Shown here: in pieces, positions 1 through 63,069 of the stretch
Position numbering within the stretch: position 1 is the first letter of the stretch
Layout of the letters: each line of letters begins with the position of its first letter
NCBI GenBank assembly: GCA_040754495.1
Contig: JBFMCO010000051.1
Coordinates: forward strand, 1 to 63,069
From: Candidatus Micrarchaeota archaeon
Lineage (GTDB): Archaea; Micrarchaeota; Micrarchaeia; Anstonellales; Bilamarchaeaceae
Direction of reading: 5' to 3'
DNA length: 63,069 nucleotides
The notes under the pieces: generated by a model
What the model saw: only the letters and a program-made list of their open reading frames with translations
Told to the model about the DNA's origin: nothing
Databases searched by the model: none
Position numbers and translations under genes: made by a program

Positions 1-96
1 GAGGAGGTCTACAACTCAAAGCGGCTGCACTCGTCGATAGGATATGTGCCGCCCAATGAGTTTGAGGTGAGATTTTTAAACGGGAATGTGGCTTAA
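1..96 (+). mobile_element. C-terminal end of an IS3-family (IS150-like) transposase OrfB, truncated by the window edge
   Basis: Frame 1 reads EEVYNSKRLHSSIGYVPPNEFEVRFLNGNVA*, matching the YN..R.HSSLGY..P.EFE tail of IS3-family integrase-core transposases. The segment is AT-richer than the flanking gene. Confidence 0.75.
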
Positions 97-126
97 CTGG
101 TTGTCTACAAATAGGGGTTCACTCCA
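97..126. mobile_element. Right terminal inverted repeat of the IS3-family element
   Basis: Reverse complement reads TGGAGTGAACCCCTATTTGTAGACA, resembling IS150/IS861-type ends (5'-TG...CA-3'). Host-gene codons resume in frame at 127. Confidence 0.65.
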
Positions 127-144
127 GTTGCAAACGGCAGTTCC

Positions 145-3100
145 ATGAACAGCAGCCAGTACGGCGTCTACATAGACCCTTCCTCCAACAACGAGACGAT
201 ATTCAACAACACCCTCCGCGAAAGCGCCCTCTATGACCTCTTCGTGGACGTCAATTCGGACCTTGACTGCAACCACACAATCGAGAACAACACCGGCTCG
301 GGCAACAGGCCCATAATCTACGCCAACGGCTCGGTGAGCTGGAGCAACCTGAACGCCTCGGAGCTGTTCCTGTGCAACGCCGACGGCGCAAGCTTCACAA
401 ACATCCTCGTCAACGGCTCCGACAGCATCTTCAACAACGCCGTCTGGCTGATAAGGAGCGACGGCGCCTCCCTCACGAACGTCAATTCCTCGAACAACCG
501 CTACGGCTATTACCTGGAGCTTTCCAACAACAACGCGATTTCAAACGGCTCGGCCTGGGGGGCGTCCACCGGCTACGGATTCTACCTCCTCAACAGCAAC
601 GGCAGCGCATTCGTCAACAACACCGGCAACGGCAGCAGCTACGGCTTCTACCTCCAGACAAGCCACGGCAACAACTTCACGGACAGCCTCGCCATAACCC
701 CAAGCTCCTACGGCGTCTCCCTCACTTCGAGCAACAGGAACCTCTTCAGGAACAGCATGTTCAGCAACGCATATTACGGCTTCTACCTCATATCAAGCCA
801 CAACAACACGATGCTGGACAGCGCCTTCAGGACCAACAACGGCTACGGCATCACCCTCTCGGGCAGCCACAACAACACCATGGGCAACGTCAGCATCAAC
901 AACTCCTATGCCGCATTCTATATCGTGGGCTCCAGCAACAGCAACACGGTCGCAAACAGCAATGCAGTAAACAGCAGCCAGTACGGCATCTATCTTAGCA
1001 CAAGCCCCAATAACACCATCACCAACAATTCGCTAAGGAGCAGCTCCTACTCCGCAGCGTACATATACAACTCGAACAACAGCCGCCTCGTGCAAAACCA
1101 TTATTCGGCCAACACGCGGGGCGTCGTCGTAGAGACCACCTCCGGAATATATATCTCTGTGTCCCTGGAGCAGGAGATTTTCGACAGCCCCTCCGGCGAC
1201 TTCTCCAATTACACCAACCTCTCGCTCAACGACACCCTCCTTCCTGGAACAAGCTATCAGATAAACTGGAGCTCCCAGCCCGCTCCGGCCCCGGTGAACC
1301 TCACCTCCCTTAACGGGACTTTCGTCAACATCACAAACCTTACCGTCAACGTCTCCCTCGATTCAATCGCATGGAGATGGACAGATTCCCAGACGGACGC
1401 GCATAACGAGTCAAATTTCAGCATCTTCAAGTACAATTCCAGCGGATGGACCCTGCTGAACGGCACCCCCGACACCGCCACAAACACGTTGTCGCTTTAC
1501 AATGTCACCCCCCTCAGCATCTTCGGCATACTCTTCACGCCGGTCCCGAACGTCTCGGCCATAAAGCTGGACCAGACCGCTATCCAGCCTTCCCCGGGTG
1601 GGCGCGTCCAGTTCAATATAACGGTCAACAACACCGGAGACGTGGACCTCAGCTCGGTCCTGGTCACCGATACCCTCCCCCAGGGCCTCACGTTCCTTTC
1701 GGCCTCGCCGGCCAATACCTCGGGCTCAGGCAACAACGTCACCTGGACCTTCCCTGCCATAGCCCCCGGAGCTTCCCAGCTCATCTACCTGAACGCCACC
1801 GTTGATGCAGGGGCGGTGAATTCCTCAGTACCGGTGCTGAACCTCACCAACGACGTGAACGCTACCGGGACCGATACCGGCGGGAACAACGTCAGCTCCA
1901 GGAGCCTTGCGAACGTGACCGTCTATTACGCGAACGTTTCCATCCTGAAGCTCGACCAGACTGCCGTGCAACCCTCTCCCGGAGGGGTGGTCCAGTTCAA
2001 TATCACCGCGACAAATACCGGGAATGTCACGCTCAACGTAACTGTCCTTGATATGCTCCCTGCAGGCCTCACTTTCTATTCGGCTTCACCGGCAGCATCC
2101 GTATCAGGCCAGAATGCTTCGTGGAACCTTTCGCTTGGGCCGGGCGCATCCTCGCTTCTCTATCTCAACGCCACCGTTGATAGCGGCACGGTAAACTCCT
2201 CCGTGCCCGTATTGAACCTCACGAATATGGCGAATGCCACAGGCACGCCGCCCAACGGGGACAATGTCACGGCCTCAAGCTCGGCAAACGTCACGGTCTA
2301 TTACGCCAACCTCTCCGTCCTCAAGCTCGACCAGACGGCCGCACAGCCATCTCCGGGCGGAGTGGTCCAGTTCAACCTGACCGTGAACAACACCGGCAAC
2401 GTCACGCTCAACATCACCCTGCTCGATATACTCCCCTCCGGTCTCACGTTCGCCTCGGCCTCCCCATCCGCCTCGGTTTCGGGCCAGAACGTGAGCTGGA
2501 ACTTCCTTCTCGACCCGGGCATATCATCGCTATTGTATCTCAATGCCAGCGTGGACAGCGGCGCGGTCAACGCATCGTCGCCGGTCCGTAATCTCACCAA
2601 CGTCGTGAACGCCACGGGCGTCCCGCCGAACGGCGCCAACGTGACTGCGTCGAGCTCAGCCAACGCCACAATCTACTATGCCAACATCACTGTTCTCAAG
2701 CTCGACCAGACCGCAGCCCAGCCTTCTCCGGGAGGCATAGTTCGGTTCAACATAAGCGTCAATAACACCGGAAACGTCACCCTGAACGTGTCCATCCTGG
2801 ACAATCTCCCCGCCGGCCTACTGTTCCAGTCAGCCGCCCCGGCCAACTCCAGCGCAGGTCCGGCCTGGGACATTTCCCTGCCGCCCGGCTCCTTTGCAAC
2901 AATACTCCTCAACGCAACAGTCGAGCCCGGAGCTGTCAATGCCTCTGTTCCCGTTCGCAACCTCACCAATCTTATCAACGCGACCGGCACCCCCCCTAAC
3001 GGGGCGAACGTGACCGCATCAAGCGCTGCGAACGTCACGGTCTATTACGCCAATGTCTCAGTGCTGAAGCTCGACCAGACCGCGCTTCAGCCGTCACCAG

Positions 3101-6100
3101 GAGGCACTGTCCAGTTCAATCTTACGCTCAACAACACAGGCAACGTGACCCTGAACGTCACCATGCTCGACACCCTTCCTTCAGGCCTTGCCTTCGCATC
3201 CGCCTCGCCCCCTGCTTCGGTATCCGGCCAGAATGTGAGCTGGAGCGTTTCCCTTCCGCCCGGCGCCTCGGCGCTCATGTATCTCAATGCCACGGTAAAC
3301 CCGGGCGCGGTGAACGCGTCGCTTCCCGTGCGCAACCTCACCAACGTCGTGAACGCCACCGGCTCCCCGCCGAACGGGGACGATGTAACTGCCGGCAGCT
3401 CGGCAAACGTAACCGTGTACTACGCAAATCTCTCGGTCCTTAAGCTGAGCCAGACGGCCGCCCAGCCATCTCAGGGCGGCCTGGTGCAGTTCAATCTGAC
3501 GATAACAAACACGGGCAACGTCACCCTGAGCCCGGTTAGCGTGGCTGATTCCATGCCTGCGGGCCTTACCTTCTCCAGCGCATCGCCTGCTCCGGATTCC
3601 ATATCCGGCCAGAACGCCTCATGGAGCAGCGTAGGGTCCCTCCCGCCCGGCTCCTCCGTCTTCATCTACCTGAATGCCACCGTAGATGCGGGCACGGTTA
3701 ACTCCTCGATTCCGGTACGAAACCTGACCAACTATGCCAATGCCACCGGCACGCCGCCGAACGGGGACGACGTCACGGCAGAGGATTTCGAGAACGCCAC
3801 CGTCTACTACGCCAACATCTCGGTCCTGAAGCTGAGCCAGACAGCGGCACAGCCTTCTCCTGGAGGCATCGTCCAGTTCAACATGACAGTCACCAATACG
3901 GGCAATGTCACGCTGAACGTCACGGCGCTTGACGCCCTCCCTCCAGGACTTACCTTCCTTTCGGCATCTCCAGCCAACGCCTCGGCAGGTCCATCGTGGA
4001 CGCTTTTGCTTGGCCCTGGGGCATCCAGCATCATCTTCCTGAACGCGACTGTCGATGCCGGGGTAGTCAATGCCTCCACACCCCTGCTTGACCTGACAAA
4101 CCAGATTAATGCAACCGGAGTTCCGCCTAACGGCGACAATGTCACGGCATCCAGCTCGGCCAACGTTACAGTCTACTACGCCAACGTCTCGGTCCTGAAA
4201 CTGGGCCAGACGGCCGCCCAGCCATCGCCGGGCGGTCTTGTCCAGTTCAACCTCACGATAACGAACACCGGGAACGTTTCGCTCAACCCCATAGAGCTGA
4301 CAGACGACCTTCCGGCAGGCCTCACCTACGCTTCTGCATACCCGGCGCCTGATTCTGTGCTCGGCCAGTCCATAGACTGGGACAACATCGGACCCCTCAC
4401 GCCCGGCGCTTCGTCAGTTATATACCTGAATGCCACTGTGGATGCCGGGGCAGTGAACGCTTCAGTGCCGGTAAGGAACCTCACGAACTACGTAGAGGCT
4501 GCCGGCGTTCCGCCTAACGGCGACAATGTGACTGCGGACGACTTCGCTAACGTTTCCATCTATTACGCCAACGTCACCGTGATAAAGGTGGATATGACTC
4601 CGCTGCCGGCATCTCCGGGAGGCCTCGTGCAGTGGCAGATAAACGTAAGCAATCCGGGCGAGGTCGTACTCGACCCTGTCTTCGTCAGCGATACGCTCCC
4701 CCAGGGATTCCAGCATTCGGCATCCAGTCCCCCGGCATCCAGCATAAGCGCGGACAACCGGACGATAAACTGGAGCAATGCCGGCCCGATAGCGCCGGGC
4801 GGCAGCGTCCTCGTCCTCCTGAACTCATCCGTGGGCGCGGTGGCCAATGGCACCTACACGAACAACGTCACAGTCCTCGGCTCGCCGCTAAACGGTGATG
4901 ACGTGGGCGCGGCGGACAGCGCCTCGGTCGGCATCTTCGCTCCTGCAATCAACCTCGTGAAAACCGTGAACCAGTCGAACGCCTCGATAGGGCAGAACGT
5001 AACGTTCAGCCTGAATATCACAAACACCGGCTCGGCCAACCTCACAGTCAGCGTCACGGACGTCCTGCCCCAGAACGTAACCTTCGAGGGGGCGGACGTG
5101 CCTCCGACCAGCGTCATAGGCCAGACAGTCACCTGGTCTGGTTTCACAATCCTCGCGCCCGGCGCCTCCGCCATTATAAACTACAACGTCACCACAAACG
5201 CGGGCGGCAGCTACGAAAACAACGCCACGGCAACAGGCTCCCCACTAAACGGCGACAATGTAAGCGACTCTGATTCCGCTTTCTTCACGACGCTCATGTC
5301 CCAGCCGCCCCAGCCGGAGGAGGAGGGCGAGCCGGAGCCCGGCCTGTCCGTAGGCTTCCAGCCCTCATGCGACGGCAACATCGTGACGGTCGACCCGCCC
5401 GAGGGCCACGTCAGCGTGAAGGACGTGCAGACCGCGGACCTCATAGCATCCGGAGACACGGATGACGGGGAATTCGAGTTCCAGGGCTGCGGCATGACCG
5501 TGGACATAAAGGCCACCAAGTCCGGCTACACCCAGGAGACAATCACCGAGGTGCTTTTGTCCTGCGAGGAGTGCGCTCAGCCCGAAGCGCCTGCCTGCAC
5601 CGGGAACTCGCAGTGCGCGGTAACGGAGCAGTGCGTAGAGGAGGAGTGCGTGCCCGTCGAGTGCGGGGCATGCCAGGCTGTGGTGAACCACGCCTGCGAG
5701 AACCTCTGCGCATCGGACGAGCAGTGCGTCGAAAACGTCTGCAAGAAGCCCGAGCAGCCTGGCTGCAGCTCGGACCTCCAGTGCGAGGACACAGAGTTCT
5801 GCAACAAGCCGCCGGGACTGGAAACCGGAAACTGCAAACCCGTCCAGCCCGGCGCGTGCGGTGGGGTGAAGAACCACGCCTTCGTGCCCTATGGCTACGA
5901 GTGCGGCGCCGAGCCCGGCTGCCCCTCCTGCCCTGAAGGTTCCAACTGCACCAGCCACGAATGCGTGAAGGCACCCGCTCCTCAGGACCTCTCCTGCCCG
6001 ACGACGGGCATTGTCGGCGACGAGAAGACCTGCGCCGCGACCGAGAACGGCCAGCCATGCGCAGGGTGCGACTACGAGGTTACGGACCCCGACGGCAGGC

Positions 6101-6351
6101 GGCTGAGAGGGCGCACTGACGAGAACGGAAACGTGGTGTTTCCCATCGAGGCTGAAGGCACATACAAGGTGTCCCTGCTCAAGGGCGGCCAGGTGATAAA
6201 GACCCTGGAGGTCAAGGCCTTCCCGCAATCGGAGCCAGAGCCACCGGAGAAACCCGGTGCCCAGCCCGACGGCCTCCTTGTGCTTTCTCTGCTGGCACTG
6301 CTGATAATCCTGCTGGCAGTACTCATCATGCGCAGGAAAAAAGGAAAATGA
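145..6351 (+). CDS. Giant cell-surface adhesin-like protein, 5'-interrupted by IS3: NosD/parallel beta-helix repeats, 10 DUF11 Ig-like repeats, Cys-rich region, C-terminal TM anchor
   Basis: N.YGFYL..S..N beta-helix repeats; ten ~120-aa units beginning (YYA)N.SVLKLDQT..QPSPGG.VQFN; Cys-rich block; hydrophobic helix followed by RRKKGK. No signal peptide at Met145; repeat-like codons continue upstream to 127. Confidence 0.85.
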   Translation: MNSSQYGVYIDPSSNNETIFNNTLRESALYDLFVDVNSDLDCNHTIENNTGSGNRPIIYANGSVSWSNLNASELFLCNADGASFTNILVNGSDSIFNNAVWLIRSDGASLTNVNSSNNRYGYYLELSNNNAISNGSAWGASTGYGFYLLNSNGSAFVNNTGNGSSYGFYLQTSHGNNFTDSLAITPSSYGVSLTSSNRNLFRNSMFSNAYYGFYLISSHNNTMLDSAFRTNNGYGITLSGSHNNTMGNVSINNSYAAFYIVGSSNSNTVANSNAVNSSQYGIYLSTSPNNTITNNSLRSSSYSAAYIYNSNNSRLVQNHYSANTRGVVVETTSGIYISVSLEQEIFDSPSGDFSNYTNLSLNDTLLPGTSYQINWSSQPAPAPVNLTSLNGTFVNITNLTVNVSLDSIAWRWTDSQTDAHNESNFSIFKYNSSGWTLLNGTPDTATNTLSLYNVTPLSIFGILFTPVPNVSAIKLDQTAIQPSPGGRVQFNITVNNTGDVDLSSVLVTDTLPQGLTFLSASPANTSGSGNNVTWTFPAIAPGASQLIYLNATVDAGAVNSSVPVLNLTNDVNATGTDTGGNNVSSRSLANVTVYYANVSILKLDQTAVQPSPGGVVQFNITATNTGNVTLNVTVLDMLPAGLTFYSASPAASVSGQNASWNLSLGPGASSLLYLNATVDSGTVNSSVPVLNLTNMANATGTPPNGDNVTASSSANVTVYYANLSVLKLDQTAAQPSPGGVVQFNLTVNNTGNVTLNITLLDILPSGLTFASASPSASVSGQNVSWNFLLDPGISSLLYLNASVDSGAVNASSPVRNLTNVVNATGVPPNGANVTASSSANATIYYANITVLKLDQTAAQPSPGGIVRFNISVNNTGNVTLNVSILDNLPAGLLFQSAAPANSSAGPAWDISLPPGSFATILLNATVEPGAVNASVPVRNLTNLINATGTPPNGANVTASSAANVTVYYANVSVLKLDQTALQPSPGGTVQFNLTLNNTGNVTLNVTMLDTLPSGLAFASASPPASVSGQNVSWSVSLPPGASALMYLNATVNPGAVNASLPVRNLTNVVNATGSPPNGDDVTAGSSANVTVYYANLSVLKLSQTAAQPSQGGLVQFNLTITNTGNVTLSPVSVADSMPAGLTFSSASPAPDSISGQNASWSSVGSLPPGSSVFIYLNATVDAGTVNSSIPVRNLTNYANATGTPPNGDDVTAEDFENATVYYANISVLKLSQTAAQPSPGGIVQFNMTVTNTGNVTLNVTALDALPPGLTFLSASPANASAGPSWTLLLGPGASSIIFLNATVDAGVVNASTPLLDLTNQINATGVPPNGDNVTASSSANVTVYYANVSVLKLGQTAAQPSPGGLVQFNLTITNTGNVSLNPIELTDDLPAGLTYASAYPAPDSVLGQSIDWDNIGPLTPGASSVIYLNATVDAGAVNASVPVRNLTNYVEAAGVPPNGDNVTADDFANVSIYYANVTVIKVDMTPLPASPGGLVQWQINVSNPGEVVLDPVFVSDTLPQGFQHSASSPPASSISADNRTINWSNAGPIAPGGSVLVLLNSSVGAVANGTYTNNVTVLGSPLNGDDVGAADSASVGIFAPAINLVKTVNQSNASIGQNVTFSLNITNTGSANLTVSVTDVLPQNVTFEGADVPPTSVIGQTVTWSGFTILAPGASAIINYNVTTNAGGSYENNATATGSPLNGDNVSDSDSAFFTTLMSQPPQPEEEGEPEPGLSVGFQPSCDGNIVTVDPPEGHVSVKDVQTADLIASGDTDDGEFEFQGCGMTVDIKATKSGYTQETITEVLLSCEECAQPEAPACTGNSQCAVTEQCVEEECVPVECGACQAVVNHACENLCASDEQCVENVCKKPEQPGCSSDLQCEDTEFCNKPPGLETGNCKPVQPGACGGVKNHAFVPYGYECGAEPGCPSCPEGSNCTSHECVKAPAPQDLSCPTTGIVGDEKTCAATENGQPCAGCDYEVTDPDGRRLRGRTDENGNVVFPIEAEGTYKVSLLKGGQVIKTLEVKAFPQSEPEPPEKPGAQPDGLLVLSLLALLIILLAVLIMRRKKGK

Positions 6352-6379
6352 ATGCCCCAGCGGCACCTATTTATTTCTT

Positions 6380-9300
6380 GTGTGGTATTTTTCTCACGTG
6401 CCTCCCAAGCACAAGGCCACGTGCGTGGCGTTACTAGCGCTACTTGTTATGGCGACCGCGGGTGCCGCCTCGCCGGCAGTTGCCGCATACCGTTCAGACA
6501 GCGGCGCATCAGGCCTCGATTCCCCCAAGGTCCGTTTCTGGGATTCGGCAGGCAATGGCAGCTGGGGGCCGGAGATGGAGCTTGCCAGCGCCGGCTCACC
6601 GGTCCGCTGGGCGCAAATCCGGTGGGCCCCATCATCCGAGAAGCTCGTGCTCGTGATCCTGGCCGACGACGGCAACCTGGACGGTTACGTTTGCATGGCC
6701 CATTGCGATAACGCCTCTTCATGGCTCATGTCCGGCAACATAGGGAACACCGGCAACTCGCAGCGCCGCTTTGACGTTGCATTCGAGGGAACCGGCGACG
6801 CAATCCTGGTCTACTCGGTAATCAGCACAAACGGCTCGCGTGACCTGGCCTACAAAGTACTGCCTGCCGGAGCCGGGACTTTCGATGCTTTGCCCGAGCG
6901 CTACATTGACGACGCCGGCCATGCCGGCAACATCCAGTACACCTGGGTCAGGATGGACGGGAATCCGGCCCTTGGCGATGAACTGGCTCTGGTTGGCTTC
7001 GACAACAGCAACAGTGACATAAATGCCTGGATATGGGACGGGGATGCCTGGGGTGCGCAGAAGGAGGTGTCATCCGGCGCGACCGCAACCTCGGGCAGCG
7101 AGGCGCTTGCGGTCCGCTACGGGGGCGGAATGGCGATGGCGATGGGAGCGAACGGAACCGCCGGCGCAATCAACTACGCTTACTGGAACGGCTCCGCATG
7201 GTCCGGCACGTCCTCCTTCGATATCGATGGTTCCGATGCGCTGGATGCCCGGTGGCTCAGCCTGAAGCCGTCCCCGGGCGACGATGCGTTCCAGCTGGTC
7301 GTAGTGGACAGCGGAAGCGATTTGCACACCGCATACTGGAACGGCACCGGCTGGCCGGTCACTTCCAATATCGATACCGCGCTCGACAGCGCGTCCCAGC
7401 GCGGGGCGGACTTCGGATGGCTTGATGGTGGTTCGGGCCTCCTGGTCTGGGATACGGACGGAAGCGGGCAGAACCTGAGCATGAAGGAATGCACTCCCCA
7501 GTGCAGCGGCACGGCAAGGCCGGCTTCCGGGTTTCCAGGAGCGGGCAGGTGGCTTACCCTCATTCCTTCCGGAGACTCCGGCCTGCTGGGGCTCCGGCTG
7601 AGCTCCGGCCTCGCTCTCGGGCATTTAACATACGATGCCTCTGCCATGTCCGGCCAGGACAGCTCAGCCCTCTCCGCCTCGCTCGGCTCGGCCTCTTTCG
7701 AGTCCTTCAGCCTCGCCTCCGCTCCACGTCCGGCCGTATCAGTGCTGAAGCTGGACCAGACCGCTCTCCAGCCTTCTCCGGGCGGCCTTGTGCTTTTCAA
7801 TATAACCGTCACGAACAGGGGGAACCTGACGCTTGATGAGGTCATCGTCACCGATTACCTTCCAGACGGACTGGCTTTCGCGTCCTCGGACGCAGCCGGC
7901 AATGTCTCAGGACAGAACGCGACATGGCTTCTCGGCCCGCTTTCCCCGTCGGCCTCGGCCACCATCCTCCTGAATGCGACAATAGATGAGGGCCTGCTTT
8001 CAGGGGGTTTGCAGTATGCCGACCTCGAGAACCGCGTGGATGTTTCCGCGCAGCCGTCATTCGGCAGCTCGATTAATGCCTCGGGCACCGCAGCGTTCAG
8101 GATTTTCCTCGCAGAGATCACGCTCATGGAGCTTGACCAGACCGCGCTCCAGCCGTCGCCAGGCGGTATGGTTGAGCTGGAGTTCTCGCTCAGCAACAGC
8201 GGCAGCGTCCCGCTCGAAAACGTCACGCTATCCTCGCAGCTTCCTGCGGGCCTCACATATGCCTCAGCATCGCAGGAACCTGCAACATCGGAAGGTGGGG
8301 CCGTCGTCTGGCTGCTCGGCACTCTTTCCCCCGGCGAAAGCGTATCCGTGCACATGAACGGTTCGGTGGACGAGGGCGTCGTGGACGCGTCATCCCCGCT
8401 CGCCACCCTCACAAGCTGCGCCAACGCAAGCGGCAGGCCCCCGAACGGCAGGGATGCCATAACGGTCGCATGCTCGGATATCGCGGTCTATCACGCCGGA
8501 ATATCCGTGATAAAGGTCGATGTCACTCCCCTGCCTCCTTCGCCGGGCGGCCTCGTGCAGTGGGCGATAAACGTCAGCAATGCGGGGCTGGTGGAACTCT
8601 ATCAGGTGAGCGTGAGCGATTCCCTTCCTGAAGGATTCGCCTTCAATGCCGCTCGCCCCTCCCCAGCCCTGGTTGATGGCGGAACGGTTGTCTGGGAAAA
8701 CCTCGGCCCGCTGGCGCCGGGCGAAAGCGTCACTATCCTGCTGAACACGACCGCGGGCAGCGGCCTTGGAGAAGGAGTCTACGACAATACTGCCTCCGCA
8801 ACCGGCTCCCCCCCGAACGGCGCGGACGTCAGCGATTCGGACACCGCGTCGGTCGGCATCCTCGCCCCATCCATCACGCTTGCCAAGACCGCGGACCGCA
8901 CGGATGCCGAGCTCGGCCGGAAAGTGGGTTTCACGCTTCTCATATCAAACACTGGCTCGGCTACGCTCGACGTCTCGGCCTTAGACATGCTGCCTGAGGG
9001 CGTGGCTCTCTCAGGCTCATCCCCTGCGCCAACATCGCAGGAAGGGCGCGAGCTCAGATGGGACTCAGTCGCGATGCTGGAGCCGGGGCAGAACGTCACG
9101 ATACAATACAACGTCACTGCCGGCCGGCCAGGCTGGCACGTGAATGCCGCGGAGGCGATCGGCAGCCCGCTAAACGGCGATGCGGTGAGCGATTTCGCGG
9201 AAGCATCTTTCTTCGCATACGCGGTGACGGAGGAAGAGCGGCTGGCGCTTGATTTCGCACCCTCCTGCGACGGCAATGCGGTCGCGGCGACGGCGGACGG

Positions 9301-9970
9301 CCTGCCCCTTGGCGGAGCCGCGATAACCGTGAAGGACAGGGGGACCGGGGAGACGCTCTCGAGCGGCGCCACGGACTCCGGCGGCTCGTTCCTCTTCCAC
9401 GCCTGCGGAGGGAAAATAGAGATACGCGCCAGGAAGGCCGGTTATTCAAGCGAAGTGATTTCCCGGACGCTGCTCTCATGCGACGAATGCATTGCGGAGG
9501 CTGCGCCGCTGGAAGAGCCTGATGAGCAGCCGGCCCCTGCGCTGCCTGGGGAAGGCATCACCCAATGCATGATTGATGAAGACTGCCCTGCGGAAAGCGA
9601 ATGCGTCCTGGACGAGAGCGCCGGCGTGCGGTCCTGCAGGGAAATAACCGGCTGCGGGACGATTATAGACCACACCCTGGTCCCTTACGAGTGCGGAAAC
9701 GGTCCTTCATGCCCCCTGTGCCCTGAAGGGTACGTGTGCGACACCAATATCTGCCTGAAGCTCAAGAAGCCCGAGCCGGTCATCGTGACGGAACCTGCGG
9801 AGCAGGTCAGCGCGCCCCCCTCAATCGTGGCCTCGTCCCGCTCAGAAGAGCTTCCGATAACTCGTGGCATACCGGGCCTGATGGCGGTGCTCGGGGCCTG
9901 CCTGGGGCTTGTCATCGTCGCGATAATCCACGTTGAGATAGACAAGGGGAAGGGGCCGGCGGAGCCCTGA
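6380..9970 (+). CDS. Secreted, membrane-anchored adhesin-like protein: probable beta-propeller-like N domain, 4 DUF11 repeats, Cys-rich region, C-terminal TM
   Basis: Signal peptide VALLALLVMATAGAASPAVAA; W-rich repeats (WDGDAW, YWNGSAW, YWNGTGW); four DUF11 units and C-terminal modules paralogous to 145..6351. Start codon uncertain. Confidence 0.8.
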   Translation: MWYFSHVPPKHKATCVALLALLVMATAGAASPAVAAYRSDSGASGLDSPKVRFWDSAGNGSWGPEMELASAGSPVRWAQIRWAPSSEKLVLVILADDGNLDGYVCMAHCDNASSWLMSGNIGNTGNSQRRFDVAFEGTGDAILVYSVISTNGSRDLAYKVLPAGAGTFDALPERYIDDAGHAGNIQYTWVRMDGNPALGDELALVGFDNSNSDINAWIWDGDAWGAQKEVSSGATATSGSEALAVRYGGGMAMAMGANGTAGAINYAYWNGSAWSGTSSFDIDGSDALDARWLSLKPSPGDDAFQLVVVDSGSDLHTAYWNGTGWPVTSNIDTALDSASQRGADFGWLDGGSGLLVWDTDGSGQNLSMKECTPQCSGTARPASGFPGAGRWLTLIPSGDSGLLGLRLSSGLALGHLTYDASAMSGQDSSALSASLGSASFESFSLASAPRPAVSVLKLDQTALQPSPGGLVLFNITVTNRGNLTLDEVIVTDYLPDGLAFASSDAAGNVSGQNATWLLGPLSPSASATILLNATIDEGLLSGGLQYADLENRVDVSAQPSFGSSINASGTAAFRIFLAEITLMELDQTALQPSPGGMVELEFSLSNSGSVPLENVTLSSQLPAGLTYASASQEPATSEGGAVVWLLGTLSPGESVSVHMNGSVDEGVVDASSPLATLTSCANASGRPPNGRDAITVACSDIAVYHAGISVIKVDVTPLPPSPGGLVQWAINVSNAGLVELYQVSVSDSLPEGFAFNAARPSPALVDGGTVVWENLGPLAPGESVTILLNTTAGSGLGEGVYDNTASATGSPPNGADVSDSDTASVGILAPSITLAKTADRTDAELGRKVGFTLLISNTGSATLDVSALDMLPEGVALSGSSPAPTSQEGRELRWDSVAMLEPGQNVTIQYNVTAGRPGWHVNAAEAIGSPLNGDAVSDFAEASFFAYAVTEEERLALDFAPSCDGNAVAATADGLPLGGAAITVKDRGTGETLSSGATDSGGSFLFHACGGKIEIRARKAGYSSEVISRTLLSCDECIAEAAPLEEPDEQPAPALPGEGITQCMIDEDCPAESECVLDESAGVRSCREITGCGTIIDHTLVPYECGNGPSCPLCPEGYVCDTNICLKLKKPEPVIVTEPAEQVSAPPSIVASSRSEELPITRGIPGLMAVLGACLGLVIVAIIHVEIDKGKGPAEP

Positions 9971-11044
9971 CTAATCACAGATGCCCCTGCCGCCGGCGTA
10001 GGAAATAAGCGTTTTGGACGTGCGCTTGAATATCTTCCTGAACCTTATCCGTATCCTACCATTCTCCTTCGTCCTGGAAATCTCCTCGAGCCGCACTTCC
10101 CTGCTCATGTGGTGGCGGATGTCCTCCCACACGGCCGGGTTCTTTATCAGTATCTCGAATTCCTCGTCCGTCTCCTTCCCCTCCTTCGCGCCCTTTATCG
10201 CCTTTTCCAGGCCCTCATAGAACGCCTTTCCCAGCTTCATCGCATACTCTTCCCGGCCGAGGCCGAAATCCGAGATGAAGAATGCCGAGCGCAGGACGCG
10301 CTGATAGTAGAAGCCGATGGGCATGTCGAAGAGAAGCCTGGAGCTCCTGGAAATGTCCTCGATGTCGGACCACGGCGTGACATATTTGACGGCCTCTGAC
10401 CGGTCTTCGCTCTTGAGGACCATCCCCTCCCGCTTCCCCCTGTTGAGGGAGAGGATGAGGCTTCCGAGCCCTCTGATGTCGCCTGATGCGAACCTTCCAA
10501 GGACCGGCACGCCCTGGATGCCATGCTCTTTCAGGAGCGAGTAGCGCTCCTGGCATGGCAGGTACGTCCCGTCCCCCCTGTCGATGTCGAACACGAACAG
10601 CCTCACATCGAAATCATCTTCCGGGGGAGTGTAAGGCGTATTGCCTATCATCTCCGCGCAAAGCACCTTCTCCGGGTGCTCCCTGAAGAATCCCTCCAGG
10701 CCCGCCTCCCTCGCTTTCTCGGTGACGAAGGCGTCCAGGAAGCCGCCCCTGGAGAACGCGCATACGGCGCCGCCTATGGAGGCGATGCGGATGTTGAAGC
10801 CGTCGATTTTCTCTTCGGCATAGAGCCAGGGGGCCCTGATGTTGCGGGCAAGCCCGTTTTCCAGCGTGAATATCCTCTTTATGTGCGGGAACCCGTGGAT
10901 GACGCGCTTGCGCGTCACGACCGTTCCGCGCTCGATGCCGCGGAATCCATCCCGGAACCGGATGTACTCTATATCGCCCCTATGCCTCTCGAGCTTTTCG
11001 CGCCTGAGGCCCTCAGAGACAAGCGCCCCCGTAAGCTTCGCCAT
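9971..11044 (-). CDS. ATP-dependent RNA ligase, Pab1020/Rnl3 family
   Basis: Adenylation motif EKIDGFNIRI, AFSRGGF, EMIGNTPY, REGMVLK and VKYVTPWSDI; ~357 aa. Confidence 0.88.
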   Translation of the reverse strand: MAKLTGALVSEGLRREKLERHRGDIEYIRFRDGFRGIERGTVVTRKRVIHGFPHIKRIFTLENGLARNIRAPWLYAEEKIDGFNIRIASIGGAVCAFSRGGFLDAFVTEKAREAGLEGFFREHPEKVLCAEMIGNTPYTPPEDDFDVRLFVFDIDRGDGTYLPCQERYSLLKEHGIQGVPVLGRFASGDIRGLGSLILSLNRGKREGMVLKSEDRSEAVKYVTPWSDIEDISRSSRLLFDMPIGFYYQRVLRSAFFISDFGLGREEYAMKLGKAFYEGLEKAIKGAKEGKETDEEFEILIKNPAVWEDIRHHMSREVRLEEISRTKENGRIRIRFRKIFKRTSKTLISYAGGRGICD

Positions 11045-11053
11045 CGATTGGGT

Positions 11054-11569
11054 TTACCACGGCACGTTTTTAAGGCCTGCCCTGTTCGCGAGCATGTTCG
11101 TCAAGGGATGCAGTATCAGGGTGAGCACCGCGAAGAAAACCAGGTTGGGCAGCTCGTAGAGGGCAGGCTGCGCGAGCGGATACACGAGCGCCATCGCCAC
11201 GATGAGGAACATGATGGTGTCCAGCACGAAAGGCCTCCCCGAGCCAACTCCGAATCTCCTCTTTATGAAGCTGCCAAGGGCATCCCCGGCCAGCGTGCCG
11301 AAGGAGAGCACGAACGCGGCCAGGAACTGGGTTCTCATGCCGTCGAAGAAAGGCAGTGCGTAAGCCGCCGCCACGAGGCCGCCAGCCACGGTCCCTGCGA
11401 GCGTTCCGCCAATAAAGCCCCTGGTGGTCTTGCCGTCTCCAAGGGCGCGCCTGCCATCCGGAAAGACGAACCCGAGGTCGAGCGGAGGGCCTCCGCCGAG
11501 GACCACCGGCGAAGAGTTCGCGACATACACCGGTATGAGGAACAGGAGTAGGTCTAGAAGCTGGACCAT
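11054..11569 (-). CDS. carS: CDP-archaeol synthase (DUF46)
   Basis: YVANSSPVVLGGGPPLD...GDGKTTRG and GDALGSFIKRRFG...LD motifs; multi-TM; C-terminal LKNVPW. Start taken at MVQLL. Confidence 0.9.
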   Translation of the reverse strand: MVQLLDLLLFLIPVYVANSSPVVLGGGPPLDLGFVFPDGRRALGDGKTTRGFIGGTLAGTVAGGLVAAAYALPFFDGMRTQFLAAFVLSFGTLAGDALGSFIKRRFGVGSGRPFVLDTIMFLIVAMALVYPLAQPALYELPNLVFFAVLTLILHPLTNMLANRAGLKNVPW

Positions 11570-11619
11570 GACGCGTTTCCCCAAAGAACATTTATATTTA
11601 TATCCTGAGATTTTCCGCC

Positions 11620-12558
11620 ATGCAACCTGAGATAAGAAAAAGGCCAGCCAGGCCCAGCGGCGTCCTGCTCGGGACCGCGCTTGCAATCCTGCTGGTGTTC
11701 CTGCTCGTCGTAGTCCTGTTCTTCGTCCTCTCCTCCTTCACCCCCACCCTGCTCGGCAAATGCGTGGCTGTCATGGACATAAACATGCCGCTTACGGTCG
11801 AGGGCGCCGCGCCGTCGCTTTTCGACGTGGGTTATCCCGGCTCCGAGCAGCTTGCCGCGTCCATCGCGTCCCTCAACAGGCGCGAGGACGTGGGCGCGGT
11901 CGTCCTGGTCTTCAATTCCCCGGGCGGCTCGGTCGTGGCGACAAGGGAGGTTTACCAGTCGGTCAAGGAGCTGGACAAGCCTTCGGTTTCCTATTTCAGG
12001 GAGGTCGCGGCCTCCGGTGCCTACTACGTTGCCAGCGGGACGGATTACATCGTCTCCGACCCGGACGCGCTCACCGGGAGCATCGGAGTGATAGCCACAT
12101 TCACGAGCATGGCCGGCCTGCTTGAGAAAATAGGAGTCAACGTCACATCCATAAAATCCGGGGAGCACAAGGACATCGGCTCGTCCTACCGCAACATGAC
12201 CGCCGGCGAGAAGGCGATACTCCAGGAGCTGATAGACGAGGTCTACCAGGAGTTCCGCGGCGTCGTGGTGGAGAACCGCGGGAACAAGCTGAACAAGGCG
12301 GTCTTCGACAACGTGACCGACGGGCGGATACTCAGCGGACGGCAGGCCTACAAGGTCGGGCTCGTCGATGAGCTCGGCACGAAGAAGGACGCGATAAAGA
12401 AGGCCGCGGACCTGGCAGGCATTCCCTACACGAGCGTGGAAGACATCCGCATCTGCCCGGTCCCGACGTCCACGGCAGATACCGGTCTTTTCAGCCTTGA
12501 GAGTTTCCTCAGGAAGCTCCAGGCGGGCTCGACCGTCCCCTCGCTTTCGTATAAGTGA
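11620..12558 (+). CDS. sppA: Signal peptide peptidase SppA (S49)
   Basis: N-terminal TM; NSPGGS, AASGAYYVAS, TGSIGV, KSGEHKD, GLVDELG. Confidence 0.92.
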   Translation: MQPEIRKRPARPSGVLLGTALAILLVFLLVVVLFFVLSSFTPTLLGKCVAVMDINMPLTVEGAAPSLFDVGYPGSEQLAASIASLNRREDVGAVVLVFNSPGGSVVATREVYQSVKELDKPSVSYFREVAASGAYYVASGTDYIVSDPDALTGSIGVIATFTSMAGLLEKIGVNVTSIKSGEHKDIGSSYRNMTAGEKAILQELIDEVYQEFRGVVVENRGNKLNKAVFDNVTDGRILSGRQAYKVGLVDELGTKKDAIKKAADLAGIPYTSVEDIRICPVPTSTADTGLFSLESFLRKLQAGSTVPSLSYK

Positions 12559-12908
12559 ATGTGATCCTGGTGAAAAACATACTGCCGCTGGCACTTCTTG
12601 CCGCCTTGCTCCTGTTCCTGGCCCTCGGCCTGCTCTTTGGCGGGGGCTCCAGGTCAATTAGCCCGGAGGAGCCCGCGCCTTCGAAGCCCTCGGTGTGCAG
12701 GGACGGGCAGACGCAGTACTGCTCGTCCGGGGGCTGCAGCGGCGCCTCCACCTGCATCGGCGGCGTATGGAGCGGATGCAAGTGGGAGCAGGTATGCACG
12801 CCCGGCTCGCGGGTTCCCTGCACGAAAGAGGGCTGCTTCTACGCGGTCCGGGAATGCAACGCCTGCGGCAGCGCCTGGGGGCCCTGCACGGGTGTCAATG
12901 CTTCCTGA
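12555..12908 (+). CDS. Small membrane-anchored Cys-rich protein
   Basis: N-terminal hydrophobic helix, then two Cys-rich units (11 Cys) ending W..C. Overlaps the sppA stop. Confidence 0.7.
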   Translation: MNVILVKNILPLALLAALLLFLALGLLFGGGSRSISPEEPAPSKPSVCRDGQTQYCSSGGCSGASTCIGGVWSGCKWEQVCTPGSRVPCTKEGCFYAVRECNACGSAWGPCTGVNAS

Positions 12909-12927
12909 GGGCGGCCGGCTGGCACAT

Positions 12928-12955
12928 GGGTTTCCGGTTCCCTGTTTCGGGCATG
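12928..12955. repeat. Degenerate 7-bp tandem array (heptad family)
   Basis: gggtttc cggttcc ctgtttc gggcatg, downstream of the Cys-rich gene. Confidence 0.55.
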
Positions 12956-13039
12956 TTTTGCGCCATTTTGTGTGTCTAAAGCGATAAAAATGCGCTTGAA
13001 CATATGGTTTTTAAATAATAGCCCAACAAAAGGGCTATC

Positions 13040-13765
13040 ATGCGCGCGTTCATCTTCTCTCTAGACGCTTTTGTGGCGTTCACCCTGGCCCTCGTGGCCA
13101 TTTACTCCCTCATCTTCTTCTCAAGCGTCCCATCTGCATACTACTACCTTCTAACACAGGGACACTACCTCTCGAGGGACATCCTCCTCTCGCTCTCGAC
13201 CACGCAATGCACGGACGACTACGGGACATGCAAGGCCGACGGCTCGCTGCTTGACAACATCGTTGCGCAGGACAACGCGGCCCTGAGAAGGGACCTTGTC
13301 CGGAACACGGTCGGCGTCATGGTCCCGCAGCAATTCGGATATACGGTGGAGCTGAGCGAGGACGAAGGGGGGAGTTGGGCCGTCGTATACGATACCGCCG
13401 ACTATACGCCGGCAGAAGACCCTCATGCAAAGAGGAGCAAGAAGCTCACGGTGGCCACGCAGGTCATGACATTCGGATACGGGGGCAAGGTGTTCAAGCT
13501 GCAGACGTCCCCGTACAACTACCTCTCATGCGAAGGGGAAGGGATTATCGGAGGCGGGGCCGGAGGGGGCTGGACCGGCGGCCAGGACACGGCCGATTTC
13601 GGCATAATAACGTGCGGCGAGCTCACGCAGACCATTGACAACGGCGACGGGACGTTCACGAACGTCACCACGAACATCGGCAACACGAACCCGAGCGATA
13701 TCCTCGGAGGGGACCTCATCCCGTCATCGGACGCGCGGCTCGTGAAGCTGACGGTATTCATCTAA
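13040..13765 (+). CDS. Pilin-like protein with class III-like signal peptide
   Basis: MRA|FIFSLDA followed by a hydrophobic helix; first gene of a five-gene run. Confidence 0.7.
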   Translation: MRAFIFSLDAFVAFTLALVAIYSLIFFSSVPSAYYYLLTQGHYLSRDILLSLSTTQCTDDYGTCKADGSLLDNIVAQDNAALRRDLVRNTVGVMVPQQFGYTVELSEDEGGSWAVVYDTADYTPAEDPHAKRSKKLTVATQVMTFGYGGKVFKLQTSPYNYLSCEGEGIIGGGAGGGWTGGQDTADFGIITCGELTQTIDNGDGTFTNVTTNIGNTNPSDILGGDLIPSSDARLVKLTVFI

Positions 13766-13775
13766 GGTGGTTTTG

Positions 13776-15341
13776 ATGGACAAGAAAGGATTCCTATTCA
13801 CCGTGACCGTTTTCCTGATACTCATCTACATCCTTCTTTCCATATCAGTCTGGGTCAAGTCGATAGAGGCCTCCGAGCGCTCGTTCTCGGAGTTCTACAA
13901 GGAGTCCACCGTGGAGCTTACCATAGAGCAGATAACCCCGGCCAAGATGGACAACGTGACATTCATCATAATGAACCGGGCCCTCTCCAGGCTCAACGAG
14001 CACGCAGCGGCCAACTGGGTGATTCCGGGCCCGATGGGCGATGAGGACGCGAACACGCGGGAAGCCCTCTTCTCCCTCCTAATGAACGGCTCTGCGCCGG
14101 CATCCGAGTTCCACGGGGGAGCGGCCATACCTGCCGAGGCCAACTCGTCGCTAACGGCATGGGTCAACAACCTCAACGCCTCGCTGCGCGCAATCGGCGT
14201 CTATGTGAGCGACTTCGGGGTCACCAACTTCAAAGTGGCCCAGAGCGACATCGACAGGGTCAACTATTCGTTCGACATGAAGCTCGGCCTCCGCGACTAC
14301 ACGAACACCTCCGCCGTCTCAAGGACGTACCGGATAGCGAACGAGCTCGACATCACGGGGCTGGTCGACCCTGCGCTCGCAAGGCAGAGCGCTGATTCGG
14401 CCGGCGACAACGGGACAATCTACAGGCAGTTCTTCTTCAACAAGGACTTATACTCCAACTACACGGACATAACCGCTGACACGCTGCCCCAGAGCGTCGA
14501 AGGCGGGCAGGGCTGGCTTTACGGGCCGCTTGCAAAGGCTTCAGGTTCCGGCGACCTCGTGCCGGAAGCGACCGACGTGGCACCGTCCGACAGGAGGCAC
14601 TACATCCTGGTCGGTACCATGGACCAGTTCAACGACCTGACCTCGGGAGTCTACCAGCAGTTCGGCGGCTACATACTCACGAACGCGCCCACGAACCCGA
14701 CCAACTGCAGCAGCAAGGAGAACGAGGACGACACGTTCAACCCCCTGAAGTATTCCGGCGTTTCGTGCAACGTGTCGGTAGGCACGCCATACACCGGCAA
14801 GCCGTTCATGGTGGCGCCGGGCTTCAACCCGGTCACTGCCCCGGAGTGCCCGATGCTTGACGGGAGCAACGCCTCGCGCAGGTGCGTGCTCATGCTGAAC
14901 AGCTACCTCCCGGAGGAGGTGTCCGACGACCCGGAGCGGAAGCTCGTCACGACCGGCAGCGGCCTCTACGGCCTCGAAATCGTCAGGGACTTCGTGATGT
15001 GCGGCTACTACACCCACAACCCGGAGGCGCCCTCGTACCTCCAGAGGCTGCTCAACGACTCATATTCGCGCAACAGCTCGCAGTTCGGCATTGAGACATT
15101 CGTCATAGGCAATTACGCCGCGGACTACGACGTCTATGACATTAACAGCAGGCTGGACCGCGAGCTCTTCATGGGCGGCATCGCCGGCATCAAGGTCAGG
15201 GGCCTTCCCGGGTGCAGGGATTTCGCATCCTGCTCGGACAGCCCGATTACAGGCATCTTCGCGGTAAGCGACGGCACGAAGGACGACTACGGCTTGGGCG
15301 ATGTGGCATGCGACAGCGGCGCTGCGGGGTGCGACTCATGA
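13776..15341 (+). CDS. Large minor-pilin-like protein with class III signal peptide
   Basis: MDKKG|FLFT plus hydrophobic helix; 520-aa extracellular part with several Cys. Confidence 0.72.
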   Translation: MDKKGFLFTVTVFLILIYILLSISVWVKSIEASERSFSEFYKESTVELTIEQITPAKMDNVTFIIMNRALSRLNEHAAANWVIPGPMGDEDANTREALFSLLMNGSAPASEFHGGAAIPAEANSSLTAWVNNLNASLRAIGVYVSDFGVTNFKVAQSDIDRVNYSFDMKLGLRDYTNTSAVSRTYRIANELDITGLVDPALARQSADSAGDNGTIYRQFFFNKDLYSNYTDITADTLPQSVEGGQGWLYGPLAKASGSGDLVPEATDVAPSDRRHYILVGTMDQFNDLTSGVYQQFGGYILTNAPTNPTNCSSKENEDDTFNPLKYSGVSCNVSVGTPYTGKPFMVAPGFNPVTAPECPMLDGSNASRRCVLMLNSYLPEEVSDDPERKLVTTGSGLYGLEIVRDFVMCGYYTHNPEAPSYLQRLLNDSYSRNSSQFGIETFVIGNYAADYDVYDINSRLDRELFMGGIAGIKVRGLPGCRDFASCSDSPITGIFAVSDGTKDDYGLGDVACDSGAAGCDS

Positions 15342-15904
15342 CGACCACTACCACTCACATCAGGGCTGAAGAAGATGGTTTCCGGTTTCGGGTTTCCGGT
15401 TTCCAGAATCCAAAACCCAAAACACAAAACCCAAAACCCGCTGCTGCCGGCCGGATGCCGGCTGCCGGCGGCCGGACGCTGAGGGGGCAGACTTCACTGG
15501 AGCTTCTCGTGACGGTCGGCGTGGTCGTGGCATTCACGCTACCGGTAATCTTCCTCCTCCTCTCCGTCAGCTCAGTGGGCTATGAGGACACGGCGAAGGC
15601 GCAGGCAGACGCTTCGGGAAGGACTCTCGCAGACGCCATGAACGCGGTCTATGCGCAGGGCCCCGGGGCGCAGAGGGAGCTCATGCTCAACGTCCCGCCC
15701 TCCACCGAGGCGGTGTACGCGGCAGACGGGGAGGCGGTCGTCAGGATAAAGACCGCGGGCGGGAGCTTCGATGCGGCATCGCCCACTATCGCGAAGATAG
15801 GGCCGCTCAGCGAGAGCATAGAGGACAAGAGGGGCCTTTTCAAGGTCGTCGTGCGCGCGAACAGCAACGGGGAGGTTGAGATTGATGACCCGGCCACCCC
15901 CTGA
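15338..15904 (+). CDS. Pilin-like protein (RG|QTSLE) with a repeat-expanded leader
   Basis: ATG overlaps the upstream stop (ATGA). Class III motif LRG|QTSLELLVTVGVVV. The leader contains the heptad array. Confidence 0.72.
   Translation: MTTTTTHIRAEEDGFRFRVSGFQNPKPKTQNPKPAAAGRMPAAGGRTLRGQTSLELLVTVGVVVAFTLPVIFLLLSVSSVGYEDTAKAQADASGRTLADAMNAVYAQGPGAQRELMLNVPPSTEAVYAADGEAVVRIKTAGGSFDAASPTIAKIGPLSESIEDKRGLFKVVVRANSNGEVEIDDPATP
15377..15439. repeat. Heptad array, 9 units, in frame inside the prepilin leader
   Basis: ggtttcc ggtttcg ggtttcc ggtttcc agaatcc aaaaccc aaaacac aaaaccc aaaaccc (63 nt, head-to-head), followed by GGATGCC-type units. Confidence 0.9.
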
Positions 15905-16367
15905 GCGCAGCTTGAAAGGGCAAGTAGCAACCGAGTTCATGCTTTACACCGCAGTGTTCATGTTCGTGGCCATGGCCTCGTTCGTGGTAGTGAACGACCT
16001 GCAGACGGCGGAAGTCCCGCTCCAGCAGAACACCGTAGCCCGGGAGGCCGGGGAGGGCTTCGTGAATATAATCACGCTTTCCGTGAAGGGCGGGGAAGGG
16101 TTTTCATACAACTACTCCTTCCCGAGGACGATATTCGGCCGGCCGTACTCGCTCGACATGCGGGGCCTTGCATCGGCAAAGTCGGTCATCCTGCTCGAAT
16201 GGGAAGGCGACTACGGGAATTTCAGCTATCTCTACGACGTTCCGAACTACCAGTACCTCGTCGAGGGCGGGTGCATGAGCGGCGACATCCTCAACAGCTC
16301 GGCCTGCTCGAACGTGCTCATGTTAAATAACGATGGAGAAAATCTTACTATCACGCAACTGCCATAG
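15885..16367 (+). CDS. Pilin-like protein (KG|QVATE)
   Basis: Class III motif LKG|QVATEFMLY plus hydrophobic helix. Confidence 0.72.
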   Translation: MTRPPPERSLKGQVATEFMLYTAVFMFVAMASFVVVNDLQTAEVPLQQNTVAREAGEGFVNIITLSVKGGEGFSYNYSFPRTIFGRPYSLDMRGLASAKSVILLEWEGDYGNFSYLYDVPNYQYLVEGGCMSGDILNSSACSNVLMLNNDGENLTITQLP

Positions 16368-16375
16368 GTGGGAAC

Positions 16376-16855
16376 ATGAAAGGACAATACTTCAGCTTTG
16401 ATGCGATAATCGCCTCGGTCATATTCGTCCTGGCACTGGTCGCGCTCCTGTCCTACTGGCACAGCGTGCGCTCATTCCTCGACTACCAGAACGACCCGCT
16501 GTCCAAGGACGCGATAAGGGTCTCGAACCTGCTTTTCACGCCGCCAGCGCCCTCTTCCACCTGCGGTACCCTGGAGAAGCTCGGATTCGCCGCGGCATGG
16601 GATGACAAGCGGCTGGACCCGGCCCTCATAAACTGCGCTGAGGGCATGAGCCAGGCGTCGCTGAAAGCGAACCTGAGCACCCCATACGGCGTGGTCATCA
16701 ACATAACCAACGTCGCTAACGGCTCCGTGACCACGATAGGCGGGGACGTTCCCGGCAATGCCGTGAACGTGGTTAAGATAAGGCGGCTTTCGACCGCGCA
16801 GAACAGCAGCGGCGGGACTTATCTTGCGGCCGTGGACCTGACTCTCTATAGGTGA
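16376..16855 (+). CDS. Pilin-like protein (KG|QYFSFD)
   Basis: MKG|QYFSFDAIIASVIF plus hydrophobic helix. Confidence 0.72.
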   Translation: MKGQYFSFDAIIASVIFVLALVALLSYWHSVRSFLDYQNDPLSKDAIRVSNLLFTPPAPSSTCGTLEKLGFAAAWDDKRLDPALINCAEGMSQASLKANLSTPYGVVINITNVANGSVTTIGGDVPGNAVNVVKIRRLSTAQNSSGGTYLAAVDLTLYR

Positions 16856-16859
16856 CACG

Positions 16860-17531
16860 GTGGCACTCAGGACTGCGGAAGAGCAATCATCAGGGCAGGG
16901 GGCTCCCTCCCGCATTGCCGCAAAACCCCTCGTCGAGCCCATAATCGACCTGAACGAGCGGATATTCAGGCGCATCGGCCTCTCCGGGACCCCGTTCGCC
17001 TCGGCTCACAGGTTCCCGGGCGTCAATCTGCTCCACCCCCACGTAAAATTCCCGGAAAGGCTCGCGAACAGGCAGGTCCTCGAAATCGGCGGCGTGGAGA
17101 ACGACCTGCGCCAGTATTTCCGCTCGCTCGGCGCTTCCTACCTGAACGTCCGGCTGGAAAAAGGGGAAATGCAATCCACGCAGGCCGCGGATTTCATGGA
17201 CGTCCACGGCAGGTTCGACGTCATAGTCTCCATGGGGGTTTTCGAGGAAGGCGGCATAGACCGCCACCGCATGACGGGGCTAAGGCTCGGAACGAAAAGG
17301 ACCGACCGGGAGCGGCTCGCAAAGCTCGCGTCCCTCCTCAAAAGCGGCGGCACGTGCATCATCGGGACCATCAGCCACCCATGCCTCTTCAGGGACGTGG
17401 ACATCAGCGCGGAAGGGTTCGGGACGGTGCACCGGCAGGGGCCATTCTACAGTTTCCTGTTCCTTGACCTCGACAAGAGGCCTTATGACCCGGCCGACAA
17501 GAGCGAGCTCCTTCTCCTTTCGCGCGTCTGA
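16860..17531 (+). CDS. Putative class I SAM-dependent methyltransferase-like protein
   Basis: QVLEIGG (motif I-like), FDVIVS, and LKSGG..II. Confidence 0.5.
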   Translation: MALRTAEEQSSGQGAPSRIAAKPLVEPIIDLNERIFRRIGLSGTPFASAHRFPGVNLLHPHVKFPERLANRQVLEIGGVENDLRQYFRSLGASYLNVRLEKGEMQSTQAADFMDVHGRFDVIVSMGVFEEGGIDRHRMTGLRLGTKRTDRERLAKLASLLKSGGTCIIGTISHPCLFRDVDISAEGFGTVHRQGPFYSFLFLDLDKRPYDPADKSELLLLSRV

Positions 17532-17581
17532 TACATTTTTATAGCATTCCAGCCATATCTCCCCACAGGGGTGGTCGGATA

Positions 17582-18145
17582 GCGCATGCAGGCCTCGGAC
17601 GGACCCTGAAGGGAAGGGAAGCGGAGCGGCTCTTACAAGAGGATGCAGAAGGGCGAAAGCCTCTCGCATACCACAAGCCCCTGATTTTCAGCTCGCATCT
17701 CGGAGCCCCGCTCGTCGAATCTGCGTTCGGCAGCCTGCATGGCGTCGAAGGCGGAACGTTCGAGGTCAAGGCCTCGGGCGGGGCCGTAAAGGCGTACGGC
17801 CTCCTGTGGATATACAACAATCCGGCCCTCGAGGGCATAGACGTCCTGAACCACCGCCACGTGTGCCACGTCCTCCGGAGGCTCGCGAACGAGGCCAGGG
17901 AATTCGGAAGGCTCGTCCTCGGCGGCGGCTACCTTCTTGCCGACTACGACCGCCGCCTGCTCATGGTCTTCGGCGCGAGCGGCGATTTCGGGCGCCTGCC
18001 GGACTTCATGCAGCGCGAGGCCTTCCGGCGCTCCGGGCTGATGGTGCACCTTGCCGGCTACGGCAACGACCGGGCCCAGCCCGGCTCTGCGAACCAACAG
18101 GAAGCGAGCGAGTGGTACCTCTGCCATGGCATAGAGCTGGACTAA
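17582..18145 (+). CDS. Hypothetical protein lacking a canonical start (possible frameshift or pseudogene)
   Basis: The frame of the listed ORF 17861..18145 stays open upstream (TLKGREAERLLQEDAEGRKPLAYHKPLIF...). The nearby ATG at 17586 is out of frame. Confidence 0.4.
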   Translation, partial: AHAGLGRTLKGREAERLLQEDAEGRKPLAYHKPLIFSSHLGAPLVESAFGSLHGVEGGTFEVKASGGAVKAYGLLWIYNNPALEGIDVLNHRHVCHVLRRLANEAREFGRLVLGGGYLLADYDRRLLMVFGASGDFGRLPDFMQREAFRRSGLMVHLAGYGNDRAQPGSANQQEASEWYLCHGIELD

Positions 18146-18169
18146 AAAGATAGAAAAAGAAGAAAAAAA

Positions 18170-19537
18170 TTACCTGCTCTTCGTGATTATCTCGATGTTG
18201 TCAGGCACCTTGTTCACGTTGCCTATCTTCAGGCCGATGAGGAGCTTGACGCCCTGCTTCGAGGCGAGGTCAGCGAGCCTCTGCGTGATTATGCCGTCGA
18301 AGACGATGGCATGGACGTCGCTCGTCTCGCTCAGGGACTTGATGACGTCCCGGACGGGCACCTCGGAAATCTTCTCCAGGCCGCTGTTGTAGAACCGCGC
18401 CTTGAGGGTGTTGCTGAGCGCCTCGAGCTCCCTCATCAGGCCCGCACGGTCCAGCGGCGCAGCCTCCGGCATGCGGGCCGGGGCCGCCAACGGCTCCGGC
18501 TCGGCCTGGGGCTCAGCCTCGAGCCTCGGCACGTCCTCTGGTATGTCCCGCCTCCTTGTGCGCATCTGCCCTCGCGGCTCCTGCCTCTGCTCCATCCTCG
18601 GAGCCGGCACCGGCGCGACGCCGACAGGCTCGGGTTCGGGCTCGGCCTGCGGCTCAGGCTGCCTGAATCTCGGCACCTCGACGCTGCGCCTCTCCGGCGC
18701 GGCCTGCTTGCCCTTGCCGCCCTGCTCGTACGGGCTCCTGTTGCGCAGGCACTTGATGAGTTCCTTCCTCGTCAGCTCCTCGACCTCGAGGCCGGTCGGG
18801 GCGCGCGCGACGAAATCTATGTCCACGCCTCCCTGGGCCAGCTCGTTGAGGATTATGTCGCCCCCGCGGTCGCCGTCAAGGAAGAGAGTGACCTCCTTCC
18901 TTTTGGAGAGCTCCACGATGGTGCGCGTCACTTTCGCGCCTCCTATCGCCACGACATTGGTTACGTCGTTCTTCAGGAGGTTGACGACATCCGCCCTCCC
19001 CTCTACGAAGACGACCTCGTTGGTCCTGTCTATGGCAGGGCCGGAGGGGAGCCTGTCGTGCCCGTATTCCACGATTTCGGCTGTCTTCACCTCGTCCCGG
19101 ACGAGCTGGGATATCTCCTTGCTCTCGGGAATCTCGGTGTTGAGCAGGTTCTTGAGCAGGCTTTTCGCCCGGTCGACAAGCTGCTTCCTCTTCATGTTCC
19201 TCGTGTCCTCGACGCGCGTTATCCTGAGCTTCGCCTCGCACGGCCCTACCCTGTCCACGGTCTCGAGCGCGGCTGCGATTATGCAGGTCTCGACCATATC
19301 CAGGCTGCTCGGTATCTTGATGACGCCGATGGTCTTGCCGTCCCTACCCTGAAGGTCGACCTCAATCCTCCCTATCCTGCCGTTCTTCTGCAGGTCCCGG
19401 AGGTCAAGCTCGTCGCCGAGCAGGCCCTCGGTCTGGCCGAATATCGCGCCGACCACGTCTGGCTTCTCGACCAGGCCTCCTATCTCCACGTTCGTGTATA
19501 TCAAGTATTTCACTGTGTCTATGTACGTCTTTGCCAT
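18170..19537 (-). CDS. dnaG: Archaeal DnaG-like primase / exosome-associated protein
   Basis: MAKTYIDTVKY..., DVVGAIFGQTEGLLG, TOPRIM VEGRADV and FLDGDRGGD, C-terminal FDGIITQRL. Confidence 0.95.
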   Translation of the reverse strand: MAKTYIDTVKYLIYTNVEIGGLVEKPDVVGAIFGQTEGLLGDELDLRDLQKNGRIGRIEVDLQGRDGKTIGVIKIPSSLDMVETCIIAAALETVDRVGPCEAKLRITRVEDTRNMKRKQLVDRAKSLLKNLLNTEIPESKEISQLVRDEVKTAEIVEYGHDRLPSGPAIDRTNEVVFVEGRADVVNLLKNDVTNVVAIGGAKVTRTIVELSKRKEVTLFLDGDRGGDIILNELAQGGVDIDFVARAPTGLEVEELTRKELIKCLRNRSPYEQGGKGKQAAPERRSVEVPRFRQPEPQAEPEPEPVGVAPVPAPRMEQRQEPRGQMRTRRRDIPEDVPRLEAEPQAEPEPLAAPARMPEAAPLDRAGLMRELEALSNTLKARFYNSGLEKISEVPVRDVIKSLSETSDVHAIVFDGIITQRLADLASKQGVKLLIGLKIGNVNKVPDNIEIITKSR

Positions 19538-19558
19538 GTTTTCACCTTCAATATCAGG

Positions 19559-19939
19559 CTAATAGCCCTCTTCTGATTCTTTCAGTATCTTCTCGTACGC
19601 CGTTTTGGCGTCCTCGAAATACCTTATCCTCAGCATGTGCGCGAGTTCCCGCCGCATCTCGAGGTCGGCTCTTATGGAGCACGATTCGAGCTCGTCCCTG
19701 GCCCTCAGGGCCAGTTCATCCCCCCTGCGGTCGAGGTCTGTAAGCACATACACTTTCTCAGGCTTCCTGTCGGCGATGATGGCGCAGCTCTGCCTCAGGT
19801 TCCCGGATATGGTCAGGATGTTCGAAAGCCCCAGCCCTTCCAGGGCAACCCTGTCTCTCTTTCCTTCGACGAATATCCAGTTCCCCTTGAGGGTGTCCAG
19901 CATCTTGCCGAGCTTTTTCAGCCTCTCCTTAATCTCCAC
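19559..19939 (-). CDS. Small TOPRIM-domain protein
   Basis: IFVEGKRDRVAL and LTDLDRRGD motifs; upstream of dnaG. Confidence 0.85.
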   Translation of the reverse strand: MEIKERLKKLGKMLDTLKGNWIFVEGKRDRVALEGLGLSNILTISGNLRQSCAIIADRKPEKVYVLTDLDRRGDELALRARDELESCSIRADLEMRRELAHMLRIRYFEDAKTAYEKILKESEEGY

Positions 19940-20015
19940 GCGGTCCTCCTGCGCCTTTGCGCCAGCTGGGGCTTCAGAATGAGAGTAGACTGCTGTGCAC
20001 TGTTGACCGCCCGGT

Positions 20016-20064
20016 CAGTTTCCCGCATCCAGTTCCCCGTTGCCGGGTGCTGGAAACCGGAAAC
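20016..20064. repeat. Heptad array, 7 units, intergenic
   Basis: cagtttc ccgcatc cagttcc ccgttgc cgggtgc tggaaac cggaaac. Confidence 0.75.
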
Positions 20065-20148
20065 TCCCCGGGCTTCCGTCCCCTTTCAGGGGCGGAATTC
20101 CTTCACGGCTCGGTTGGCTCAGGTGGCCATCCATGCACAGCGTCAGCG

Positions 20149-20580
20149 TTAAGAGATTGCAGCGCGCTCCTCTATGAGGTCGACCACGACGGGGAATATC
20201 TTCATGATGTCCCCCTCGCTCAGTATCCCTATGAGTTCGTTATCGTCATTGACGACCGGGAGCCTCTTTATCTTGTTCTCCCTCATCGCCTTTGCTGCAT
20301 CCTCGATTGTGGTATCCGGCCTCACCACCCTAAGGGGCTTTGACATGACCTCTTCGGAAGCCACCTTGTACGGGTCGCTTCCCTTTGCAAGTATCTTGTA
20401 TACTATGTCGCGTTCCGTGATTATGCCCTTGGCGTGCTTGCCTTCCTTGTCTTCGACGACTATGACCGAGCCGATGCCATTCTTCTTCATCAGCCTGGCC
20501 ACGTCAAGGATGGTTTTGCCGAATGGAACCACTACGACCTTCTTGGTCATAATGTCTCCCACTCTCAAGTCTGATCCCAT
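20149..20580 (-). CDS. CBS-domain protein
   Basis: Tandem CBS pair (VGDIMT...GIITERDI...VMSKP...GILSEGDI). Confidence 0.9.
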   Translation of the reverse strand: MGSDLRVGDIMTKKVVVVPFGKTILDVARLMKKNGIGSVIVVEDKEGKHAKGIITERDIVYKILAKGSDPYKVASEEVMSKPLRVVRPDTTIEDAAKAMRENKIKRLPVVNDDNELIGILSEGDIMKIFPVVVDLIEERAAIS

Positions 20581-20789
20581 GACCAATTACATGCTCGGAA
20601 ATCTTTAAAAACTGTCAGATTCCCGCCGGACCGCTCCGGCCCGTCTGTATACCGGATATGTCCGGGAGGGTTTAAATAGCCTCTCTTTTTACCACCTTCT
20701 AAAACAACTTACGCGCCCGGACCCGCTTAATGCTCATTTTCGTTTATTTTATATAACATTTAAAAGGGGTTGGGCGGAAAATCAGATTC

Positions 20790-21662
20790 ATGCACGAATC
20801 CCCCGCCATGTCCCTTTCATCGCTCGCCATGAGGGCCAAACATAGTGCCGAAGAGGCCGAGAAGCAGTCATGCGGCATGGAGCTTGTAGCCAGGCTCACT
20901 GAAGGCGGAGACCATCAGGGGCTGATAGCGGTCCACAAATGCCCGGACTATCTCCTGCCCGTGCGGGAGAAGGCCCGGGATTCCATACTCTCTGCTGCGT
21001 TTAGCCGCTGCAAGGCGGTCGGGAGCCTCGAGCCTCTCCACGAGGTGGCATCCGGCCCGGACGTCCCGAATTCCGTCGCATGGCACGCCGGGATGGCTCT
21101 TTTCGAGCGCTACTCTGCCGCTGCCGACGAGGAAGGCCTCTGGAAGCTGCTTCTCGACAAGGGCGCGCACGACGAGGTGCGGACCGCCGCCGGAAACACG
21201 CTCCTGAAGAATTATGAGTCCGGCCCGGGTTTCCTGGGCATGTTCAGGCTCGCGACCGGGGAGGATGTCATCTTCGAGGTGAAAAAGCCGGCCGGCCTGC
21301 GGCTGATAGAACTGGCGGTGGAGCACGGGAACTACCCGCTGCTCCTGCGCCTCGAGGTGGCCCGCCTCACCATGGATGTGCGCATCGCAATGGAAGGGCA
21401 GGTCGATGCCGCGGCGCAAAAAGCCATCGAGGACGCGCACACGGACGCGGATTTCGCCCTTCTGACCGAAATCTCCGAGGACAAGCGGCTGAAGGAGCAC
21501 GTGCGGGAGAGGGCCGAGCACCGGCTGCGCGGGACGTTCAGGGACGACCAGGCCGGGCCGAGGGCATCCGAGCTCAAGGCCAGGCTGGCCCGCATCGCCA
21601 GTCAAACACCGCCTACCGGCACGCCGATAGGACGCATCGACATGACGCGCATCAAACGCTGA
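20790..21662 (+). CDS. Hypothetical alpha-helical (HEAT-like) protein
   Basis: 290-aa ORF with its own AT-rich upstream region; repeated helical segments; no recognised family. Confidence 0.6.
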   Translation: MHESPAMSLSSLAMRAKHSAEEAEKQSCGMELVARLTEGGDHQGLIAVHKCPDYLLPVREKARDSILSAAFSRCKAVGSLEPLHEVASGPDVPNSVAWHAGMALFERYSAAADEEGLWKLLLDKGAHDEVRTAAGNTLLKNYESGPGFLGMFRLATGEDVIFEVKKPAGLRLIELAVEHGNYPLLLRLEVARLTMDVRIAMEGQVDAAAQKAIEDAHTDADFALLTEISEDKRLKEHVRERAEHRLRGTFRDDQAGPRASELKARLARIASQTPPTGTPIGRIDMTRIKR

Positions 21663-21692
21663 ATTAAAAGTTTTTTGGGTGTATTCCGTCGT

Positions 21693-24428
21693 ATGGAACC
21701 TAGTGCTATCGAAGAGAAATGGTCCAGGCGGTGGGCCGAAGCCCGCGCCTTCGAGGCCGACCCGGACCCCTCGCGCGAAAAGCGCTACATCACCGCCGCA
21801 TTCCCCTACCCGAATTCCCCACAGCACATAGGCCACGGCAGGACATATACCACCGCCGACATCTACTCGAGATACCTGCGTCTGAAAGGCCATAACGTCC
21901 TGTTCCCGATGGCGTTCCACGTCACCGGCACGCCCATCATCGCGATGGCCAAGCGCATCGCGGCAAGGGAAAAGGACGTCCTGGACGTATTCGAGAACAT
22001 ATACGCCATCCCGCCCGCAAAGGCCGAATCGCTCAGCGAGCCCCGGGCGCTCGTGGCATATTTCTCCGACGAGATAGAGAAGGGCATGAAGGAAATCGGC
22101 TACTCCATAGACTGGCGGCGCAAGTTCTACTCATATGACGAGAGGTTCAACCGGTTCATTCAGTGGCAGTTCCGCAAGCTCAAGGAGCTCGGCTACCTGA
22201 TAAAAGGCGATTACCCGATCGCCTGGTGCCCGGCGGACAAGCAGGCAGTGAGTGCCCATGACACGAAAGGGGACGTGGACCCGGAGCTGGAAGAGGTAAC
22301 CGCTATAAAGTTTGGTGTCGCGGAGGGGACCTATCTCGTCGTTACGACATACCGGCCGGAGACCGTCTACGGCGTGACGAACATATGGATTAATCCGGCC
22401 ATCCGCTACGTGCGCGCAAGATACGGGAAGGAGACGCTCATCATGTCCGCAGAGGCGGCAGACCTCCTCGACCTGCAGTGGAAAGGCCTCGAGGTCCTCG
22501 GCGACGTTTCTCCTGAAGAACTGCTGAAGATGAGCGCGGAAAACCCGGTTTCCGGGGCTGCGATAGCGAAGGTGCCGGTCTATAGCGCCAGCTTCGTAAA
22601 GGCGGACGTCGGGACCGGCGTGGTCATGAGCGTGCCTGCGCACGCGCCGCTGGATTATCTGGCCCTCCGGGACATCGGCAGGGCGGATGGGGAAATGCCC
22701 CAGGTGCTTTCTGTCGGGGGGCAGGCGGGCAATCCTGCCCGCGAGGTCGTGGAGCGCATGGGCGTGAAGGACCAGAACGACCCGAAGGCGCAGGAAGCCA
22801 CGAAGGAGCTTTATCTCAGGGAGAACTCCGGCGGGACGATGCTTCTCGGGAAGTGGAAGGGCGGCGGCGTGAAAGCCGCCCGCGAGGCGCTTATCAGGGA
22901 CATGTGCGGGCAGGGGCAGGCGTACGCGGTGCGCATCCTTGCCAACAGCCCGGTCTTCTGCAGGTGCGGGGCCAAGGTGAAGGTCAACCTCCTCCAGGAC
23001 CAGTGGTTCATAGACTATGGCATCCCGGAATGGAAGGAGAAGGCCAAGGAATGCCTGGCCGGGATGAACATCATCCCGGATGACACGCGCTCCGAATACC
23101 AGTACACCATAGACTGGCTCCAGAGGAGGCCGTGCGCGAGGGCTACGGGGCTCGGGACGAAATTCCCGTTCGACGAGGCCAAGATGATAGAGGCGCTCTC
23201 GGACTCCACGGTCTATATGGCCTTCTATACGATTTCCCACCTCCTGAAGGACATCCCGGCATCCGAGATGGACGAGGCGTTCTTCGATTACGTGTTTTTG
23301 GGACGGGGAACCGGAAACCGGAAACTGGAAGCCATCCGCAACAGCTTCCTCTACTGGTATCCTGTGGATTCCCGCCACTCGGCCGGCGACCTCATACGCA
23401 ACCACCTCACGCTCTACATCTTCAACCATGTCGGCATCATGGAAAAGAGGCACTGGCCGCGCCAGATAGTGACGAACGGCTTCGTCCTCATGGATGGGAG
23501 CAAGATGAGCAAGAGCATGGGCAACATCCTGCCGCTCCGCAAGGCCGTCAAGGAATACGGTGCGGACGTGATACGGTTCGCGGTCGTGTGCGGGGCTGAC
23601 CTGACGAGCGACACGGATTTCAACAAGAGCGTGGCCGACGGCGTCCGCTCCAGGATGGCGCTCATACACAGGCTCGTCCAGGACTCGAAACACAAAACCG
23701 CTAAACCACACGGCCGCATCGAGCGGTGGCTCCTCTCCAGGCTGAACCGGAAAATCGAGAAGGCGGACCGGATGTATTCCAATCTTGCGATACGCGACCT
23801 TGCGCTGGACATATTCTATGACGCAATCAGCGACCTGCAATGGTACCTGAAGCGCTCCGAAGAGCCGAACCTGAAGGATTTCTTCGGGAAGTGGGTAGTG
23901 CTCATAGCGCCGTTCATGCCGCATTTCGCAGAGGAATACTGGGAGATGCTCGGGGGGAAAGGATTCGTCTCCTTCGCCCCCTTCCCGGTTGCCGACCATA
24001 CGAAGGTGGACGACTCGGTGGAGCGCGGCGAGGAGCTCATCAGGAAGGTGCACGGGGACATAGAGAAAATCTCCGGCCTCATCGGTAAGAAGCCCGCAAA
24101 AGTTACGATATACGCGGCCGCGGACTGGAAAAGGGAGCTTTATGCGCTTGCGAAGGCGAACCCTTCTTTCGAGGGCCTCATGAAGGCGGCTAACGAGCGG
24201 AAAATGGACATGAAAGCGGTGCAGTCAATCGCGAAGCAGATAATGAAGAACGTCCATGCACTGCAATCCCCGGTGTCGCAGAAGGAAGAGCTTGAGGCCC
24301 TGCTGGATGCAAGGGCGTTCCTCGCAAGGGAATACTCGTGCGAGGCAGATGTGCTTCCGGAAGAGAATGCCGGGCATGAGAAGGCGAAATCCGCCCTGCC
24401 GGGCAAGCCGGCGATAGTGCTGGAATGA
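21693..24428 (+). CDS. leuS: Leucyl-tRNA synthetase (archaeal type)
   Basis: PYPNSPQHIGH, KMSKS, CP1 editing domain TTYRPET...GTGVVMSVPAHAP.DY. Confidence 0.96.
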   Translation: MEPSAIEEKWSRRWAEARAFEADPDPSREKRYITAAFPYPNSPQHIGHGRTYTTADIYSRYLRLKGHNVLFPMAFHVTGTPIIAMAKRIAAREKDVLDVFENIYAIPPAKAESLSEPRALVAYFSDEIEKGMKEIGYSIDWRRKFYSYDERFNRFIQWQFRKLKELGYLIKGDYPIAWCPADKQAVSAHDTKGDVDPELEEVTAIKFGVAEGTYLVVTTYRPETVYGVTNIWINPAIRYVRARYGKETLIMSAEAADLLDLQWKGLEVLGDVSPEELLKMSAENPVSGAAIAKVPVYSASFVKADVGTGVVMSVPAHAPLDYLALRDIGRADGEMPQVLSVGGQAGNPAREVVERMGVKDQNDPKAQEATKELYLRENSGGTMLLGKWKGGGVKAAREALIRDMCGQGQAYAVRILANSPVFCRCGAKVKVNLLQDQWFIDYGIPEWKEKAKECLAGMNIIPDDTRSEYQYTIDWLQRRPCARATGLGTKFPFDEAKMIEALSDSTVYMAFYTISHLLKDIPASEMDEAFFDYVFLGRGTGNRKLEAIRNSFLYWYPVDSRHSAGDLIRNHLTLYIFNHVGIMEKRHWPRQIVTNGFVLMDGSKMSKSMGNILPLRKAVKEYGADVIRFAVVCGADLTSDTDFNKSVADGVRSRMALIHRLVQDSKHKTAKPHGRIERWLLSRLNRKIEKADRMYSNLAIRDLALDIFYDAISDLQWYLKRSEEPNLKDFFGKWVVLIAPFMPHFAEEYWEMLGGKGFVSFAPFPVADHTKVDDSVERGEELIRKVHGDIEKISGLIGKKPAKVTIYAAADWKRELYALAKANPSFEGLMKAANERKMDMKAVQSIAKQIMKNVHALQSPVSQKEELEALLDARAFLAREYSCEADVLPEENAGHEKAKSALPGKPAIVLE
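23305..23332. repeat. Heptad array, 4 units, in frame in leuS
   Basis: ggggaac cggaaac cggaaac tggaagc, encoding the GTGNRKLE loop. Confidence 0.6.
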
Positions 24429-25450
24429 CCCATATGCTTTACCTGAAAGTGCCGAGGGCCGAGGGCGAGAGGCTCCGCAAGGAGCTTCTGTCCGCAGGCG
24501 TGCTCTCCACCGAATATCCCATCCGAACCGGGGGCGGGTTCGTATTTCTTCCGGTGAAACGTCCGTTCGGAGCCTACGAGGCAGTGGAGATGGACGCGGA
24601 AAAAAGGCAGGCCCGGTATGCGAAGCTCAAGGACGCGCTGTCCGAGTTCCTCTCTCCGGAAGAGCTTGAATCCGTCATCTCCTCATTCGACATCATCGGG
24701 GACATCGCCATAGTGGAGATTCCGGATTCCCTCGAATCGCGCGGGAGGCAGATCGGGGAAGCGCTGCTGAAAGTCCACAAGAACGTCCGGGCGGTCTTCA
24801 AGAAGCTCTCGCCCATGGAAGGCGAGTTCAGGGTGAGGCGGCTCGAGCGCATCGCCGGGGAGGACAATGCCGAGACGATATACAAGGAGAGCGGCATCAG
24901 GATGAAGCTGGACGTCTCCAAGGTATACTTCTCCGTAAGGCTCGCGACCGAGAGGGCGCGCATCGCGCAGATGGTAAAGGGCGGCGAGCGCGTGCTCGTG
25001 CTTTTTGCCGGGGTGGGCCCGTTCGCCCTGCTTATCGGGAAGAAGAGGCCGGATGCGCATGTCGTCGCCGTAGAGCTGAATCCCGACGCGGTCCGCTACA
25101 TGTTGGAGAACATAGCCCTGAACCGCCTCAAAAACGTCGAGGCCATGGAAGCGGACGCAAGGAGCGCGCCGCTTGCCGAATCATCGTTCGACCGCATCGT
25201 GATGCCGCTCCCGAAAAGCGCCCACGAGTTCCTCCCGGTAGCGTTCAGGGCGGTCAAGGACGGCGGAATGGTCCATTTCTACACCATGGTAAGTGCGGAG
25301 GCTCCATTCGAAGAGGCGCTGGAAAAGGCCGGGCCGGCGGCAAAGTCGGCCGGCGTATCAGTGGCCGTGGCCTCAAGCCGCATCGTGCGTCCGTATTCAC
25401 CAGGGATGGTCCAGGCCGTCCTCGACCTCGTCGTAAAGAAAGCTCAGTAG
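24425..25450 (+). CDS. trm5: Trm5/TYW2-family tRNA methyltransferase
   Basis: FDIIGDIAIV, VYFSVRLATER, LFAGVGPFAL, VELNPDA, DRIVMPLP. Confidence 0.85.
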   Translation: MTHMLYLKVPRAEGERLRKELLSAGVLSTEYPIRTGGGFVFLPVKRPFGAYEAVEMDAEKRQARYAKLKDALSEFLSPEELESVISSFDIIGDIAIVEIPDSLESRGRQIGEALLKVHKNVRAVFKKLSPMEGEFRVRRLERIAGEDNAETIYKESGIRMKLDVSKVYFSVRLATERARIAQMVKGGERVLVLFAGVGPFALLIGKKRPDAHVVAVELNPDAVRYMLENIALNRLKNVEAMEADARSAPLAESSFDRIVMPLPKSAHEFLPVAFRAVKDGGMVHFYTMVSAEAPFEEALEKAGPAAKSAGVSVAVASSRIVRPYSPGMVQAVLDLVVKKAQ

Positions 25451-26295
25451 AGCCCGAGCAGGAATCCTGCCATCAGGAACACAATCATCCCGAGGACGAT
25501 GGGCGGGAGCGCGGGCAGGACCATCTTCTTCTTGAAAACAAGGAGCAGGAAAAGCCCCAGGGACACGACCGCCCCGATGAAGACCATTACGGTCGCAACC
25601 GGGCTGTAAGCCAGGGCCGACACCTCGAGCATGATGGGGGCTATCATGTCCCCGGTGCCTAGGTCGATTCTCTGCTCCTTCTCGCCAGGCTTCGGAGGCG
25701 GGGCCCTTGCGGTCACTGTGAACGCGAGGTCTTTTTTCACGATGAAATTCGCCATCTCCACCATGTGCTTCGTGGCGAAGACGGAGAGGAAATCGTATAT
25801 GGAGAGGAAAATCAGGAACAGTACCAGGGGGAAGAGGCCGAGCGATATCCCGAAGATGACGCCGACGCCTGCCGTCGCGAGGATGGCCGCCGCGTTCTTG
25901 AGCCCGGGATAGAACGTCTTCGCGGCCGAGAACACGAGCGCGACGGCTATGGCCGCCAGCGTGCTTTCGCCATAGCCCGCGACGAACCTGAAGAAGGCGT
26001 AGAACACGATGGAGCTCGCGCTCGAAATCAGCATGAACTCCATCAGCCTGAAGAGGAGGGGAAAGACGCCGAAAAGCCGTATCAGGAGAATCATGACCGC
26101 GGCCCCGGCGAGGATGTAGCCTATGAAGAACAATGCGTTCATGGGGTCCTCGGCGTCGCTTGTCACGACGAGGCTGTTCACGAACGGGTTTTTGGTCAGG
26201 TCCCGGATTATCACGACGCCGGTGAATATCCCGAGGACCTGCGCGAGCATGAAGAACCCGAGCATGGCCGCCAGTAATCGCATGGAAGTCGTCAT
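25444..26295 (-). CDS. Presenilin-like intramembrane aspartyl protease (A22)
   Basis: Multi-TM; YD, LGTGD and PALP motifs. Confidence 0.88.
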   Translation of the reverse strand: MTTSMRLLAAMLGFFMLAQVLGIFTGVVIIRDLTKNPFVNSLVVTSDAEDPMNALFFIGYILAGAAVMILLIRLFGVFPLLFRLMEFMLISSASSIVFYAFFRFVAGYGESTLAAIAVALVFSAAKTFYPGLKNAAAILATAGVGVIFGISLGLFPLVLFLIFLSIYDFLSVFATKHMVEMANFIVKKDLAFTVTARAPPPKPGEKEQRIDLGTGDMIAPIMLEVSALAYSPVATVMVFIGAVVSLGLFLLLVFKKKMVLPALPPIVLGMIVFLMAGFLLGLY

Positions 26296-26319
26296 ACTCT
26301 AAGCGCCGTCCTTATTAAA

Positions 26320-28356
26320 TCACTCTACCAGCTTTATCTGCCCGTACCCCTTCTCGTATATGGTCCCCTTGCTCTTGAGCTGGTCTATTATCCTGCGCGC
26401 CTCCTTCTCGTCGATTTCGTATGATTTGGCGTCGGATATGACCTGCTCCACGTCGGCCGTGTCGCTCTTCCTCAGGTGCTCCCTGATGATTTCGATTATC
26501 GTGTCGACTTTCTGCAGCTTGTCCCTCTCGGACTTGGGCTTGCCTATGACGACGTCCACGTCGAGCTTCCCGGTCACCTTGTCGGTCATAATCGACTGCA
26601 TGACGTAGTTGAACAGGAAGATGGCGACCTCCGCGTCCTCCTCCTCGACCGTCTCGCTCAGCCGTATCTTGGCGTTCGCCTCGGCGAGCCTGACGAGGCC
26701 CTCCAGGTACCTGGGGGTGATGGCGACAGAGCCCGCATCCTTGCTCCTTCTCCTCAGGTCGACGTAGAATTCCTTGATTTTCCCGGACGCAGCGGCTGTC
26801 AGCTTCGGGAAGACCTTCCTCCTGGCGTATGCGATGTATTTCCTGAGCAGCTCCTTCTCGAAAAAGTCATCGTCAGCGCCCCCCCTGTCCGTGCCCATGT
26901 GCGTGGAGAGGATGTGGTCGGCCAGCTTCGCGTCCTTCTCCTCGTCAAGGACGTCCACTATGGGGAATATGAGGTCGAACCGTGATAGGAGCGTGGGCGG
27001 GACGTCGAACTGGTCTGCGAGGTTCTTGGTCTGGTCGAACCTGCCGTATTTGGGGTTGGCAGCAGCCAGGATTGCGGTCTTGGTCCTGAACTTCGCCACA
27101 ATTCCCGCCTTTGCGACACTAATCGTCTGTGTTTCCATTGCTTCATGAAGGGCGGCCCGGTCCTCCTCCTCGATTTTGTCGAACTCATCCACCTGTGCAG
27201 TTCCGCCGCTCGCAAGGACAAGCGCACCTGCCTTCAGCGTCCAGCCGCCCTCCCCCAGCTCGTCCTTCTCCGCCGCGACGGTCAGGCCGGCGCCGGAAAC
27301 CGATTTTCCGCTCACGTAGATGCTTTTCGGCGCAATCTCCGAGACGCTCTGCAGGAACCTGGACTTCGCAATGCCCGGGTCGCCTATCAGCAGGACATGT
27401 ATGTCATCCCTGATGGCCGCCCCGCCCTTCATGGTCTTGCCGCGCGTCCCCCCGAAGAGCTGGAGGGCGAGGGCCTTTTTGACCTCGTTGTGGCCGTATA
27501 TCGAGGGCGCGATGGATTTCACGATGATGTCGGATATCGCGGGGTTGCGGGCAAGCTCCTTCAGCCTCCTCTCATCCTCCTTTGTTATCTCGATTTCCTC
27601 GAAATCCCTCTTGAGGCTGAGGACGCTGTTGGCTTCAACGTAGCGGCTGTATATCATGTCCTGCTTCTGCCTCATCTTGAGCGGGGGCTTGAGGCGCAGG
27701 ACGCCCATGACCTCTATGTTGTCGCCGGGGGCGATTTTATTGACCAAATCGTCCTCGAGAAGGAGCTCGATGTGCGCGGCCGGTGCGCCCCCGTGCACCC
27801 GCTCGAGGAGCTCCTGCACCTCGGCCCTCTGGATGTCGGTGAATGTGCTCTCCTCGTCCACCTGCTTGAGCGCGAATTTCTTGCAGGACTCGCATCGCTT
27901 GGGCGGGGTGAAGTTCTTCACGACCGGGTATTTCGAGGTTTCATTGCAGATGTCGCAGCGGTAGACCGCTATCTTGACCCTGTGCATGACCTCGGCCCTT
28001 TTCGTGACGACGCACTTGAACGACACGAACTCATTGATGTTCTTGGATGTGAGCTGCTCGATGAGCTTGTCGTCCGAGGGCACTTCGGTGAACCGCACGT
28101 GCGGCGTGAAGGTCTTGCCTGCCGGGACCGAGAGGTTGAGCTGTTTTATGGCGGTCTCCGCGGCATCCACGATGAGGTCCGGCTCGCGGATGAGCGCGTC
28201 TGCGATGTCCGGGTCGAACTTCTCAAGGTCCGGATAGCTCACGAAAAGGCTTTTCTGCGTTGGGTATACCTGCAGGAGCTCGTCGATTTTGGACTTGTAA
28301 ATGGTCGTGAAGAAATCGTTGAATACGGATATCTGCGGCGAAAGGTCGACCTCCAT
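26320..28356 (-). CDS. mcm: MCM replicative helicase
   Basis: C4 zinc finger, GDPGIAKS, VDEFDK, arginine finger SRFD, C-terminal wHTH. No intein seen. Confidence 0.96.
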   Translation of the reverse strand: MEVDLSPQISVFNDFFTTIYKSKIDELLQVYPTQKSLFVSYPDLEKFDPDIADALIREPDLIVDAAETAIKQLNLSVPAGKTFTPHVRFTEVPSDDKLIEQLTSKNINEFVSFKCVVTKRAEVMHRVKIAVYRCDICNETSKYPVVKNFTPPKRCESCKKFALKQVDEESTFTDIQRAEVQELLERVHGGAPAAHIELLLEDDLVNKIAPGDNIEVMGVLRLKPPLKMRQKQDMIYSRYVEANSVLSLKRDFEEIEITKEDERRLKELARNPAISDIIVKSIAPSIYGHNEVKKALALQLFGGTRGKTMKGGAAIRDDIHVLLIGDPGIAKSRFLQSVSEIAPKSIYVSGKSVSGAGLTVAAEKDELGEGGWTLKAGALVLASGGTAQVDEFDKIEEEDRAALHEAMETQTISVAKAGIVAKFRTKTAILAAANPKYGRFDQTKNLADQFDVPPTLLSRFDLIFPIVDVLDEEKDAKLADHILSTHMGTDRGGADDDFFEKELLRKYIAYARRKVFPKLTAAASGKIKEFYVDLRRRSKDAGSVAITPRYLEGLVRLAEANAKIRLSETVEEEDAEVAIFLFNYVMQSIMTDKVTGKLDVDVVIGKPKSERDKLQKVDTIIEIIREHLRKSDTADVEQVISDAKSYEIDEKEARRIIDQLKSKGTIYEKGYGQIKLVE

Positions 28357-28421
28357 GATTACCCCCGAAAAAAATAGTGGAAGTTTATATGGTTAAAGAC
28401 ATTAATAAAGGTGCGCCCTCG

Positions 28422-28484
28422 GTATTTCCGCATCCGGCCGCCGGCAGCCAGCAGCCGGTTTAGCGTTTTGCGTTTCGGGCTGGC
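28422..28484. repeat. Heptad array, 9 units, intergenic
   Basis: gtatttc cgcatcc ggccgcc ggcagcc agcagcc ggtttag cgttttg cgtttcg ggctggc. Confidence 0.65.
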
Positions 28485-28485
28485 G

Positions 28486-28722
28486 CTACCGCTTCTTCCT
28501 GAACTTCATGTAGCTCTTCAGCGCCCTTGGGTCCAGCTTCTTCAGCACGTTTCCGACCGTCCTCCGGACGTCCGAGGTGCTCTTTATCAGGCCCTTGTGC
28601 AGCCTGTCCTTCACCGCCACGACCGACGCCTTCGCGGCCTTGGGCACTGCGTGCGCCCTCTTGAGGGATGCCCTGAGCTTCTTCTCGCTGAACGCCTGCG
28701 CCTTCTTCAGGATTTTCTTCAT
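28486..28722 (-). CDS. Small, highly basic hypothetical protein
   Basis: 78 aa, Lys/Arg-rich, divergent from apgM across an AT-rich gap. Confidence 0.65.
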   Translation of the reverse strand: MKKILKKAQAFSEKKLRASLKRAHAVPKAAKASVVAVKDRLHKGLIKSTSDVRRTVGNVLKKLDPRALKSYMKFRKKR

Positions 28723-28771
28723 GGAATGATGTCTGCATAGGGGATAAAAAGTTTATCTGTTACAGCCCCTC

Positions 28772-29959
28772 ATGAAAAAGGCCATACTCCTCATAATAGA
28801 CGGCCTCGGGGACCTTCCGACGCCGAAAACGCCGCTCCAGGCCGCGAAGAAGCCGAACCTGGACCGCCTCGTGCGCGAGGGCATAACCGGCATGATGAGC
28901 CCCATAGTGAGGTTCGTCGTCCCGGGGAGCGACGTCTCCCACCTCAACATACTCGGCTATGAGCCGGCGATATTCTACCACGGCCGCGGGCCCCTCGAGG
29001 CGCTCGGGCACGGTATAAAACTGCAGGATGGTGACATCGCGTTCAGGGCGAATTTCGCCACGCTGGAAGGGGAAAATATAAAAGACCGGCGGGCTGGCCG
29101 CATCGACAGCAAATCGGCCGCGGCGCTCTCGAAGCACGTCCCTCCCAGGGTGGACGATGTAGAGGTCATATTCAGGACATCGGTCGAGCACAGGGGGGCC
29201 CTCGTGCTTCGCGGCAGGGGTTTATCCAGCGCGGTCAGCCCCACGGATGCCCATGAGGGCGAGCCGGTCGGCGAGTGCCATGCCCTGGAGGACACGCCAG
29301 AGGCGCGGAGGACGGCCGGGATAGTGAACCAGCTGACGAAAATGGCTGCCGATGCGCTTTCCAAGGCACCGGAGAACAAGGGCAGGAAGCTGCCGGCGAA
29401 CGCAGTGCTCCTGCGCGGGGCCGGCCATTTCGTGGAGGTCCCGTCTTTCCACGAGCGCTTCGGGCTCAACGCCGCCTGCGTCGCAGGTGGCGCCCTCTAC
29501 AAGGGCGTCGCCAGCTTCCTTGGCATGGACGTCATGCTCGTCCGGGGCGCGAGCGGTGATCGGAACACGGACCTGGAAGCCAAGGCGAAAGCCGCGGCCA
29601 AGGCGCTCGAGACGTACGATTTCGTCTTCATGCATGTCAAGGCGTGCGACAGCGCCGGCCATGACGGGGATTTCGAGCTGAAGAAGTCGTTCATCGAGCG
29701 CATCGATAAAATCATCCCAATCCTTGAGAAGACCGGCGCCTGCCTGGTGGTGACCGGCGACCATTCCACCCCGATCAGCCTGAAGGCCCATTCCGGCCAC
29801 GAGGTGCCGCTGCTCGTCTATGGCGGCGAGCGGAGCGACGAGGTGGACCGGTTCGACGAAATCAGCTGCGCCCAGGGCGGATTGGGCCATGTCCGCGGCA
29901 AGGACATGATACACCTCATCCTCAACATAACCGGAAGGGCTCAGAAATACGGAAGCTAG
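28772..29959 (+). CDS. apgM: 2,3-bisphosphoglycerate-independent phosphoglycerate mutase (archaeal)
   Basis: IIDGLGD, PGSDVSHL, HVKACDSAGHDG, VTGDHSTP. Confidence 0.93.
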   Translation: MKKAILLIIDGLGDLPTPKTPLQAAKKPNLDRLVREGITGMMSPIVRFVVPGSDVSHLNILGYEPAIFYHGRGPLEALGHGIKLQDGDIAFRANFATLEGENIKDRRAGRIDSKSAAALSKHVPPRVDDVEVIFRTSVEHRGALVLRGRGLSSAVSPTDAHEGEPVGECHALEDTPEARRTAGIVNQLTKMAADALSKAPENKGRKLPANAVLLRGAGHFVEVPSFHERFGLNAACVAGGALYKGVASFLGMDVMLVRGASGDRNTDLEAKAKAAAKALETYDFVFMHVKACDSAGHDGDFELKKSFIERIDKIIPILEKTGACLVVTGDHSTPISLKAHSGHEVPLLVYGGERSDEVDRFDEISCAQGGLGHVRGKDMIHLILNITGRAQKYGS

Positions 29960-30038
29960 GCGCCATAATGGGCGCTAAACACACTGCCACACCCATCCAC
30001 ACCTTGTTTATAAACGCTTACTTACATATAGTGCAACT

Positions 30039-30752
30039 ATGGGTAGGGTGAGGGCGAGCCATATCTGCTGGGACCTGGACGAGACGCTGGGCTGCTTCAG
30101 GGACTATTCGTGCCTCCGTATGACGCCGGGCATCAAGCCCCTGCTGGAGGGTCTCAGGAGGGCCGGCCTTCATCATGTCGTCACGACCGCAGGCAGCGCA
30201 GAGCATGCGGACTATGTCCTGCAGGCCTCGGGGATACGGGGCCTTTTCGAAGGCATATTCGACTATACGCGCATCTGCGATGCGCACTTCAACAAATACT
30301 ACTCGATTGTCGCGTCGTCCCTTGGAATAACCCCCCTGGAGGCCCCGCACCGGATGCTCGTTGTAGGCAACCTGGAGCGGGATGCGCCGGCCGACCTCGA
30401 CCTGACATTCATAATGCACCCGATGGGCGCAAAATACAGCTCCAGGGTGTACCTGGCTGCGATAGGCGGCCTCCTGAGCGCGTCCGATTCATGGGCTGAT
30501 GCCCATGCAATAATGGGGGCCGGCAGCAGCCCCATCCCCATGGGTTATTTCGAGGGCGGGCTAATCAGCGTGGAGGGCGTCAGGCTTGCCGTCGGCAGGT
30601 CGTTCTGGAATCCGCGCCCGGGGAAAACCTCGGACCGAATCGTGGCGGTCCTAGACTCCCCGGACCGGATGAGAATAAAAAAAGAGGATTATTCGGCCTG
30701 CACGGTCCCGCTCACGGTCGCGACCGCGAGCCTGTCCGGGGCATCGGGCTGA
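30039..30752 (+). CDS. HAD-superfamily hydrolase-like protein
   Basis: Motif I WDLDETLG; VVTTAG; the later motif is degenerate (VVGNLERD). Confidence 0.65.
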   Translation: MGRVRASHICWDLDETLGCFRDYSCLRMTPGIKPLLEGLRRAGLHHVVTTAGSAEHADYVLQASGIRGLFEGIFDYTRICDAHFNKYYSIVASSLGITPLEAPHRMLVVGNLERDAPADLDLTFIMHPMGAKYSSRVYLAAIGGLLSASDSWADAHAIMGAGSSPIPMGYFEGGLISVEGVRLAVGRSFWNPRPGKTSDRIVAVLDSPDRMRIKKEDYSACTVPLTVATASLSGASG

Positions 30753-31252
30753 TCCTCGGCGAAGCGGTAGAGGACGCCGAGGCTGCCCCTGAAGTTGGAG
30801 TTAGCCGCGAGCTTCACGGCCGTGCCGTCCTCGTTCTTGCAGCCGACCTCGTCGGTTATCTGCGCGTTAGCGCTTCCGACGGTCTTGCTCTCGCCGGATG
30901 CCATCTGCACCTCGGATGCAAGAAGCTCGATGTCGGTCTTCCTTATGTTGCCCGGCGGCGCCACGCTGCAGAGGAATCCCTTCACGATTACGGATTTGCC
31001 CTGCGCATTGTCCAGCTGGAACAGCAGCCTCACGTTGTTGCCGGAATCGGCCACGAGCGTGTGGGGCTTCTGGTTGCACGTGAAGCCCGGCTGGGTGAAT
31101 TGGCAGGTCTCAGGTGCCTTCAGGGAAGGCAGGACCACGGCCACGAGTATGGCCAGCACTATGAGTATCACGAAAAGCGCGAGGCCGTACGTGATGAGGT
31201 ATTCCATCACTGCCTGGCCCTTCTTTTTCCCGAACATGTTCATCTCCTCCAT
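30689..31252 (-). CDS. Probable major type IV pilin
   Basis: KKKG|QAVMEYLITYG plus hydrophobic helix; last gene of the Tad-like operon. Confidence 0.8.
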   Translation of the reverse strand: MEEMNMFGKKKGQAVMEYLITYGLALFVILIVLAILVAVVLPSLKAPETCQFTQPGFTCNQKPHTLVADSGNNVRLLFQLDNAQGKSVIVKGFLCSVAPPGNIRKTDIELLASEVQMASGESKTVGSANAQITDEVGCKNEDGTAVKLAANSNFRGSLGVLYRFAEDQPDAPDRLAVATVSGTVQAE

Positions 31253-31256
31253 AAAA

Positions 31257-32327
31257 TCATCCTATCGCCGCGAAGAGCGACTCCACTACATTGATCACGA
31301 GCCAGTAAACGAGGAACGAGCCGGCCAGCACGAACGGGAAGTACTTCATCCCCTGGCTTTTCGAGCCCGTCCTTATCACGCTGACTATGAAAGACGATAT
31401 CAGCGCCGTCACGAATATCGTGGGCACGCTGAACCAGAAGAAATCCGCCGAGCTGATGACCGGCCCGGATATCCTTATGGCCTGCACCGCCGAGAACTGC
31501 CCGCCCACGGGCGCGCCTGCAAGGCCACCGCCGGCCGACGGCGCTATGCGCTCGAAGACCGAAATAAGCTTGGCCGCCACCGCGAAAAGGAACGGGGTGC
31601 CGACTACGGATGCGAACAGCACGAATATCTCGTAGAGCACGAGCGAGGCGGCGATTTCCTTCTTCATTATTATGGTGTTCCGGACGTCGTCTGCGGTCCT
31701 CTCCAGGACGTTCGTCAGCTCGCCTCCGGTGGCGGTCGCCTGCTTCAGGAGCAGGATGGTCCTCTTGAAGACCTTGGAATCGAACCTGCCACCCAGCGTG
31801 TCCAGGGTGCTCTCGAGGCTCTCCCCGCTGAACGAGCTCTTGATGATGGCCTTGACCTCGGTGGAAAGGAGGCCGAACTCCGGCTTGGCGGAATACCACA
31901 TCGCCTGGTCGAGCGTCATGCCCGCCTTTATGTTGGAAGCTACGAGCGTGAGGAAGTCCGGGAGCGTCGCCTCGAGCTTGTTGCGGCGGTCGTCAGCCTT
32001 CATCAGCAGGTAGCTCGAAATCAGCATCATCGTCCCGAGATAAACGGCGACGAAAGACACGACGAGCACGGCCGGGGCGAGGACGAGGTACGGCACATCC
32101 GCATACTGCGATATGAGGCCGGTCATGAACTCCGTGCTGGGCTGGTATACCATGATGAGCAGCGTGAGGACTATCGTCACGGCTATCACGTTCAGGCTGG
32201 CGTAGCCGGCGAACGAATCGGCAGGCATGTTCACGCCGGCCGTGTTGAGCTCCTGCTCCAGCTTCTTGATTCTCTCCCTGCTGAAGAAGAGCCGTCCAGC
32301 GCTTTCGAATATTATGGTCTCGCTCAT
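31257..32327 (-). CDS. Type II/IV secretion F-domain membrane protein (TadC/ArlJ-like)
   Basis: LPDFLTLVASNIKAGMTL, EFGLLS, ATGGELTNVL; multi-TM. Confidence 0.85.
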   Translation of the reverse strand: MSETIIFESAGRLFFSRERIKKLEQELNTAGVNMPADSFAGYASLNVIAVTIVLTLLIMVYQPSTEFMTGLISQYADVPYLVLAPAVLVVSFVAVYLGTMMLISSYLLMKADDRRNKLEATLPDFLTLVASNIKAGMTLDQAMWYSAKPEFGLLSTEVKAIIKSSFSGESLESTLDTLGGRFDSKVFKRTILLLKQATATGGELTNVLERTADDVRNTIIMKKEIAASLVLYEIFVLFASVVGTPFLFAVAAKLISVFERIAPSAGGGLAGAPVGGQFSAVQAIRISGPVISSADFFWFSVPTIFVTALISSFIVSVIRTGSKSQGMKYFPFVLAGSFLVYWLVINVVESLFAAIG

Positions 32328-32335
32328 TCATCCAC

Positions 32336-33223
32336 CTATATGAGGTATTTCGGCCTCGAACTCTCGATGAACCCCAGGAACAGGAACTGCACCAGGGCGA
32401 TTATCACGAACGCGATGGCCAGCAGGCCCGAAGGCAGGCCCCGCGTGCCGAGCGCGGAGAGTATCACCGTAACGAGCACTATGCCCAGCGTCGGCACGAT
32501 GATGCCGAAAACCATGTAGAACATCACGATTGGCGTGAGCTTCTGGCTGTACTCCTTGAGGGATATCATCTGCTCCTTGGATATCTGGTCCAGCACGCTC
32601 TCAAGAGAATCGCCCACGTCCGCGCCGCTCGATAGGGAGTTCGCTATCTGCATCAGTATCCTCGTGAAGTACTTCGAGGGATTGTACTGCACGACCTCCC
32701 TGATGGCCTGCGTCACAGGCACGCCGAGGACGACCTGGTCCACGATTTTCGCGAACTCCCTGCTCACCGCGCCGTAACCGCTTGAGGCTCCAACGAACGT
32801 GTCAAAGAGGGGCATGCCGGATTTCAGGGCAATGATGATATGCCTGCCGGCGAATACTATCTCGTAATCCATCTCCTTCTGGCGCCTGAGCATGCCGGCG
32901 TCCGGAAGGAGCATGAGGTAGAAGAATATCACGATGGGGATGACGAAGAGCGGCGCGACGGCCATCAAGATGAACATCGGAAGGTTCGTGGCCAGGTTCG
33001 CCTTTAGCGGCTCGAAGAGGAAAATGTATGCCAGCACCAGGAGGCCCGCGGATATCATGAGCGCGGTCGTGAAGACCTTCTCCATGAACTCGATGGGGTT
33101 GTCCTCCATGTCGGCTATCCTGAGCTTCTTCCTGAGGTCGGGGAACCTCGAGGCGAGAAGCTCGGCCACTCCGGTGAACGCCCCCCTTTTCTTCGCCTGC
33201 TTCGGCTCGGTCTCCTTCTTCAT
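32336..33223 (-). CDS. Type II/IV secretion F-domain membrane protein (TadB/C-like)
   Basis: ALKSGMPL, SSGADVGDSL, KEYSQKL; multi-TM. Confidence 0.85.
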   Translation of the reverse strand: MKKETEPKQAKKRGAFTGVAELLASRFPDLRKKLRIADMEDNPIEFMEKVFTTALMISAGLLVLAYIFLFEPLKANLATNLPMFILMAVAPLFVIPIVIFFYLMLLPDAGMLRRQKEMDYEIVFAGRHIIIALKSGMPLFDTFVGASSGYGAVSREFAKIVDQVVLGVPVTQAIREVVQYNPSKYFTRILMQIANSLSSGADVGDSLESVLDQISKEQMISLKEYSQKLTPIVMFYMVFGIIVPTLGIVLVTVILSALGTRGLPSGLLAIAFVIIALVQFLFLGFIESSRPKYLI

Positions 33224-33225
33224 CT

Positions 33226-34803
33226 CTAGCCCTCCGTTTGGCTGAAGTACTTCCTCACCATGTTATCACTTAACCCTTTCTCCTTGGCCATCAGCTCCTT
33301 CGCCTTGAATATCGCCTCGGCCTTGGAAAGCTGCTTGCGCTCGTATCTCTTGTAGTACTCGGGGTCCTTCCCGTGGAGGAAATAGAGCAGGGTGCCCTCG
33401 TCCGTCTCGTTTATCTCCTTGACGATTTCGTGCGCCTTCGCTTCCGCCTCGGGCGGCTTCTCCTCCGGCTTCTTGAATATCTCGCTGCCGGCCACTTCGA
33501 TGAGGTTCTCTATCTGCCTGCCCACTATCCCCTTGACCGCAGCGAAATCCTCCTCGTAGTTGGCCCGGACGCGCGTAAGCCTCTCCTCGACCTTCGCTTT
33601 CGTCTCCAACTCATCAGGGCCGAGCGACGCGAGAATCCTCTCCAGCTCCGCCGCGTGCTTCTTGGAAGTGAACTCCTTGTACTTGGAGAGGACCTCGGGC
33701 AGCTGCTCCACGAGCGATTCGACCGAGAACACGAAGCCCTCGAATATCTGCTTCCTCTTCGCCGCATCCTCGGTGCCGGAGATGTCGTCGTAGAACTTCT
33801 TCTTTATCGAGGCTATCTGCTTGTTGTAGGAATCTATTATGGTATCCTTGGTCTGGGACAGCTCTCCCTGGTGCGTCGAGACCATGGCCTCGAACAGCTT
33901 GATGTGCGCGTCCCCTCCGGGGGCGGCCGCCGCTGCCTTCCTGCCGCCCGCAGCCGCCTTCGGGGCAGGCCCTCCGGCAAGCATGTTCTTGAGGACGGTT
34001 ATCTGGACCTTGATTTCCTCCCTCCTGGAGGTGCTCTTCTCCTTGAAGAGCTGCTTGGTGAGGTCCAGCATCTTCTTCTTGAGCGTCATCTCGTCCGCCC
34101 TCTCGCCCACGGCGGCCCTTATCTGCTCTTCCATCTGCTCGTAGCGCCGGGACGCGGCCTTGTCCGGGCTCTCACGGAGTGACGGGGGCACCGCGGCCAC
34201 TATCATCTTCTTCTCAACCGGGGCTTCGGGCATCGGAGCGGGGCGGGGCTCGGGTTTCTCCTGCACAGGCGCCGGAGGCGCAGCCTCGTGGGGCAGCTCC
34301 ATCTCCACTGCCGGCGCCGGCTTCTCCTTCTCCAGCTCTATCGCAGGCTTCTCCGGAGCGGCCTCGGCAGTCTTCGACTCGAACTCGATCTCACGGACGT
34401 GCGGGGCCTCCTCGGGCCTGGCAGCCTCCGGCACAGGAGCCGGCGGGGCTTCCCTCTCCACCGACATGGGCTCCTTCGCGACCTCCTCCGCGGTCTTGAG
34501 CGTCTCCGTGGTCATCTCCCTCAGCTTGGATTCGACCTCGGTCGTCTCGGCCTTCGGGGCCTCTCCTCCGGGCGCGGCCGCGCCTTCGGTCGCGAGTATC
34601 CCCATGCCGACCGTGCTTATTATCTTCCGCGAGCGCTCGTACATGTTGAGGAGGTCCGCATATCCGAGGTCCACGAAATCCTTGGGCTCCAGGTCCAGGG
34701 TGCGCTCTATCGTGATGTCCCCCTCGTAGGGTGCGTACTCGACCATCTTCCGCTCGAGGCGTTTCGCCTCGTCTATCGCGCCTTGGAACTCTTCGGATGA
34801 CAC
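33226..34803 (-). CDS. Hypothetical soluble protein (Pro/Glu linker plus coiled coils) in the pilus operon
   Basis: 525 aa, co-oriented and tightly spaced between the ATPase and the membrane platform genes. Confidence 0.7.
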   Translation of the reverse strand: MSSEEFQGAIDEAKRLERKMVEYAPYEGDITIERTLDLEPKDFVDLGYADLLNMYERSRKIISTVGMGILATEGAAAPGGEAPKAETTEVESKLREMTTETLKTAEEVAKEPMSVEREAPPAPVPEAARPEEAPHVREIEFESKTAEAAPEKPAIELEKEKPAPAVEMELPHEAAPPAPVQEKPEPRPAPMPEAPVEKKMIVAAVPPSLRESPDKAASRRYEQMEEQIRAAVGERADEMTLKKKMLDLTKQLFKEKSTSRREEIKVQITVLKNMLAGGPAPKAAAGGRKAAAAAPGGDAHIKLFEAMVSTHQGELSQTKDTIIDSYNKQIASIKKKFYDDISGTEDAAKRKQIFEGFVFSVESLVEQLPEVLSKYKEFTSKKHAAELERILASLGPDELETKAKVEERLTRVRANYEEDFAAVKGIVGRQIENLIEVAGSEIFKKPEEKPPEAEAKAHEIVKEINETDEGTLLYFLHGKDPEYYKRYERKQLSKAEAIFKAKELMAKEKGLSDNMVRKYFSQTEG

Positions 34804-34813
34804 ATGCCCACCT

Positions 34814-36424
34814 TCAAACGCCGGTCTGGGCCTTGAAGTCCCAGCTCCTGCCCTTGCGCAGGGCGTCCATTATATCTTCCGGATTGGTATAATAATTCGA
34901 CACTATCTGGCCGACCTGGTCCACGTCGTCGTAACCCTTCTTCACCATCCAGTCGAGCACCGCCATCTTCTCCTCGACGTCCTCCTCTATCTCCTTGTCG
35001 CTCATGCCAGAGTACAGCGAGAGCGTCTCGGCCAGCGTCGCCATCCTCTGCACTCCCTTGAGCTTGTCGGATTTGAGGTCCCAGCGGTATATCACGCTCG
35101 CCTCGCCGCTCTTGTTTATCTCGGCGAATTCCAGCACGCGCCTGATGTTGAAGCGCCTGTGCCTGAACGTGACGACTATGCCGGAGAGGGCATCCAGCAT
35201 CTCGTGCGGGATGTTGATTGGCGGGTTGGTGAGCCTCGAAATCGTCTGCTCGGCATTGTCCGCGTGCAGCGTCGCGTATACGCTGTGGCCGGTGTGCATT
35301 GCCTCGAACATCACCTCGGCCTCCCTCTGCCGCCTGATTTCTCCGACGAGTATGCGGTCCGGCCTCTGGCGCAGCGAGTTCACCATCAAATCGAGCATCG
35401 TTACCTCGCCCTTGCCCTCGGGGTTGGCCTCCCTCACGGTCATCGGGACCCAGTGCAGGAAGGAGGGCAGCGTGAGCTCGCGCGTGTCCTCTATGGTGAT
35501 GATGCGCTGGTTCGCAGGTATCAGGCCTGCCATGGCGTTCAGGAACGAGGTCTTGCCGCTTCCGGTTCCGCCGGTCACGAGGAGCGAAAGCTCGTTCTGT
35601 ATGCAGAGCCAGATGAGCGCGGCGACATCGCTCGACACCGTCTTGGACTTTATGAAGCTCGTTATCGTCCAGGGGTTGCGCGAGAATTTCCTGATTGTTA
35701 TCGTGTTCCCGAAAGACGATATGGGAAAGAGGGTTGCATTGACGCGGTCGCCGGTGGGAAGGTGCGCGTCCAGGGTGGGGTTCAGGATGTTTATCTGCCT
35801 GCCCACCTTGCGCGCTATCATGGATGCGTAATCATAGACGAGCTCCTCGTTCTTGAGGCGGAGGTTCGTCTTGCACCAGCCGAACTTCTTGTGGTACACC
35901 CACACGGGCTCGCGGGCGTTGTTCACGGTGACTTCTTCGAGCTGCTCGTCCGCGAGCAGGGCCTCCATCTCGCCCAGGCCGAGCGTCTTCTGGAGCAGGT
36001 ATACCGCGAGGACGCTCCTCTTGTCCTCGGGCAGGGAGGGGAAGTTCCTCTGCAGTATCCTGTTCGCGGCATCCATGAACTTGGCCTTGACCTCGTCGAA
36101 TTTCTTCGGGTCGAGTATCTCGCTGATGTCGAGCTTCACCTCGGTGACGAGTTCTCCCTTGAGCTTGGTTTCCAGTATGAGCTTCGTGCCCTCGGCTATG
36201 CCGGGGATGGTAATCTCGTAGCGCGGGACGAAATCAGCCTTGCGGAATATCTTGACCTCGACCGGGAGGCCCTCGGAGCTGAACGCGTAGGCTGCGAGCA
36301 GGGCCACCTTCGGCCTCGGCTCCCTCGGGGGCGCGGCTACGGCCGGCGCCTTCTCTTCGGCCTCCTCCGGCTCGTCCTTCTCCTCCATCTTCTTCGTGAT
36401 CATTTCCTTGATGTCTTTTGCCAT
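34814..36424 (-). CDS. Type IV pilus / Tad secretion ATPase (VirB11/TadA/ArlI family)
   Basis: Walker A GGTGSGKT, IEDTREL, LRQRPDRILVGEIR, His box MHTGHSVYATLH. Confidence 0.92.
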   Translation of the reverse strand: MAKDIKEMITKKMEEKDEPEEAEEKAPAVAAPPREPRPKVALLAAYAFSSEGLPVEVKIFRKADFVPRYEITIPGIAEGTKLILETKLKGELVTEVKLDISEILDPKKFDEVKAKFMDAANRILQRNFPSLPEDKRSVLAVYLLQKTLGLGEMEALLADEQLEEVTVNNAREPVWVYHKKFGWCKTNLRLKNEELVYDYASMIARKVGRQINILNPTLDAHLPTGDRVNATLFPISSFGNTITIRKFSRNPWTITSFIKSKTVSSDVAALIWLCIQNELSLLVTGGTGSGKTSFLNAMAGLIPANQRIITIEDTRELTLPSFLHWVPMTVREANPEGKGEVTMLDLMVNSLRQRPDRILVGEIRRQREAEVMFEAMHTGHSVYATLHADNAEQTISRLTNPPINIPHEMLDALSGIVVTFRHRRFNIRRVLEFAEINKSGEASVIYRWDLKSDKLKGVQRMATLAETLSLYSGMSDKEIEEDVEEKMAVLDWMVKKGYDDVDQVGQIVSNYYTNPEDIMDALRKGRSWDFKAQTGV

Positions 36425-36434
36425 TCCATCACCT

Positions 36435-38165
36435 TCATTCTTCCCAGAGCTTCTGGATGAGCTTCTTGAGCTCCTCGCGCTTCCTGCGGAATTCCATCTC
36501 CTCCTCGCGGGTGAGCTCTAACCTCTGGCGCACCCCCTTCTCCTCCACGGGGGCACCGCCCTCGCCGCCTCCGGCCCCACCGGGCGCAGGGCCGGCTCCT
36601 GGAGCGCCACCCATCCTGATTTCGAGGAGCTTCGCCTCGCGCGAGAGCAGGGTGACGCGCTTTGTAAGGTTGTCGGACATGGTGACAAGGTCGTCCAGGG
36701 AGCCCTTTATCTCGTCCATGGTCTTCTTCTTGTCCCTTATCTCCTCGGCTATCTTGACTACGTCCTGTATCTGCCCTCCCTTGAGGGACTGCTGCAGCTT
36801 GAGGGCCTCCTGCCTTATCCCCTCCATCTGCTGGGACGATTCCTGCTTTATCCTCCCGACTTTCTGCTCCATCGCATCCAGCTGCTGCTGGTAGCCCTCG
36901 ATGGACGGGACGATGCGCTCCTTTATCTTCTGGAACGTCAGGTACGTGCTCTTCTCGTCCTGAAGCGCGGTCTCGAGCGCATCCATGTCCTTGCGCATCT
37001 GCATGGACTTCTCGTCCATCCTCTTGACAAGTTCCGAGAACTGCTTGGCCGTCACCTGCCTTCCGCCGACCGCCTCGAGAAGCTTCTCGAGGGCCGCGGT
37101 CTTCTCGGCAAGCGTTTCCTCCTCTCCCCTGAGCGCATCCAGGTCCTCCATGACCTTGTCCTGGCTCGGGAACTTCTTGAGCACCCCCTTGGCCACGTCT
37201 ACCGAGTCCCCGAGGCGCCCGATGAGCTCTACGTTCTGCTTCACCGCCGATGAGACGCCATTGGTCTTCTCGACGAGCCGGTCCGCCTCCTGCGAGAGGG
37301 CCGCGACCTCGCCGCGAAGCGTTGTTATCTTGTCCTCCTGGCCCATTATGGACTCGGCAACGCTCTTGAGTATCTCCGAACTCTCGTGCAGGCTGAGCAT
37401 GTCCTGCCGCATCTGGGCGTTCTTCGTGCGGAGCGTTACGAAATCCTTCTGGAGCGATTCGAACTTCTTCTTGATGTCCTTGACGCTCGGCATCTGCACC
37501 TCGCCAGCGCCCTCCTCCGCGGCAGCCCTCTTCCGGAGCGCCTCCATCTCCTGCTGCATGGCCGAAAGCTCCCCCCCGAAGGTCTCGAGCCTTCCCATCA
37601 GCTCCTCGCTCGGGCTCGCCGCCTTGCCTATCCCGAGGGTGCCCATCTCCTTCTTTATCCCGGAAAGGGCCGCCATGGTGTCCGCGAGCTGGGTTTCCAT
37701 GGAGCCGAGGTCGCTCCTATATTTGGCCAGCATGTCCTCCGATATGGTCTTCGACGCCGGCACCGAGGATACCATCTTCTCAAGGGAATCCATCTTGGCA
37801 TATACCTTAGCGTAGAACTCGCCAAAAGACTTCTGGAGCCCCTCGAGGTCATTGCTCTCGGCCGTGATTTTCTGCTTGAACTGCTCGACCTCTGTCTCGA
37901 GCCCCTTCTTCTCCTCGTAGAATGATTCCTTCTCCTGGGCCACTTCTTCCTCCGTGGGCTTCACCCAGAGCAGGTATATGCGCGTCAGGCGGTATTCTAT
38001 GCGCAGGATGCCCTCCTCTTCCAGCACCCTCGCCCAGTCCTCTATCGTCTCCTGGGGGATGTTAAGGACAGAAGAAGCCTCCTCGAGCTCGATCCTCTGC
38101 CTCTCCTTCGCCAGCCGGACAAGAGCGTCAACACCGGTGGTGATTAGCAGCTCGTCGAACTCCAT
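36435..38165 (-). CDS. N-terminal winged-helix plus long coiled-coil protein
   Basis: TTGVDALVRL...IEDWARVLEEEGILRIEY followed by ~450 aa of heptad-patterned helix; upstream of the ATPase. Confidence 0.7.
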   Translation of the reverse strand: MEFDELLITTGVDALVRLAKERQRIELEEASSVLNIPQETIEDWARVLEEEGILRIEYRLTRIYLLWVKPTEEEVAQEKESFYEEKKGLETEVEQFKQKITAESNDLEGLQKSFGEFYAKVYAKMDSLEKMVSSVPASKTISEDMLAKYRSDLGSMETQLADTMAALSGIKKEMGTLGIGKAASPSEELMGRLETFGGELSAMQQEMEALRKRAAAEEGAGEVQMPSVKDIKKKFESLQKDFVTLRTKNAQMRQDMLSLHESSEILKSVAESIMGQEDKITTLRGEVAALSQEADRLVEKTNGVSSAVKQNVELIGRLGDSVDVAKGVLKKFPSQDKVMEDLDALRGEEETLAEKTAALEKLLEAVGGRQVTAKQFSELVKRMDEKSMQMRKDMDALETALQDEKSTYLTFQKIKERIVPSIEGYQQQLDAMEQKVGRIKQESSQQMEGIRQEALKLQQSLKGGQIQDVVKIAEEIRDKKKTMDEIKGSLDDLVTMSDNLTKRVTLLSREAKLLEIRMGGAPGAGPAPGGAGGGEGGAPVEEKGVRQRLELTREEEMEFRRKREELKKLIQKLWEE

Positions 38166-38231
38166 GGTGCAATATAAATTAAGTATGTTAATAAACATTT
38201 TGATAATATTCTAGTCGTTTACGGTGTGCTG

Positions 38232-39842
38232 ATGGCCAAAGGCGCAGATTACAGAATAAAAAAACTCGAGAAGGGCCCCTTGCAGCGTTTCAAGAACCAG
38301 AACCTGCTCATCAAGAAATTCGGCGAGATAGGGCTCCAGGTCTACAAAGCCATCACCGGAAAGAGGACGACGGCCGAGCTCCAGAAGGACCTCGGCATCG
38401 AGTCCGCGCTTTTCGACCAGGTAGTGAATTACATGCAGGACGCCGGCATGATAGAGCTCGAGCCGACCAGCGGGAAGCCCCAGGCTGAAGCCCCCCCTCC
38501 GAAGGAAGAGCCTGAAGAAGAAAAGCCCGCGGAAGAAGAGGAGAAGCCGGCACGCAAGCTCGAGGAGATACCCCCGGAGGAGGAGCTGGGGCCCGCGGAG
38601 GAAGAGCTGCCTCCGCTGGAAGAGAAGCCGGCCAAGAAGCCTAAAGGGGAGAAGGCGCCCGCCGAGAAGGAGAAGCCATTCGAGGAATTCGAGTTCGAGG
38701 CTCCGAAAAAAGAGGAGGAGTTCCAGTTCGAGGCACCGCCTGCGAAGAAAAAGAAGCCTGCCGAGGAAGAGCTCTCGTTCGAGGAAATAAAGCCTATCGA
38801 GTTCGGCGAGGAGATGGCGCCCGAGGAGAAGCCGAAGAAGAAGCCTCCCAAAAAGAAAGTGGAGGAGATCGAATTCGGCGAGGAGGTTTCGCCGGTATCC
38901 ATGGAGGAAGAGGCCCCGCCGCCGGAAAAACCGCCCGAGGCCCCTCCCGCGGAATTCCCGAAGGAAGAGGAAATCGGGCTGTCGTTCGAGGAGCCTGCCC
39001 GGGCCCCGCCCGAGGAGCCTGAGCTCAGCCCCGTCGAGAAGATAATCTCGGACAAGTACGGGGACATCGGGCTCCAGGTATATTCGCTCATAGACGGCCA
39101 GAGGACCGCCGAGGAAATCATGCGCGAGACCGGCCTCACAGAGCCGAAGCTTGTCGAGATACTCGATTTCATGGACGAGCAGGGCATCATAAAGCTCGAT
39201 TACCCGAAAGGGGCAGGAGGGCCCGCCCAGCCGCCCCCGCCATCCGCATTCGGGGGGCCGCAGATGGCGCCGCCCCAGGCGCAGCCGGCTGCCGGGGCGC
39301 GGAAAGAGGAGGGCGGCTTCGCCCCTCTGACCGAGGGCGAGGAGTCCCTCGACGAGGCGCGCGCCGTGCCCTCGCCTGTGGAGACGCCAATAAAGGCGCC
39401 GATTGACATCGTGAAGAGCGTCCAGCTGAAAGCCAGGCTCATGCTCAAGTTCCCGCAGAACCGGGGCGGGAAAGTGCTCGACCAGATAGACGGGAAGAAC
39501 GACGTCCTGGACATATCGCTCAAGCTGGACCTGCCCCTCTACGAGGTCTCATCCATCCTCGGCTTCATGATGGAGAATGGGATGATAATCCTGAAGCCCA
39601 TGTCGAGGGCGGACGTGCGCAAGAAATACGGCGACGACGGCTATGCGGTCTACAAGAGGTTCGGCAAGGAGGGCCTGATGCTCTATGAGCTGATAGGCAA
39701 GGAGATGACGATAAAGCAGATGGCCGAAAAGATAACGACAGACAAGGCCAAGATAATAGACATGTTCATCTTCATACACAAGGTGCTCGGCATAGAGCTC
39801 CCGATAGACCGGGATGTTCTGGCCAAGCAGCTCGGACTGTGA
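38232..39842 (+). CDS. Multi-wHTH protein with a long acidic Pro/Glu/Lys linker
   Basis: Repeated modules K(F/Y)G(E/D)IGLQVY..I.G.RT..E; divergent from the pilus operon. Confidence 0.7.
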   Translation: MAKGADYRIKKLEKGPLQRFKNQNLLIKKFGEIGLQVYKAITGKRTTAELQKDLGIESALFDQVVNYMQDAGMIELEPTSGKPQAEAPPPKEEPEEEKPAEEEEKPARKLEEIPPEEELGPAEEELPPLEEKPAKKPKGEKAPAEKEKPFEEFEFEAPKKEEEFQFEAPPAKKKKPAEEELSFEEIKPIEFGEEMAPEEKPKKKPPKKKVEEIEFGEEVSPVSMEEEAPPPEKPPEAPPAEFPKEEEIGLSFEEPARAPPEEPELSPVEKIISDKYGDIGLQVYSLIDGQRTAEEIMRETGLTEPKLVEILDFMDEQGIIKLDYPKGAGGPAQPPPPSAFGGPQMAPPQAQPAAGARKEEGGFAPLTEGEESLDEARAVPSPVETPIKAPIDIVKSVQLKARLMLKFPQNRGGKVLDQIDGKNDVLDISLKLDLPLYEVSSILGFMMENGMIILKPMSRADVRKKYGDDGYAVYKRFGKEGLMLYELIGKEMTIKQMAEKITTDKAKIIDMFIFIHKVLGIELPIDRDVLAKQLGL

Positions 39843-39868
39843 GTTTTGGGTTCCGGGTTTTGGGTTCT
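39841..39868. repeat. Heptad array, 4 units, between convergent stop codons
   Basis: gagtttt gggttcc gggtttt gggttct. Confidence 0.75.
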
Positions 39869-39872
39869 GCGG

Positions 39873-40271
39873 CTACTTCTTCAGCCTGGAAAGCGAAATC
39901 CGCTCGAGCGCGAGCGGCTCCCCCTTTTCCTTTAGTCCCAGGGGAAGCTTCGTGGCATCCAGCATCCGGCATGCGGTTTCCGGTTTCGTATCCGAAAAGA
40001 TGCAAAGGAGGAACTCCTCTCCTTTCGGCGCGCTTGCTTCCATCGCGCTCTTTATGTCCGTCTTCGCGCTCAGCCAGAGAAGGAACTCGTACCGGAGCTG
40101 CCTCGCGACGTTAGTTTTCCTTTCGAACGACCCCACCGCAAGGTGGGCGGCAAGCTCCAGCTCCTCAGCGGATTCTGCCAGGGACGGCCTGATTGCAACC
40201 GCATCCAGCTTATCGAGCCTTTTTCGGAGCTCGCCCGGGTCCAATAGCGACCTGACACGGAGATAGCGCAT
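39873..40271 (-). CDS. cgi121: KEOPS complex subunit Cgi121
   Basis: AAHLAVGSFERKTNVARQLRYEFLLWLSAKTDIKSAM; C-terminal LALERISLSRL. Confidence 0.8.
   Translation of the reverse strand: MRYLRVRSLLDPGELRKRLDKLDAVAIRPSLAESAEELELAAHLAVGSFERKTNVARQLRYEFLLWLSAKTDIKSAMEASAPKGEEFLLCIFSDTKPETACRMLDATKLPLGLKEKGEPLALERISLSRLKK
39955..39989. repeat. Heptad array, 5 units, in frame in cgi121
   Basis: gcatcca gcatccg gcatgcg gtttccg gtttcgt. Confidence 0.6.
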
Positions 40272-40438
40272 GAGCGGTTGTTCCGCGCAGGGAATATATA
40301 AGCATCGCAGGAATGCGCATGCACCAAAAACACAAAATATTAAAATAAAACACACGTTTTTCAGCGCTTTTCCGCCGATGATTGTGGTAAAAAATCAACA
40401 ATCGAGATATTTATAAATGTTATAGTTTATAACACTCC

Positions 40439-40897
40439 ATGACTTTGTTAAGATATGGTGAAATGCGGAAGCAGGCGTTCGCCCCGGCATTCGACCTCAT
40501 GCTATACGGCTTTTCCCCGGGCGAGGCCTGCCGGGTGATGAAGGCGCTCGGGCATCCCCAGCTCGAGAGAGGCGAGCTTCTCCGGAGGCTGAGGGGCCTC
40601 GAGCGGCCAAGGAAGCTGCACGACGGCTTCACGACATCGCTGAATCAGGCAGAAGTGCGGTCGCTCGTCCTTTCCCTGCCGCGGGTCCTCCTTGAGAAGC
40701 GCAAGGCAATCGCCCGCGAGCTGCCAGCGGTGATGACCGACGACGACAAGGCAGACCTCGACAAGAAAGCGAAGGAGCTGATTCGCTCGGCAGGCCTCAT
40801 GTCGGACCGCGTGCGCCTCCTGCACGTGGCCGGCAGGGAGTGGAAGGAGAACCCGAACCGCCTCCTCCAGCACGAGGCCGGATTGGAGTTCTGCTGA
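40439..40897 (+). CDS. Hypothetical protein
   Basis: 152-aa ORF with a TATA-like TTTATAAA upstream. Confidence 0.6.
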   Translation: MTLLRYGEMRKQAFAPAFDLMLYGFSPGEACRVMKALGHPQLERGELLRRLRGLERPRKLHDGFTTSLNQAEVRSLVLSLPRVLLEKRKAIARELPAVMTDDDKADLDKKAKELIRSAGLMSDRVRLLHVAGREWKENPNRLLQHEAGLEFC

Positions 40898-40987
40898 ACC
40901 GGCTGGCGCGGGTGCTCCGCTCCAATCCCATAACATTTTAAAACACCTCTTGCCTTATTGTTCTTCCACTAATCACGAGGTGTACTT

Positions 40988-41371
40988 ATGGAGCAATATC
41001 ACAAACCCCATACGAAGAAGGTCAGCGCCGGTACCGGCGGCCGCAGGCGCAAGTTCCGCGACAAGAAGCTCGCGCACATCGGCGGCGTGTTCGCAGCCAC
41101 GAAGGTGGCTGACAAGGAGCTGAAATCCCCCGTCCGCCTGAGGGGCGGCAGCCACGGCGTGAAGCTCAAGAAGGCATCATCCATCAACGTCGTCATGAAG
41201 GACGGCAAGGTCAAGAAGGCCTCGATAAAGAGGGTGTTGGAGAGCCACAACCCTGAATTCGTGAGGATGAACATTATCACGAAGGGCGCGGTCGTCGAGA
41301 CCGAGTTCGGCAAGGTCCGCATCACGAACCGCGTGGGCCAGGACGGCGTCGTTAACGGCGTCGCGGTCTGA
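40988..41371 (+). CDS. rps8e: 30S ribosomal protein eS8
   Basis: TGGRRR.FRDKK, R.RGG, ITKGAVVETEFG.VRITNRVGQDGVVN. Confidence 0.95.
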   Translation: MEQYHKPHTKKVSAGTGGRRRKFRDKKLAHIGGVFAATKVADKELKSPVRLRGGSHGVKLKKASSINVVMKDGKVKKASIKRVLESHNPEFVRMNIITKGAVVETEFGKVRITNRVGQDGVVNGVAV

Positions 41372-41373
41372 AT

Positions 41374-41787
41374 CTATTGCGCGGCGGCGAGTCCCCGCGC
41401 GACTATCTTTTCTATCGCATTGAAGAAGGCGCTTATCTCCTCTCCGTTGAGGAGCCTGCTGGTCGTCTTCACGCTGAAGCTGCTCTCCGAGCCTACAAGG
41501 AGCCTCGTGCTCTCCCTCGTCTGGGTCTCGAAGCTGATGCTGAACTCGGGAATCCTCCCGGCATTCCCGTTAAGGCCGGCTTCGCCGAGCCTCCTCCTTA
41601 TGCGCTCGGCAAGCTCGCCGATGCTCCTGCCGGACACCTCGTCCTCCAGCTCCCTGTCGCCTTCCATCCTGACCTTGCTGACGAAGTGGACGCCGGTGAG
41701 CTCATCCAGAAGCGGCGCGGACATACGCTGCCTCGCCTGCCCTAACGGGACCCTCGATTCCTTGAAAACCCTCATGTGCAGCTTCAT
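41374..41787 (-). CDS. Hypothetical protein
   Basis: 137-aa ORF filling the gap between eS8 and MetRS. Confidence 0.55.
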   Translation of the reverse strand: MKLHMRVFKESRVPLGQARQRMSAPLLDELTGVHFVSKVRMEGDRELEDEVSGRSIGELAERIRRRLGEAGLNGNAGRIPEFSISFETQTRESTRLLVGSESSFSVKTTSRLLNGEEISAFFNAIEKIVARGLAAAQ

Positions 41788-41852
41788 CTGATACGACCTG
41801 AATGTTGTGTTTGCTTGATAAGTAAAATGTAAAGGCTTTTTATAGCTTGTAA

Positions 41853-44066
41853 CTACCTGACAAGCCCTTCCTTCACGTTCTTCATCCTGAGTTCCTCGCT
41901 CGCCGTCGCGAGCGGCTTCCCTTCGGAAACGACCGCGAATCCCTTCACCTCGATTCTGATTTTCTGGAACTCGCCAATCGTGAGCGTCTTCTTCGGCGAG
42001 CTTTTTGCCCCCTTCTGAATCACCTTCTCGCCGACTTCGCTCCTGTCGCAGAATATGACCTCGACGGCGCCTTTCTCCGGCGGCGCCTTCCCGTCGTGCA
42101 TGGGCGCCTGCTCGTGCCCCTCGGCTGCGAGCAGCATCCCCTGGGACTCCACGCCGCGCAGCTTCGCGTGCGCGAGGTTCTTCACGATGACCGCCTTTCT
42201 TCCGACCAGCTCCTCCTCCAGATAGTGCCCGACGAGGCCTGAGACTATCTGCCTGACCTCGCCCCCGCCGAGGCGCACATTTTCCAAAAACAGCTTCTCC
42301 GCGTCCGGGTGCCTCTCGACGCTCAGAATCTCGCCGACTTCAAGGTCGAGGTCCGAAAACGCGGGCCCGGCCTCGGCCTTCTTCCCTGCGAATTTGGCCC
42401 GGAGAGCCTCGATTTCCTTCGGCTCGATTTTCCTGAAAAGCGGCTTCGGGGAGCCGATGGCATGCCCGGAAGGTATCGGCTTTCCGAGCGCATCCCAGCC
42501 AGACTGCGGGAGCGCCATCTGCGCGAAAATCTCCCTGCTGGTCTGGGGCAGGAACGGCCCTATCAGGATTGCGATGTCCTTCACCTCTCTTGCGAGCACG
42601 GCAATCACGGCGCCCGCGCGTTTCCTGTTTTCGGTTTCGAGTTCAGCGTCCGGCCCTTTCCGGACAAGCTCCCAGGGCTTGTTGTCCTGGAAGAACTTGT
42701 TCGCGCTCTTGGAGTAAGACATGATGCGGTGGAGCGCGTCCTTTATCCGTACCCGCTCGAGGTCGGCGGTTATCTCCATGGCCTGCTTCTCCTGCGCGGC
42801 GATGAACTGTTTTCCGTTATCATCCGGCTCGCCTGATGGAATCTTCCCGTCAAAATTGTTCTTCACGAAGACAAGGGTCCTGTTAACCAGGTTGCCCAGG
42901 TTCGCGAGAAGCTCGTTGTTGTTCTTGTCAGAGAAATCCTCCCACACGAAATTCGTGTCAGCCTGCTCGGGCCGGTTCGAGAGGAGGTAATACCTCCAGA
43001 CGTCGGCTGGAATGCCGGAGTTCATCGCGTCGTCCCCGAAGACGCCGACCTGCCTGGATTTCGAGAACTTGCCGCCCTCGTAGTTCAGGAACTCGGTCGT
43101 GCTGATGTGGTGAAGGAGAGTCCACGGTTCCCTCGTCCCGATCAGGGTGGAGGGGAAAATCACCGTGTGGAAAGGCACGTTGTCCTTGCCCATGAACTGG
43201 TAGAGCCTCACGCCCGCATCGTCCATCCACCATTCCTTCCAGGAGTCGGTTAGGTTGGCCGTGATGGATATGTATCCGATGGGCGCGTCGAACCAGACAT
43301 AAAACACCTTGTTCTCGTAGCCCGGAAGCGGCACCGGGACTCCCCACTTGAGGTCGCGCGTTATCGCCCTTTTCTTCAGCCCCTCCCTAAGCCACGAGCG
43401 GGCTATCTGGACCGAGTTCTCGGACCAGAACCCCTCCTTCGACTTCCTATCTATCCATTCCGCGAGCTCTTTTTCGGTCCCGGGCAGGTTGATGAAGAGG
43501 TGCTTCGTCCTCCTGAGGATTGGCGCGGTCTTGCTGACCCTGCTCAGCGGGTTCTTCAGCTCGCCGTGCTGGAGGAGCCTGCCGCACTTGTCGCACTGGT
43601 CAGAGCGCGCGCCCTCAGAGGCGCAGTAGGGGCATGTGCCCTCTATATACCTGTCGGCGAGGAACATGCCCGCCTTCTCGTCGTAGAACTGCTCGACCTC
43701 GTCCTCGACTATGAAGCCGTTCTGGTGCAGCCTGGAAAAAATGTCCTGCGTTATCTGCGTGTGCTTCTCGGTGGAAGTCCGCCCGAAGATGTCGAACCTT
43801 ATGCCGAACCATTCGTATACGTCGCGGTGGAGCTTGTGGTATTTGTCGCAGATTTCCCTCGGGCTGACCCCCTCCTCGAGCGCCTTTATCTCGGTCGCAG
43901 TGCCGTATTCGTCGGTCCCGCAGATGTAGAGGCAGTCGTAGCCCCGGAGGCGGCAATAGCGCGAGAACACGTCCGCCGAGAGCACGCACCCGATTATGTT
44001 GCCAAGGTGCGGGACATTGTTGACATAAGGTAAGGCTGAGGTAATCAGGATCTTTTTTGACTCCAT
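41853..44066 (-). CDS. metG: Methionyl-tRNA synthetase with C-terminal tRNA-binding OB domain
   Basis: SALPYVNNVPHLGN, Zn knuckle CPYC..CDKC, KFSKS, C-terminal HPDAEKL...LRGVESQGMLL. Confidence 0.96.
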   Translation of the reverse strand: MESKKILITSALPYVNNVPHLGNIIGCVLSADVFSRYCRLRGYDCLYICGTDEYGTATEIKALEEGVSPREICDKYHKLHRDVYEWFGIRFDIFGRTSTEKHTQITQDIFSRLHQNGFIVEDEVEQFYDEKAGMFLADRYIEGTCPYCASEGARSDQCDKCGRLLQHGELKNPLSRVSKTAPILRRTKHLFINLPGTEKELAEWIDRKSKEGFWSENSVQIARSWLREGLKKRAITRDLKWGVPVPLPGYENKVFYVWFDAPIGYISITANLTDSWKEWWMDDAGVRLYQFMGKDNVPFHTVIFPSTLIGTREPWTLLHHISTTEFLNYEGGKFSKSRQVGVFGDDAMNSGIPADVWRYYLLSNRPEQADTNFVWEDFSDKNNNELLANLGNLVNRTLVFVKNNFDGKIPSGEPDDNGKQFIAAQEKQAMEITADLERVRIKDALHRIMSYSKSANKFFQDNKPWELVRKGPDAELETENRKRAGAVIAVLAREVKDIAILIGPFLPQTSREIFAQMALPQSGWDALGKPIPSGHAIGSPKPLFRKIEPKEIEALRAKFAGKKAEAGPAFSDLDLEVGEILSVERHPDAEKLFLENVRLGGGEVRQIVSGLVGHYLEEELVGRKAVIVKNLAHAKLRGVESQGMLLAAEGHEQAPMHDGKAPPEKGAVEVIFCDRSEVGEKVIQKGAKSSPKKTLTIGEFQKIRIEVKGFAVVSEGKPLATASEELRMKNVKEGLVR
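42619..42646. repeat. Heptad array, about 4 units, in frame in metG
   Basis: Degenerate units cgtttc ctgtttt cggtttc gagttca, encoding ELETENRKR in the anticodon-binding domain. Confidence 0.5.
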
Positions 44067-44112
44067 GGAAATCGGGAAAATATTATATTGAATGCTTTAA
44101 GTTGTTTTGCAC

Positions 44113-44850
44113 TCAGGCAAGCTCCACCACCCTCCAGCCCTCCAGCGGAGCCTTCAGCATGAGGTTTACCGAAATCGCGAATCCGCCCTCGGCCAGCCTC
44201 TTGCCGCCCACCACCAGCTTGTAGCAGGTCACCCCAACGAGCTCTCCGGTGGCGGCCTTGAAAATGCCGCCGCCGCTGTTTCCGGGGTTTATGACCGCGT
44301 CGGTCTGTATGATATCGTACCCGAACTTGCGCGCCTTCTCCATAAAGACCTTCGAGACGATACCCATCGACACGCTGTTGTCAATGCCCATTCCGGCGCC
44401 TATGACGATGACCTTCGCCCCAAGCCTGGGCTTTTCCGTCCCGATGGGGGCCGGCGGCCCGATATTGCCCCTTGCCTCGACCAGGGCCACATCTATGCCG
44501 TGCGGGGCCACGAGCAGCCGCCTTGCCTTCGCGCTCCTGCCGTCGTTGCGGAGTTTCAGCGACTTCGATTTTTCCGAGCGGAGCGCCGCCTCGATGACGT
44601 GCCTGGCGGTGAGCACGAGCGCATCCGAGCCATCCGCGAAGACAATCACCCCCGAGCCCCCGCTTTTCTTCGTGTCTATGCTGATGCTGCTCTGGCAGAG
44701 CCGCTCTATCAGCTTCTCGGTGCGGTCCTCGCCGGAGCACGAAGGCAGGCTCAGGATGCTTTCAACCATGCCGCGCTTCGTGCGGAATCCCCCGGCCGGC
44801 CGGGCAAGGGTTTGCTGGAAGGCGCGGACCTGCTCCATTGATGAGCCCAT
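44113..44850 (-). CDS. Trypsin-like (S1C/HtrA-like) serine protease, no PDZ
   Basis: TARH, DVAL, TDAVINPGNSGG. Start taken at MGSSME. Confidence 0.85.
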   Translation of the reverse strand: MGSSMEQVRAFQQTLARPAGGFRTKRGMVESILSLPSCSGEDRTEKLIERLCQSSISIDTKKSGGSGVIVFADGSDALVLTARHVIEAALRSEKSKSLKLRNDGRSAKARRLLVAPHGIDVALVEARGNIGPPAPIGTEKPRLGAKVIVIGAGMGIDNSVSMGIVSKVFMEKARKFGYDIIQTDAVINPGNSGGGIFKAATGELVGVTCYKLVVGGKRLAEGGFAISVNLMLKAPLEGWRVVELA

Positions 44851-44851
44851 G

Positions 44852-45799
44852 TCAATCACCCTGCGCCACTTGCGGGGGCGCGAGCGGAAGCGCCTGCCAC
44901 TCCCGCAGGGGTATCCGGTACAGGAGCCTTGCAGGCATCGCAAAGGCTATGCCCTCGGCCGGGACGAGCGCGTTCAGCAGCCTTTTGGATGAGGGGATGC
45001 CCAGAAGCTCCCCGTTCCTTTCCGCGAACATGCCTCCCCCGCTGTTTCCGGGGTTTATCGCGGAATCGGTCTGTATGGCCTCGTACTCGAAGCCGGCGTC
45101 GGTGGTCCTTGTCTGGAAGTTCGATATGAGCCCCCTCGTGAGCGTGTCCTCGAGGCCGAGCGGGGCGCCGAGGACGAGGACGCTCGCTCCCTGAGCGGGC
45201 CTCTGCCGGGCGATTCTCACCGGCGGGCCGATGTCGTCGTTGACGACTATTATCGCAAGGTCGAGCTCGTGCGGGGCAAGGAGTATGCCGAATGCCTTCC
45301 CGGTCTTGTCGCCGTTTTTGACGACTATGTTCGGCGCTCCTGCCGAGTCGGTCTCCCCTTCGACCACATGCCTGTTCGTCAGGATGACGCTGATAGAGCC
45401 GTTGTTCCGGATGATGACGCCCGAGCCTCTGGCCTCGTCGCTCTCTATCATCACGGTGCTCCTGCGCAGCCTTTCGACGAGGCGCTCGGTGCGCCTCCCT
45501 CCGCTCATCAGCATCTGGTCGAACTCGAGGGCGTTCGACTCCTCATAAGCCGGATTCAGCATCCGCCCGAGAACCGCGCGCATCTCGGATTCGGAAAGCA
45601 GGACGGATGCCGTCCTTCCGGCCTGATGCGTTTCTGCGGCAGGCTGCGTCCCTGCCCGGAATAACGGCGTTTGCGGCACCAGCGCGAGCATGGCCGCTGC
45701 CGAGGCTATGAGCAGCGCGTTCTTCGCCCTCGCCCAGACCCTCCTTCTCTCAGCCTTCGTTTCCTTCCCGGGTTCTTTCCTCTCAAATTCGCATCTCAA
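44852..45799 (-). CDS. Trypsin-like serine protease with N-terminal TM/signal, no PDZ
   Basis: LLIASAAAMLALV; TNRH, DLAI, TDSAINPGNSGG. Confidence 0.88.
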   Translation of the reverse strand: MRCEFERKEPGKETKAERRRVWARAKNALLIASAAAMLALVPQTPLFRAGTQPAAETHQAGRTASVLLSESEMRAVLGRMLNPAYEESNALEFDQMLMSGGRRTERLVERLRRSTVMIESDEARGSGVIIRNNGSISVILTNRHVVEGETDSAGAPNIVVKNGDKTGKAFGILLAPHELDLAIIVVNDDIGPPVRIARQRPAQGASVLVLGAPLGLEDTLTRGLISNFQTRTTDAGFEYEAIQTDSAINPGNSGGGMFAERNGELLGIPSSKRLLNALVPAEGIAFAMPARLLYRIPLREWQALPLAPPQVAQGD

Positions 45800-45814
45800 A
45801 TGCTCACCACCTTG

Positions 45815-46843
45815 TCAGTGATTATAATCCGCTTCCCGCCATCCTGCCGGCGGGGCCGCCTCCGCCCAGGATTCGACCGGAATCTGCCGCAGGATGCTGG
45901 CGGGTATCACGAGCCCCATACCCTCGGCCATCTGGATTGGACTCAGCATCGGCTTCGATACGACCACGCCAAGCAGCTCGCCCGTATCGAGGTCGTATAC
46001 TCCTCCGCCGCTGTTCCCCGGATTTATGGCCGCATCAGTGAGCAGCGCCGTGAACTGGACTCCGCCAGCCGTCGCCCCTCCGAAGCCGATGATGCGGCCG
46101 AATGTCGTGATGTCGTTTCCGCCAAGCGGGGACCCGACTACCACGACGTTCATCCCCTGCCACGGCGTCCGGCTCGAGATTCTCGCGGCAGGCCCCACGT
46201 TCCCGCGGACTTCTATGAGAGCCATGTCGATGCCGCCCGGGGCCAGATAAATCCTCTCTGCATCGAACGTTTTCCCGTCGTTCTGGATGGTCACGCTGCT
46301 TGCCCCGCTCGGGACGTGCCATGCCGTCAGGATAAGCGACCGCTCCTCGCTGCTCTGTATGATGATGCCGGCTCCGACTCCGCCGCTTTCGATGCGTACG
46401 TTGCTGTGCGTGAGCTGCTCGATGACGCAGCGCCTCCTGGCTTCCTCCGCCTCCCCGGAAATCCTGCGGAGCAGCCTCTCCGCGCTTCCGCCCGAGCACA
46501 TCCCGTCAGCGCCGCGGCCCCCCCTGTCGCTCATTATGGTTTCGGTCAATCCCTCCCTGCTGCCGAAATGCGCAAGGACAGGCCCAGGGCCGAAACTGCC
46601 ATGGTCCGATTGGAGGCCGACCGCAAGCGCAGTGCCAAGGAGCGCCCCGAAGGCGATTCTCCGCAGCCTGGGCCACCTCCTCTTCCCTGGTGTGTCCTTC
46701 CTGGGCTCCTCAGGCCGCTCACCTGCGCGCTCGATTGCAATCCGGTTCGCCCTCCAGGATTCGAAAATACGCCTCAGCCCTCCGGCTTCTCGAGGCGCGG
46801 AAGCCGGCTCCTCCCTGGCGGGGCCGCAGGGGCGGGATATCAA
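45815..46843 (-). CDS. Trypsin-like serine protease with N-terminal TM, no PDZ
   Basis: RIAFGALLGTALAVGL; TAWH, DMAL, TDAAINPGNSGG. Start uncertain. Confidence 0.85.
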   Translation of the reverse strand: MISRPCGPAREEPASAPREAGGLRRIFESWRANRIAIERAGERPEEPRKDTPGKRRWPRLRRIAFGALLGTALAVGLQSDHGSFGPGPVLAHFGSREGLTETIMSDRGGRGADGMCSGGSAERLLRRISGEAEEARRRCVIEQLTHSNVRIESGGVGAGIIIQSSEERSLILTAWHVPSGASSVTIQNDGKTFDAERIYLAPGGIDMALIEVRGNVGPAARISSRTPWQGMNVVVVGSPLGGNDITTFGRIIGFGGATAGGVQFTALLTDAAINPGNSGGGVYDLDTGELLGVVVSKPMLSPIQMAEGMGLVIPASILRQIPVESWAEAAPPAGWREADYNH

Positions 46844-46978
46844 CAGACCACCTCTCTCATACTGTGGTGGCCGCTTGCGCCAATATAAATTTTTTCGTAA
46901 AAAAACAGAATTTTTTGCAATAAATCTATTTTTTGATACAGAATAGTTGGAAATATTACTAACCTACCCCGATGCCCC

Positions 46979-48412
46979 TCAGGTAACCTCTATGGGAGCG
47001 ATTGCCTTCCAGTCGCCGAGCGGGTAATCCTCCAGAACCTTCACCGGTATCGCAAAGCCCAGCCCCTCGGCGAGCTGGTTCCCCCTTATCACCAGCTTGA
47101 AAGAGATGATGCCGATGAGCTTGCCGGAGCCTGAAAGGTAGACCCCGCCCCCGCTGTTGCCGGGATTCACGGCGGCATCTGTCTGTATCACATCATACGA
47201 GAACCCGCTGCTCGTGTTCGTCTCCGCATAATTGGATATGATGCCCATGCTCACGCTGTTCGGTATCCCGAGCGGAGTCCCTATCGCGAGAACGCCGGAG
47301 CCGACCTTCGGCCTGAGCCCGTAGTCTATGTCAGCAGGCGGCCCCAGGTCCTTATTGACGAAGATGAGAGCCATGTCCAGCTGGTTCGGCGCGACGTATA
47401 TCCTGGCCGGCCGGGCCGTTTCGTTGTTGTAATTCAGGACCTCGATGTCAGTATTAGGCACAAAAGCGAAATCCGCATCCACGACATGCCTGTTCGTGAG
47501 GATGATCAGGCTCGTCCCGTTCCTGGCTATTATCACGCCCGAGCCTATGCCCTCGTCGCTCTCGATTTTCACGTTGCTCATCTGGAGCCTGTCAATCAGC
47601 ATCTGCAGGCGCTCCTCCTCGCTTATGCACGCATCCTCTATGCAAAGGAGGCCGTTCGGGCAGCCGCAGGAGCCGCAGTCGGCCGCAAGCTCCCTGTCTT
47701 CCCCGCAGAGATACCCGCCGGAGCATTCCCCGACTTCGGTTCCGTCCGCGCATGCGGGCACGCGCACCTGGACAATCCCGCTTGAAGCGCTTGGCTCGAA
47801 TGCGGCATCGCCGGGGAAAGTTGCGGCAAGCATTTCTTTTCCTGCCTCTGCGAAGCTGATAACGAACACGGCCGTGCCGTTGGAGCCCGTCGTGGCGTTC
47901 GCGCCTCCCGCCGTAACAACCTTTCCGGCAAGCGGCATGCCGCTCCTGTCGCGGAGAGTGGCCGATGCGGTGAAGTTCTGCCCGGCTTCAGCCTCATCCG
48001 GCAACTCGAGCTCCAGCGATGTCGGGAGCCTTATGGCGGCGCTCGCCCTTCCGCTGGACGGGAGATACGAGCCATCCCCGTCGAATCTGGCGACGAAGTC
48101 TATGCTCCTGCCACACCAGCCGCTGCCAAGGGGCGTCTCCAGCCACACCCTGCCGTTACTGTCCGTGTATAAGCTGTCCACTTCCTGGCTGCCGACAAGG
48201 AATGTGACGAGCCGCCCGCCGACGCGCTTTCCTGCCGAGTCCCTCAGCTCTGCAAAGACCGTGGCGTTTCCGCTGCATGCCAGGGACTCCACATCCGCGC
48301 TTACTGTAATATGCGTGCCTTTCCTGGCTGGCTGGGCGGCCGTGAGGATGATGATTGCAACGAGCACGAGCACGATGGCTGCCGGAAGGAGCGCGGCTTT
48401 CGGGATTTTCAT
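46979..48412 (-). CDS. Secreted Ig-like (Big) x2, Cys-rich and trypsin-like serine protease
   Basis: Signal MKIPKAALLPAAIVLVLVAIII; two Big-like domains (TDSNGRV, TGSNGTAVF); Cys cluster; TNRH, DMAL, TDAAVNPGNSGG. The longer ORF-track start lies inside the IS remnant. Confidence 0.88.
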   Translation of the reverse strand: MKIPKAALLPAAIVLVLVAIIILTAAQPARKGTHITVSADVESLACSGNATVFAELRDSAGKRVGGRLVTFLVGSQEVDSLYTDSNGRVWLETPLGSGWCGRSIDFVARFDGDGSYLPSSGRASAAIRLPTSLELELPDEAEAGQNFTASATLRDRSGMPLAGKVVTAGGANATTGSNGTAVFVISFAEAGKEMLAATFPGDAAFEPSASSGIVQVRVPACADGTEVGECSGGYLCGEDRELAADCGSCGCPNGLLCIEDACISEEERLQMLIDRLQMSNVKIESDEGIGSGVIIARNGTSLIILTNRHVVDADFAFVPNTDIEVLNYNNETARPARIYVAPNQLDMALIFVNKDLGPPADIDYGLRPKVGSGVLAIGTPLGIPNSVSMGIISNYAETNTSSGFSYDVIQTDAAVNPGNSGGGVYLSGSGKLIGIISFKLVIRGNQLAEGLGFAIPVKVLEDYPLGDWKAIAPIEVT

Positions 48413-48471
48413 CGTTCGGATAATTCGTCCGGATTTTAAATGCCTAAGCCTGGGAAATCCACCTGCTAAAG

Positions 48472-48808
48472 GGCTAAGAGACACGGCTTCAGCCGTGGGA
48501 TGAAAGGGCCGCGGAAATGAACTGCCCGGAAGTTTATATGCTCCCAATAAATTGCTCCTATCGCATCCACCTGTATGGCATGGAGCAAACGACGTTTCGT
48601 TCGCGACAGTCAAGAACGATGCGTCGTTCTTGTCATGGATGGTCGAAGTACGCTCCTCTTCCGGTTGCTTCCTGTATTTCATAAAGCCGAAGGGAAGAAT
48701 GCTGGAAGGATGCAGTAGGGCCGGGACAGCCCGATTTCAAGCCTGATGGAGACACCGCAGGTTGTCGTTGAAGCAGGAAGTCCACGGCTTTAGCTGTGGG
48801 TAGTTCAC
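48472..48808 (+). mobile_element. Non-autonomous, internally deleted IS200/IS605 derivative retaining both ends and the tnpB 3'/right-end region
   Basis: Subterminal hairpins CACGGCT-TC-AGCCGTG (48482-48497) and CCACGGCT-TT-AGCTGTGG (48782-48799); ends GAAGCAGGAAG...GTAGTTCAC; TnpB-tail-like peptide AVGPGQPDFKPDGD. Left boundary approximate. Confidence 0.72.
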
Positions 48809-48962
48809 ATCCGTTTTGTTATGCCATCCGGAGTATTGCACCAAGCATATCGTCTGCCGGCGTGGCCTATTGAGGTCCTTAGTCCACGTCCCACTGTCCT
48901 GAAGGAGCAGCGCAGCGAATGGCAGAAGGAGGGAGTTTAAACCTGCGGTCCCATCTCCCTTT

Positions 48963-49712
48963 ATGGAGCTGGCGATAATCAACTGCGCAACAAGCGAGCC
49001 CGAAATCGTGCGCTATAACGGCAGGATGCTTATCGCGAGCGGGATTATCGCCGAGAAAGCCGCGGCCTTTGCGTTCTCCTCCGGCGTCGCGATAACCCCC
49101 CGCATCCACAGCCCGCCCCGGAACCGCTCTGATTTCCCGGAAGAAGGCTCGTTCGACGCCGTAATAGTAAACGGCTCGAAAGCGAACATAGACGAAGAGG
49201 GCCGGAAAGCAAATCCCTGGATGGGGGACCTCCTGGATTTCATCCGCTCCACGCAACGCTCGTCCATTCCCATGCTCGGCATCTGCTTCGGCCACCAGGC
49301 GATGGGCGTTGCATTCGGCTCGGGGCTTTTGCATGTGCCCGCACCAGCCAACGCTGAAATCGGGTACGTTCCGGTAAAGCTGACGCAGGAGGGGAAGCGC
49401 GACCCGCTTTTCAAAGGAATCCCGGAGAAATTCGATGCCCTCTCCTTCCACTTCCGCTGCATAGACAAGCCTGAGGGCGCGGCCATACTGGCCGAAGGCA
49501 TTTCCCCGCCCATAGTGCAGTCCTTCAGGCTGGGGAAAACCTGGGGCGTGCAGTTCCATCCGGATTACACGCAGGATAACATGAAGGAAATCTTTGCAAG
49601 GCACGGGCGGGCGCTTTCATCGTCCGTGAATCTCTCAGGAGTCAGGCTTGAGACGAAAAAGCGCTACGATGAGATGGTGCTTGAAAATTTCCTCGCTCTC
49701 GCATTCGCTTAA
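48963..49712 (+). CDS. Class I glutamine amidotransferase (GMP-synthase-like)
   Basis: GICFGHQ nucleophile elbow; GVQFHPD. Confidence 0.88.
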   Translation: MELAIINCATSEPEIVRYNGRMLIASGIIAEKAAAFAFSSGVAITPRIHSPPRNRSDFPEEGSFDAVIVNGSKANIDEEGRKANPWMGDLLDFIRSTQRSSIPMLGICFGHQAMGVAFGSGLLHVPAPANAEIGYVPVKLTQEGKRDPLFKGIPEKFDALSFHFRCIDKPEGAAILAEGISPPIVQSFRLGKTWGVQFHPDYTQDNMKEIFARHGRALSSSVNLSGVRLETKKRYDEMVLENFLALAFA

Positions 49713-50632
49713 GCCTGCCCGAAAGAAATCCGTATCCTGCTGCTCGGCCGGAGCTCCGCATCGAGGCCGATGGCTTCCGGCGGAATCGAGAACTTCTCCG
49801 AGGCGCTTCCCAGGTTCACTGCAAGGTCCAGGCAGCCTGTGGATGAGAGGACGAAAACAGGCTCGCCCTTCCCGGCTTCAGTGAATGTCCTGACAATCCT
49901 CGCATGCCCGCTCGCGCCCTTTGGCCCCTCAATCTCGAATCCGGCCAGGCTGCCGACCGCATCCTCAGGAACGTGGTTCGGGACGTTCGTCCTTATGCTC
50001 CCGAACCCGTCCACGTCCACCAGATACCCCGCCCTCGACCTTTCCGAGCATTCTGCGCTTATCATGATGCGCGCAAGCGTGGACGGCTCAAGCGGCCTTC
50101 CGAATTCCGAGAGCGGCACCCCGCGCAAGATGTGCGCGGCCACCGGTGCGAAGACGTCCTTGCCGTGGAATGTGCGCGAGCGCGCAAGATGCAGGAGCGT
50201 CAGGGATACGTTCTCGATTTCAACCGCCTCCGCGACGCCGCCTTGGGCGAGCGCGAGCGAAAGCACGCCGTTATCCGGCCCCACGAAGAACCTGCCGTCC
50301 CGGCTCCTTACCGCGACGTTCCTTCTCTGCGAGCCGACGCCCGGGTCCACGACCGCGACATACGCCGTCCCCTCCCTTTCCGTAGGGAGGCCGGCCGCCC
50401 TCGAAAGGCGCCATGCGCCGAGGAGTATGTTCCCGAGGGGGACGTTGTGGCATATATCCCCGATTCTCGCCTTCGGGGCCACCGAAAGCGCGGCGGATTT
50501 GATGGCATAGACCGCCTCGTCGCCGTTGCCGAAATCGGTGAGCAGGGAGAGCCTGGGCTCGTGCCTCCCGAATGCGTTTTTCACGGACGTGGCCGCCACG
50601 GCAGCCCTTGCCCTGAGCGTCAATGAACCCAT
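49709..50632 (-). CDS. SAM hydroxide adenosyltransferase / chlorinase-fluorinase family (DUF62)
   Basis: LLTDFG, VAVVDPGVGSQRR, GPDNGVL, SRTFHGKDVFAP, VDGFGSIRTN. Confidence 0.9.
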   Translation of the reverse strand: MGSLTLRARAAVAATSVKNAFGRHEPRLSLLTDFGNGDEAVYAIKSAALSVAPKARIGDICHNVPLGNILLGAWRLSRAAGLPTEREGTAYVAVVDPGVGSQRRNVAVRSRDGRFFVGPDNGVLSLALAQGGVAEAVEIENVSLTLLHLARSRTFHGKDVFAPVAAHILRGVPLSEFGRPLEPSTLARIMISAECSERSRAGYLVDVDGFGSIRTNVPNHVPEDAVGSLAGFEIEGPKGASGHARIVRTFTEAGKGEPVFVLSSTGCLDLAVNLGSASEKFSIPPEAIGLDAELRPSSRIRISFGQA

Positions 50633-50640
50633 GAGCAGGA

Positions 50641-50695
50641 TTAATTATATTCCTATATTTATATATTTTTGATAAAAATATTCCGATAAGAATAT
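50641..50695. promoter_or_regulatory. AT-rich promoter/operator, copy 1
   Basis: TTAATTATATTCCTATATTTATATATTTTTGATAAAAATATTCCGATAAGAATAT; TATA-like core plus palindrome ATATTC-N6-GAATAT. Confidence 0.7.
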
Positions 50696-50743
50696 CCAGC
50701 GTCTTGGCGGGCCAAGAACCGGAAGGGATTTACGCGAAGTGCC

Positions 50744-51007
50744 TTACGGGCGGAGCCCCTCGGCCTGCGCGCCCCTTTTCCGGAACGGCTCAGCCTCGCC
50801 CCTGGCATAGGTCTCGAACACGTCCGGCCTGCCGGCGAGCTCGTCCTTGCGCCAGGGCCGGTTCACGAACGCCCTCACCGCGGCGGGGTTGAACGCAATC
50901 GATGAAGGGAGTTCCGGCCATCCCTTGCCCGCGCCTCCGGGCTTGGCCTCCCCGTTCAGCTTTTTCAGGACCTCCAAACAGTGCACCATCTGAAACACCT
51001 CGTGCAA
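50744..51007 (-). CDS. Small hypothetical protein between the duplicated promoters
   Basis: 87-aa ORF positioned behind promoter copy 2 as the DUF62 gene is behind copy 1. Confidence 0.4.
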   Translation of the reverse strand: MHEVFQMVHCLEVLKKLNGEAKPGGAGKGWPELPSSIAFNPAAVRAFVNRPWRKDELAGRPDVFETYARGEAEPFRKRGAQAEGLRP

Positions 51008-51011
51008 ATCC

Positions 51012-51066
51012 TTAAATATATTCCTATATTTATATATTTTTGATATTTTTATTCCAATAAGAATAT
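51012..51066. promoter_or_regulatory. AT-rich promoter/operator, copy 2
   Basis: TTAAATATATTCCTATATTTATATATTTTTGATATTTTTATTCCAATAAGAATAT; near-identical to copy 1. Confidence 0.7.
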
Positions 51067-51078
51067 GGGGAGGAGCGC

Positions 51079-51621
51079 ATGTACGAGCTTGAGCGGATTG
51101 GCAAGATGAGGAAGCAGCTTGGCCTCACGCAGAAGAAGCTTGCGGCCCTTGCGGGCGTTTCGCAGTCCCTGATAGCAAAGATAGAGTCAGGCAAAATCGA
51201 CCCTGCGTATTCCAAGGTGATGCAGATATTCCTCGCCCTCGAGCGCGAGCACAGCAAGGGCAAGAAGACGTCCGAGCAGATAATGACGCCGCACATCGCA
51301 TCCGTAACGCCGTCGGACCATCTGGACAGGGCCGTGAAGCTGATGCGGGCAAAAGACATATCCCAGCTTCCTGTGCTCGAAGGCGGCAAGTGCGTAGGCA
51401 GCATCTCGGATACCCTGGTAGTGGATTTGCTGGCTGACGGAAGGAGCCCGAAGGACATCCTGGTCCGCGATGCGATGGCAGAAAGCTACCCGGTCCTTCC
51501 CGCGAATTCTTTCAGCGACGTCGTGACCGACCTCCTCCACCATTATCCCGCCGTGCTTGTCGAAAAAGACGGCCGCCTCGCGGGCATCATCACGAAGGCC
51601 GACCTCCTGAGGGCGATATGA
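51079..51621 (+). CDS. XRE-HTH plus CBS-pair transcriptional regulator
   Basis: RKQLGLTQKKLAALAGVSQSLIAKIESGKIDP followed by two CBS repeats. Confidence 0.92.
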   Translation: MYELERIGKMRKQLGLTQKKLAALAGVSQSLIAKIESGKIDPAYSKVMQIFLALEREHSKGKKTSEQIMTPHIASVTPSDHLDRAVKLMRAKDISQLPVLEGGKCVGSISDTLVVDLLADGRSPKDILVRDAMAESYPVLPANSFSDVVTDLLHHYPAVLVEKDGRLAGIITKADLLRAI

Positions 51622-51622
51622 C

Positions 51623-52819
51623 ATGCAGGAATACTTATCGAAAGGGCCCGGGACCGGGGGCGTCCTCAAGGCCGCGCCGCAGGATTTTTTGGTGGAAGAA
51701 ATCGCTCCTGATGGAGCGATTTACGAGCTGGGCAGGCAGTTTTCCGGGCCAGAAACTGACGGCCCGTACACCCACTTCATCCTCCAGAAAAAGAACTGGA
51801 CCAGCGCCTCTGCAATCAGCGAAATCGCCTTGCGCCTGCGCGTCAGCCAGAGGCAGTTCAACATAGCCGGCATCAAGGACAAGGTCGCGATAACGACGCA
51901 GCTCGCATCCGTCCGGGGGGACCAGCGGGCCGCGCTCGGCTCCCTCCCGATAAAAGACATATCGGTCAATGGGACGTGGAAGGCCGGGGACCGCGTTCAC
52001 ATGGGCCAGCTCCTCGGAAACAGGTTCACGATTACCGTGCGCGATGCCTGCGAAGGGGCGGCGGGGCGCGTCGAGGCCGTCTCCGGCGAGCTCGACAAGA
52101 AAATGCCCAACTATTTCGGGGAGCAGAGGTTCGGCTCCAGCAGGAGGAACACGCACCTTGTCGGCCGGAAGCTCCTGCAGGGGGGGCTGGAGGACGCGGC
52201 GATAATGTTCTTGTGCGACATATCGAACGAGGCCGATGCGGAGGCCGTCGCGGCGCGTAAAGAGCTTGCGGATACCCGGGATTTTTCCCGCGCGCTCCAG
52301 TACTACCCTGCGCGCCTTCGCCTCGAGCGCTCGCTCATCGCATACCTCGCAAAGAACCCGGGAAAATACGCCGAAGCGCTCCGCAGGCTCCCGCGCAACA
52401 TCCTCCTGCTTTTCATCCACGCCTTCCAGTCGCACCTTTTCAACGACCTCCTCTCCCGGCGCCTTTCGGAAGGGGCGCTTGAGCTAGAGGAGGGGGAGTA
52501 TTTCTGCGGCGAGAGGCTCGGCTTCCCGGACGCATCCCGGGCCGAGGCCGAGGGCTGGATATGCGGCAAGATAATCGGGTACGGGACGCCGCTGAATGCC
52601 CGCGAGAAAGACGCGCTCGCGGAGGCGGGGATTGAAAAGGAGGCGTTCAGGATGAAGGCGCTGCCCGAGCTTGCGTCCAAAGGCACCTACCGCACGCTTC
52701 TCGCTCCCCTTAAAGGGTTTTCGGTTTCCAGTTCTGAATCTGGCATGCGGTTCCGGTTCGAGCTGCCATCAGGCTCCTACGCAACGGTCGCGATGCGGGA
52801 ATTCACGAAAAACGGGTGA
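51623..52819 (+). CDS. truD: tRNA pseudouridine(13) synthase TruD
   Basis: DFLVEEI, AGIKDKVAITTQ, LLGNRFTI, NYFGEQRFG, FELPSGSYAT. Confidence 0.95.
   Translation: MQEYLSKGPGTGGVLKAAPQDFLVEEIAPDGAIYELGRQFSGPETDGPYTHFILQKKNWTSASAISEIALRLRVSQRQFNIAGIKDKVAITTQLASVRGDQRAALGSLPIKDISVNGTWKAGDRVHMGQLLGNRFTITVRDACEGAAGRVEAVSGELDKKMPNYFGEQRFGSSRRNTHLVGRKLLQGGLEDAAIMFLCDISNEADAEAVAARKELADTRDFSRALQYYPARLRLERSLIAYLAKNPGKYAEALRRLPRNILLLFIHAFQSHLFNDLLSRRLSEGALELEEGEYFCGERLGFPDASRAEAEGWICGKIIGYGTPLNAREKDALAEAGIEKEAFRMKALPELASKGTYRTLLAPLKGFSVSSSESGMRFRFELPSGSYATVAMREFTKNG
52714..52760. repeat. Degenerate heptad array in frame near the truD 3' end
   Basis: gggtttt cggtttc cagttct gaatctg gcatgc ggttcc ggttcg. 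Confidence 0.45.
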
Positions 52820-52844
52820 GCATCTGGAAGAGGAAGGCATTCGC

Positions 52845-54026
52845 TTGAGCCTGTCGAAAGGCGTATTCTACAACCCCCAGATGCGCTTCTGCCGGAGCAT
52901 GTCGTCGCTCGCGGTCGGGGCCATAGGCGAAAAGCTCGAAGTCGTGGACGCTTTCTGCGCGAGCGGCATCCGCGGCATCCGCTACGCGAAGGAGAACAAA
53001 AACGTCAGGAAGCTCACGTCCCTCGACATAGAGAAATCCGCCATCGCCCTTGCGAAAAAGAACGCGAAGGCGAACAGGGTGAAGCACGAGGCGGTCGTCG
53101 GCAACGTCTCGCGGATGGCCTTCGGGCTGGATGCGGACTTCCTCGAAATTGACCCGTTCGGGACGCCGAGCCCTTATCTTGTCGACGCCTTCCGCTTCTT
53201 CAACACGAAGAAGGAGGCGTATCTCTCGGTCACCGCCACTGACGTCGCGGTCCTCTGCGGGGGCAAGACCGCCCCATGCATGAAGAATTACCACTCGAAG
53301 CCCATGAACAATGAGTTCACCCACGAGACCGGCCTGCGCATCATGCTCAAGAAAATCGCGGAGACCGCGGCGGAATTCAACATGGGCATCGGGCCGCTCG
53401 TCTCCTTCTCGGACAGGCACTACCTCAAGGCTGTTTTGCATGTGAAGAGGGGCGCGGACCTTGCGTACGAATCCATGAAAATGCTCGGGTATGTGAGCTA
53501 TTGCGCAAGGTGCGGATGGCGGGGAAGCGGGAAATTCCCAGAAAAATGCCAGAACTGCCGAAACCCGGAACCCAAAACAGGAAACATCATCCGGGATGCC
53601 GGAAGCCCGCTGCCGGATGCTGAAAGCCGGGTGCCGGAAACCATGCGTCCTTCGGCCGCAAGCTCTCAGGTTCCTGCGGAACCCAAGACCGACTATGCCG
53701 GCCCTCTATGGCTCGGCGGGCTGCACGAGCCGGATTTCGTGCGGCGCATGGCCGGCCTGAATGCGGCCCGCGGATATTCCGACAAGGAGGAGCTTGCCGG
53801 GGCGCTAGCCCTGATGGCCGGGGAAACAGGCATGCCTCCGTATTATTACAACGTGCACGCCCTGTGCAAGCTCGCCCGCTCGGCATCGGTGCCGGCGATG
53901 GGAACAGTGCTGGATTCGCTGAGGGCGGCGGGCCACAGGGCGGTGAAGACGCATTTCTCGCCCATCTGCATCAAGACCGATGCGCCATATGGTGCTGTGA
54001 AGGAGGCGGTAGGATGGAGAAGCTGA
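52845..54026 (+). CDS. trm1: tRNA (guanine26-N2)-dimethyltransferase Trm1 with a repeat-derived insertion
   Basis: VFYNPQM, DAFCASGIRGIRY, EIDPFGTP, SVTATD, ETGLRI, AGPLW, KTDAP. Start uncertain (TTG 52845 or CTG 52824). Confidence 0.92.
   Translation: MSLSKGVFYNPQMRFCRSMSSLAVGAIGEKLEVVDAFCASGIRGIRYAKENKNVRKLTSLDIEKSAIALAKKNAKANRVKHEAVVGNVSRMAFGLDADFLEIDPFGTPSPYLVDAFRFFNTKKEAYLSVTATDVAVLCGGKTAPCMKNYHSKPMNNEFTHETGLRIMLKKIAETAAEFNMGIGPLVSFSDRHYLKAVLHVKRGADLAYESMKMLGYVSYCARCGWRGSGKFPEKCQNCRNPEPKTGNIIRDAGSPLPDAESRVPETMRPSAASSQVPAEPKTDYAGPLWLGGLHEPDFVRRMAGLNAARGYSDKEELAGALALMAGETGMPPYYYNVHALCKLARSASVPAMGTVLDSLRAAGHRAVKTHFSPICIKTDAPYGAVKEAVGWRS
53558..53641. repeat. Heptad array, 12 units (84 nt, 28 codons), in frame in trm1
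   Basis: ccgaaac ccggaac ccaaaac aggaaac atcatcc gggatgc cggaagc ccgctgc cggatgc tgaaagc cgggtgc cggaaac. Confidence 0.85.
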
Positions 54027-54823
54027 TTAAGGGAAGCGAAGTCGCCGACTCGGACGAGGGCGGGGGCAAGACCGCGTTCGCGGAATTCTTCATGGCCGTG
54101 AAGAAAGGGCATGGCGAATGCGGCGACTCGGCTTTCGTATACTCGGATGCGGAAAAAGTCGTCGCGGCAGTCTTCGACGGCGTGAGCGGGGAGCCCGGCG
54201 CCTCCTTCGCGTCCTCGGATGCGGCAGAGGCGGCGCTGGAATACCTGAAGGGCCTCGCATCGGCCGGGGACAAGGAGATGCAGGAAGCCCTCAGCCGGGC
54301 CCACCTCAATATAAAGCTCGGCTCCACGACCGCCGCCCTCCTCTTCCTCTCGAGGGACGGCTCGTTCGTCATCGCCGGCATCGGGGATTCGCCCATCTAC
54401 GGCATAAGCAAGGGGGAGGTGAGCCTGGAGCTGCCTCTTGCCCGCGCAGTCGGCGACGGCGACTCCATACTGAAGTTCTTCTATTTCAGGAACATCGTGA
54501 CCGCGGTGCTAGGCGGGCCGGCGGATTCGCTGGACGTGGGCATCAGGAAGGGGAAGCTGAAAAAAGGCGAGGTGCTCATCCTGGCCAGCGACGGGCTCTC
54601 CGACAACCTTTTCATAAAAGTGGACGGCGGCTTCATAGCCGAGTCGTCGGGAAAGGAAGACCTGGAGGGGCTGATAGCGAAGCGGCGCGGCCCCCGGGAG
54701 CTGGTGAAGCTGCTGATGGGAGAAATCGCCAGGAGGCTGGAAGCCGGGAAGACCGAGCGCAAGGGGGGCGTCCTCGTCCCGAAGGAGGACGACATAGCGA
54801 TAGTCGCGCTCAGGAAGCTATAA
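54014..54823 (+). CDS. PP2C-family (PPM) phosphatase
   Basis: ECGDS, AVFDGVSG, GSTTAALL, GIGDS, LILASDGLSD, EDDIAIV. Confidence 0.85.
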   Translation: MEKLIKGSEVADSDEGGGKTAFAEFFMAVKKGHGECGDSAFVYSDAEKVVAAVFDGVSGEPGASFASSDAAEAALEYLKGLASAGDKEMQEALSRAHLNIKLGSTTAALLFLSRDGSFVIAGIGDSPIYGISKGEVSLELPLARAVGDGDSILKFFYFRNIVTAVLGGPADSLDVGIRKGKLKKGEVLILASDGLSDNLFIKVDGGFIAESSGKEDLEGLIAKRRGPRELVKLLMGEIARRLEAGKTERKGGVLVPKEDDIAIVALRKL

Positions 54824-54848
54824 ATCCTTTATCGCGGAAACCGCTTCC

Positions 54849-55448
54849 ATGGGCGTCTCGAATTACCTGCTCTTAGCAATCGGGCTAATCTTCGTCCTCC
54901 AGCTCATCATACCGCCCTTCACCGACTCGTTCATCTTCGACCCCCTCCTCGCCCTATCGGAGCCATGGAGGTTCCTCACGAGCATGTTCCTGCACGGCGG
55001 GCTCTCGCACATCTTCTTCAACGCGTACGCCCTGTTCATGTTCGGCTCCGTCCTCGAGACGCAGGTAAGCAAGAAGGACTACCTTGCGATATATTTCGGC
55101 GCGGGCATCCTGGGCGGGCTTCTCTACTACCTCACGTATATCCTCGCCATTATACCGCCCATCCCCGCCCTCGGTGCAAGCGGTGCCATATACGGCATAC
55201 TCGGGGCGGTGGCCATACTCCTCCCTGACATGCGCATATTCTTCTGGTTCTTCCCCATGCGGATGAGGGAGGCGGCCATACTGTGGGTGGCCCTGGAGTT
55301 CTTCGGCACCTTCAACGTGGCGAGCGGAATCGCGAGCGCCGCCCACCTCGGAGGCCTCCTCTTCGGGCTCGCCTATGCCTGGCTCCTGAAGCGCAGGAGG
55401 CAGGAGGCGGTACCCCAGAGCTGGGAATGGCAGCAGGGATACCAGTAG
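54849..55448 (+). CDS. Rhomboid intramembrane serine protease
   Basis: EPWR.LTSMFLH...HIFFN, GASG, AHLGG. Confidence 0.93.
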   Translation: MGVSNYLLLAIGLIFVLQLIIPPFTDSFIFDPLLALSEPWRFLTSMFLHGGLSHIFFNAYALFMFGSVLETQVSKKDYLAIYFGAGILGGLLYYLTYILAIIPPIPALGASGAIYGILGAVAILLPDMRIFFWFFPMRMREAAILWVALEFFGTFNVASGIASAAHLGGLLFGLAYAWLLKRRRQEAVPQSWEWQQGYQ

Positions 55449-55505
55449 CCCCGTCCGCCGCATGCCAGTACTTCAGGACGGTCTCAGACAACTGCCATGT
55501 ATAGG

Positions 55506-55625
55506 GGGTTTCCAGTGCAGGGTTGCCGGTTTCCCATACCGTGTGCAGCCAAAACCGGAAACCATGCGGCTGCTACCGCAAGTTTCCCGGTTCCTCCCGG
55601 AACCGAGAACCGGAAACGGAAAACC
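55506..55625. repeat. Heptad array cluster upstream of ftsZ
   Basis: gggtttc...gggttgc cggtttc...ccaaaac cggaaac...cggaacc gagaac cggaaac ggaaaac. Confidence 0.7.
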
Positions 55626-55749
55626 ACCGGAGAGATGCCTGAATGTCAGAAGAAGTTCGGAACTACTGCCTGTGGCATCTCCCCAGCTATTATATACCTT
55701 TTGATACAATCTCATAGCGTCAGATTCTACTTGACCCCCAGGTGATGAT

Positions 55750-56862
55750 TTGGACAGCAATGCGGCGTCTCCGGCTCCGGAGACGATGGCGGAGAGGCAC
55801 ATACTCGCGGACGTTTCCCCCAAGTCGAAGGACGACGAGGAGATACTCAAGTTCATAGAGGAAAGCAGGCCCAACATATACGTCGTAGGCGCAGGAGGGA
55901 GCGGCAGCAACACGCTGGGCCGCCTCTTCAATATGGGCATCGCCGGAGTGAATCTCATCGCCATGAACACCGACGCCCGCCACCTTCTCCATGTCCATGC
56001 AAACAGGAAGGTGCTCCTCGGCAAGAAAGTCAGCAAGGGCAGGGGCGCCGGCAGCAATCCTGCCATCGGGGAGGAGTCGGCCAAGGAGTCCATGGAGGAA
56101 ATCAAGGAGTCGCTCAAGGAGCCGTCGATGGTCTTCATCACGTGCGGCCTCGGCGGCGGGACAGGCACCGGCAGCGCCCCGATAATCGCCGAAGCTGCCA
56201 AGAGCATGGGCGCTCTCACGGTCGCGGTGGTTACGCTCCCGTTCACGTCCGAGGGCAAGGTGCGCATGGAAAACGCCCTTAACGGCCTGGAGAAGCTCAA
56301 GAAGAACACCGACACCGTCATAGTCATCAAGAACGACAAGCTCCTGAGCCTGGTGCCCGACCTTCCGCTGAACACGGCCTTCAAGGTCTGCGACGAGGTG
56401 CTGGCCGGCTCGGTCAAGGGCATAGCCGAGCTTGTCACGAAAGCGGGCCTCGTGAACGTCGATTTTGCGGACCTGCGGACCATCCTGAGCGAAGGCGGAT
56501 TCGCGGTAATCGGGCTCGGCGAGGCGTCGCTGGATGCCAAGAAGGAGGACCGGGCGAGGGTAGCCGTCGAGACCGCCCTCAACTCGCCCCTCCTGGATGC
56601 CGATGTCAGCACGTCCACGCGGGCGCTCATCAACGTCATCGGCGGCGAGGACATGAGCCTGAAGGAGGCGGAATACGTCGTCGCCGAGACCGCAACCCGC
56701 ATCAACCCGAATGCCCACATAATCTGGGGCTCGAGGATTGACGAGAACATAAAAAAATCTTCCATGCGTGTGCTGGTGGTGCTCGCGGGGGTCAGGTTCC
56801 CCAAGCACGTGATAAAGGCTGACGGCGAGCAGGAAAGCCTGGATTTAGACATCATTGGTTAG
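55750..56862 (+). CDS. ftsZ: Cell division protein FtsZ
   Basis: VVGAGGSGSN, GLGGGTGTG, NVDFADL; AGGTGAT SD before the TTG. Confidence 0.97.
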   Translation: MDSNAASPAPETMAERHILADVSPKSKDDEEILKFIEESRPNIYVVGAGGSGSNTLGRLFNMGIAGVNLIAMNTDARHLLHVHANRKVLLGKKVSKGRGAGSNPAIGEESAKESMEEIKESLKEPSMVFITCGLGGGTGTGSAPIIAEAAKSMGALTVAVVTLPFTSEGKVRMENALNGLEKLKKNTDTVIVIKNDKLLSLVPDLPLNTAFKVCDEVLAGSVKGIAELVTKAGLVNVDFADLRTILSEGGFAVIGLGEASLDAKKEDRARVAVETALNSPLLDADVSTSTRALINVIGGEDMSLKEAEYVVAETATRINPNAHIIWGSRIDENIKKSSMRVLVVLAGVRFPKHVIKADGEQESLDLDIIG

Positions 56863-57060
56863 GTGGTCTTGTTGGAGACAGGAGAGCTGGTAAAAAGATG
56901 CATCAGGATACTGCACATTTCGCGCAAGCCCACTGGTGCCGAATATTCGAAGGTGGCCAAGGTAACTGCGGTCGGCATGCTGATATTCGGCCTCGTCGGG
57001 TTCGTCATAGAAGCGCTGGCCAAGTTCCTTGATTCGACGATTCCAAATCTTATAAGGTGA
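56863..57060 (+). CDS. secE: Protein translocase subunit SecE/Sec61-gamma
   Basis: RILHISRKPT..EY.KVAKVT.VG...GLVGF; conserved ftsZ-secE-spt5 order. Confidence 0.9.
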   Translation: MVLLETGELVKRCIRILHISRKPTGAEYSKVAKVTAVGMLIFGLVGFVIEALAKFLDSTIPNLIR

Positions 57061-57065
57061 TATGA

Positions 57066-57524
57066 ATGATCCACACAATCCGAGTCACTTCCGGTCAGGA
57101 GAAGATTATCGCGGAGATACTGATGAAGAAGGCCCGGGCGGAGAAGCTCGACGTCTATTCCATCGTGCACGTGGAGAACGTGAAGGGCTACCTTTTCGTG
57201 GAGTCCAACGACGAGAACACGCTCGTCAAGCTCATCCAGAAGGTCAAGCACGTGAAGGGCTTCCTGAAGAAGCCGGTAACGGTCGCCGAGATAGAGAACC
57301 TCGTCAAGGCCGAGAAGAAGCCGGCGCTCATCATAGAGGCGGGCGACATCGTCGAGATGTCCAGCGGGCCGTTCAAGGGCGAGAGGGCGAAAGTCCTGAA
57401 GCTCGACGAGGCCAAGGACGAGATAACCGTCGAGCTCATGGAAGTGGCCGTGCCCATACCGGTGACGGTCAAGAGCAAGATGGTGAAGCTGTTCCAGAAG
57501 GCCGACCAGGGAGAGGACCAGTAG
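57066..57524 (+). CDS. spt5: Transcription elongation factor Spt5/NusG
   Basis: RVTSGQEK, KGYLFVE, KOW GDIVE..SGPFKGE.AKV. Confidence 0.95.
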   Translation: MIHTIRVTSGQEKIIAEILMKKARAEKLDVYSIVHVENVKGYLFVESNDENTLVKLIQKVKHVKGFLKKPVTVAEIENLVKAEKKPALIIEAGDIVEMSSGPFKGERAKVLKLDEAKDEITVELMEVAVPIPVTVKSKMVKLFQKADQGEDQ

Positions 57525-57561
57525 CCCCTCTGCCTGCTCAGCCCCTCGGGGTTTTCCCAGA

Positions 57562-57630
57562 AGGTTTCCGGTTCCGGGTTTCCAGTTCCGATGCCGAAAA
57601 CAGGAAACCGGAGACCCGCCATCCGCAGAC
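57562..57630. repeat. Heptad array, about 10 units, head-to-head, between convergent genes
   Basis: aggtttc cggttcc gggtttc cagttcc gatgccg aaaacag gaaaccg gagaccc gccatcc. Confidence 0.85.
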
Positions 57631-58740
57631 CTACTTTTTCTTCCCCCTGTCGTCCGCTCCCGGAGCCGGGTATATCACCCTCACCGGGAAGGGGATGCTT
57701 ATGCTATTCTTCTTGAACGCATAGAACAGCTCCCGGTTGACCTCCTTGAGGACCGCGAACCGGTTGATGTATCCTTTCACCAGGTAGCCGAACTTGAAGT
57801 CCAGGGAGTAGTCGCCGAAAGAGTCGAACCTGACCCACACCGACGCCTCGTCCAGCAGGGGGTTCTTTTTCGCGACCGAGCGGAGGCTCTCGGTTATGAC
57901 CTTCTCCACGAAGTCTATGTCCTCCCTGCAGTCCACGCCTACGCCGTATATGACGCCGCTCAGCTCGTGCGGGGTGGAATAGTTCTCGAGCACGCTTCCG
58001 GCCAGTTTCGAGTTCGGGACGGTTATCTCGTTCTGCGAGAGCGTAACGAGCCTCGTAGTGCGCCAGCCTATCTGCTTCACCGTCCCCTCGATTCCGGATT
58101 CCAGCTTCACGTAGTCCTCTTCCCGGAATGGCTTGTCGATGAGGATGTGCACGCCGGCAAAGAAGTTGCCGAGCGTGTCCTGCAGCGCGAGCGCCACCGC
58201 CAGGCCGCCAACCCCGAGGCCCGTGATGATGGCGCCGGTCTCGAAGCCGAGCCTCTGCAGGATGAAGACGACGAATATCATCACTATGGCGACCTTCACC
58301 ACGTTCCTGACGAAGGGGAATATCTCGTTCTCCCTGACCTTCCTCTTGTCCACCCGTATCTCGAGGCCGTACCAGAGCAGGAACGCATCCGCGATGGAGC
58401 TGAGCATGAGGCCGACGATGCCGAGCATCACGATTACGTAGATGTCGAACTCGTTGTAGCCGCCGAAGACGGCCATGTCCGGATATACGGCCTCCAGGGA
58501 CAGCCACAGGGCCGTGATGATTGATACCGCGGGCAGATACGCCCCGACCGCCTTCAGCAGCCTGTCATCGAGCGTGGTCTTCGTCTTTCCCACGAGGAAC
58601 CCGAGCACCTTGAGCGATGCAACGAGAACAATGTCGAAGCCGATTGCGAGGGCCGCCAGCAATATCACGAAGGCAGTTATCTGCCCCCCCGGCAGGCCCG
58701 TCAGGAACTCGTAATAGGGGATGGTGACGGCGAAATCCAT
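57631..58740 (-). CDS. mscS: Small-conductance mechanosensitive channel MscS
   Basis: GLGVGGLAVALALQDTLGNFFAG, IGWRTT, VPNSKL, FGDYSLDF, IPFP. Confidence 0.92.
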   Translation of the reverse strand: MDFAVTIPYYEFLTGLPGGQITAFVILLAALAIGFDIVLVASLKVLGFLVGKTKTTLDDRLLKAVGAYLPAVSIITALWLSLEAVYPDMAVFGGYNEFDIYVIVMLGIVGLMLSSIADAFLLWYGLEIRVDKRKVRENEIFPFVRNVVKVAIVMIFVVFILQRLGFETGAIITGLGVGGLAVALALQDTLGNFFAGVHILIDKPFREEDYVKLESGIEGTVKQIGWRTTRLVTLSQNEITVPNSKLAGSVLENYSTPHELSGVIYGVGVDCREDIDFVEKVITESLRSVAKKNPLLDEASVWVRFDSFGDYSLDFKFGYLVKGYINRFAVLKEVNRELFYAFKKNSISIPFPVRVIYPAPGADDRGKKK

Positions 58741-58801
58741 AATGGAAATAAGAATATCAATCCTTAAAAATTCTTCCCGGCTTTTTCATGCTATCGCATC
58801 C

Positions 58802-58977
58802 GCGACCGTAGTCTAGTGGTAGGATCTGAGCTTCCCACGCGCCTTTTGAAAAAAGGCGCGCCCAAAACTGTCCGTTTGCAAACCCTCGAAGGGTTTGCCG
58901 GAAATAAGTTTTAGGGCGCCTTTTACTAAAAGGCGCAGAAAAAGCTCATGACCCGGGTTCGAGCCCCGGCGGTCGCA
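58802..58977 (+). tRNA. tRNA-Gly(CCC) with a 105-nt intron at 37/38 (58838-58942)
   Basis: Acceptor GCGACCG/CGGTCGC with A73; anticodon stem TGAGC/GCTCA; loop TTCCCA|A; T-arm CCGGG TTCGAGC CCCGG; BHB-like junction. Confidence 0.9.
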
Positions 58978-59015
58978 GTAGCTTTTTTTTCTTCACCATA
59001 ACTGCTAATCTTATG

Positions 59016-59075
59016 TGGTTCCCGGTCTCGGGTTTCCGGTTTCGTACGGAACCCGGAACTGGAAACAGGGAACGC
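59016..59075. repeat. Heptad array, head-to-head, downstream of tRNA-Gly
   Basis: tggttcc cggtctc gggtttc cggtttc gtacgga acccgga actggaa acaggga. Confidence 0.85.
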
Positions 59076-59081
59076 AGCTTT

Positions 59082-59096
59082 CCCGGCGGTCGCAGT
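59082..59096 (+). repeat. 15-bp direct repeat of the tRNA-Gly 3' end
   Basis: CCCGGCGGTCGCAGT occurs at 58965-58979 and 59082-59096; each copy is followed by a T-tract. Confidence 0.75.
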
Positions 59097-59140
59097 GCCT
59101 CTTTTTTGCATCGCCATCACTGTCGTTCCCCAGTGGTCCC

Positions 59141-59190
59141 CAGTTTCCGGTTTCCAGTACGGGATGCCGGAAACAGGATGCCGGAAACGC
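59141..59190. repeat. Heptad array, 7 units
   Basis: cagtttc cggtttc cagtacg ggatgcc ggaaaca ggatgcc ggaaacg. Confidence 0.8.
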
Positions 59191-59448
59191 AACTTTCCCG
59201 GTGCTTGCATTGAAACTTTTCTAAGTCTCTGCTACGGCCAAAGTTTCCAATTGGAGCGTCGTGTGCTCCAATGGGCCACAGAAACCGCCGCGCGGTTTCT
59301 GCCGCTCATCAAACATCCTGTCCGGTTTCGCTGCGGGACGGAAATTTTCGTAATATAAGCGTCTGTTTTCACAAATCACCATCGAATCTTTCAGAAACTT
59401 TTATATTGATTGCGACCTCATCTCCTGCAAGAACGAGGTGATTTCAGA

Positions 59449-59514
59449 ATGGCTGCGAAGAAGAAAAAAGCCGCGAAGAAGAAACCAGTGAAGAAGAAAG
59501 GAAAGAAGAGATGA
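59449..59514 (+). CDS. 21-aa Lys-rich peptide MAAKKKKAAKKKPVKKKGKKR
   Basis: TATA-like TTTTATATT at about 59398, SD GAGGTGAT just upstream of the ATG, T-tract downstream. Too short for the ORF track. Confidence 0.7.
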   Translation: MAAKKKKAAKKKPVKKKGKKR

Positions 59515-59566
59515 TTGTTTTTGGAGGCGCAAGCCTCCGCGATTTCTATCGTGTATCTTTCTTTTT

Positions 59567-60562
59567 TTATAAAAACAGCGTGTCCAGCACCGAATAGCTG
59601 GCGAATCCCATCAGCATGCTCACCGGGACTGTGAGGGCCCATCCGAAGAGTATCTCGCGCATGACCCCCATGTTTATCGCGTGGCCTCCTTTTGCAGCGC
59701 TCACCCCCATTATCGAGCCGGAAACTGTCTGGCTCGTGCTCAGCGGGAAGCCGAGCATGGAGGCTCCGCCTACCACGAGGGCGGCGCTGGTCTCCGCCGC
59801 GAACCCCTGCCACGGCCTGATTCTCGCCAGCCGGAATCCCATAGTCCGGACTATCCTCCACCCCCCGAAGAGAGTGCCGAGGGAAAGCGCCAGGAACGTT
59901 ACCGCTTTGAGCCAGAGCGGAATGGCATCGCCCCCGCTCTGCAGGCCATAGAATATGAAAATAGCGGCCAGGACCCCGGTGGATTTCTGCCCGTCATTGG
60001 CCCCGTGCGCTATCGAGAAGAAGAGCGATGAGAAGACCTGCAGCCTGCTGAAACCGGCGCTCAGCGCCGCGGATGCCCTCCCCCTCACCGCCCTGAGGAG
60101 GATGGCGACGAAGAGAAGCACCGCAAGGAAAGCGACGATGGGGGCCAGCGCCATCGGGACCAGTATCTTGAATATCAGGCTGTCGAACTTCACCACCTCC
60201 AGGCCCGCGGCAGCTATGCCCGCCCCTGCCAGCGTCCCTATGAGCACCTGCGTCTCGGAGATGGGTATCCCCTTGCGGTAGGTGATATACTCCCAGACCA
60301 TGCCGCCAAGGATAGCCGCTATGACCAGGGAAGCCGAAACCGCTGAAGGGTCCACGACGCCCTTCCCGATTGTCGCCGCCACGGCCTCGCCGAGGAACAT
60401 GCCGATAAGGTTTCCGGAGGCCGCGAGCACGACGGCCTGGATGGGCGACAATACCCTCGTAGCTACGACCGTGGTGATGGCATTGGAAGCATCGCTGAAC
60501 CCGCTCCAGAACGTCCACCAGAGAACGAACCCGACCGCCGCGAAGAAAACGAGTTCGAGCAT
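59567..60562 (-). CDS. pit: PiT-family inorganic phosphate transporter
   Basis: GFSDASNAITTVVATRVL, AHGANDGQK, PLSTSQ..SGSIMG. Confidence 0.92.
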   Translation of the reverse strand: MLELVFFAAVGFVLWWTFWSGFSDASNAITTVVATRVLSPIQAVVLAASGNLIGMFLGEAVAATIGKGVVDPSAVSASLVIAAILGGMVWEYITYRKGIPISETQVLIGTLAGAGIAAAGLEVVKFDSLIFKILVPMALAPIVAFLAVLLFVAILLRAVRGRASAALSAGFSRLQVFSSLFFSIAHGANDGQKSTGVLAAIFIFYGLQSGGDAIPLWLKAVTFLALSLGTLFGGWRIVRTMGFRLARIRPWQGFAAETSAALVVGGASMLGFPLSTSQTVSGSIMGVSAAKGGHAINMGVMREILFGWALTVPVSMLMGFASYSVLDTLFL

Positions 60563-60571
60563 CGTCCCACA

Positions 60572-61198
60572 TCAGGAATACTTCAGTCGTATGTCGAGTA
60601 TGACGTTGCTCACGTCCTCGCACTTGTCCGTGACTATCTCGAGCGTCTCGTATATCTCCTTGTACTTCATTATCTGGATGGCGTCCTTCCCCCGAAACAG
60701 TTTCGATATCTCGCCGTGGAGGAGATTGTCCGCGTCGTTCTCGAGCTTGTGTATCTGCACGCAGCTCTTTTCTATCTCCTCCTTCTTCATGCCCTTTATC
60801 CCTTCCATGGCCTTGTTGATGTGCTCGACCTGGTACCTGATTATCCGGGCGAACTCCTTCATGGCGGGCGTAGGCGCCCTGATGTCGTAGAGCTCGAGGC
60901 GGTTGGCCGCTCCGTAAATGTAGTCAAGGACGTCGTCGTAGCGCGAGGCGAGGCGCGATATGTCCTCGTGGTCGAGGGGGGCTATCAGGGTCTCGTTGAG
61001 CTTGTAGTATATCTCATGGACTATGTTGTCGCCTTCGTGCTCGAGCCTCTTTATCTCATCGCGCTTCTCCCGAATCGAGCTGAAGTCCTCGGTGAGCTCG
61101 AGGAGCGCTTTGGAGGCCCCGTCGACCATCCTGGACTGCTTTGAGAGCAGCTCGAAGAAAGCGTAATCCTGCGGGATTATCCATTCCCGTATTCCCAT
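60572..61198 (-). CDS. DUF47 PhoU-like Pit accessory protein
   Basis: IKRLEHEGD, LIAPLDHEDI, IHKLENDAD, LEIVTDKCEDV; adjacent to pit. Confidence 0.92.
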   Translation of the reverse strand: MGIREWIIPQDYAFFELLSKQSRMVDGASKALLELTEDFSSIREKRDEIKRLEHEGDNIVHEIYYKLNETLIAPLDHEDISRLASRYDDVLDYIYGAANRLELYDIRAPTPAMKEFARIIRYQVEHINKAMEGIKGMKKEEIEKSCVQIHKLENDADNLLHGEISKLFRGKDAIQIMKYKEIYETLEIVTDKCEDVSNVILDIRLKYS

Positions 61199-61202
61199 AA
61201 CA

Positions 61203-62435
61203 TCACTGGTAGATGGGGAACCTGGCGCACAGCTCCTCCACCTCGTTCCTGACGCGCAGCTTCAGCTCCGAGTCGCTCGGCTTCTCTATCACCCTCACAA
61301 TCATGCGGGCGACCTCCTTCATCTCGCCCTCTTTCATCCCCCTCGTGGTGAGCGCCGCGCTGCCGACCCTGAGGCCGCTCGTCACGAAAGGCGGGCGGGG
61401 GTCGTTCGGTATGGAATTCCTGTTCGTTATGACGCCGGCCTCCTCGAGGGCCATCTGGGCGTCCTTGCCAGTTATGCCCTTCGGGGTGAGGTCCACGAGA
61501 ACAAGGTGCGTGTCGGTCCCTCCCGCAACCAGGCGCAGGCCGTTTTCCGAAAGTGTGCCTGCAAGGGCCTTCGCGTTCTTCACTACCTGCGCCGCATAAT
61601 CCTTGAATCCGGGCTGGAGGGCCTCCTGGAAGCATACCGCCTTGCCGGCAATGCAGTGCTCGAGCGGGCCGCCCTGCATGCCCGGGAAGACGGCCTTGTC
61701 TATCTTCTGGGCGTTCGCCTCGGGGCACATTATCATCGCGCCCCTCGGGCCGCGGAGCGTCTTGTGCGTCGTCGTGGTTATGATGTCGGCATACTGGGCC
61801 GGGGACGGATACACGCCGCCTGCGACAAGCCCGGCAAAATGGCTTATGTCCGCCATCATGACGGCACCCACTTCGTCGCATATTCCCCGAAACGCCTTGA
61901 AGTCTATGGTGAGGGGGTAGGCGGTGTAGCCGCATATGACGAGCTTCGGCTTCTCCTCCAGCGCCCTCTTCCTTATCGCGTCGTAATCGAGCGCCTCGGT
62001 CTGCCTGTCCACCGTGTAGGCGCACGGCTTGAACCATTTGCCCGAGAAATTCACGGGCGAGCCGTGCGTGAGGTGGCCGCCGTTCGCGAGGTCGAGCCCC
62101 ATGAACTTGTCCCCGACGTTGAGGAAGGCGAAGAACGCGGCGATGTTGGCCGAAGCGCCGGCATGGGGCTGGACGTTCGCGTGGCCGACGCCGAACAGCT
62201 TCTTCGCGCGCTCGATGGCAAGCAGCTCCACCTCGTCCACATACCGGTTGCCGGCATAATACCTCTTTTTGGGATACCCCTCCGCGTACTTGTTCGTCAG
62301 GACCGAGCCGGTCGCCTCCATGACGGCCCTGCTCGCGTAATTCTCGGAGGCTATGAGCCTGAGCGTCTTCTTCTGGTATTCCAGCTCCTTCTCAATAAGT
62401 CCGAAAACTGCCGAGTCGGTTTGCTTCAGAGACAT
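61203..62435 (-). CDS. glyA: Serine hydroxymethyltransferase (bacterial-like)
   Basis: [47 protein letters not shown]. Confidence 0.96.
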
Positions 62436-62518
62436 ATTGACCTCCCAACCTTGATTGCCGCTAATCATTTTAAATGAATCGAGCCATCTCAATAACGCTT
62501 TTGGTTTAGAATAAGTTT

Positions 62519-62683
62519 GCCGACGTCGCATAACCTGGTAGTGCGCACACAAGTGTCTCCAGTTCCGGGTTTCCGGTTTTGGGATTTTGGCGCAAGCCTG
62601 GAATCCGCCTTTAAGCTAAGGCGATTCTAATGCCAGCGAGCGTGTTCCCCTGTGGATCGGGAGTTCAAATCTCCCCGTCGGCG
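62519..62683 (+). tRNA. tRNA-Ser(GGA) with two introns: 29/30 (62549-62595, 47 nt) and 37/38 (62604-62638, 35 nt)
   Basis: Removing both introns gives GCCGACG/CGTCGGC with G73, anticodon stem CACGC/GCGTG, loop CTGGAAA, a long variable arm and the T-loop TTCAAAT. BHB central helices are GCGC/GCGC and CTGG/CCAG. Confidence 0.88.
62559..62586. repeat. Heptad array inside tRNA-Ser intron 1
   Basis: ccagttc cgggttt ccggttt tgggatt. Confidence 0.75.
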
Positions 62684-62691
62684 ATTTTCCT

Positions 62692-62719
62692 TTGTTTCCA
62701 GTATCCGGTCCTGGGTTTC
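62692..62719. repeat. Heptad array in the loop of a 13-bp inverted repeat after tRNA-Ser
   Basis: ttgtttc cagtatc cggtcct gggtttc, flanked by CGGCGATTTTCCT and AGGAAAATCGCCG. Confidence 0.6.
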
Positions 62720-62940
62720 GGCTCAGGAAAATCGCCGTTCTTGAACGGTCCGCCGTTCAAGCGTCCGGCGTTTTTTCCCCCACGCCTGCCTCGCCTCCGG
62801 CTCGGAATTTTCCGACTTTTCAGCCCCCAACCGCCAATCCAGGAGAACACCCCATCTGCCCTTGCATGCGAAGCATGCAAGCAAAGGCCGTCTGGAAGAC
62901 GGTCAGAAGACTAGGCCGGCTGAACCCACCAAGCCGATAC

Positions 62941-63069
62941 TAATAGTCTAGGACAAAATTAGACGAACTTTTATAAATTGTCCTCCGTAGATACTATCTA
63001 TGGTCTGGCATCTACCAAAAGGAGATGAATTCCTCCCCAAAATATCCGTTGAAGAGTTAAGGCAAACGT
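62941..63069 (+). mobile_element. Probable left end and transposase start of an IS630-like element (truncated by the window edge)
   Basis: Abrupt drop in GC starting at a TA; ORF from 63000 reads MVWHLPKGDEFLPKISVEELRQT, reminiscent of archaeal IS630-type transposase N-termini (from memory, unverified). Confidence 0.4.

Follow-up and report, generated by a model that had tools for sequence, protein, structure and literature searches.

Heptad arrays in spacers, tRNA genes and insertions

The window, a 63,069-nt stretch of contig JBFMCO010000051.1 from a Candidatus Micrarchaeota archaeon, carries tandem arrays of 7-nt units (heptads) in spacers, a tRNA intron and protein genes. The units have a GTTTC core, occur as GGTTTCC, GGTTTCG and GGTTTTG, and are interleaved with GGCATCC; T-type runs and their complementary A-type runs are distinguished below. 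Arrays were called with a detector requiring at least three in-register units, each with at most one mismatch to GGTTTCC, GGTTTCG, GGTTTTG, GGATGCC or their complements. The initial annotation had listed about 16 arrays, of which 11 pass this strict detector (12928, 15377, 23305, 28422, 39841, 39955, 53558, 55506, 57562, 59016 and 59141). Those at 20016, 42619, 52714 and 62559 are more degenerate, yet they are visibly heptadic and have heptads at the matching places in relatives, and the one at 62692 is marginal, with only two units above the detector threshold. Two further weak arrays, absent from the earlier list, were detected at 5820 and 30338. The genomes used for comparison (G010, G084 and others) share 68–79% nucleotide identity in genes.

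A T-type run lies about 20 nt past a stop codon at 12929–12965 (+ strand), where G010 has a longer T-then-A hairpin and G084 and G081 have none. The T-type run at 39842–39869 (+ strand) begins at the stop codon of a 538-aa gene; it is a 33-nt insertion relative to G010 and forms no hairpin of its own (fold z-score 0.0). Between convergent genes, a T-then-A hairpin occupies 57563–57616 (fold z-score −2.6), with only the T run present in G010 and nothing in G084. The degenerate T-then-A hairpin at 20016–20064 (fold z-score −3.95) sits in a spacer with conserved, possibly structured flanks; G010 and G084 carry a hairpin of different units there, and G081 is a clean empty site. At 28429–28477 (+ strand) the detector found a GGCATCC-type run followed by a T-type run at the edge of a ~300-nt insertion with a 78-aa gene, and both insertion and array are missing from G010, G084 and G081.

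The family had been described as lacking terminal repeats, which holds for the family as a whole but not at 55506, where the heptad runs (55507–55534 and 55598–55639) lie inside a 203-bp MITE-like element with inverted ends (CAGTAGTTCCGAAC type; 55466–55668). This element is not at the site in G010 or G084, and each of its two further copies has 6-bp target duplications.

Near tRNA-Gly, a T-then-A hairpin (59017–59074; fold z-score −3.2) lies between the tRNA 3′ end and a copy of the same 3′ end, and a second T-then-A hairpin, with alternating GGATGCC/GGAAAC units (59141–59189; fold z-score −4.8), is followed by a third, degenerate copy of that end. ARAGORN and Rfam called no tRNA in the window. 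Alignment with relatives revealed a tRNA-Ser(GGA) with two introns, the first of which (62550–62596, + strand) has an interior of T-type units, so the proposed occupancy of a tRNA intron by heptads is real. This intron is also heptad-filled in G010 and G084, G016 has an intron with other content at the same place, and this intron is missing from G003. The marginal heptad-like stretch mentioned above (62692–62730, + strand) forms part of a hairpin pairing with the 3′ end of tRNA-Ser.

Arrays within protein genes

At 15377–15481, four T units, four A units and then GGATGCC-type units (hairpin fold z-score −2.1) are part of a ~140-nt in-frame insertion located between the ATG and the cleavage site of a prepilin-like leader; G010 and G081 are clean empty sites. 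The detector also found four A-type units in frame in leucyl-tRNA synthetase (LeuRS; 23306–23333, + strand), which stand in for a variable loop with no added length compared with five relatives. In a minus-strand 160-aa gene, GGCATCC-type and T-type units were detected on the + strand (39954–39988), so that the sense strand is A-type; the site is heptad-like in G010, decayed in G084 and missing in G016, with length unchanged. Degenerate but visible heptads in the minus-strand methionyl-tRNA synthetase (MetRS; 42619–42650 on the + strand) are likewise A-type on the sense strand. Among 17 Micrarchaeota, the MetRS insertion of 9–10 residues is confined to the window and its two closest relatives, and MetRS of G016 is 27 nt shorter at the insertion point.

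At least 12 A-type and GGATGCC-type units, found by the detector, lie in frame in Trm1 past the zinc-finger cysteines (53559–53700, + strand), compared with about four units in G010 and none in G084 and G016. T-type units occur on the sense strand near the C-terminus of TruD (52714–52775, + strand) and are shared with G010; in G084 and G016 the segment is shorter and keeps T runs at similar spacing (GATTTTA AATTTCT in G084), but it is not heptadic.

A genome-wide repeat family

Analysis of the 1.63-Mb genome (an 80%-complete assembly) revealed 250 arrays, 112 of them with at least four units, whereas order-1/3/5 Markov simulations and codon-preserving shuffles gave 3–21 arrays, 0–1 with at least four units. 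Self-similarity at lag 7 produced 94 runs genome-wide versus 1–9 for lags 4, 5, 8, 10, 11 and 13, and the proposed enrichment thus withstands both the lag-7 and the shuffle checks. One unit family occurs at more than 200 loci, many of them unrelated, and flanks are unique at 147 of 209. The two unit types that had been described do interleave, as shown by mixed T–Q (58 and 41) and A–P (43 and 29) pairs among the in-register neighbors, alongside 246 T–T and 227 A–A pairs.

The arrays have the features of a dispersed heptanucleotide repeat family: 7-bp tandem arrays above chance, a shared unit, mostly extragenic positions near an upstream ORF, and convergent pairs. A CRISPR reading was ruled out, as the initial annotation had held, because the units are 7 nt long and contiguous, whereas CRISPRs have 24–48-nt repeats with unique spacers. 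Reading the whole family as MITEs was rejected as well, since it does not combine terminal inverted repeats, target duplications and uniform length. Among the hairpin loci inspected by eye, neither conserved ends nor target duplications were seen.

Polarity and unit order

In the hairpins of the window's genome, the T-rich of two facing runs comes first in 33 cases and second in none, and across 99 genomes of the family the T-then-A pattern has 93 matches in 28 genomes versus one for the opposite order. The G/T-rich strands of paired runs point 3′ toward each other and form a hairpin-forming inverted repeat, with 3 to 8 units per arm. The 7-nt register had been thought to persist through the switch of orientation; this is generally not the case, as just 3 of the 33 hairpins have a gap divisible by 7. 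Along the G/T-rich strand, runs start on the outside with GGCATCC/GGTTTCC and finish on the inside with GGTTTTG (mean relative positions 0.34 for GGCATCC-type, 0.39 for GGTTTCC, 0.64 for GGTTTCN and 0.70 for GGTTTTN; Kruskal p = 1e-13, 110 runs), and G-quadruplex potential is confined to the GGTTTTG part. The family-wide polarity test and the ordered unit types within a run are new here. As judged from sequence, the strict convergent polarity is compatible with addition at facing 3′ ends, in which the G/T-rich strand would run 5′ to 3′ toward the end.

Hairpin arrays fold better than shuffles (z-scores −2 to −4.8). The two arms of a hairpin behave as if drawn independently: arms paired with their own partner have a duplex energy of −0.95 kcal/nt and those with a cross-partner −1.03, own-partner ranks are uniform, and an arm fits its own partner no better than it fits arms from other loci. 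The arrays share no multi-unit haplotype beyond chance, with six strings of at least 21 nt shared between loci versus 7–15 in a unit-shuffled null, and no near-identical pairs exist. At 68–79% identity, slippage may have scrambled the units, in which case the missing haplotypes and the independence of the arms would also be compatible with old copy-and-paste.

Placement and distribution among relatives

Gene positions were taken from our own rough codon-usage gene calls, which leave 14% of the genome non-coding; about half of the heptad loci lie in this fraction. Per kb, arrays number ~0.69 in convergent, 0.55 in tandem and 0.28 in divergent spacers, compared with 0.07 in coding DNA. A run starts no more than 80 nt downstream of the stop codon in 74 of 1223 genes, and no more than 20 nt downstream in 43 of the 74, and arrays also occur at junctions of inserted DNA. 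Inside genes, A-type units prevail on the sense strand (55 versus 7 T-type, p = 2e-10), and the tolerated orientation encodes hydrophilic E/T/G/N/R/K/P peptides in protein loops. The suggestion that arrays survive only where tolerated is supported by the sense-strand bias, the proximity to stop codons, the cleaved leader, the protein loops and the introns. The heptad arrays look like tolerated inserted DNA rather than a regulatory signal.

Of 98 genomes of the family, 66, spread over many genera, contain the unit, and matches per genome range from 0 to 86, congeners included. G016 has no matches, though it is as close to the window's genome as G010, and at one corresponding spacer it carries ordinary T6–T7 tracts in place of an array. 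Comparison of orthologous loci, which the initial annotation had advised, revealed clean empty sites in relatives at the prepilin leader, MetRS, Trm1 and stop-codon flanks, thus indicating that arrays are gained at empty sites. Shared array sites differ between species in unit content and unit number.

Comparison with known repeats

We found no paper on heptad repeats in DPANN archaea. The STRR heptamers of heterocystous cyanobacteria (Calothrix, Anabaena; also cited in PMC4692102) consist of tandem 7-bp units that are dispersed, mainly between genes, in some hundred copies or more; the Micrarchaeote heptads are likewise tandem, dispersed and mostly intergenic, but the units differ. As far as we are aware, STRR arrays have not been reported to pair in a strictly convergent manner, to insert in frame or to occupy introns. 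REP/REPIN sequences comprise hairpin-forming inverted doublets and single remnants in extragenic positions after genes, and related genomes contain sharply different numbers of them. A REP unit is an imperfect 20–40-nt palindrome present in many near-identical copies and accompanied by a Y1 transposase (RAYT), whereas the arms described here are tandem heptads with no near-identical copies, and no match to the Y1 transposase (PF01797) was found in the 80%-complete assembly. Rickettsia palindromic elements, which are selfish, conserved 100–150-bp sequences in frame in housekeeping genes and in RNA genes, are alike in their in-frame tolerance but have a fixed sequence rather than variable-length 7-bp runs.

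The heptad family is an archaeal version of the unexplained bacterial heptamer repeats, which occur genome-wide as GGGAATC in Xanthomonas and GGGGAYT in Nostoc (Rehm et al. 2015, PMC4692102). The bacterial arrays are 89–93% intergenic at a mean of 28 nt from the upstream ORF, are commoner between convergent than divergent genes, and form 70–75 inverted-repeat pairs for which only a convergent arrangement is given; at the same loci, array length and sequence vary between two species, and the mechanism is unexplained (PMC4692102). Common to both are a dispersed 7-bp unit, mainly post-ORF positions, convergent pairs and interspecies variation at the same loci, whereas the archaeal host, the GTTTC core, the restriction of G-quadruplex potential to the GGTTTTG portion of runs and the larger share of arrays in genes and tRNA introns set the present family apart. 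TAACTGA direct repeats of marine Beggiatoaceae, some Cyanobacteria and Bacteroidetes (169 short sets, one indirect repeat) have a patchy phylogeny and no evident spreading route (MacGregor 2015, PMC4679880). These lie just upstream of start codons with almost no inverted pairs, in contrast to the post-stop, convergent Micrarchaeote arrays.

Origin of the arrays

We favor, at a probability of roughly 45%, a reading in which the arrays are lineage-specific inserted DNA, either neutral or selfish, whose units are added one at a time by a non-local, strand-polar process and which persists only at tolerant sites. We infer synthesis at 3′ ends and a trans-acting enzyme. A mechanism is proposed where DNA synthesis from facing 3′ ends at a break, nick or recombination junction would lay the runs by stuttering or short-template copying, through a replication or repair activity present in some Micrarchaeota lineages only. 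Slippage would then reshape the runs in place, and selection would purge them except after stop codons, in convergent spacers, tRNA introns, mobile DNA, cleaved leaders and flexible protein loops.

More tentatively, and with some doubt, we suggest that some Micrarchaeota may possess a DNA-end ‘writer’, a replication or repair activity lacking a canonical reverse transcriptase, that at breaks or sites of recombination extends facing 3′ ends with GGTTTCC-type heptads drifting to GGTTTTG; the bacterial heptamers may be an analogue. If so, each repaired site would be marked by a convergent, hairpin-forming scar, and the patchiness among the 99 related genomes would make the gene findable by phylogenetic profiling. 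The telomerase-like or RNA-mediated writer envisaged in the initial annotation is left with no candidate, as no match to reverse transcriptase (RVT_1, PF00078) was found in the 80%-complete assembly. No match to a Ku gene was found in this assembly either.

Fixed unit order and polarity are also expected from a discrete element with a master sequence. The T-then-A hairpin could thus be a non-autonomous mobile module (REPIN-, MITE- or IVS-like) copied by a protein encoded elsewhere, with single runs as decayed halves and copies scrambled by slippage, which we consider unlikely overall. Abundance is patchy among congeners, as is generally known for REPIN-RAYT systems, but the Y1 transposase was not found in the 80%-complete assembly. 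Insertions lie at sites empty in relatives, although the LeuRS array substitutes sequence with no insertion. Some arrays lie inside the MITE-like element with its inverted ends and target duplications, and heptad hairpins sit between duplicated tRNA 3′ ends; at the hairpin loci inspected by eye, however, no conserved ends or target duplications were seen, arm length is variable, near-identical pairs are missing and most flanks are unique.

The copier of such a module could be a 23S_rRNA_IVP-type four-helix-bundle protein (PF05635), an integrase or the product of a gene that the bin lacks. Genomes with PF05635 have a median heptad count of 7 versus 1 in those without (p = 7e-4, uncorrected), and at 6 of 18 loci the gene has 7-nt arrays no more than 400 nt away, clearly on both sides in three (G034, G173 and G003). 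Six of 14 heptad-rich genomes nevertheless lack the gene, and four genomes without heptads have it; its co-occurrence with heptads is weak, and the gene is neither necessary nor sufficient. The copy in the window's genome is frameshifted, as would be expected if the arrays were fossils that had not been copied recently. 23S rRNA intervening sequences carry an S23p four-helix-bundle ORF (Coxiella, PMC4990558), and the lineage resembles this case in having a PF05635 gene that is statistically linked with heptad abundance and bracketed by arrays in those three genomes. Unlike in Coxiella, the gene lies outside rRNA at a locus conserved across congeners and is mostly unflanked; in the window's genome, arrays do not enclose it.

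Alternatively, a binding protein or a role at the RNA level could account for the conservation of the unit across genera and of positions after genes. It is improbable, however, that the arrays are functional signals, whether transcript-ending or stabilizing 3′ hairpins or tandem sites for a lineage-specific DNA- or RNA-binding protein. Runs beginning 0–20 nt after stop codons, enrichment between convergent and depletion between divergent genes, and folds better than shuffles would suit such a role, but a hairpin-plus-U terminator predicts the opposite polarity, with the U-rich arm last, and T5+ tracts follow genes equally often with arrays (20%) and without (19%). Orientation to the upstream gene is not fixed, as single post-stop runs include 36 T-type and 21 A-type. 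Several sites retain a hairpin in three species despite sequence change, though without covariation between the arms; coding DNA, introns and the MITE-like element contain many of the arrays, and the lack of arrays in the close relative G016, with T6–T7 tracts in their place at one spacer, indicates that they are dispensable.

Growth of each array in place by replication slippage of a local seed, with the shared unit due to a 7-nt slip bias and compositional convergence, is an already strained and highly improbable reading: unit number does vary between species at shared sites, heptamer-favoring slippage has been proposed for bacteria (as cited in PMC4692102) and the ancestral TruD sequence already had T runs at 7-nt spacing, but slippage alone, as the initial annotation had argued, is insufficient for one unit at more than 200 loci with mostly unique flanks and in many genera yet missing from G016, for strict polarity and ordered units, for congeners ranging from 0 to 86 matches and for empty sites with no seed, and the TruD product itself fits the family consensus rather than the local proto-unit.

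Results

The arrays were analysed in the whole assembly G000 (1.63 Mb in 72 contigs, 59.5% G+C, 80% complete), in which the window is contig C51. A MetRS search returned mostly Candidatus Micrarchaeota (DPANN) MAGs, which include all of the nearest matches, at no more than 79% protein identity; bacterial MAGs appeared among the weaker matches (about 50% identity or less). The window holds housekeeping genes, among them LeuRS, MetRS, TruD, Trm1 and a PHO4/PhoU pair, and shares synteny with contigs of five congeners (68–79% nucleotide identity in genes).

Lag-7 self-similarity (21-nt windows with at least 16 self-matches at lag 7) yielded 94 runs genome-wide, against 1–9 runs at other lags that are not multiples of three, and inspection by eye showed that these runs have a few units in common. 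The detector comprised the T-type units GGTTTCC, GGTTTCG and GGTTTTG, their A-type complements, and the P (GGATGCC) and Q (GGCATCC) units, with a threshold of at least three in-register units and at most one mismatch per unit. It recovered 250 arrays in G000, 112 of them with at least four units, while Markov genomes of order 1, 3 and 5 and a shuffle that preserves codons gave 3–21 arrays, of which 0–1 reached four units; the observation of the initial annotation is thus confirmed. The detector counted 16 arrays in the window, well above every null. Eleven of the 16 sites listed at the outset pass this strict detector, and those at 20016, 42619, 52714 and 62559 are degenerate yet heptadic at the same places in relatives, which leaves 62692 as marginal. 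The two interleaving unit types described there were likewise recovered: Q accompanies T, and P accompanies A.

The arrays obey rules that were missed at first reading, namely polarity, unit order and independence of the arms. Where runs of T-type and A-type are no more than 40 nt apart in G000, the T-type run comes first in 33 cases and the A-type run in none. Because the T-then-A order is identical when read from either strand, the reverse order is a genuinely different structure. In 99 family genomes there were 93 matches to T-then-A, spread over 28 genomes, and none to the reverse order; a laxer reverse-order pattern gave a single match in the same set. Along the G/T-rich strand, from 5' to 3', GGCATCC-type and GGTTTCC units come first and GGTTTCG and GGTTTTG last (mean relative positions of the four classes 0.34, 0.39, 0.64 and 0.70; Kruskal p = 1e-13), so that the GGTTTTG end adjoins the loop in hairpins. 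T-then-A loci fold as hairpins with z-scores of -2 to -4.8, and in the same test a lone arm gave no hairpin fold. For a T arm, the A arm of the same locus is no better a pairing partner than those of foreign loci, and arrays at different loci have no multi-unit strings in common beyond a unit-shuffled null. The 7-nt register, said to be often kept through the switch of orientation, is usually lost across the turn.

Alignment with related genomes revealed the empty sites that the initial annotation had proposed to look for. At 15377, the array lies in an in-frame insertion of about 140 nt between the start codon and the cleavage site of a prepilin leader, with a clean empty site in the relatives G010 and G081, and the spacer hairpin at 20016, present with differing units in the window, G010 and G084, meets a clean gap in G081. 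The run after a stop codon at 39841 is a 33-nt insertion relative to G010. MetRS carries an insert of 9–10 residues that, among 17 Micrarchaeota, is confined to the window and the two relatives nearest to it; in Trm1 the window has at least 12 units, G010 has about four, and G084 and G016 have none. A variable loop of LeuRS has been replaced by four units at unchanged length, and in TruD of the window and G010 consensus heptads have arisen from a segment whose T runs were similarly spaced. The array at 12928 has one arm in the window and two in G010, and that at 57562 has two in the window and one in G010. These site-by-site comparisons indicate that arrays are gained at new sites over time, are retained there and undergo turnover in place, and so are not the identical, static sequence named beforehand as the contrary case.

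Two spacers show further features. The G016 spacer matching window positions 57525–57630 (contig C233) has ordinary T6–T7 tracts after the orthologous gene where the window has a heptad hairpin, and its downstream neighbour gene differs from that of the window. The flanks of the spacer at 19950–20150 are conserved in four species and mutually pairable over about 8–10 nt, which suggests an unannotated structured RNA hosting the heptad hairpin; an Rfam search of the conserved spacer around 20016 gave no match.

Relative to our own rough gene calls, which cover 86% of G000, the arrays merge into 209 loci, with 93 inside called genes, 12 across a gene end and about 100 intergenic. Their density is highest in convergent spacers (about 0.69 per kb), followed by tandem (0.55) and divergent spacers (0.28), and falls to 0.07 in coding DNA. 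A run starts within 80 nt after the stop codon in 74 of 1223 genes, and within 20 nt in 43 of these. On the sense strand past the first 150 nt of genes, A-type runs outnumber T-type runs by 55 to 7 (p = 2e-10); A-type runs encode peptides rich in E/T/G/N/R/K/P, and T-type runs would give F/V-rich ones. This sense-strand bias, together with placement after stop codons and in a cleaved leader, loops and introns, supports the earlier proposal that arrays survive only where they are tolerated.

Several arrays in G000 are located in tRNA introns. The tRNAs are intron-rich, with only six intron-less ones genome-wide in ARAGORN intron mode. Neither default-mode ARAGORN nor Rfam called any tRNA or other RNA family in the window, whose tRNAs were read from alignments instead. 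Missed in this way were a tRNA-Gly with a long intron (58802–58977) and a tRNA-Ser(GGA) with two introns (62519–62683). The first intron of the latter is filled with T-type units, which confirms the array in a tRNA intron noted initially; heptads occupy the same intron position in G010 and G084, other sequence stands there in the heptad-free G016, and the intron is missing from G003. The 3' end of the tRNA-Gly (about 15–17 nt) is repeated twice downstream (58960–59210), each copy preceded by a heptad hairpin. In G084 this duplication surrounds a different palindrome, one not made of heptads, and on contig C23 of G000 another tRNA-Gly is followed by a similar leader and hairpin.

Some arrays are associated with mobile DNA. 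The array at 55506 lies inside a 203-bp MITE-like element with inverted ends, contrary to the statement that no terminal repeats are present; the element is missing there in G010 and G084, and two further copies each have 6-bp target duplications. This family holds only about five loci, and flanks are unique at 147 of the 209 array loci. The tRNA-Gly-associated hairpins at 59017 and 59141 adjoin a segment of about 2.2 kb, missing from the locus in G010 and G084, that carries the PHO4 phosphate transporter and PhoU-like pair (59567–61198). A 300-nt insertion, missing from G010, G084 and G081, has the array at 28429 at its edge and contains a 78-aa gene with weak ATP-cone similarity (28486–28722, minus strand).

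Among 98 other genomes of the family, 66 match a pattern of three GTTTY units; the matching genomes span many genera, and counts per genome run from 0 to 86 over the whole set. The richest genomes are G112, G135 and G133, of which G112 and G135 carry intact four-helix-bundle genes; G016, G004, G005 and G020 are examples of heptad-free ones. In two other families of the order the pattern is found in 2 of 42 and 1 of 19 genomes, and a third has one genome with 36 matches. Within the same genus, G016 has 0 matches and G010 has 42, though both are equally close to the window. That the unit is conserved across genera while its abundance switches on or off among close relatives speaks for a cause at the level of the genome; selection at each site separately and local slippage are both disfavoured, and slippage alone had already been doubted from the window.

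Discussion

As a consequence of the polarity, the G/T-rich strands of both arms always run 3' toward the centre. The simplest generative reading, which we infer from this geometry, is DNA synthesis from two facing 3' ends, which would then be joined to give a T-then-A hairpin. One-sided addition would leave single arms, and resection followed by fill-in could produce replacement at unchanged length. Synthesis from facing 3' ends would thus account for single arms, arm independence, length-neutral replacement and inserted-DNA junctions. Polarity and unit order would follow just as well from a discrete mobile hairpin module that slippage later scrambled, and the deep divergence of the compared genomes leaves room for scrambled copies. 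A functional role for the arrays is disfavoured, as they are dispensable in close relatives, have no orientation relative to genes and show no covariation between arms.

Among candidate causes, the four-helix-bundle family PF05635 (23S_rRNA_IVP-type), named beforehand for a co-occurrence check, is a lead and not an explanation. It is present in 31 of 99 family genomes; carriers have a median heptad count of 7 and non-carriers of 1 (p = 7e-4, by a statistic that ignores phylogeny). This is a weak association, and heptads neither require the gene nor follow from its presence: it is missing from 6 of 14 heptad-rich genomes and present in four heptad-free ones. The G000 copy (C14:46649–47010) is frameshifted, at a locus conserved among congeners, and PF05635 was therefore rejected as the cause. 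Three of 18 PF05635 genes are clearly bracketed by 7-nt arrays; direct arrays of other units flank the gene on both sides in G173 (contig C36, ATACCAA) and G034 (contig C7, GGACYCW). Upstream of the frameshifted copy, a sequence of about 250 nt that is conserved in five congeners looks structured and has no Rfam family.

Other candidates were rejected as well. The telomerase-like or RNA-mediated writer of the initial annotation found no backing, with no RVT_1 match in the 80%-complete assembly; searches of the same assembly returned no Y1 transposase, which together with the absence of near-identical array copies speaks against a REPIN/RAYT system, and no Ku match for Ku-type end joining. As foreign arms pair at least as well as own arms, fold-back copying of one arm from the other was rejected. 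Many unit junctions read CCGG, but an origin in CCGG restriction-modification was dropped, as the GTTTC core alone is constant and first and last unit positions vary freely. The reading as transcription terminators was dropped in view of orientation and T-tract statistics.

Bacterial examples of dispersed heptamer repeats go back to the cyanobacterial STRR repeats, which are also close to the G000 arrays. We know of no mechanism for such bacterial repeats. Among described systems, the nearest are the Xanthomonas GGGAATC and Nostoc GGGGAYT heptamers (PMC4692102), which resemble the G000 arrays in intergenic placement (theirs about 28 nt past the upstream ORF), in a convergent-over-divergent bias and in length variation at shared loci; their 70–75 pairs, described only as convergent, are a further likeness to the G000 hairpins. 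The TAACTGA repeats of Beggiatoaceae (PMC4679880) are also close. Our literature search found no paper on such heptamer repeats in archaea, and we class the G000 arrays as an archaeal form of a known but unexplained kind of repeat. With one unit family and zero to dozens of arrays in about 100 related small genomes, the lineage is a natural experiment. The orientation rule, the unit order and the many empty orthologous sites constrain any mechanism proposed, and such rules make a gene-level search for the cause feasible. For annotation, it matters that the arrays make signal peptides longer, give tRNA synthetases and Trm1 extra loops and occupy tRNA introns, and that intron-rich tRNA genes escape standard tRNA finders.

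A scan of viral contigs found the motif in 86. The densest one sampled has many unrelated heptamer units and is probably no relative of this lineage. IMGVR_UViG_2820209022_000004, filed as viral, carries about 10 heptamer array types within 11 kb, AGTTTCC included, and probably derives from an unrelated, heptamer-rich organism.
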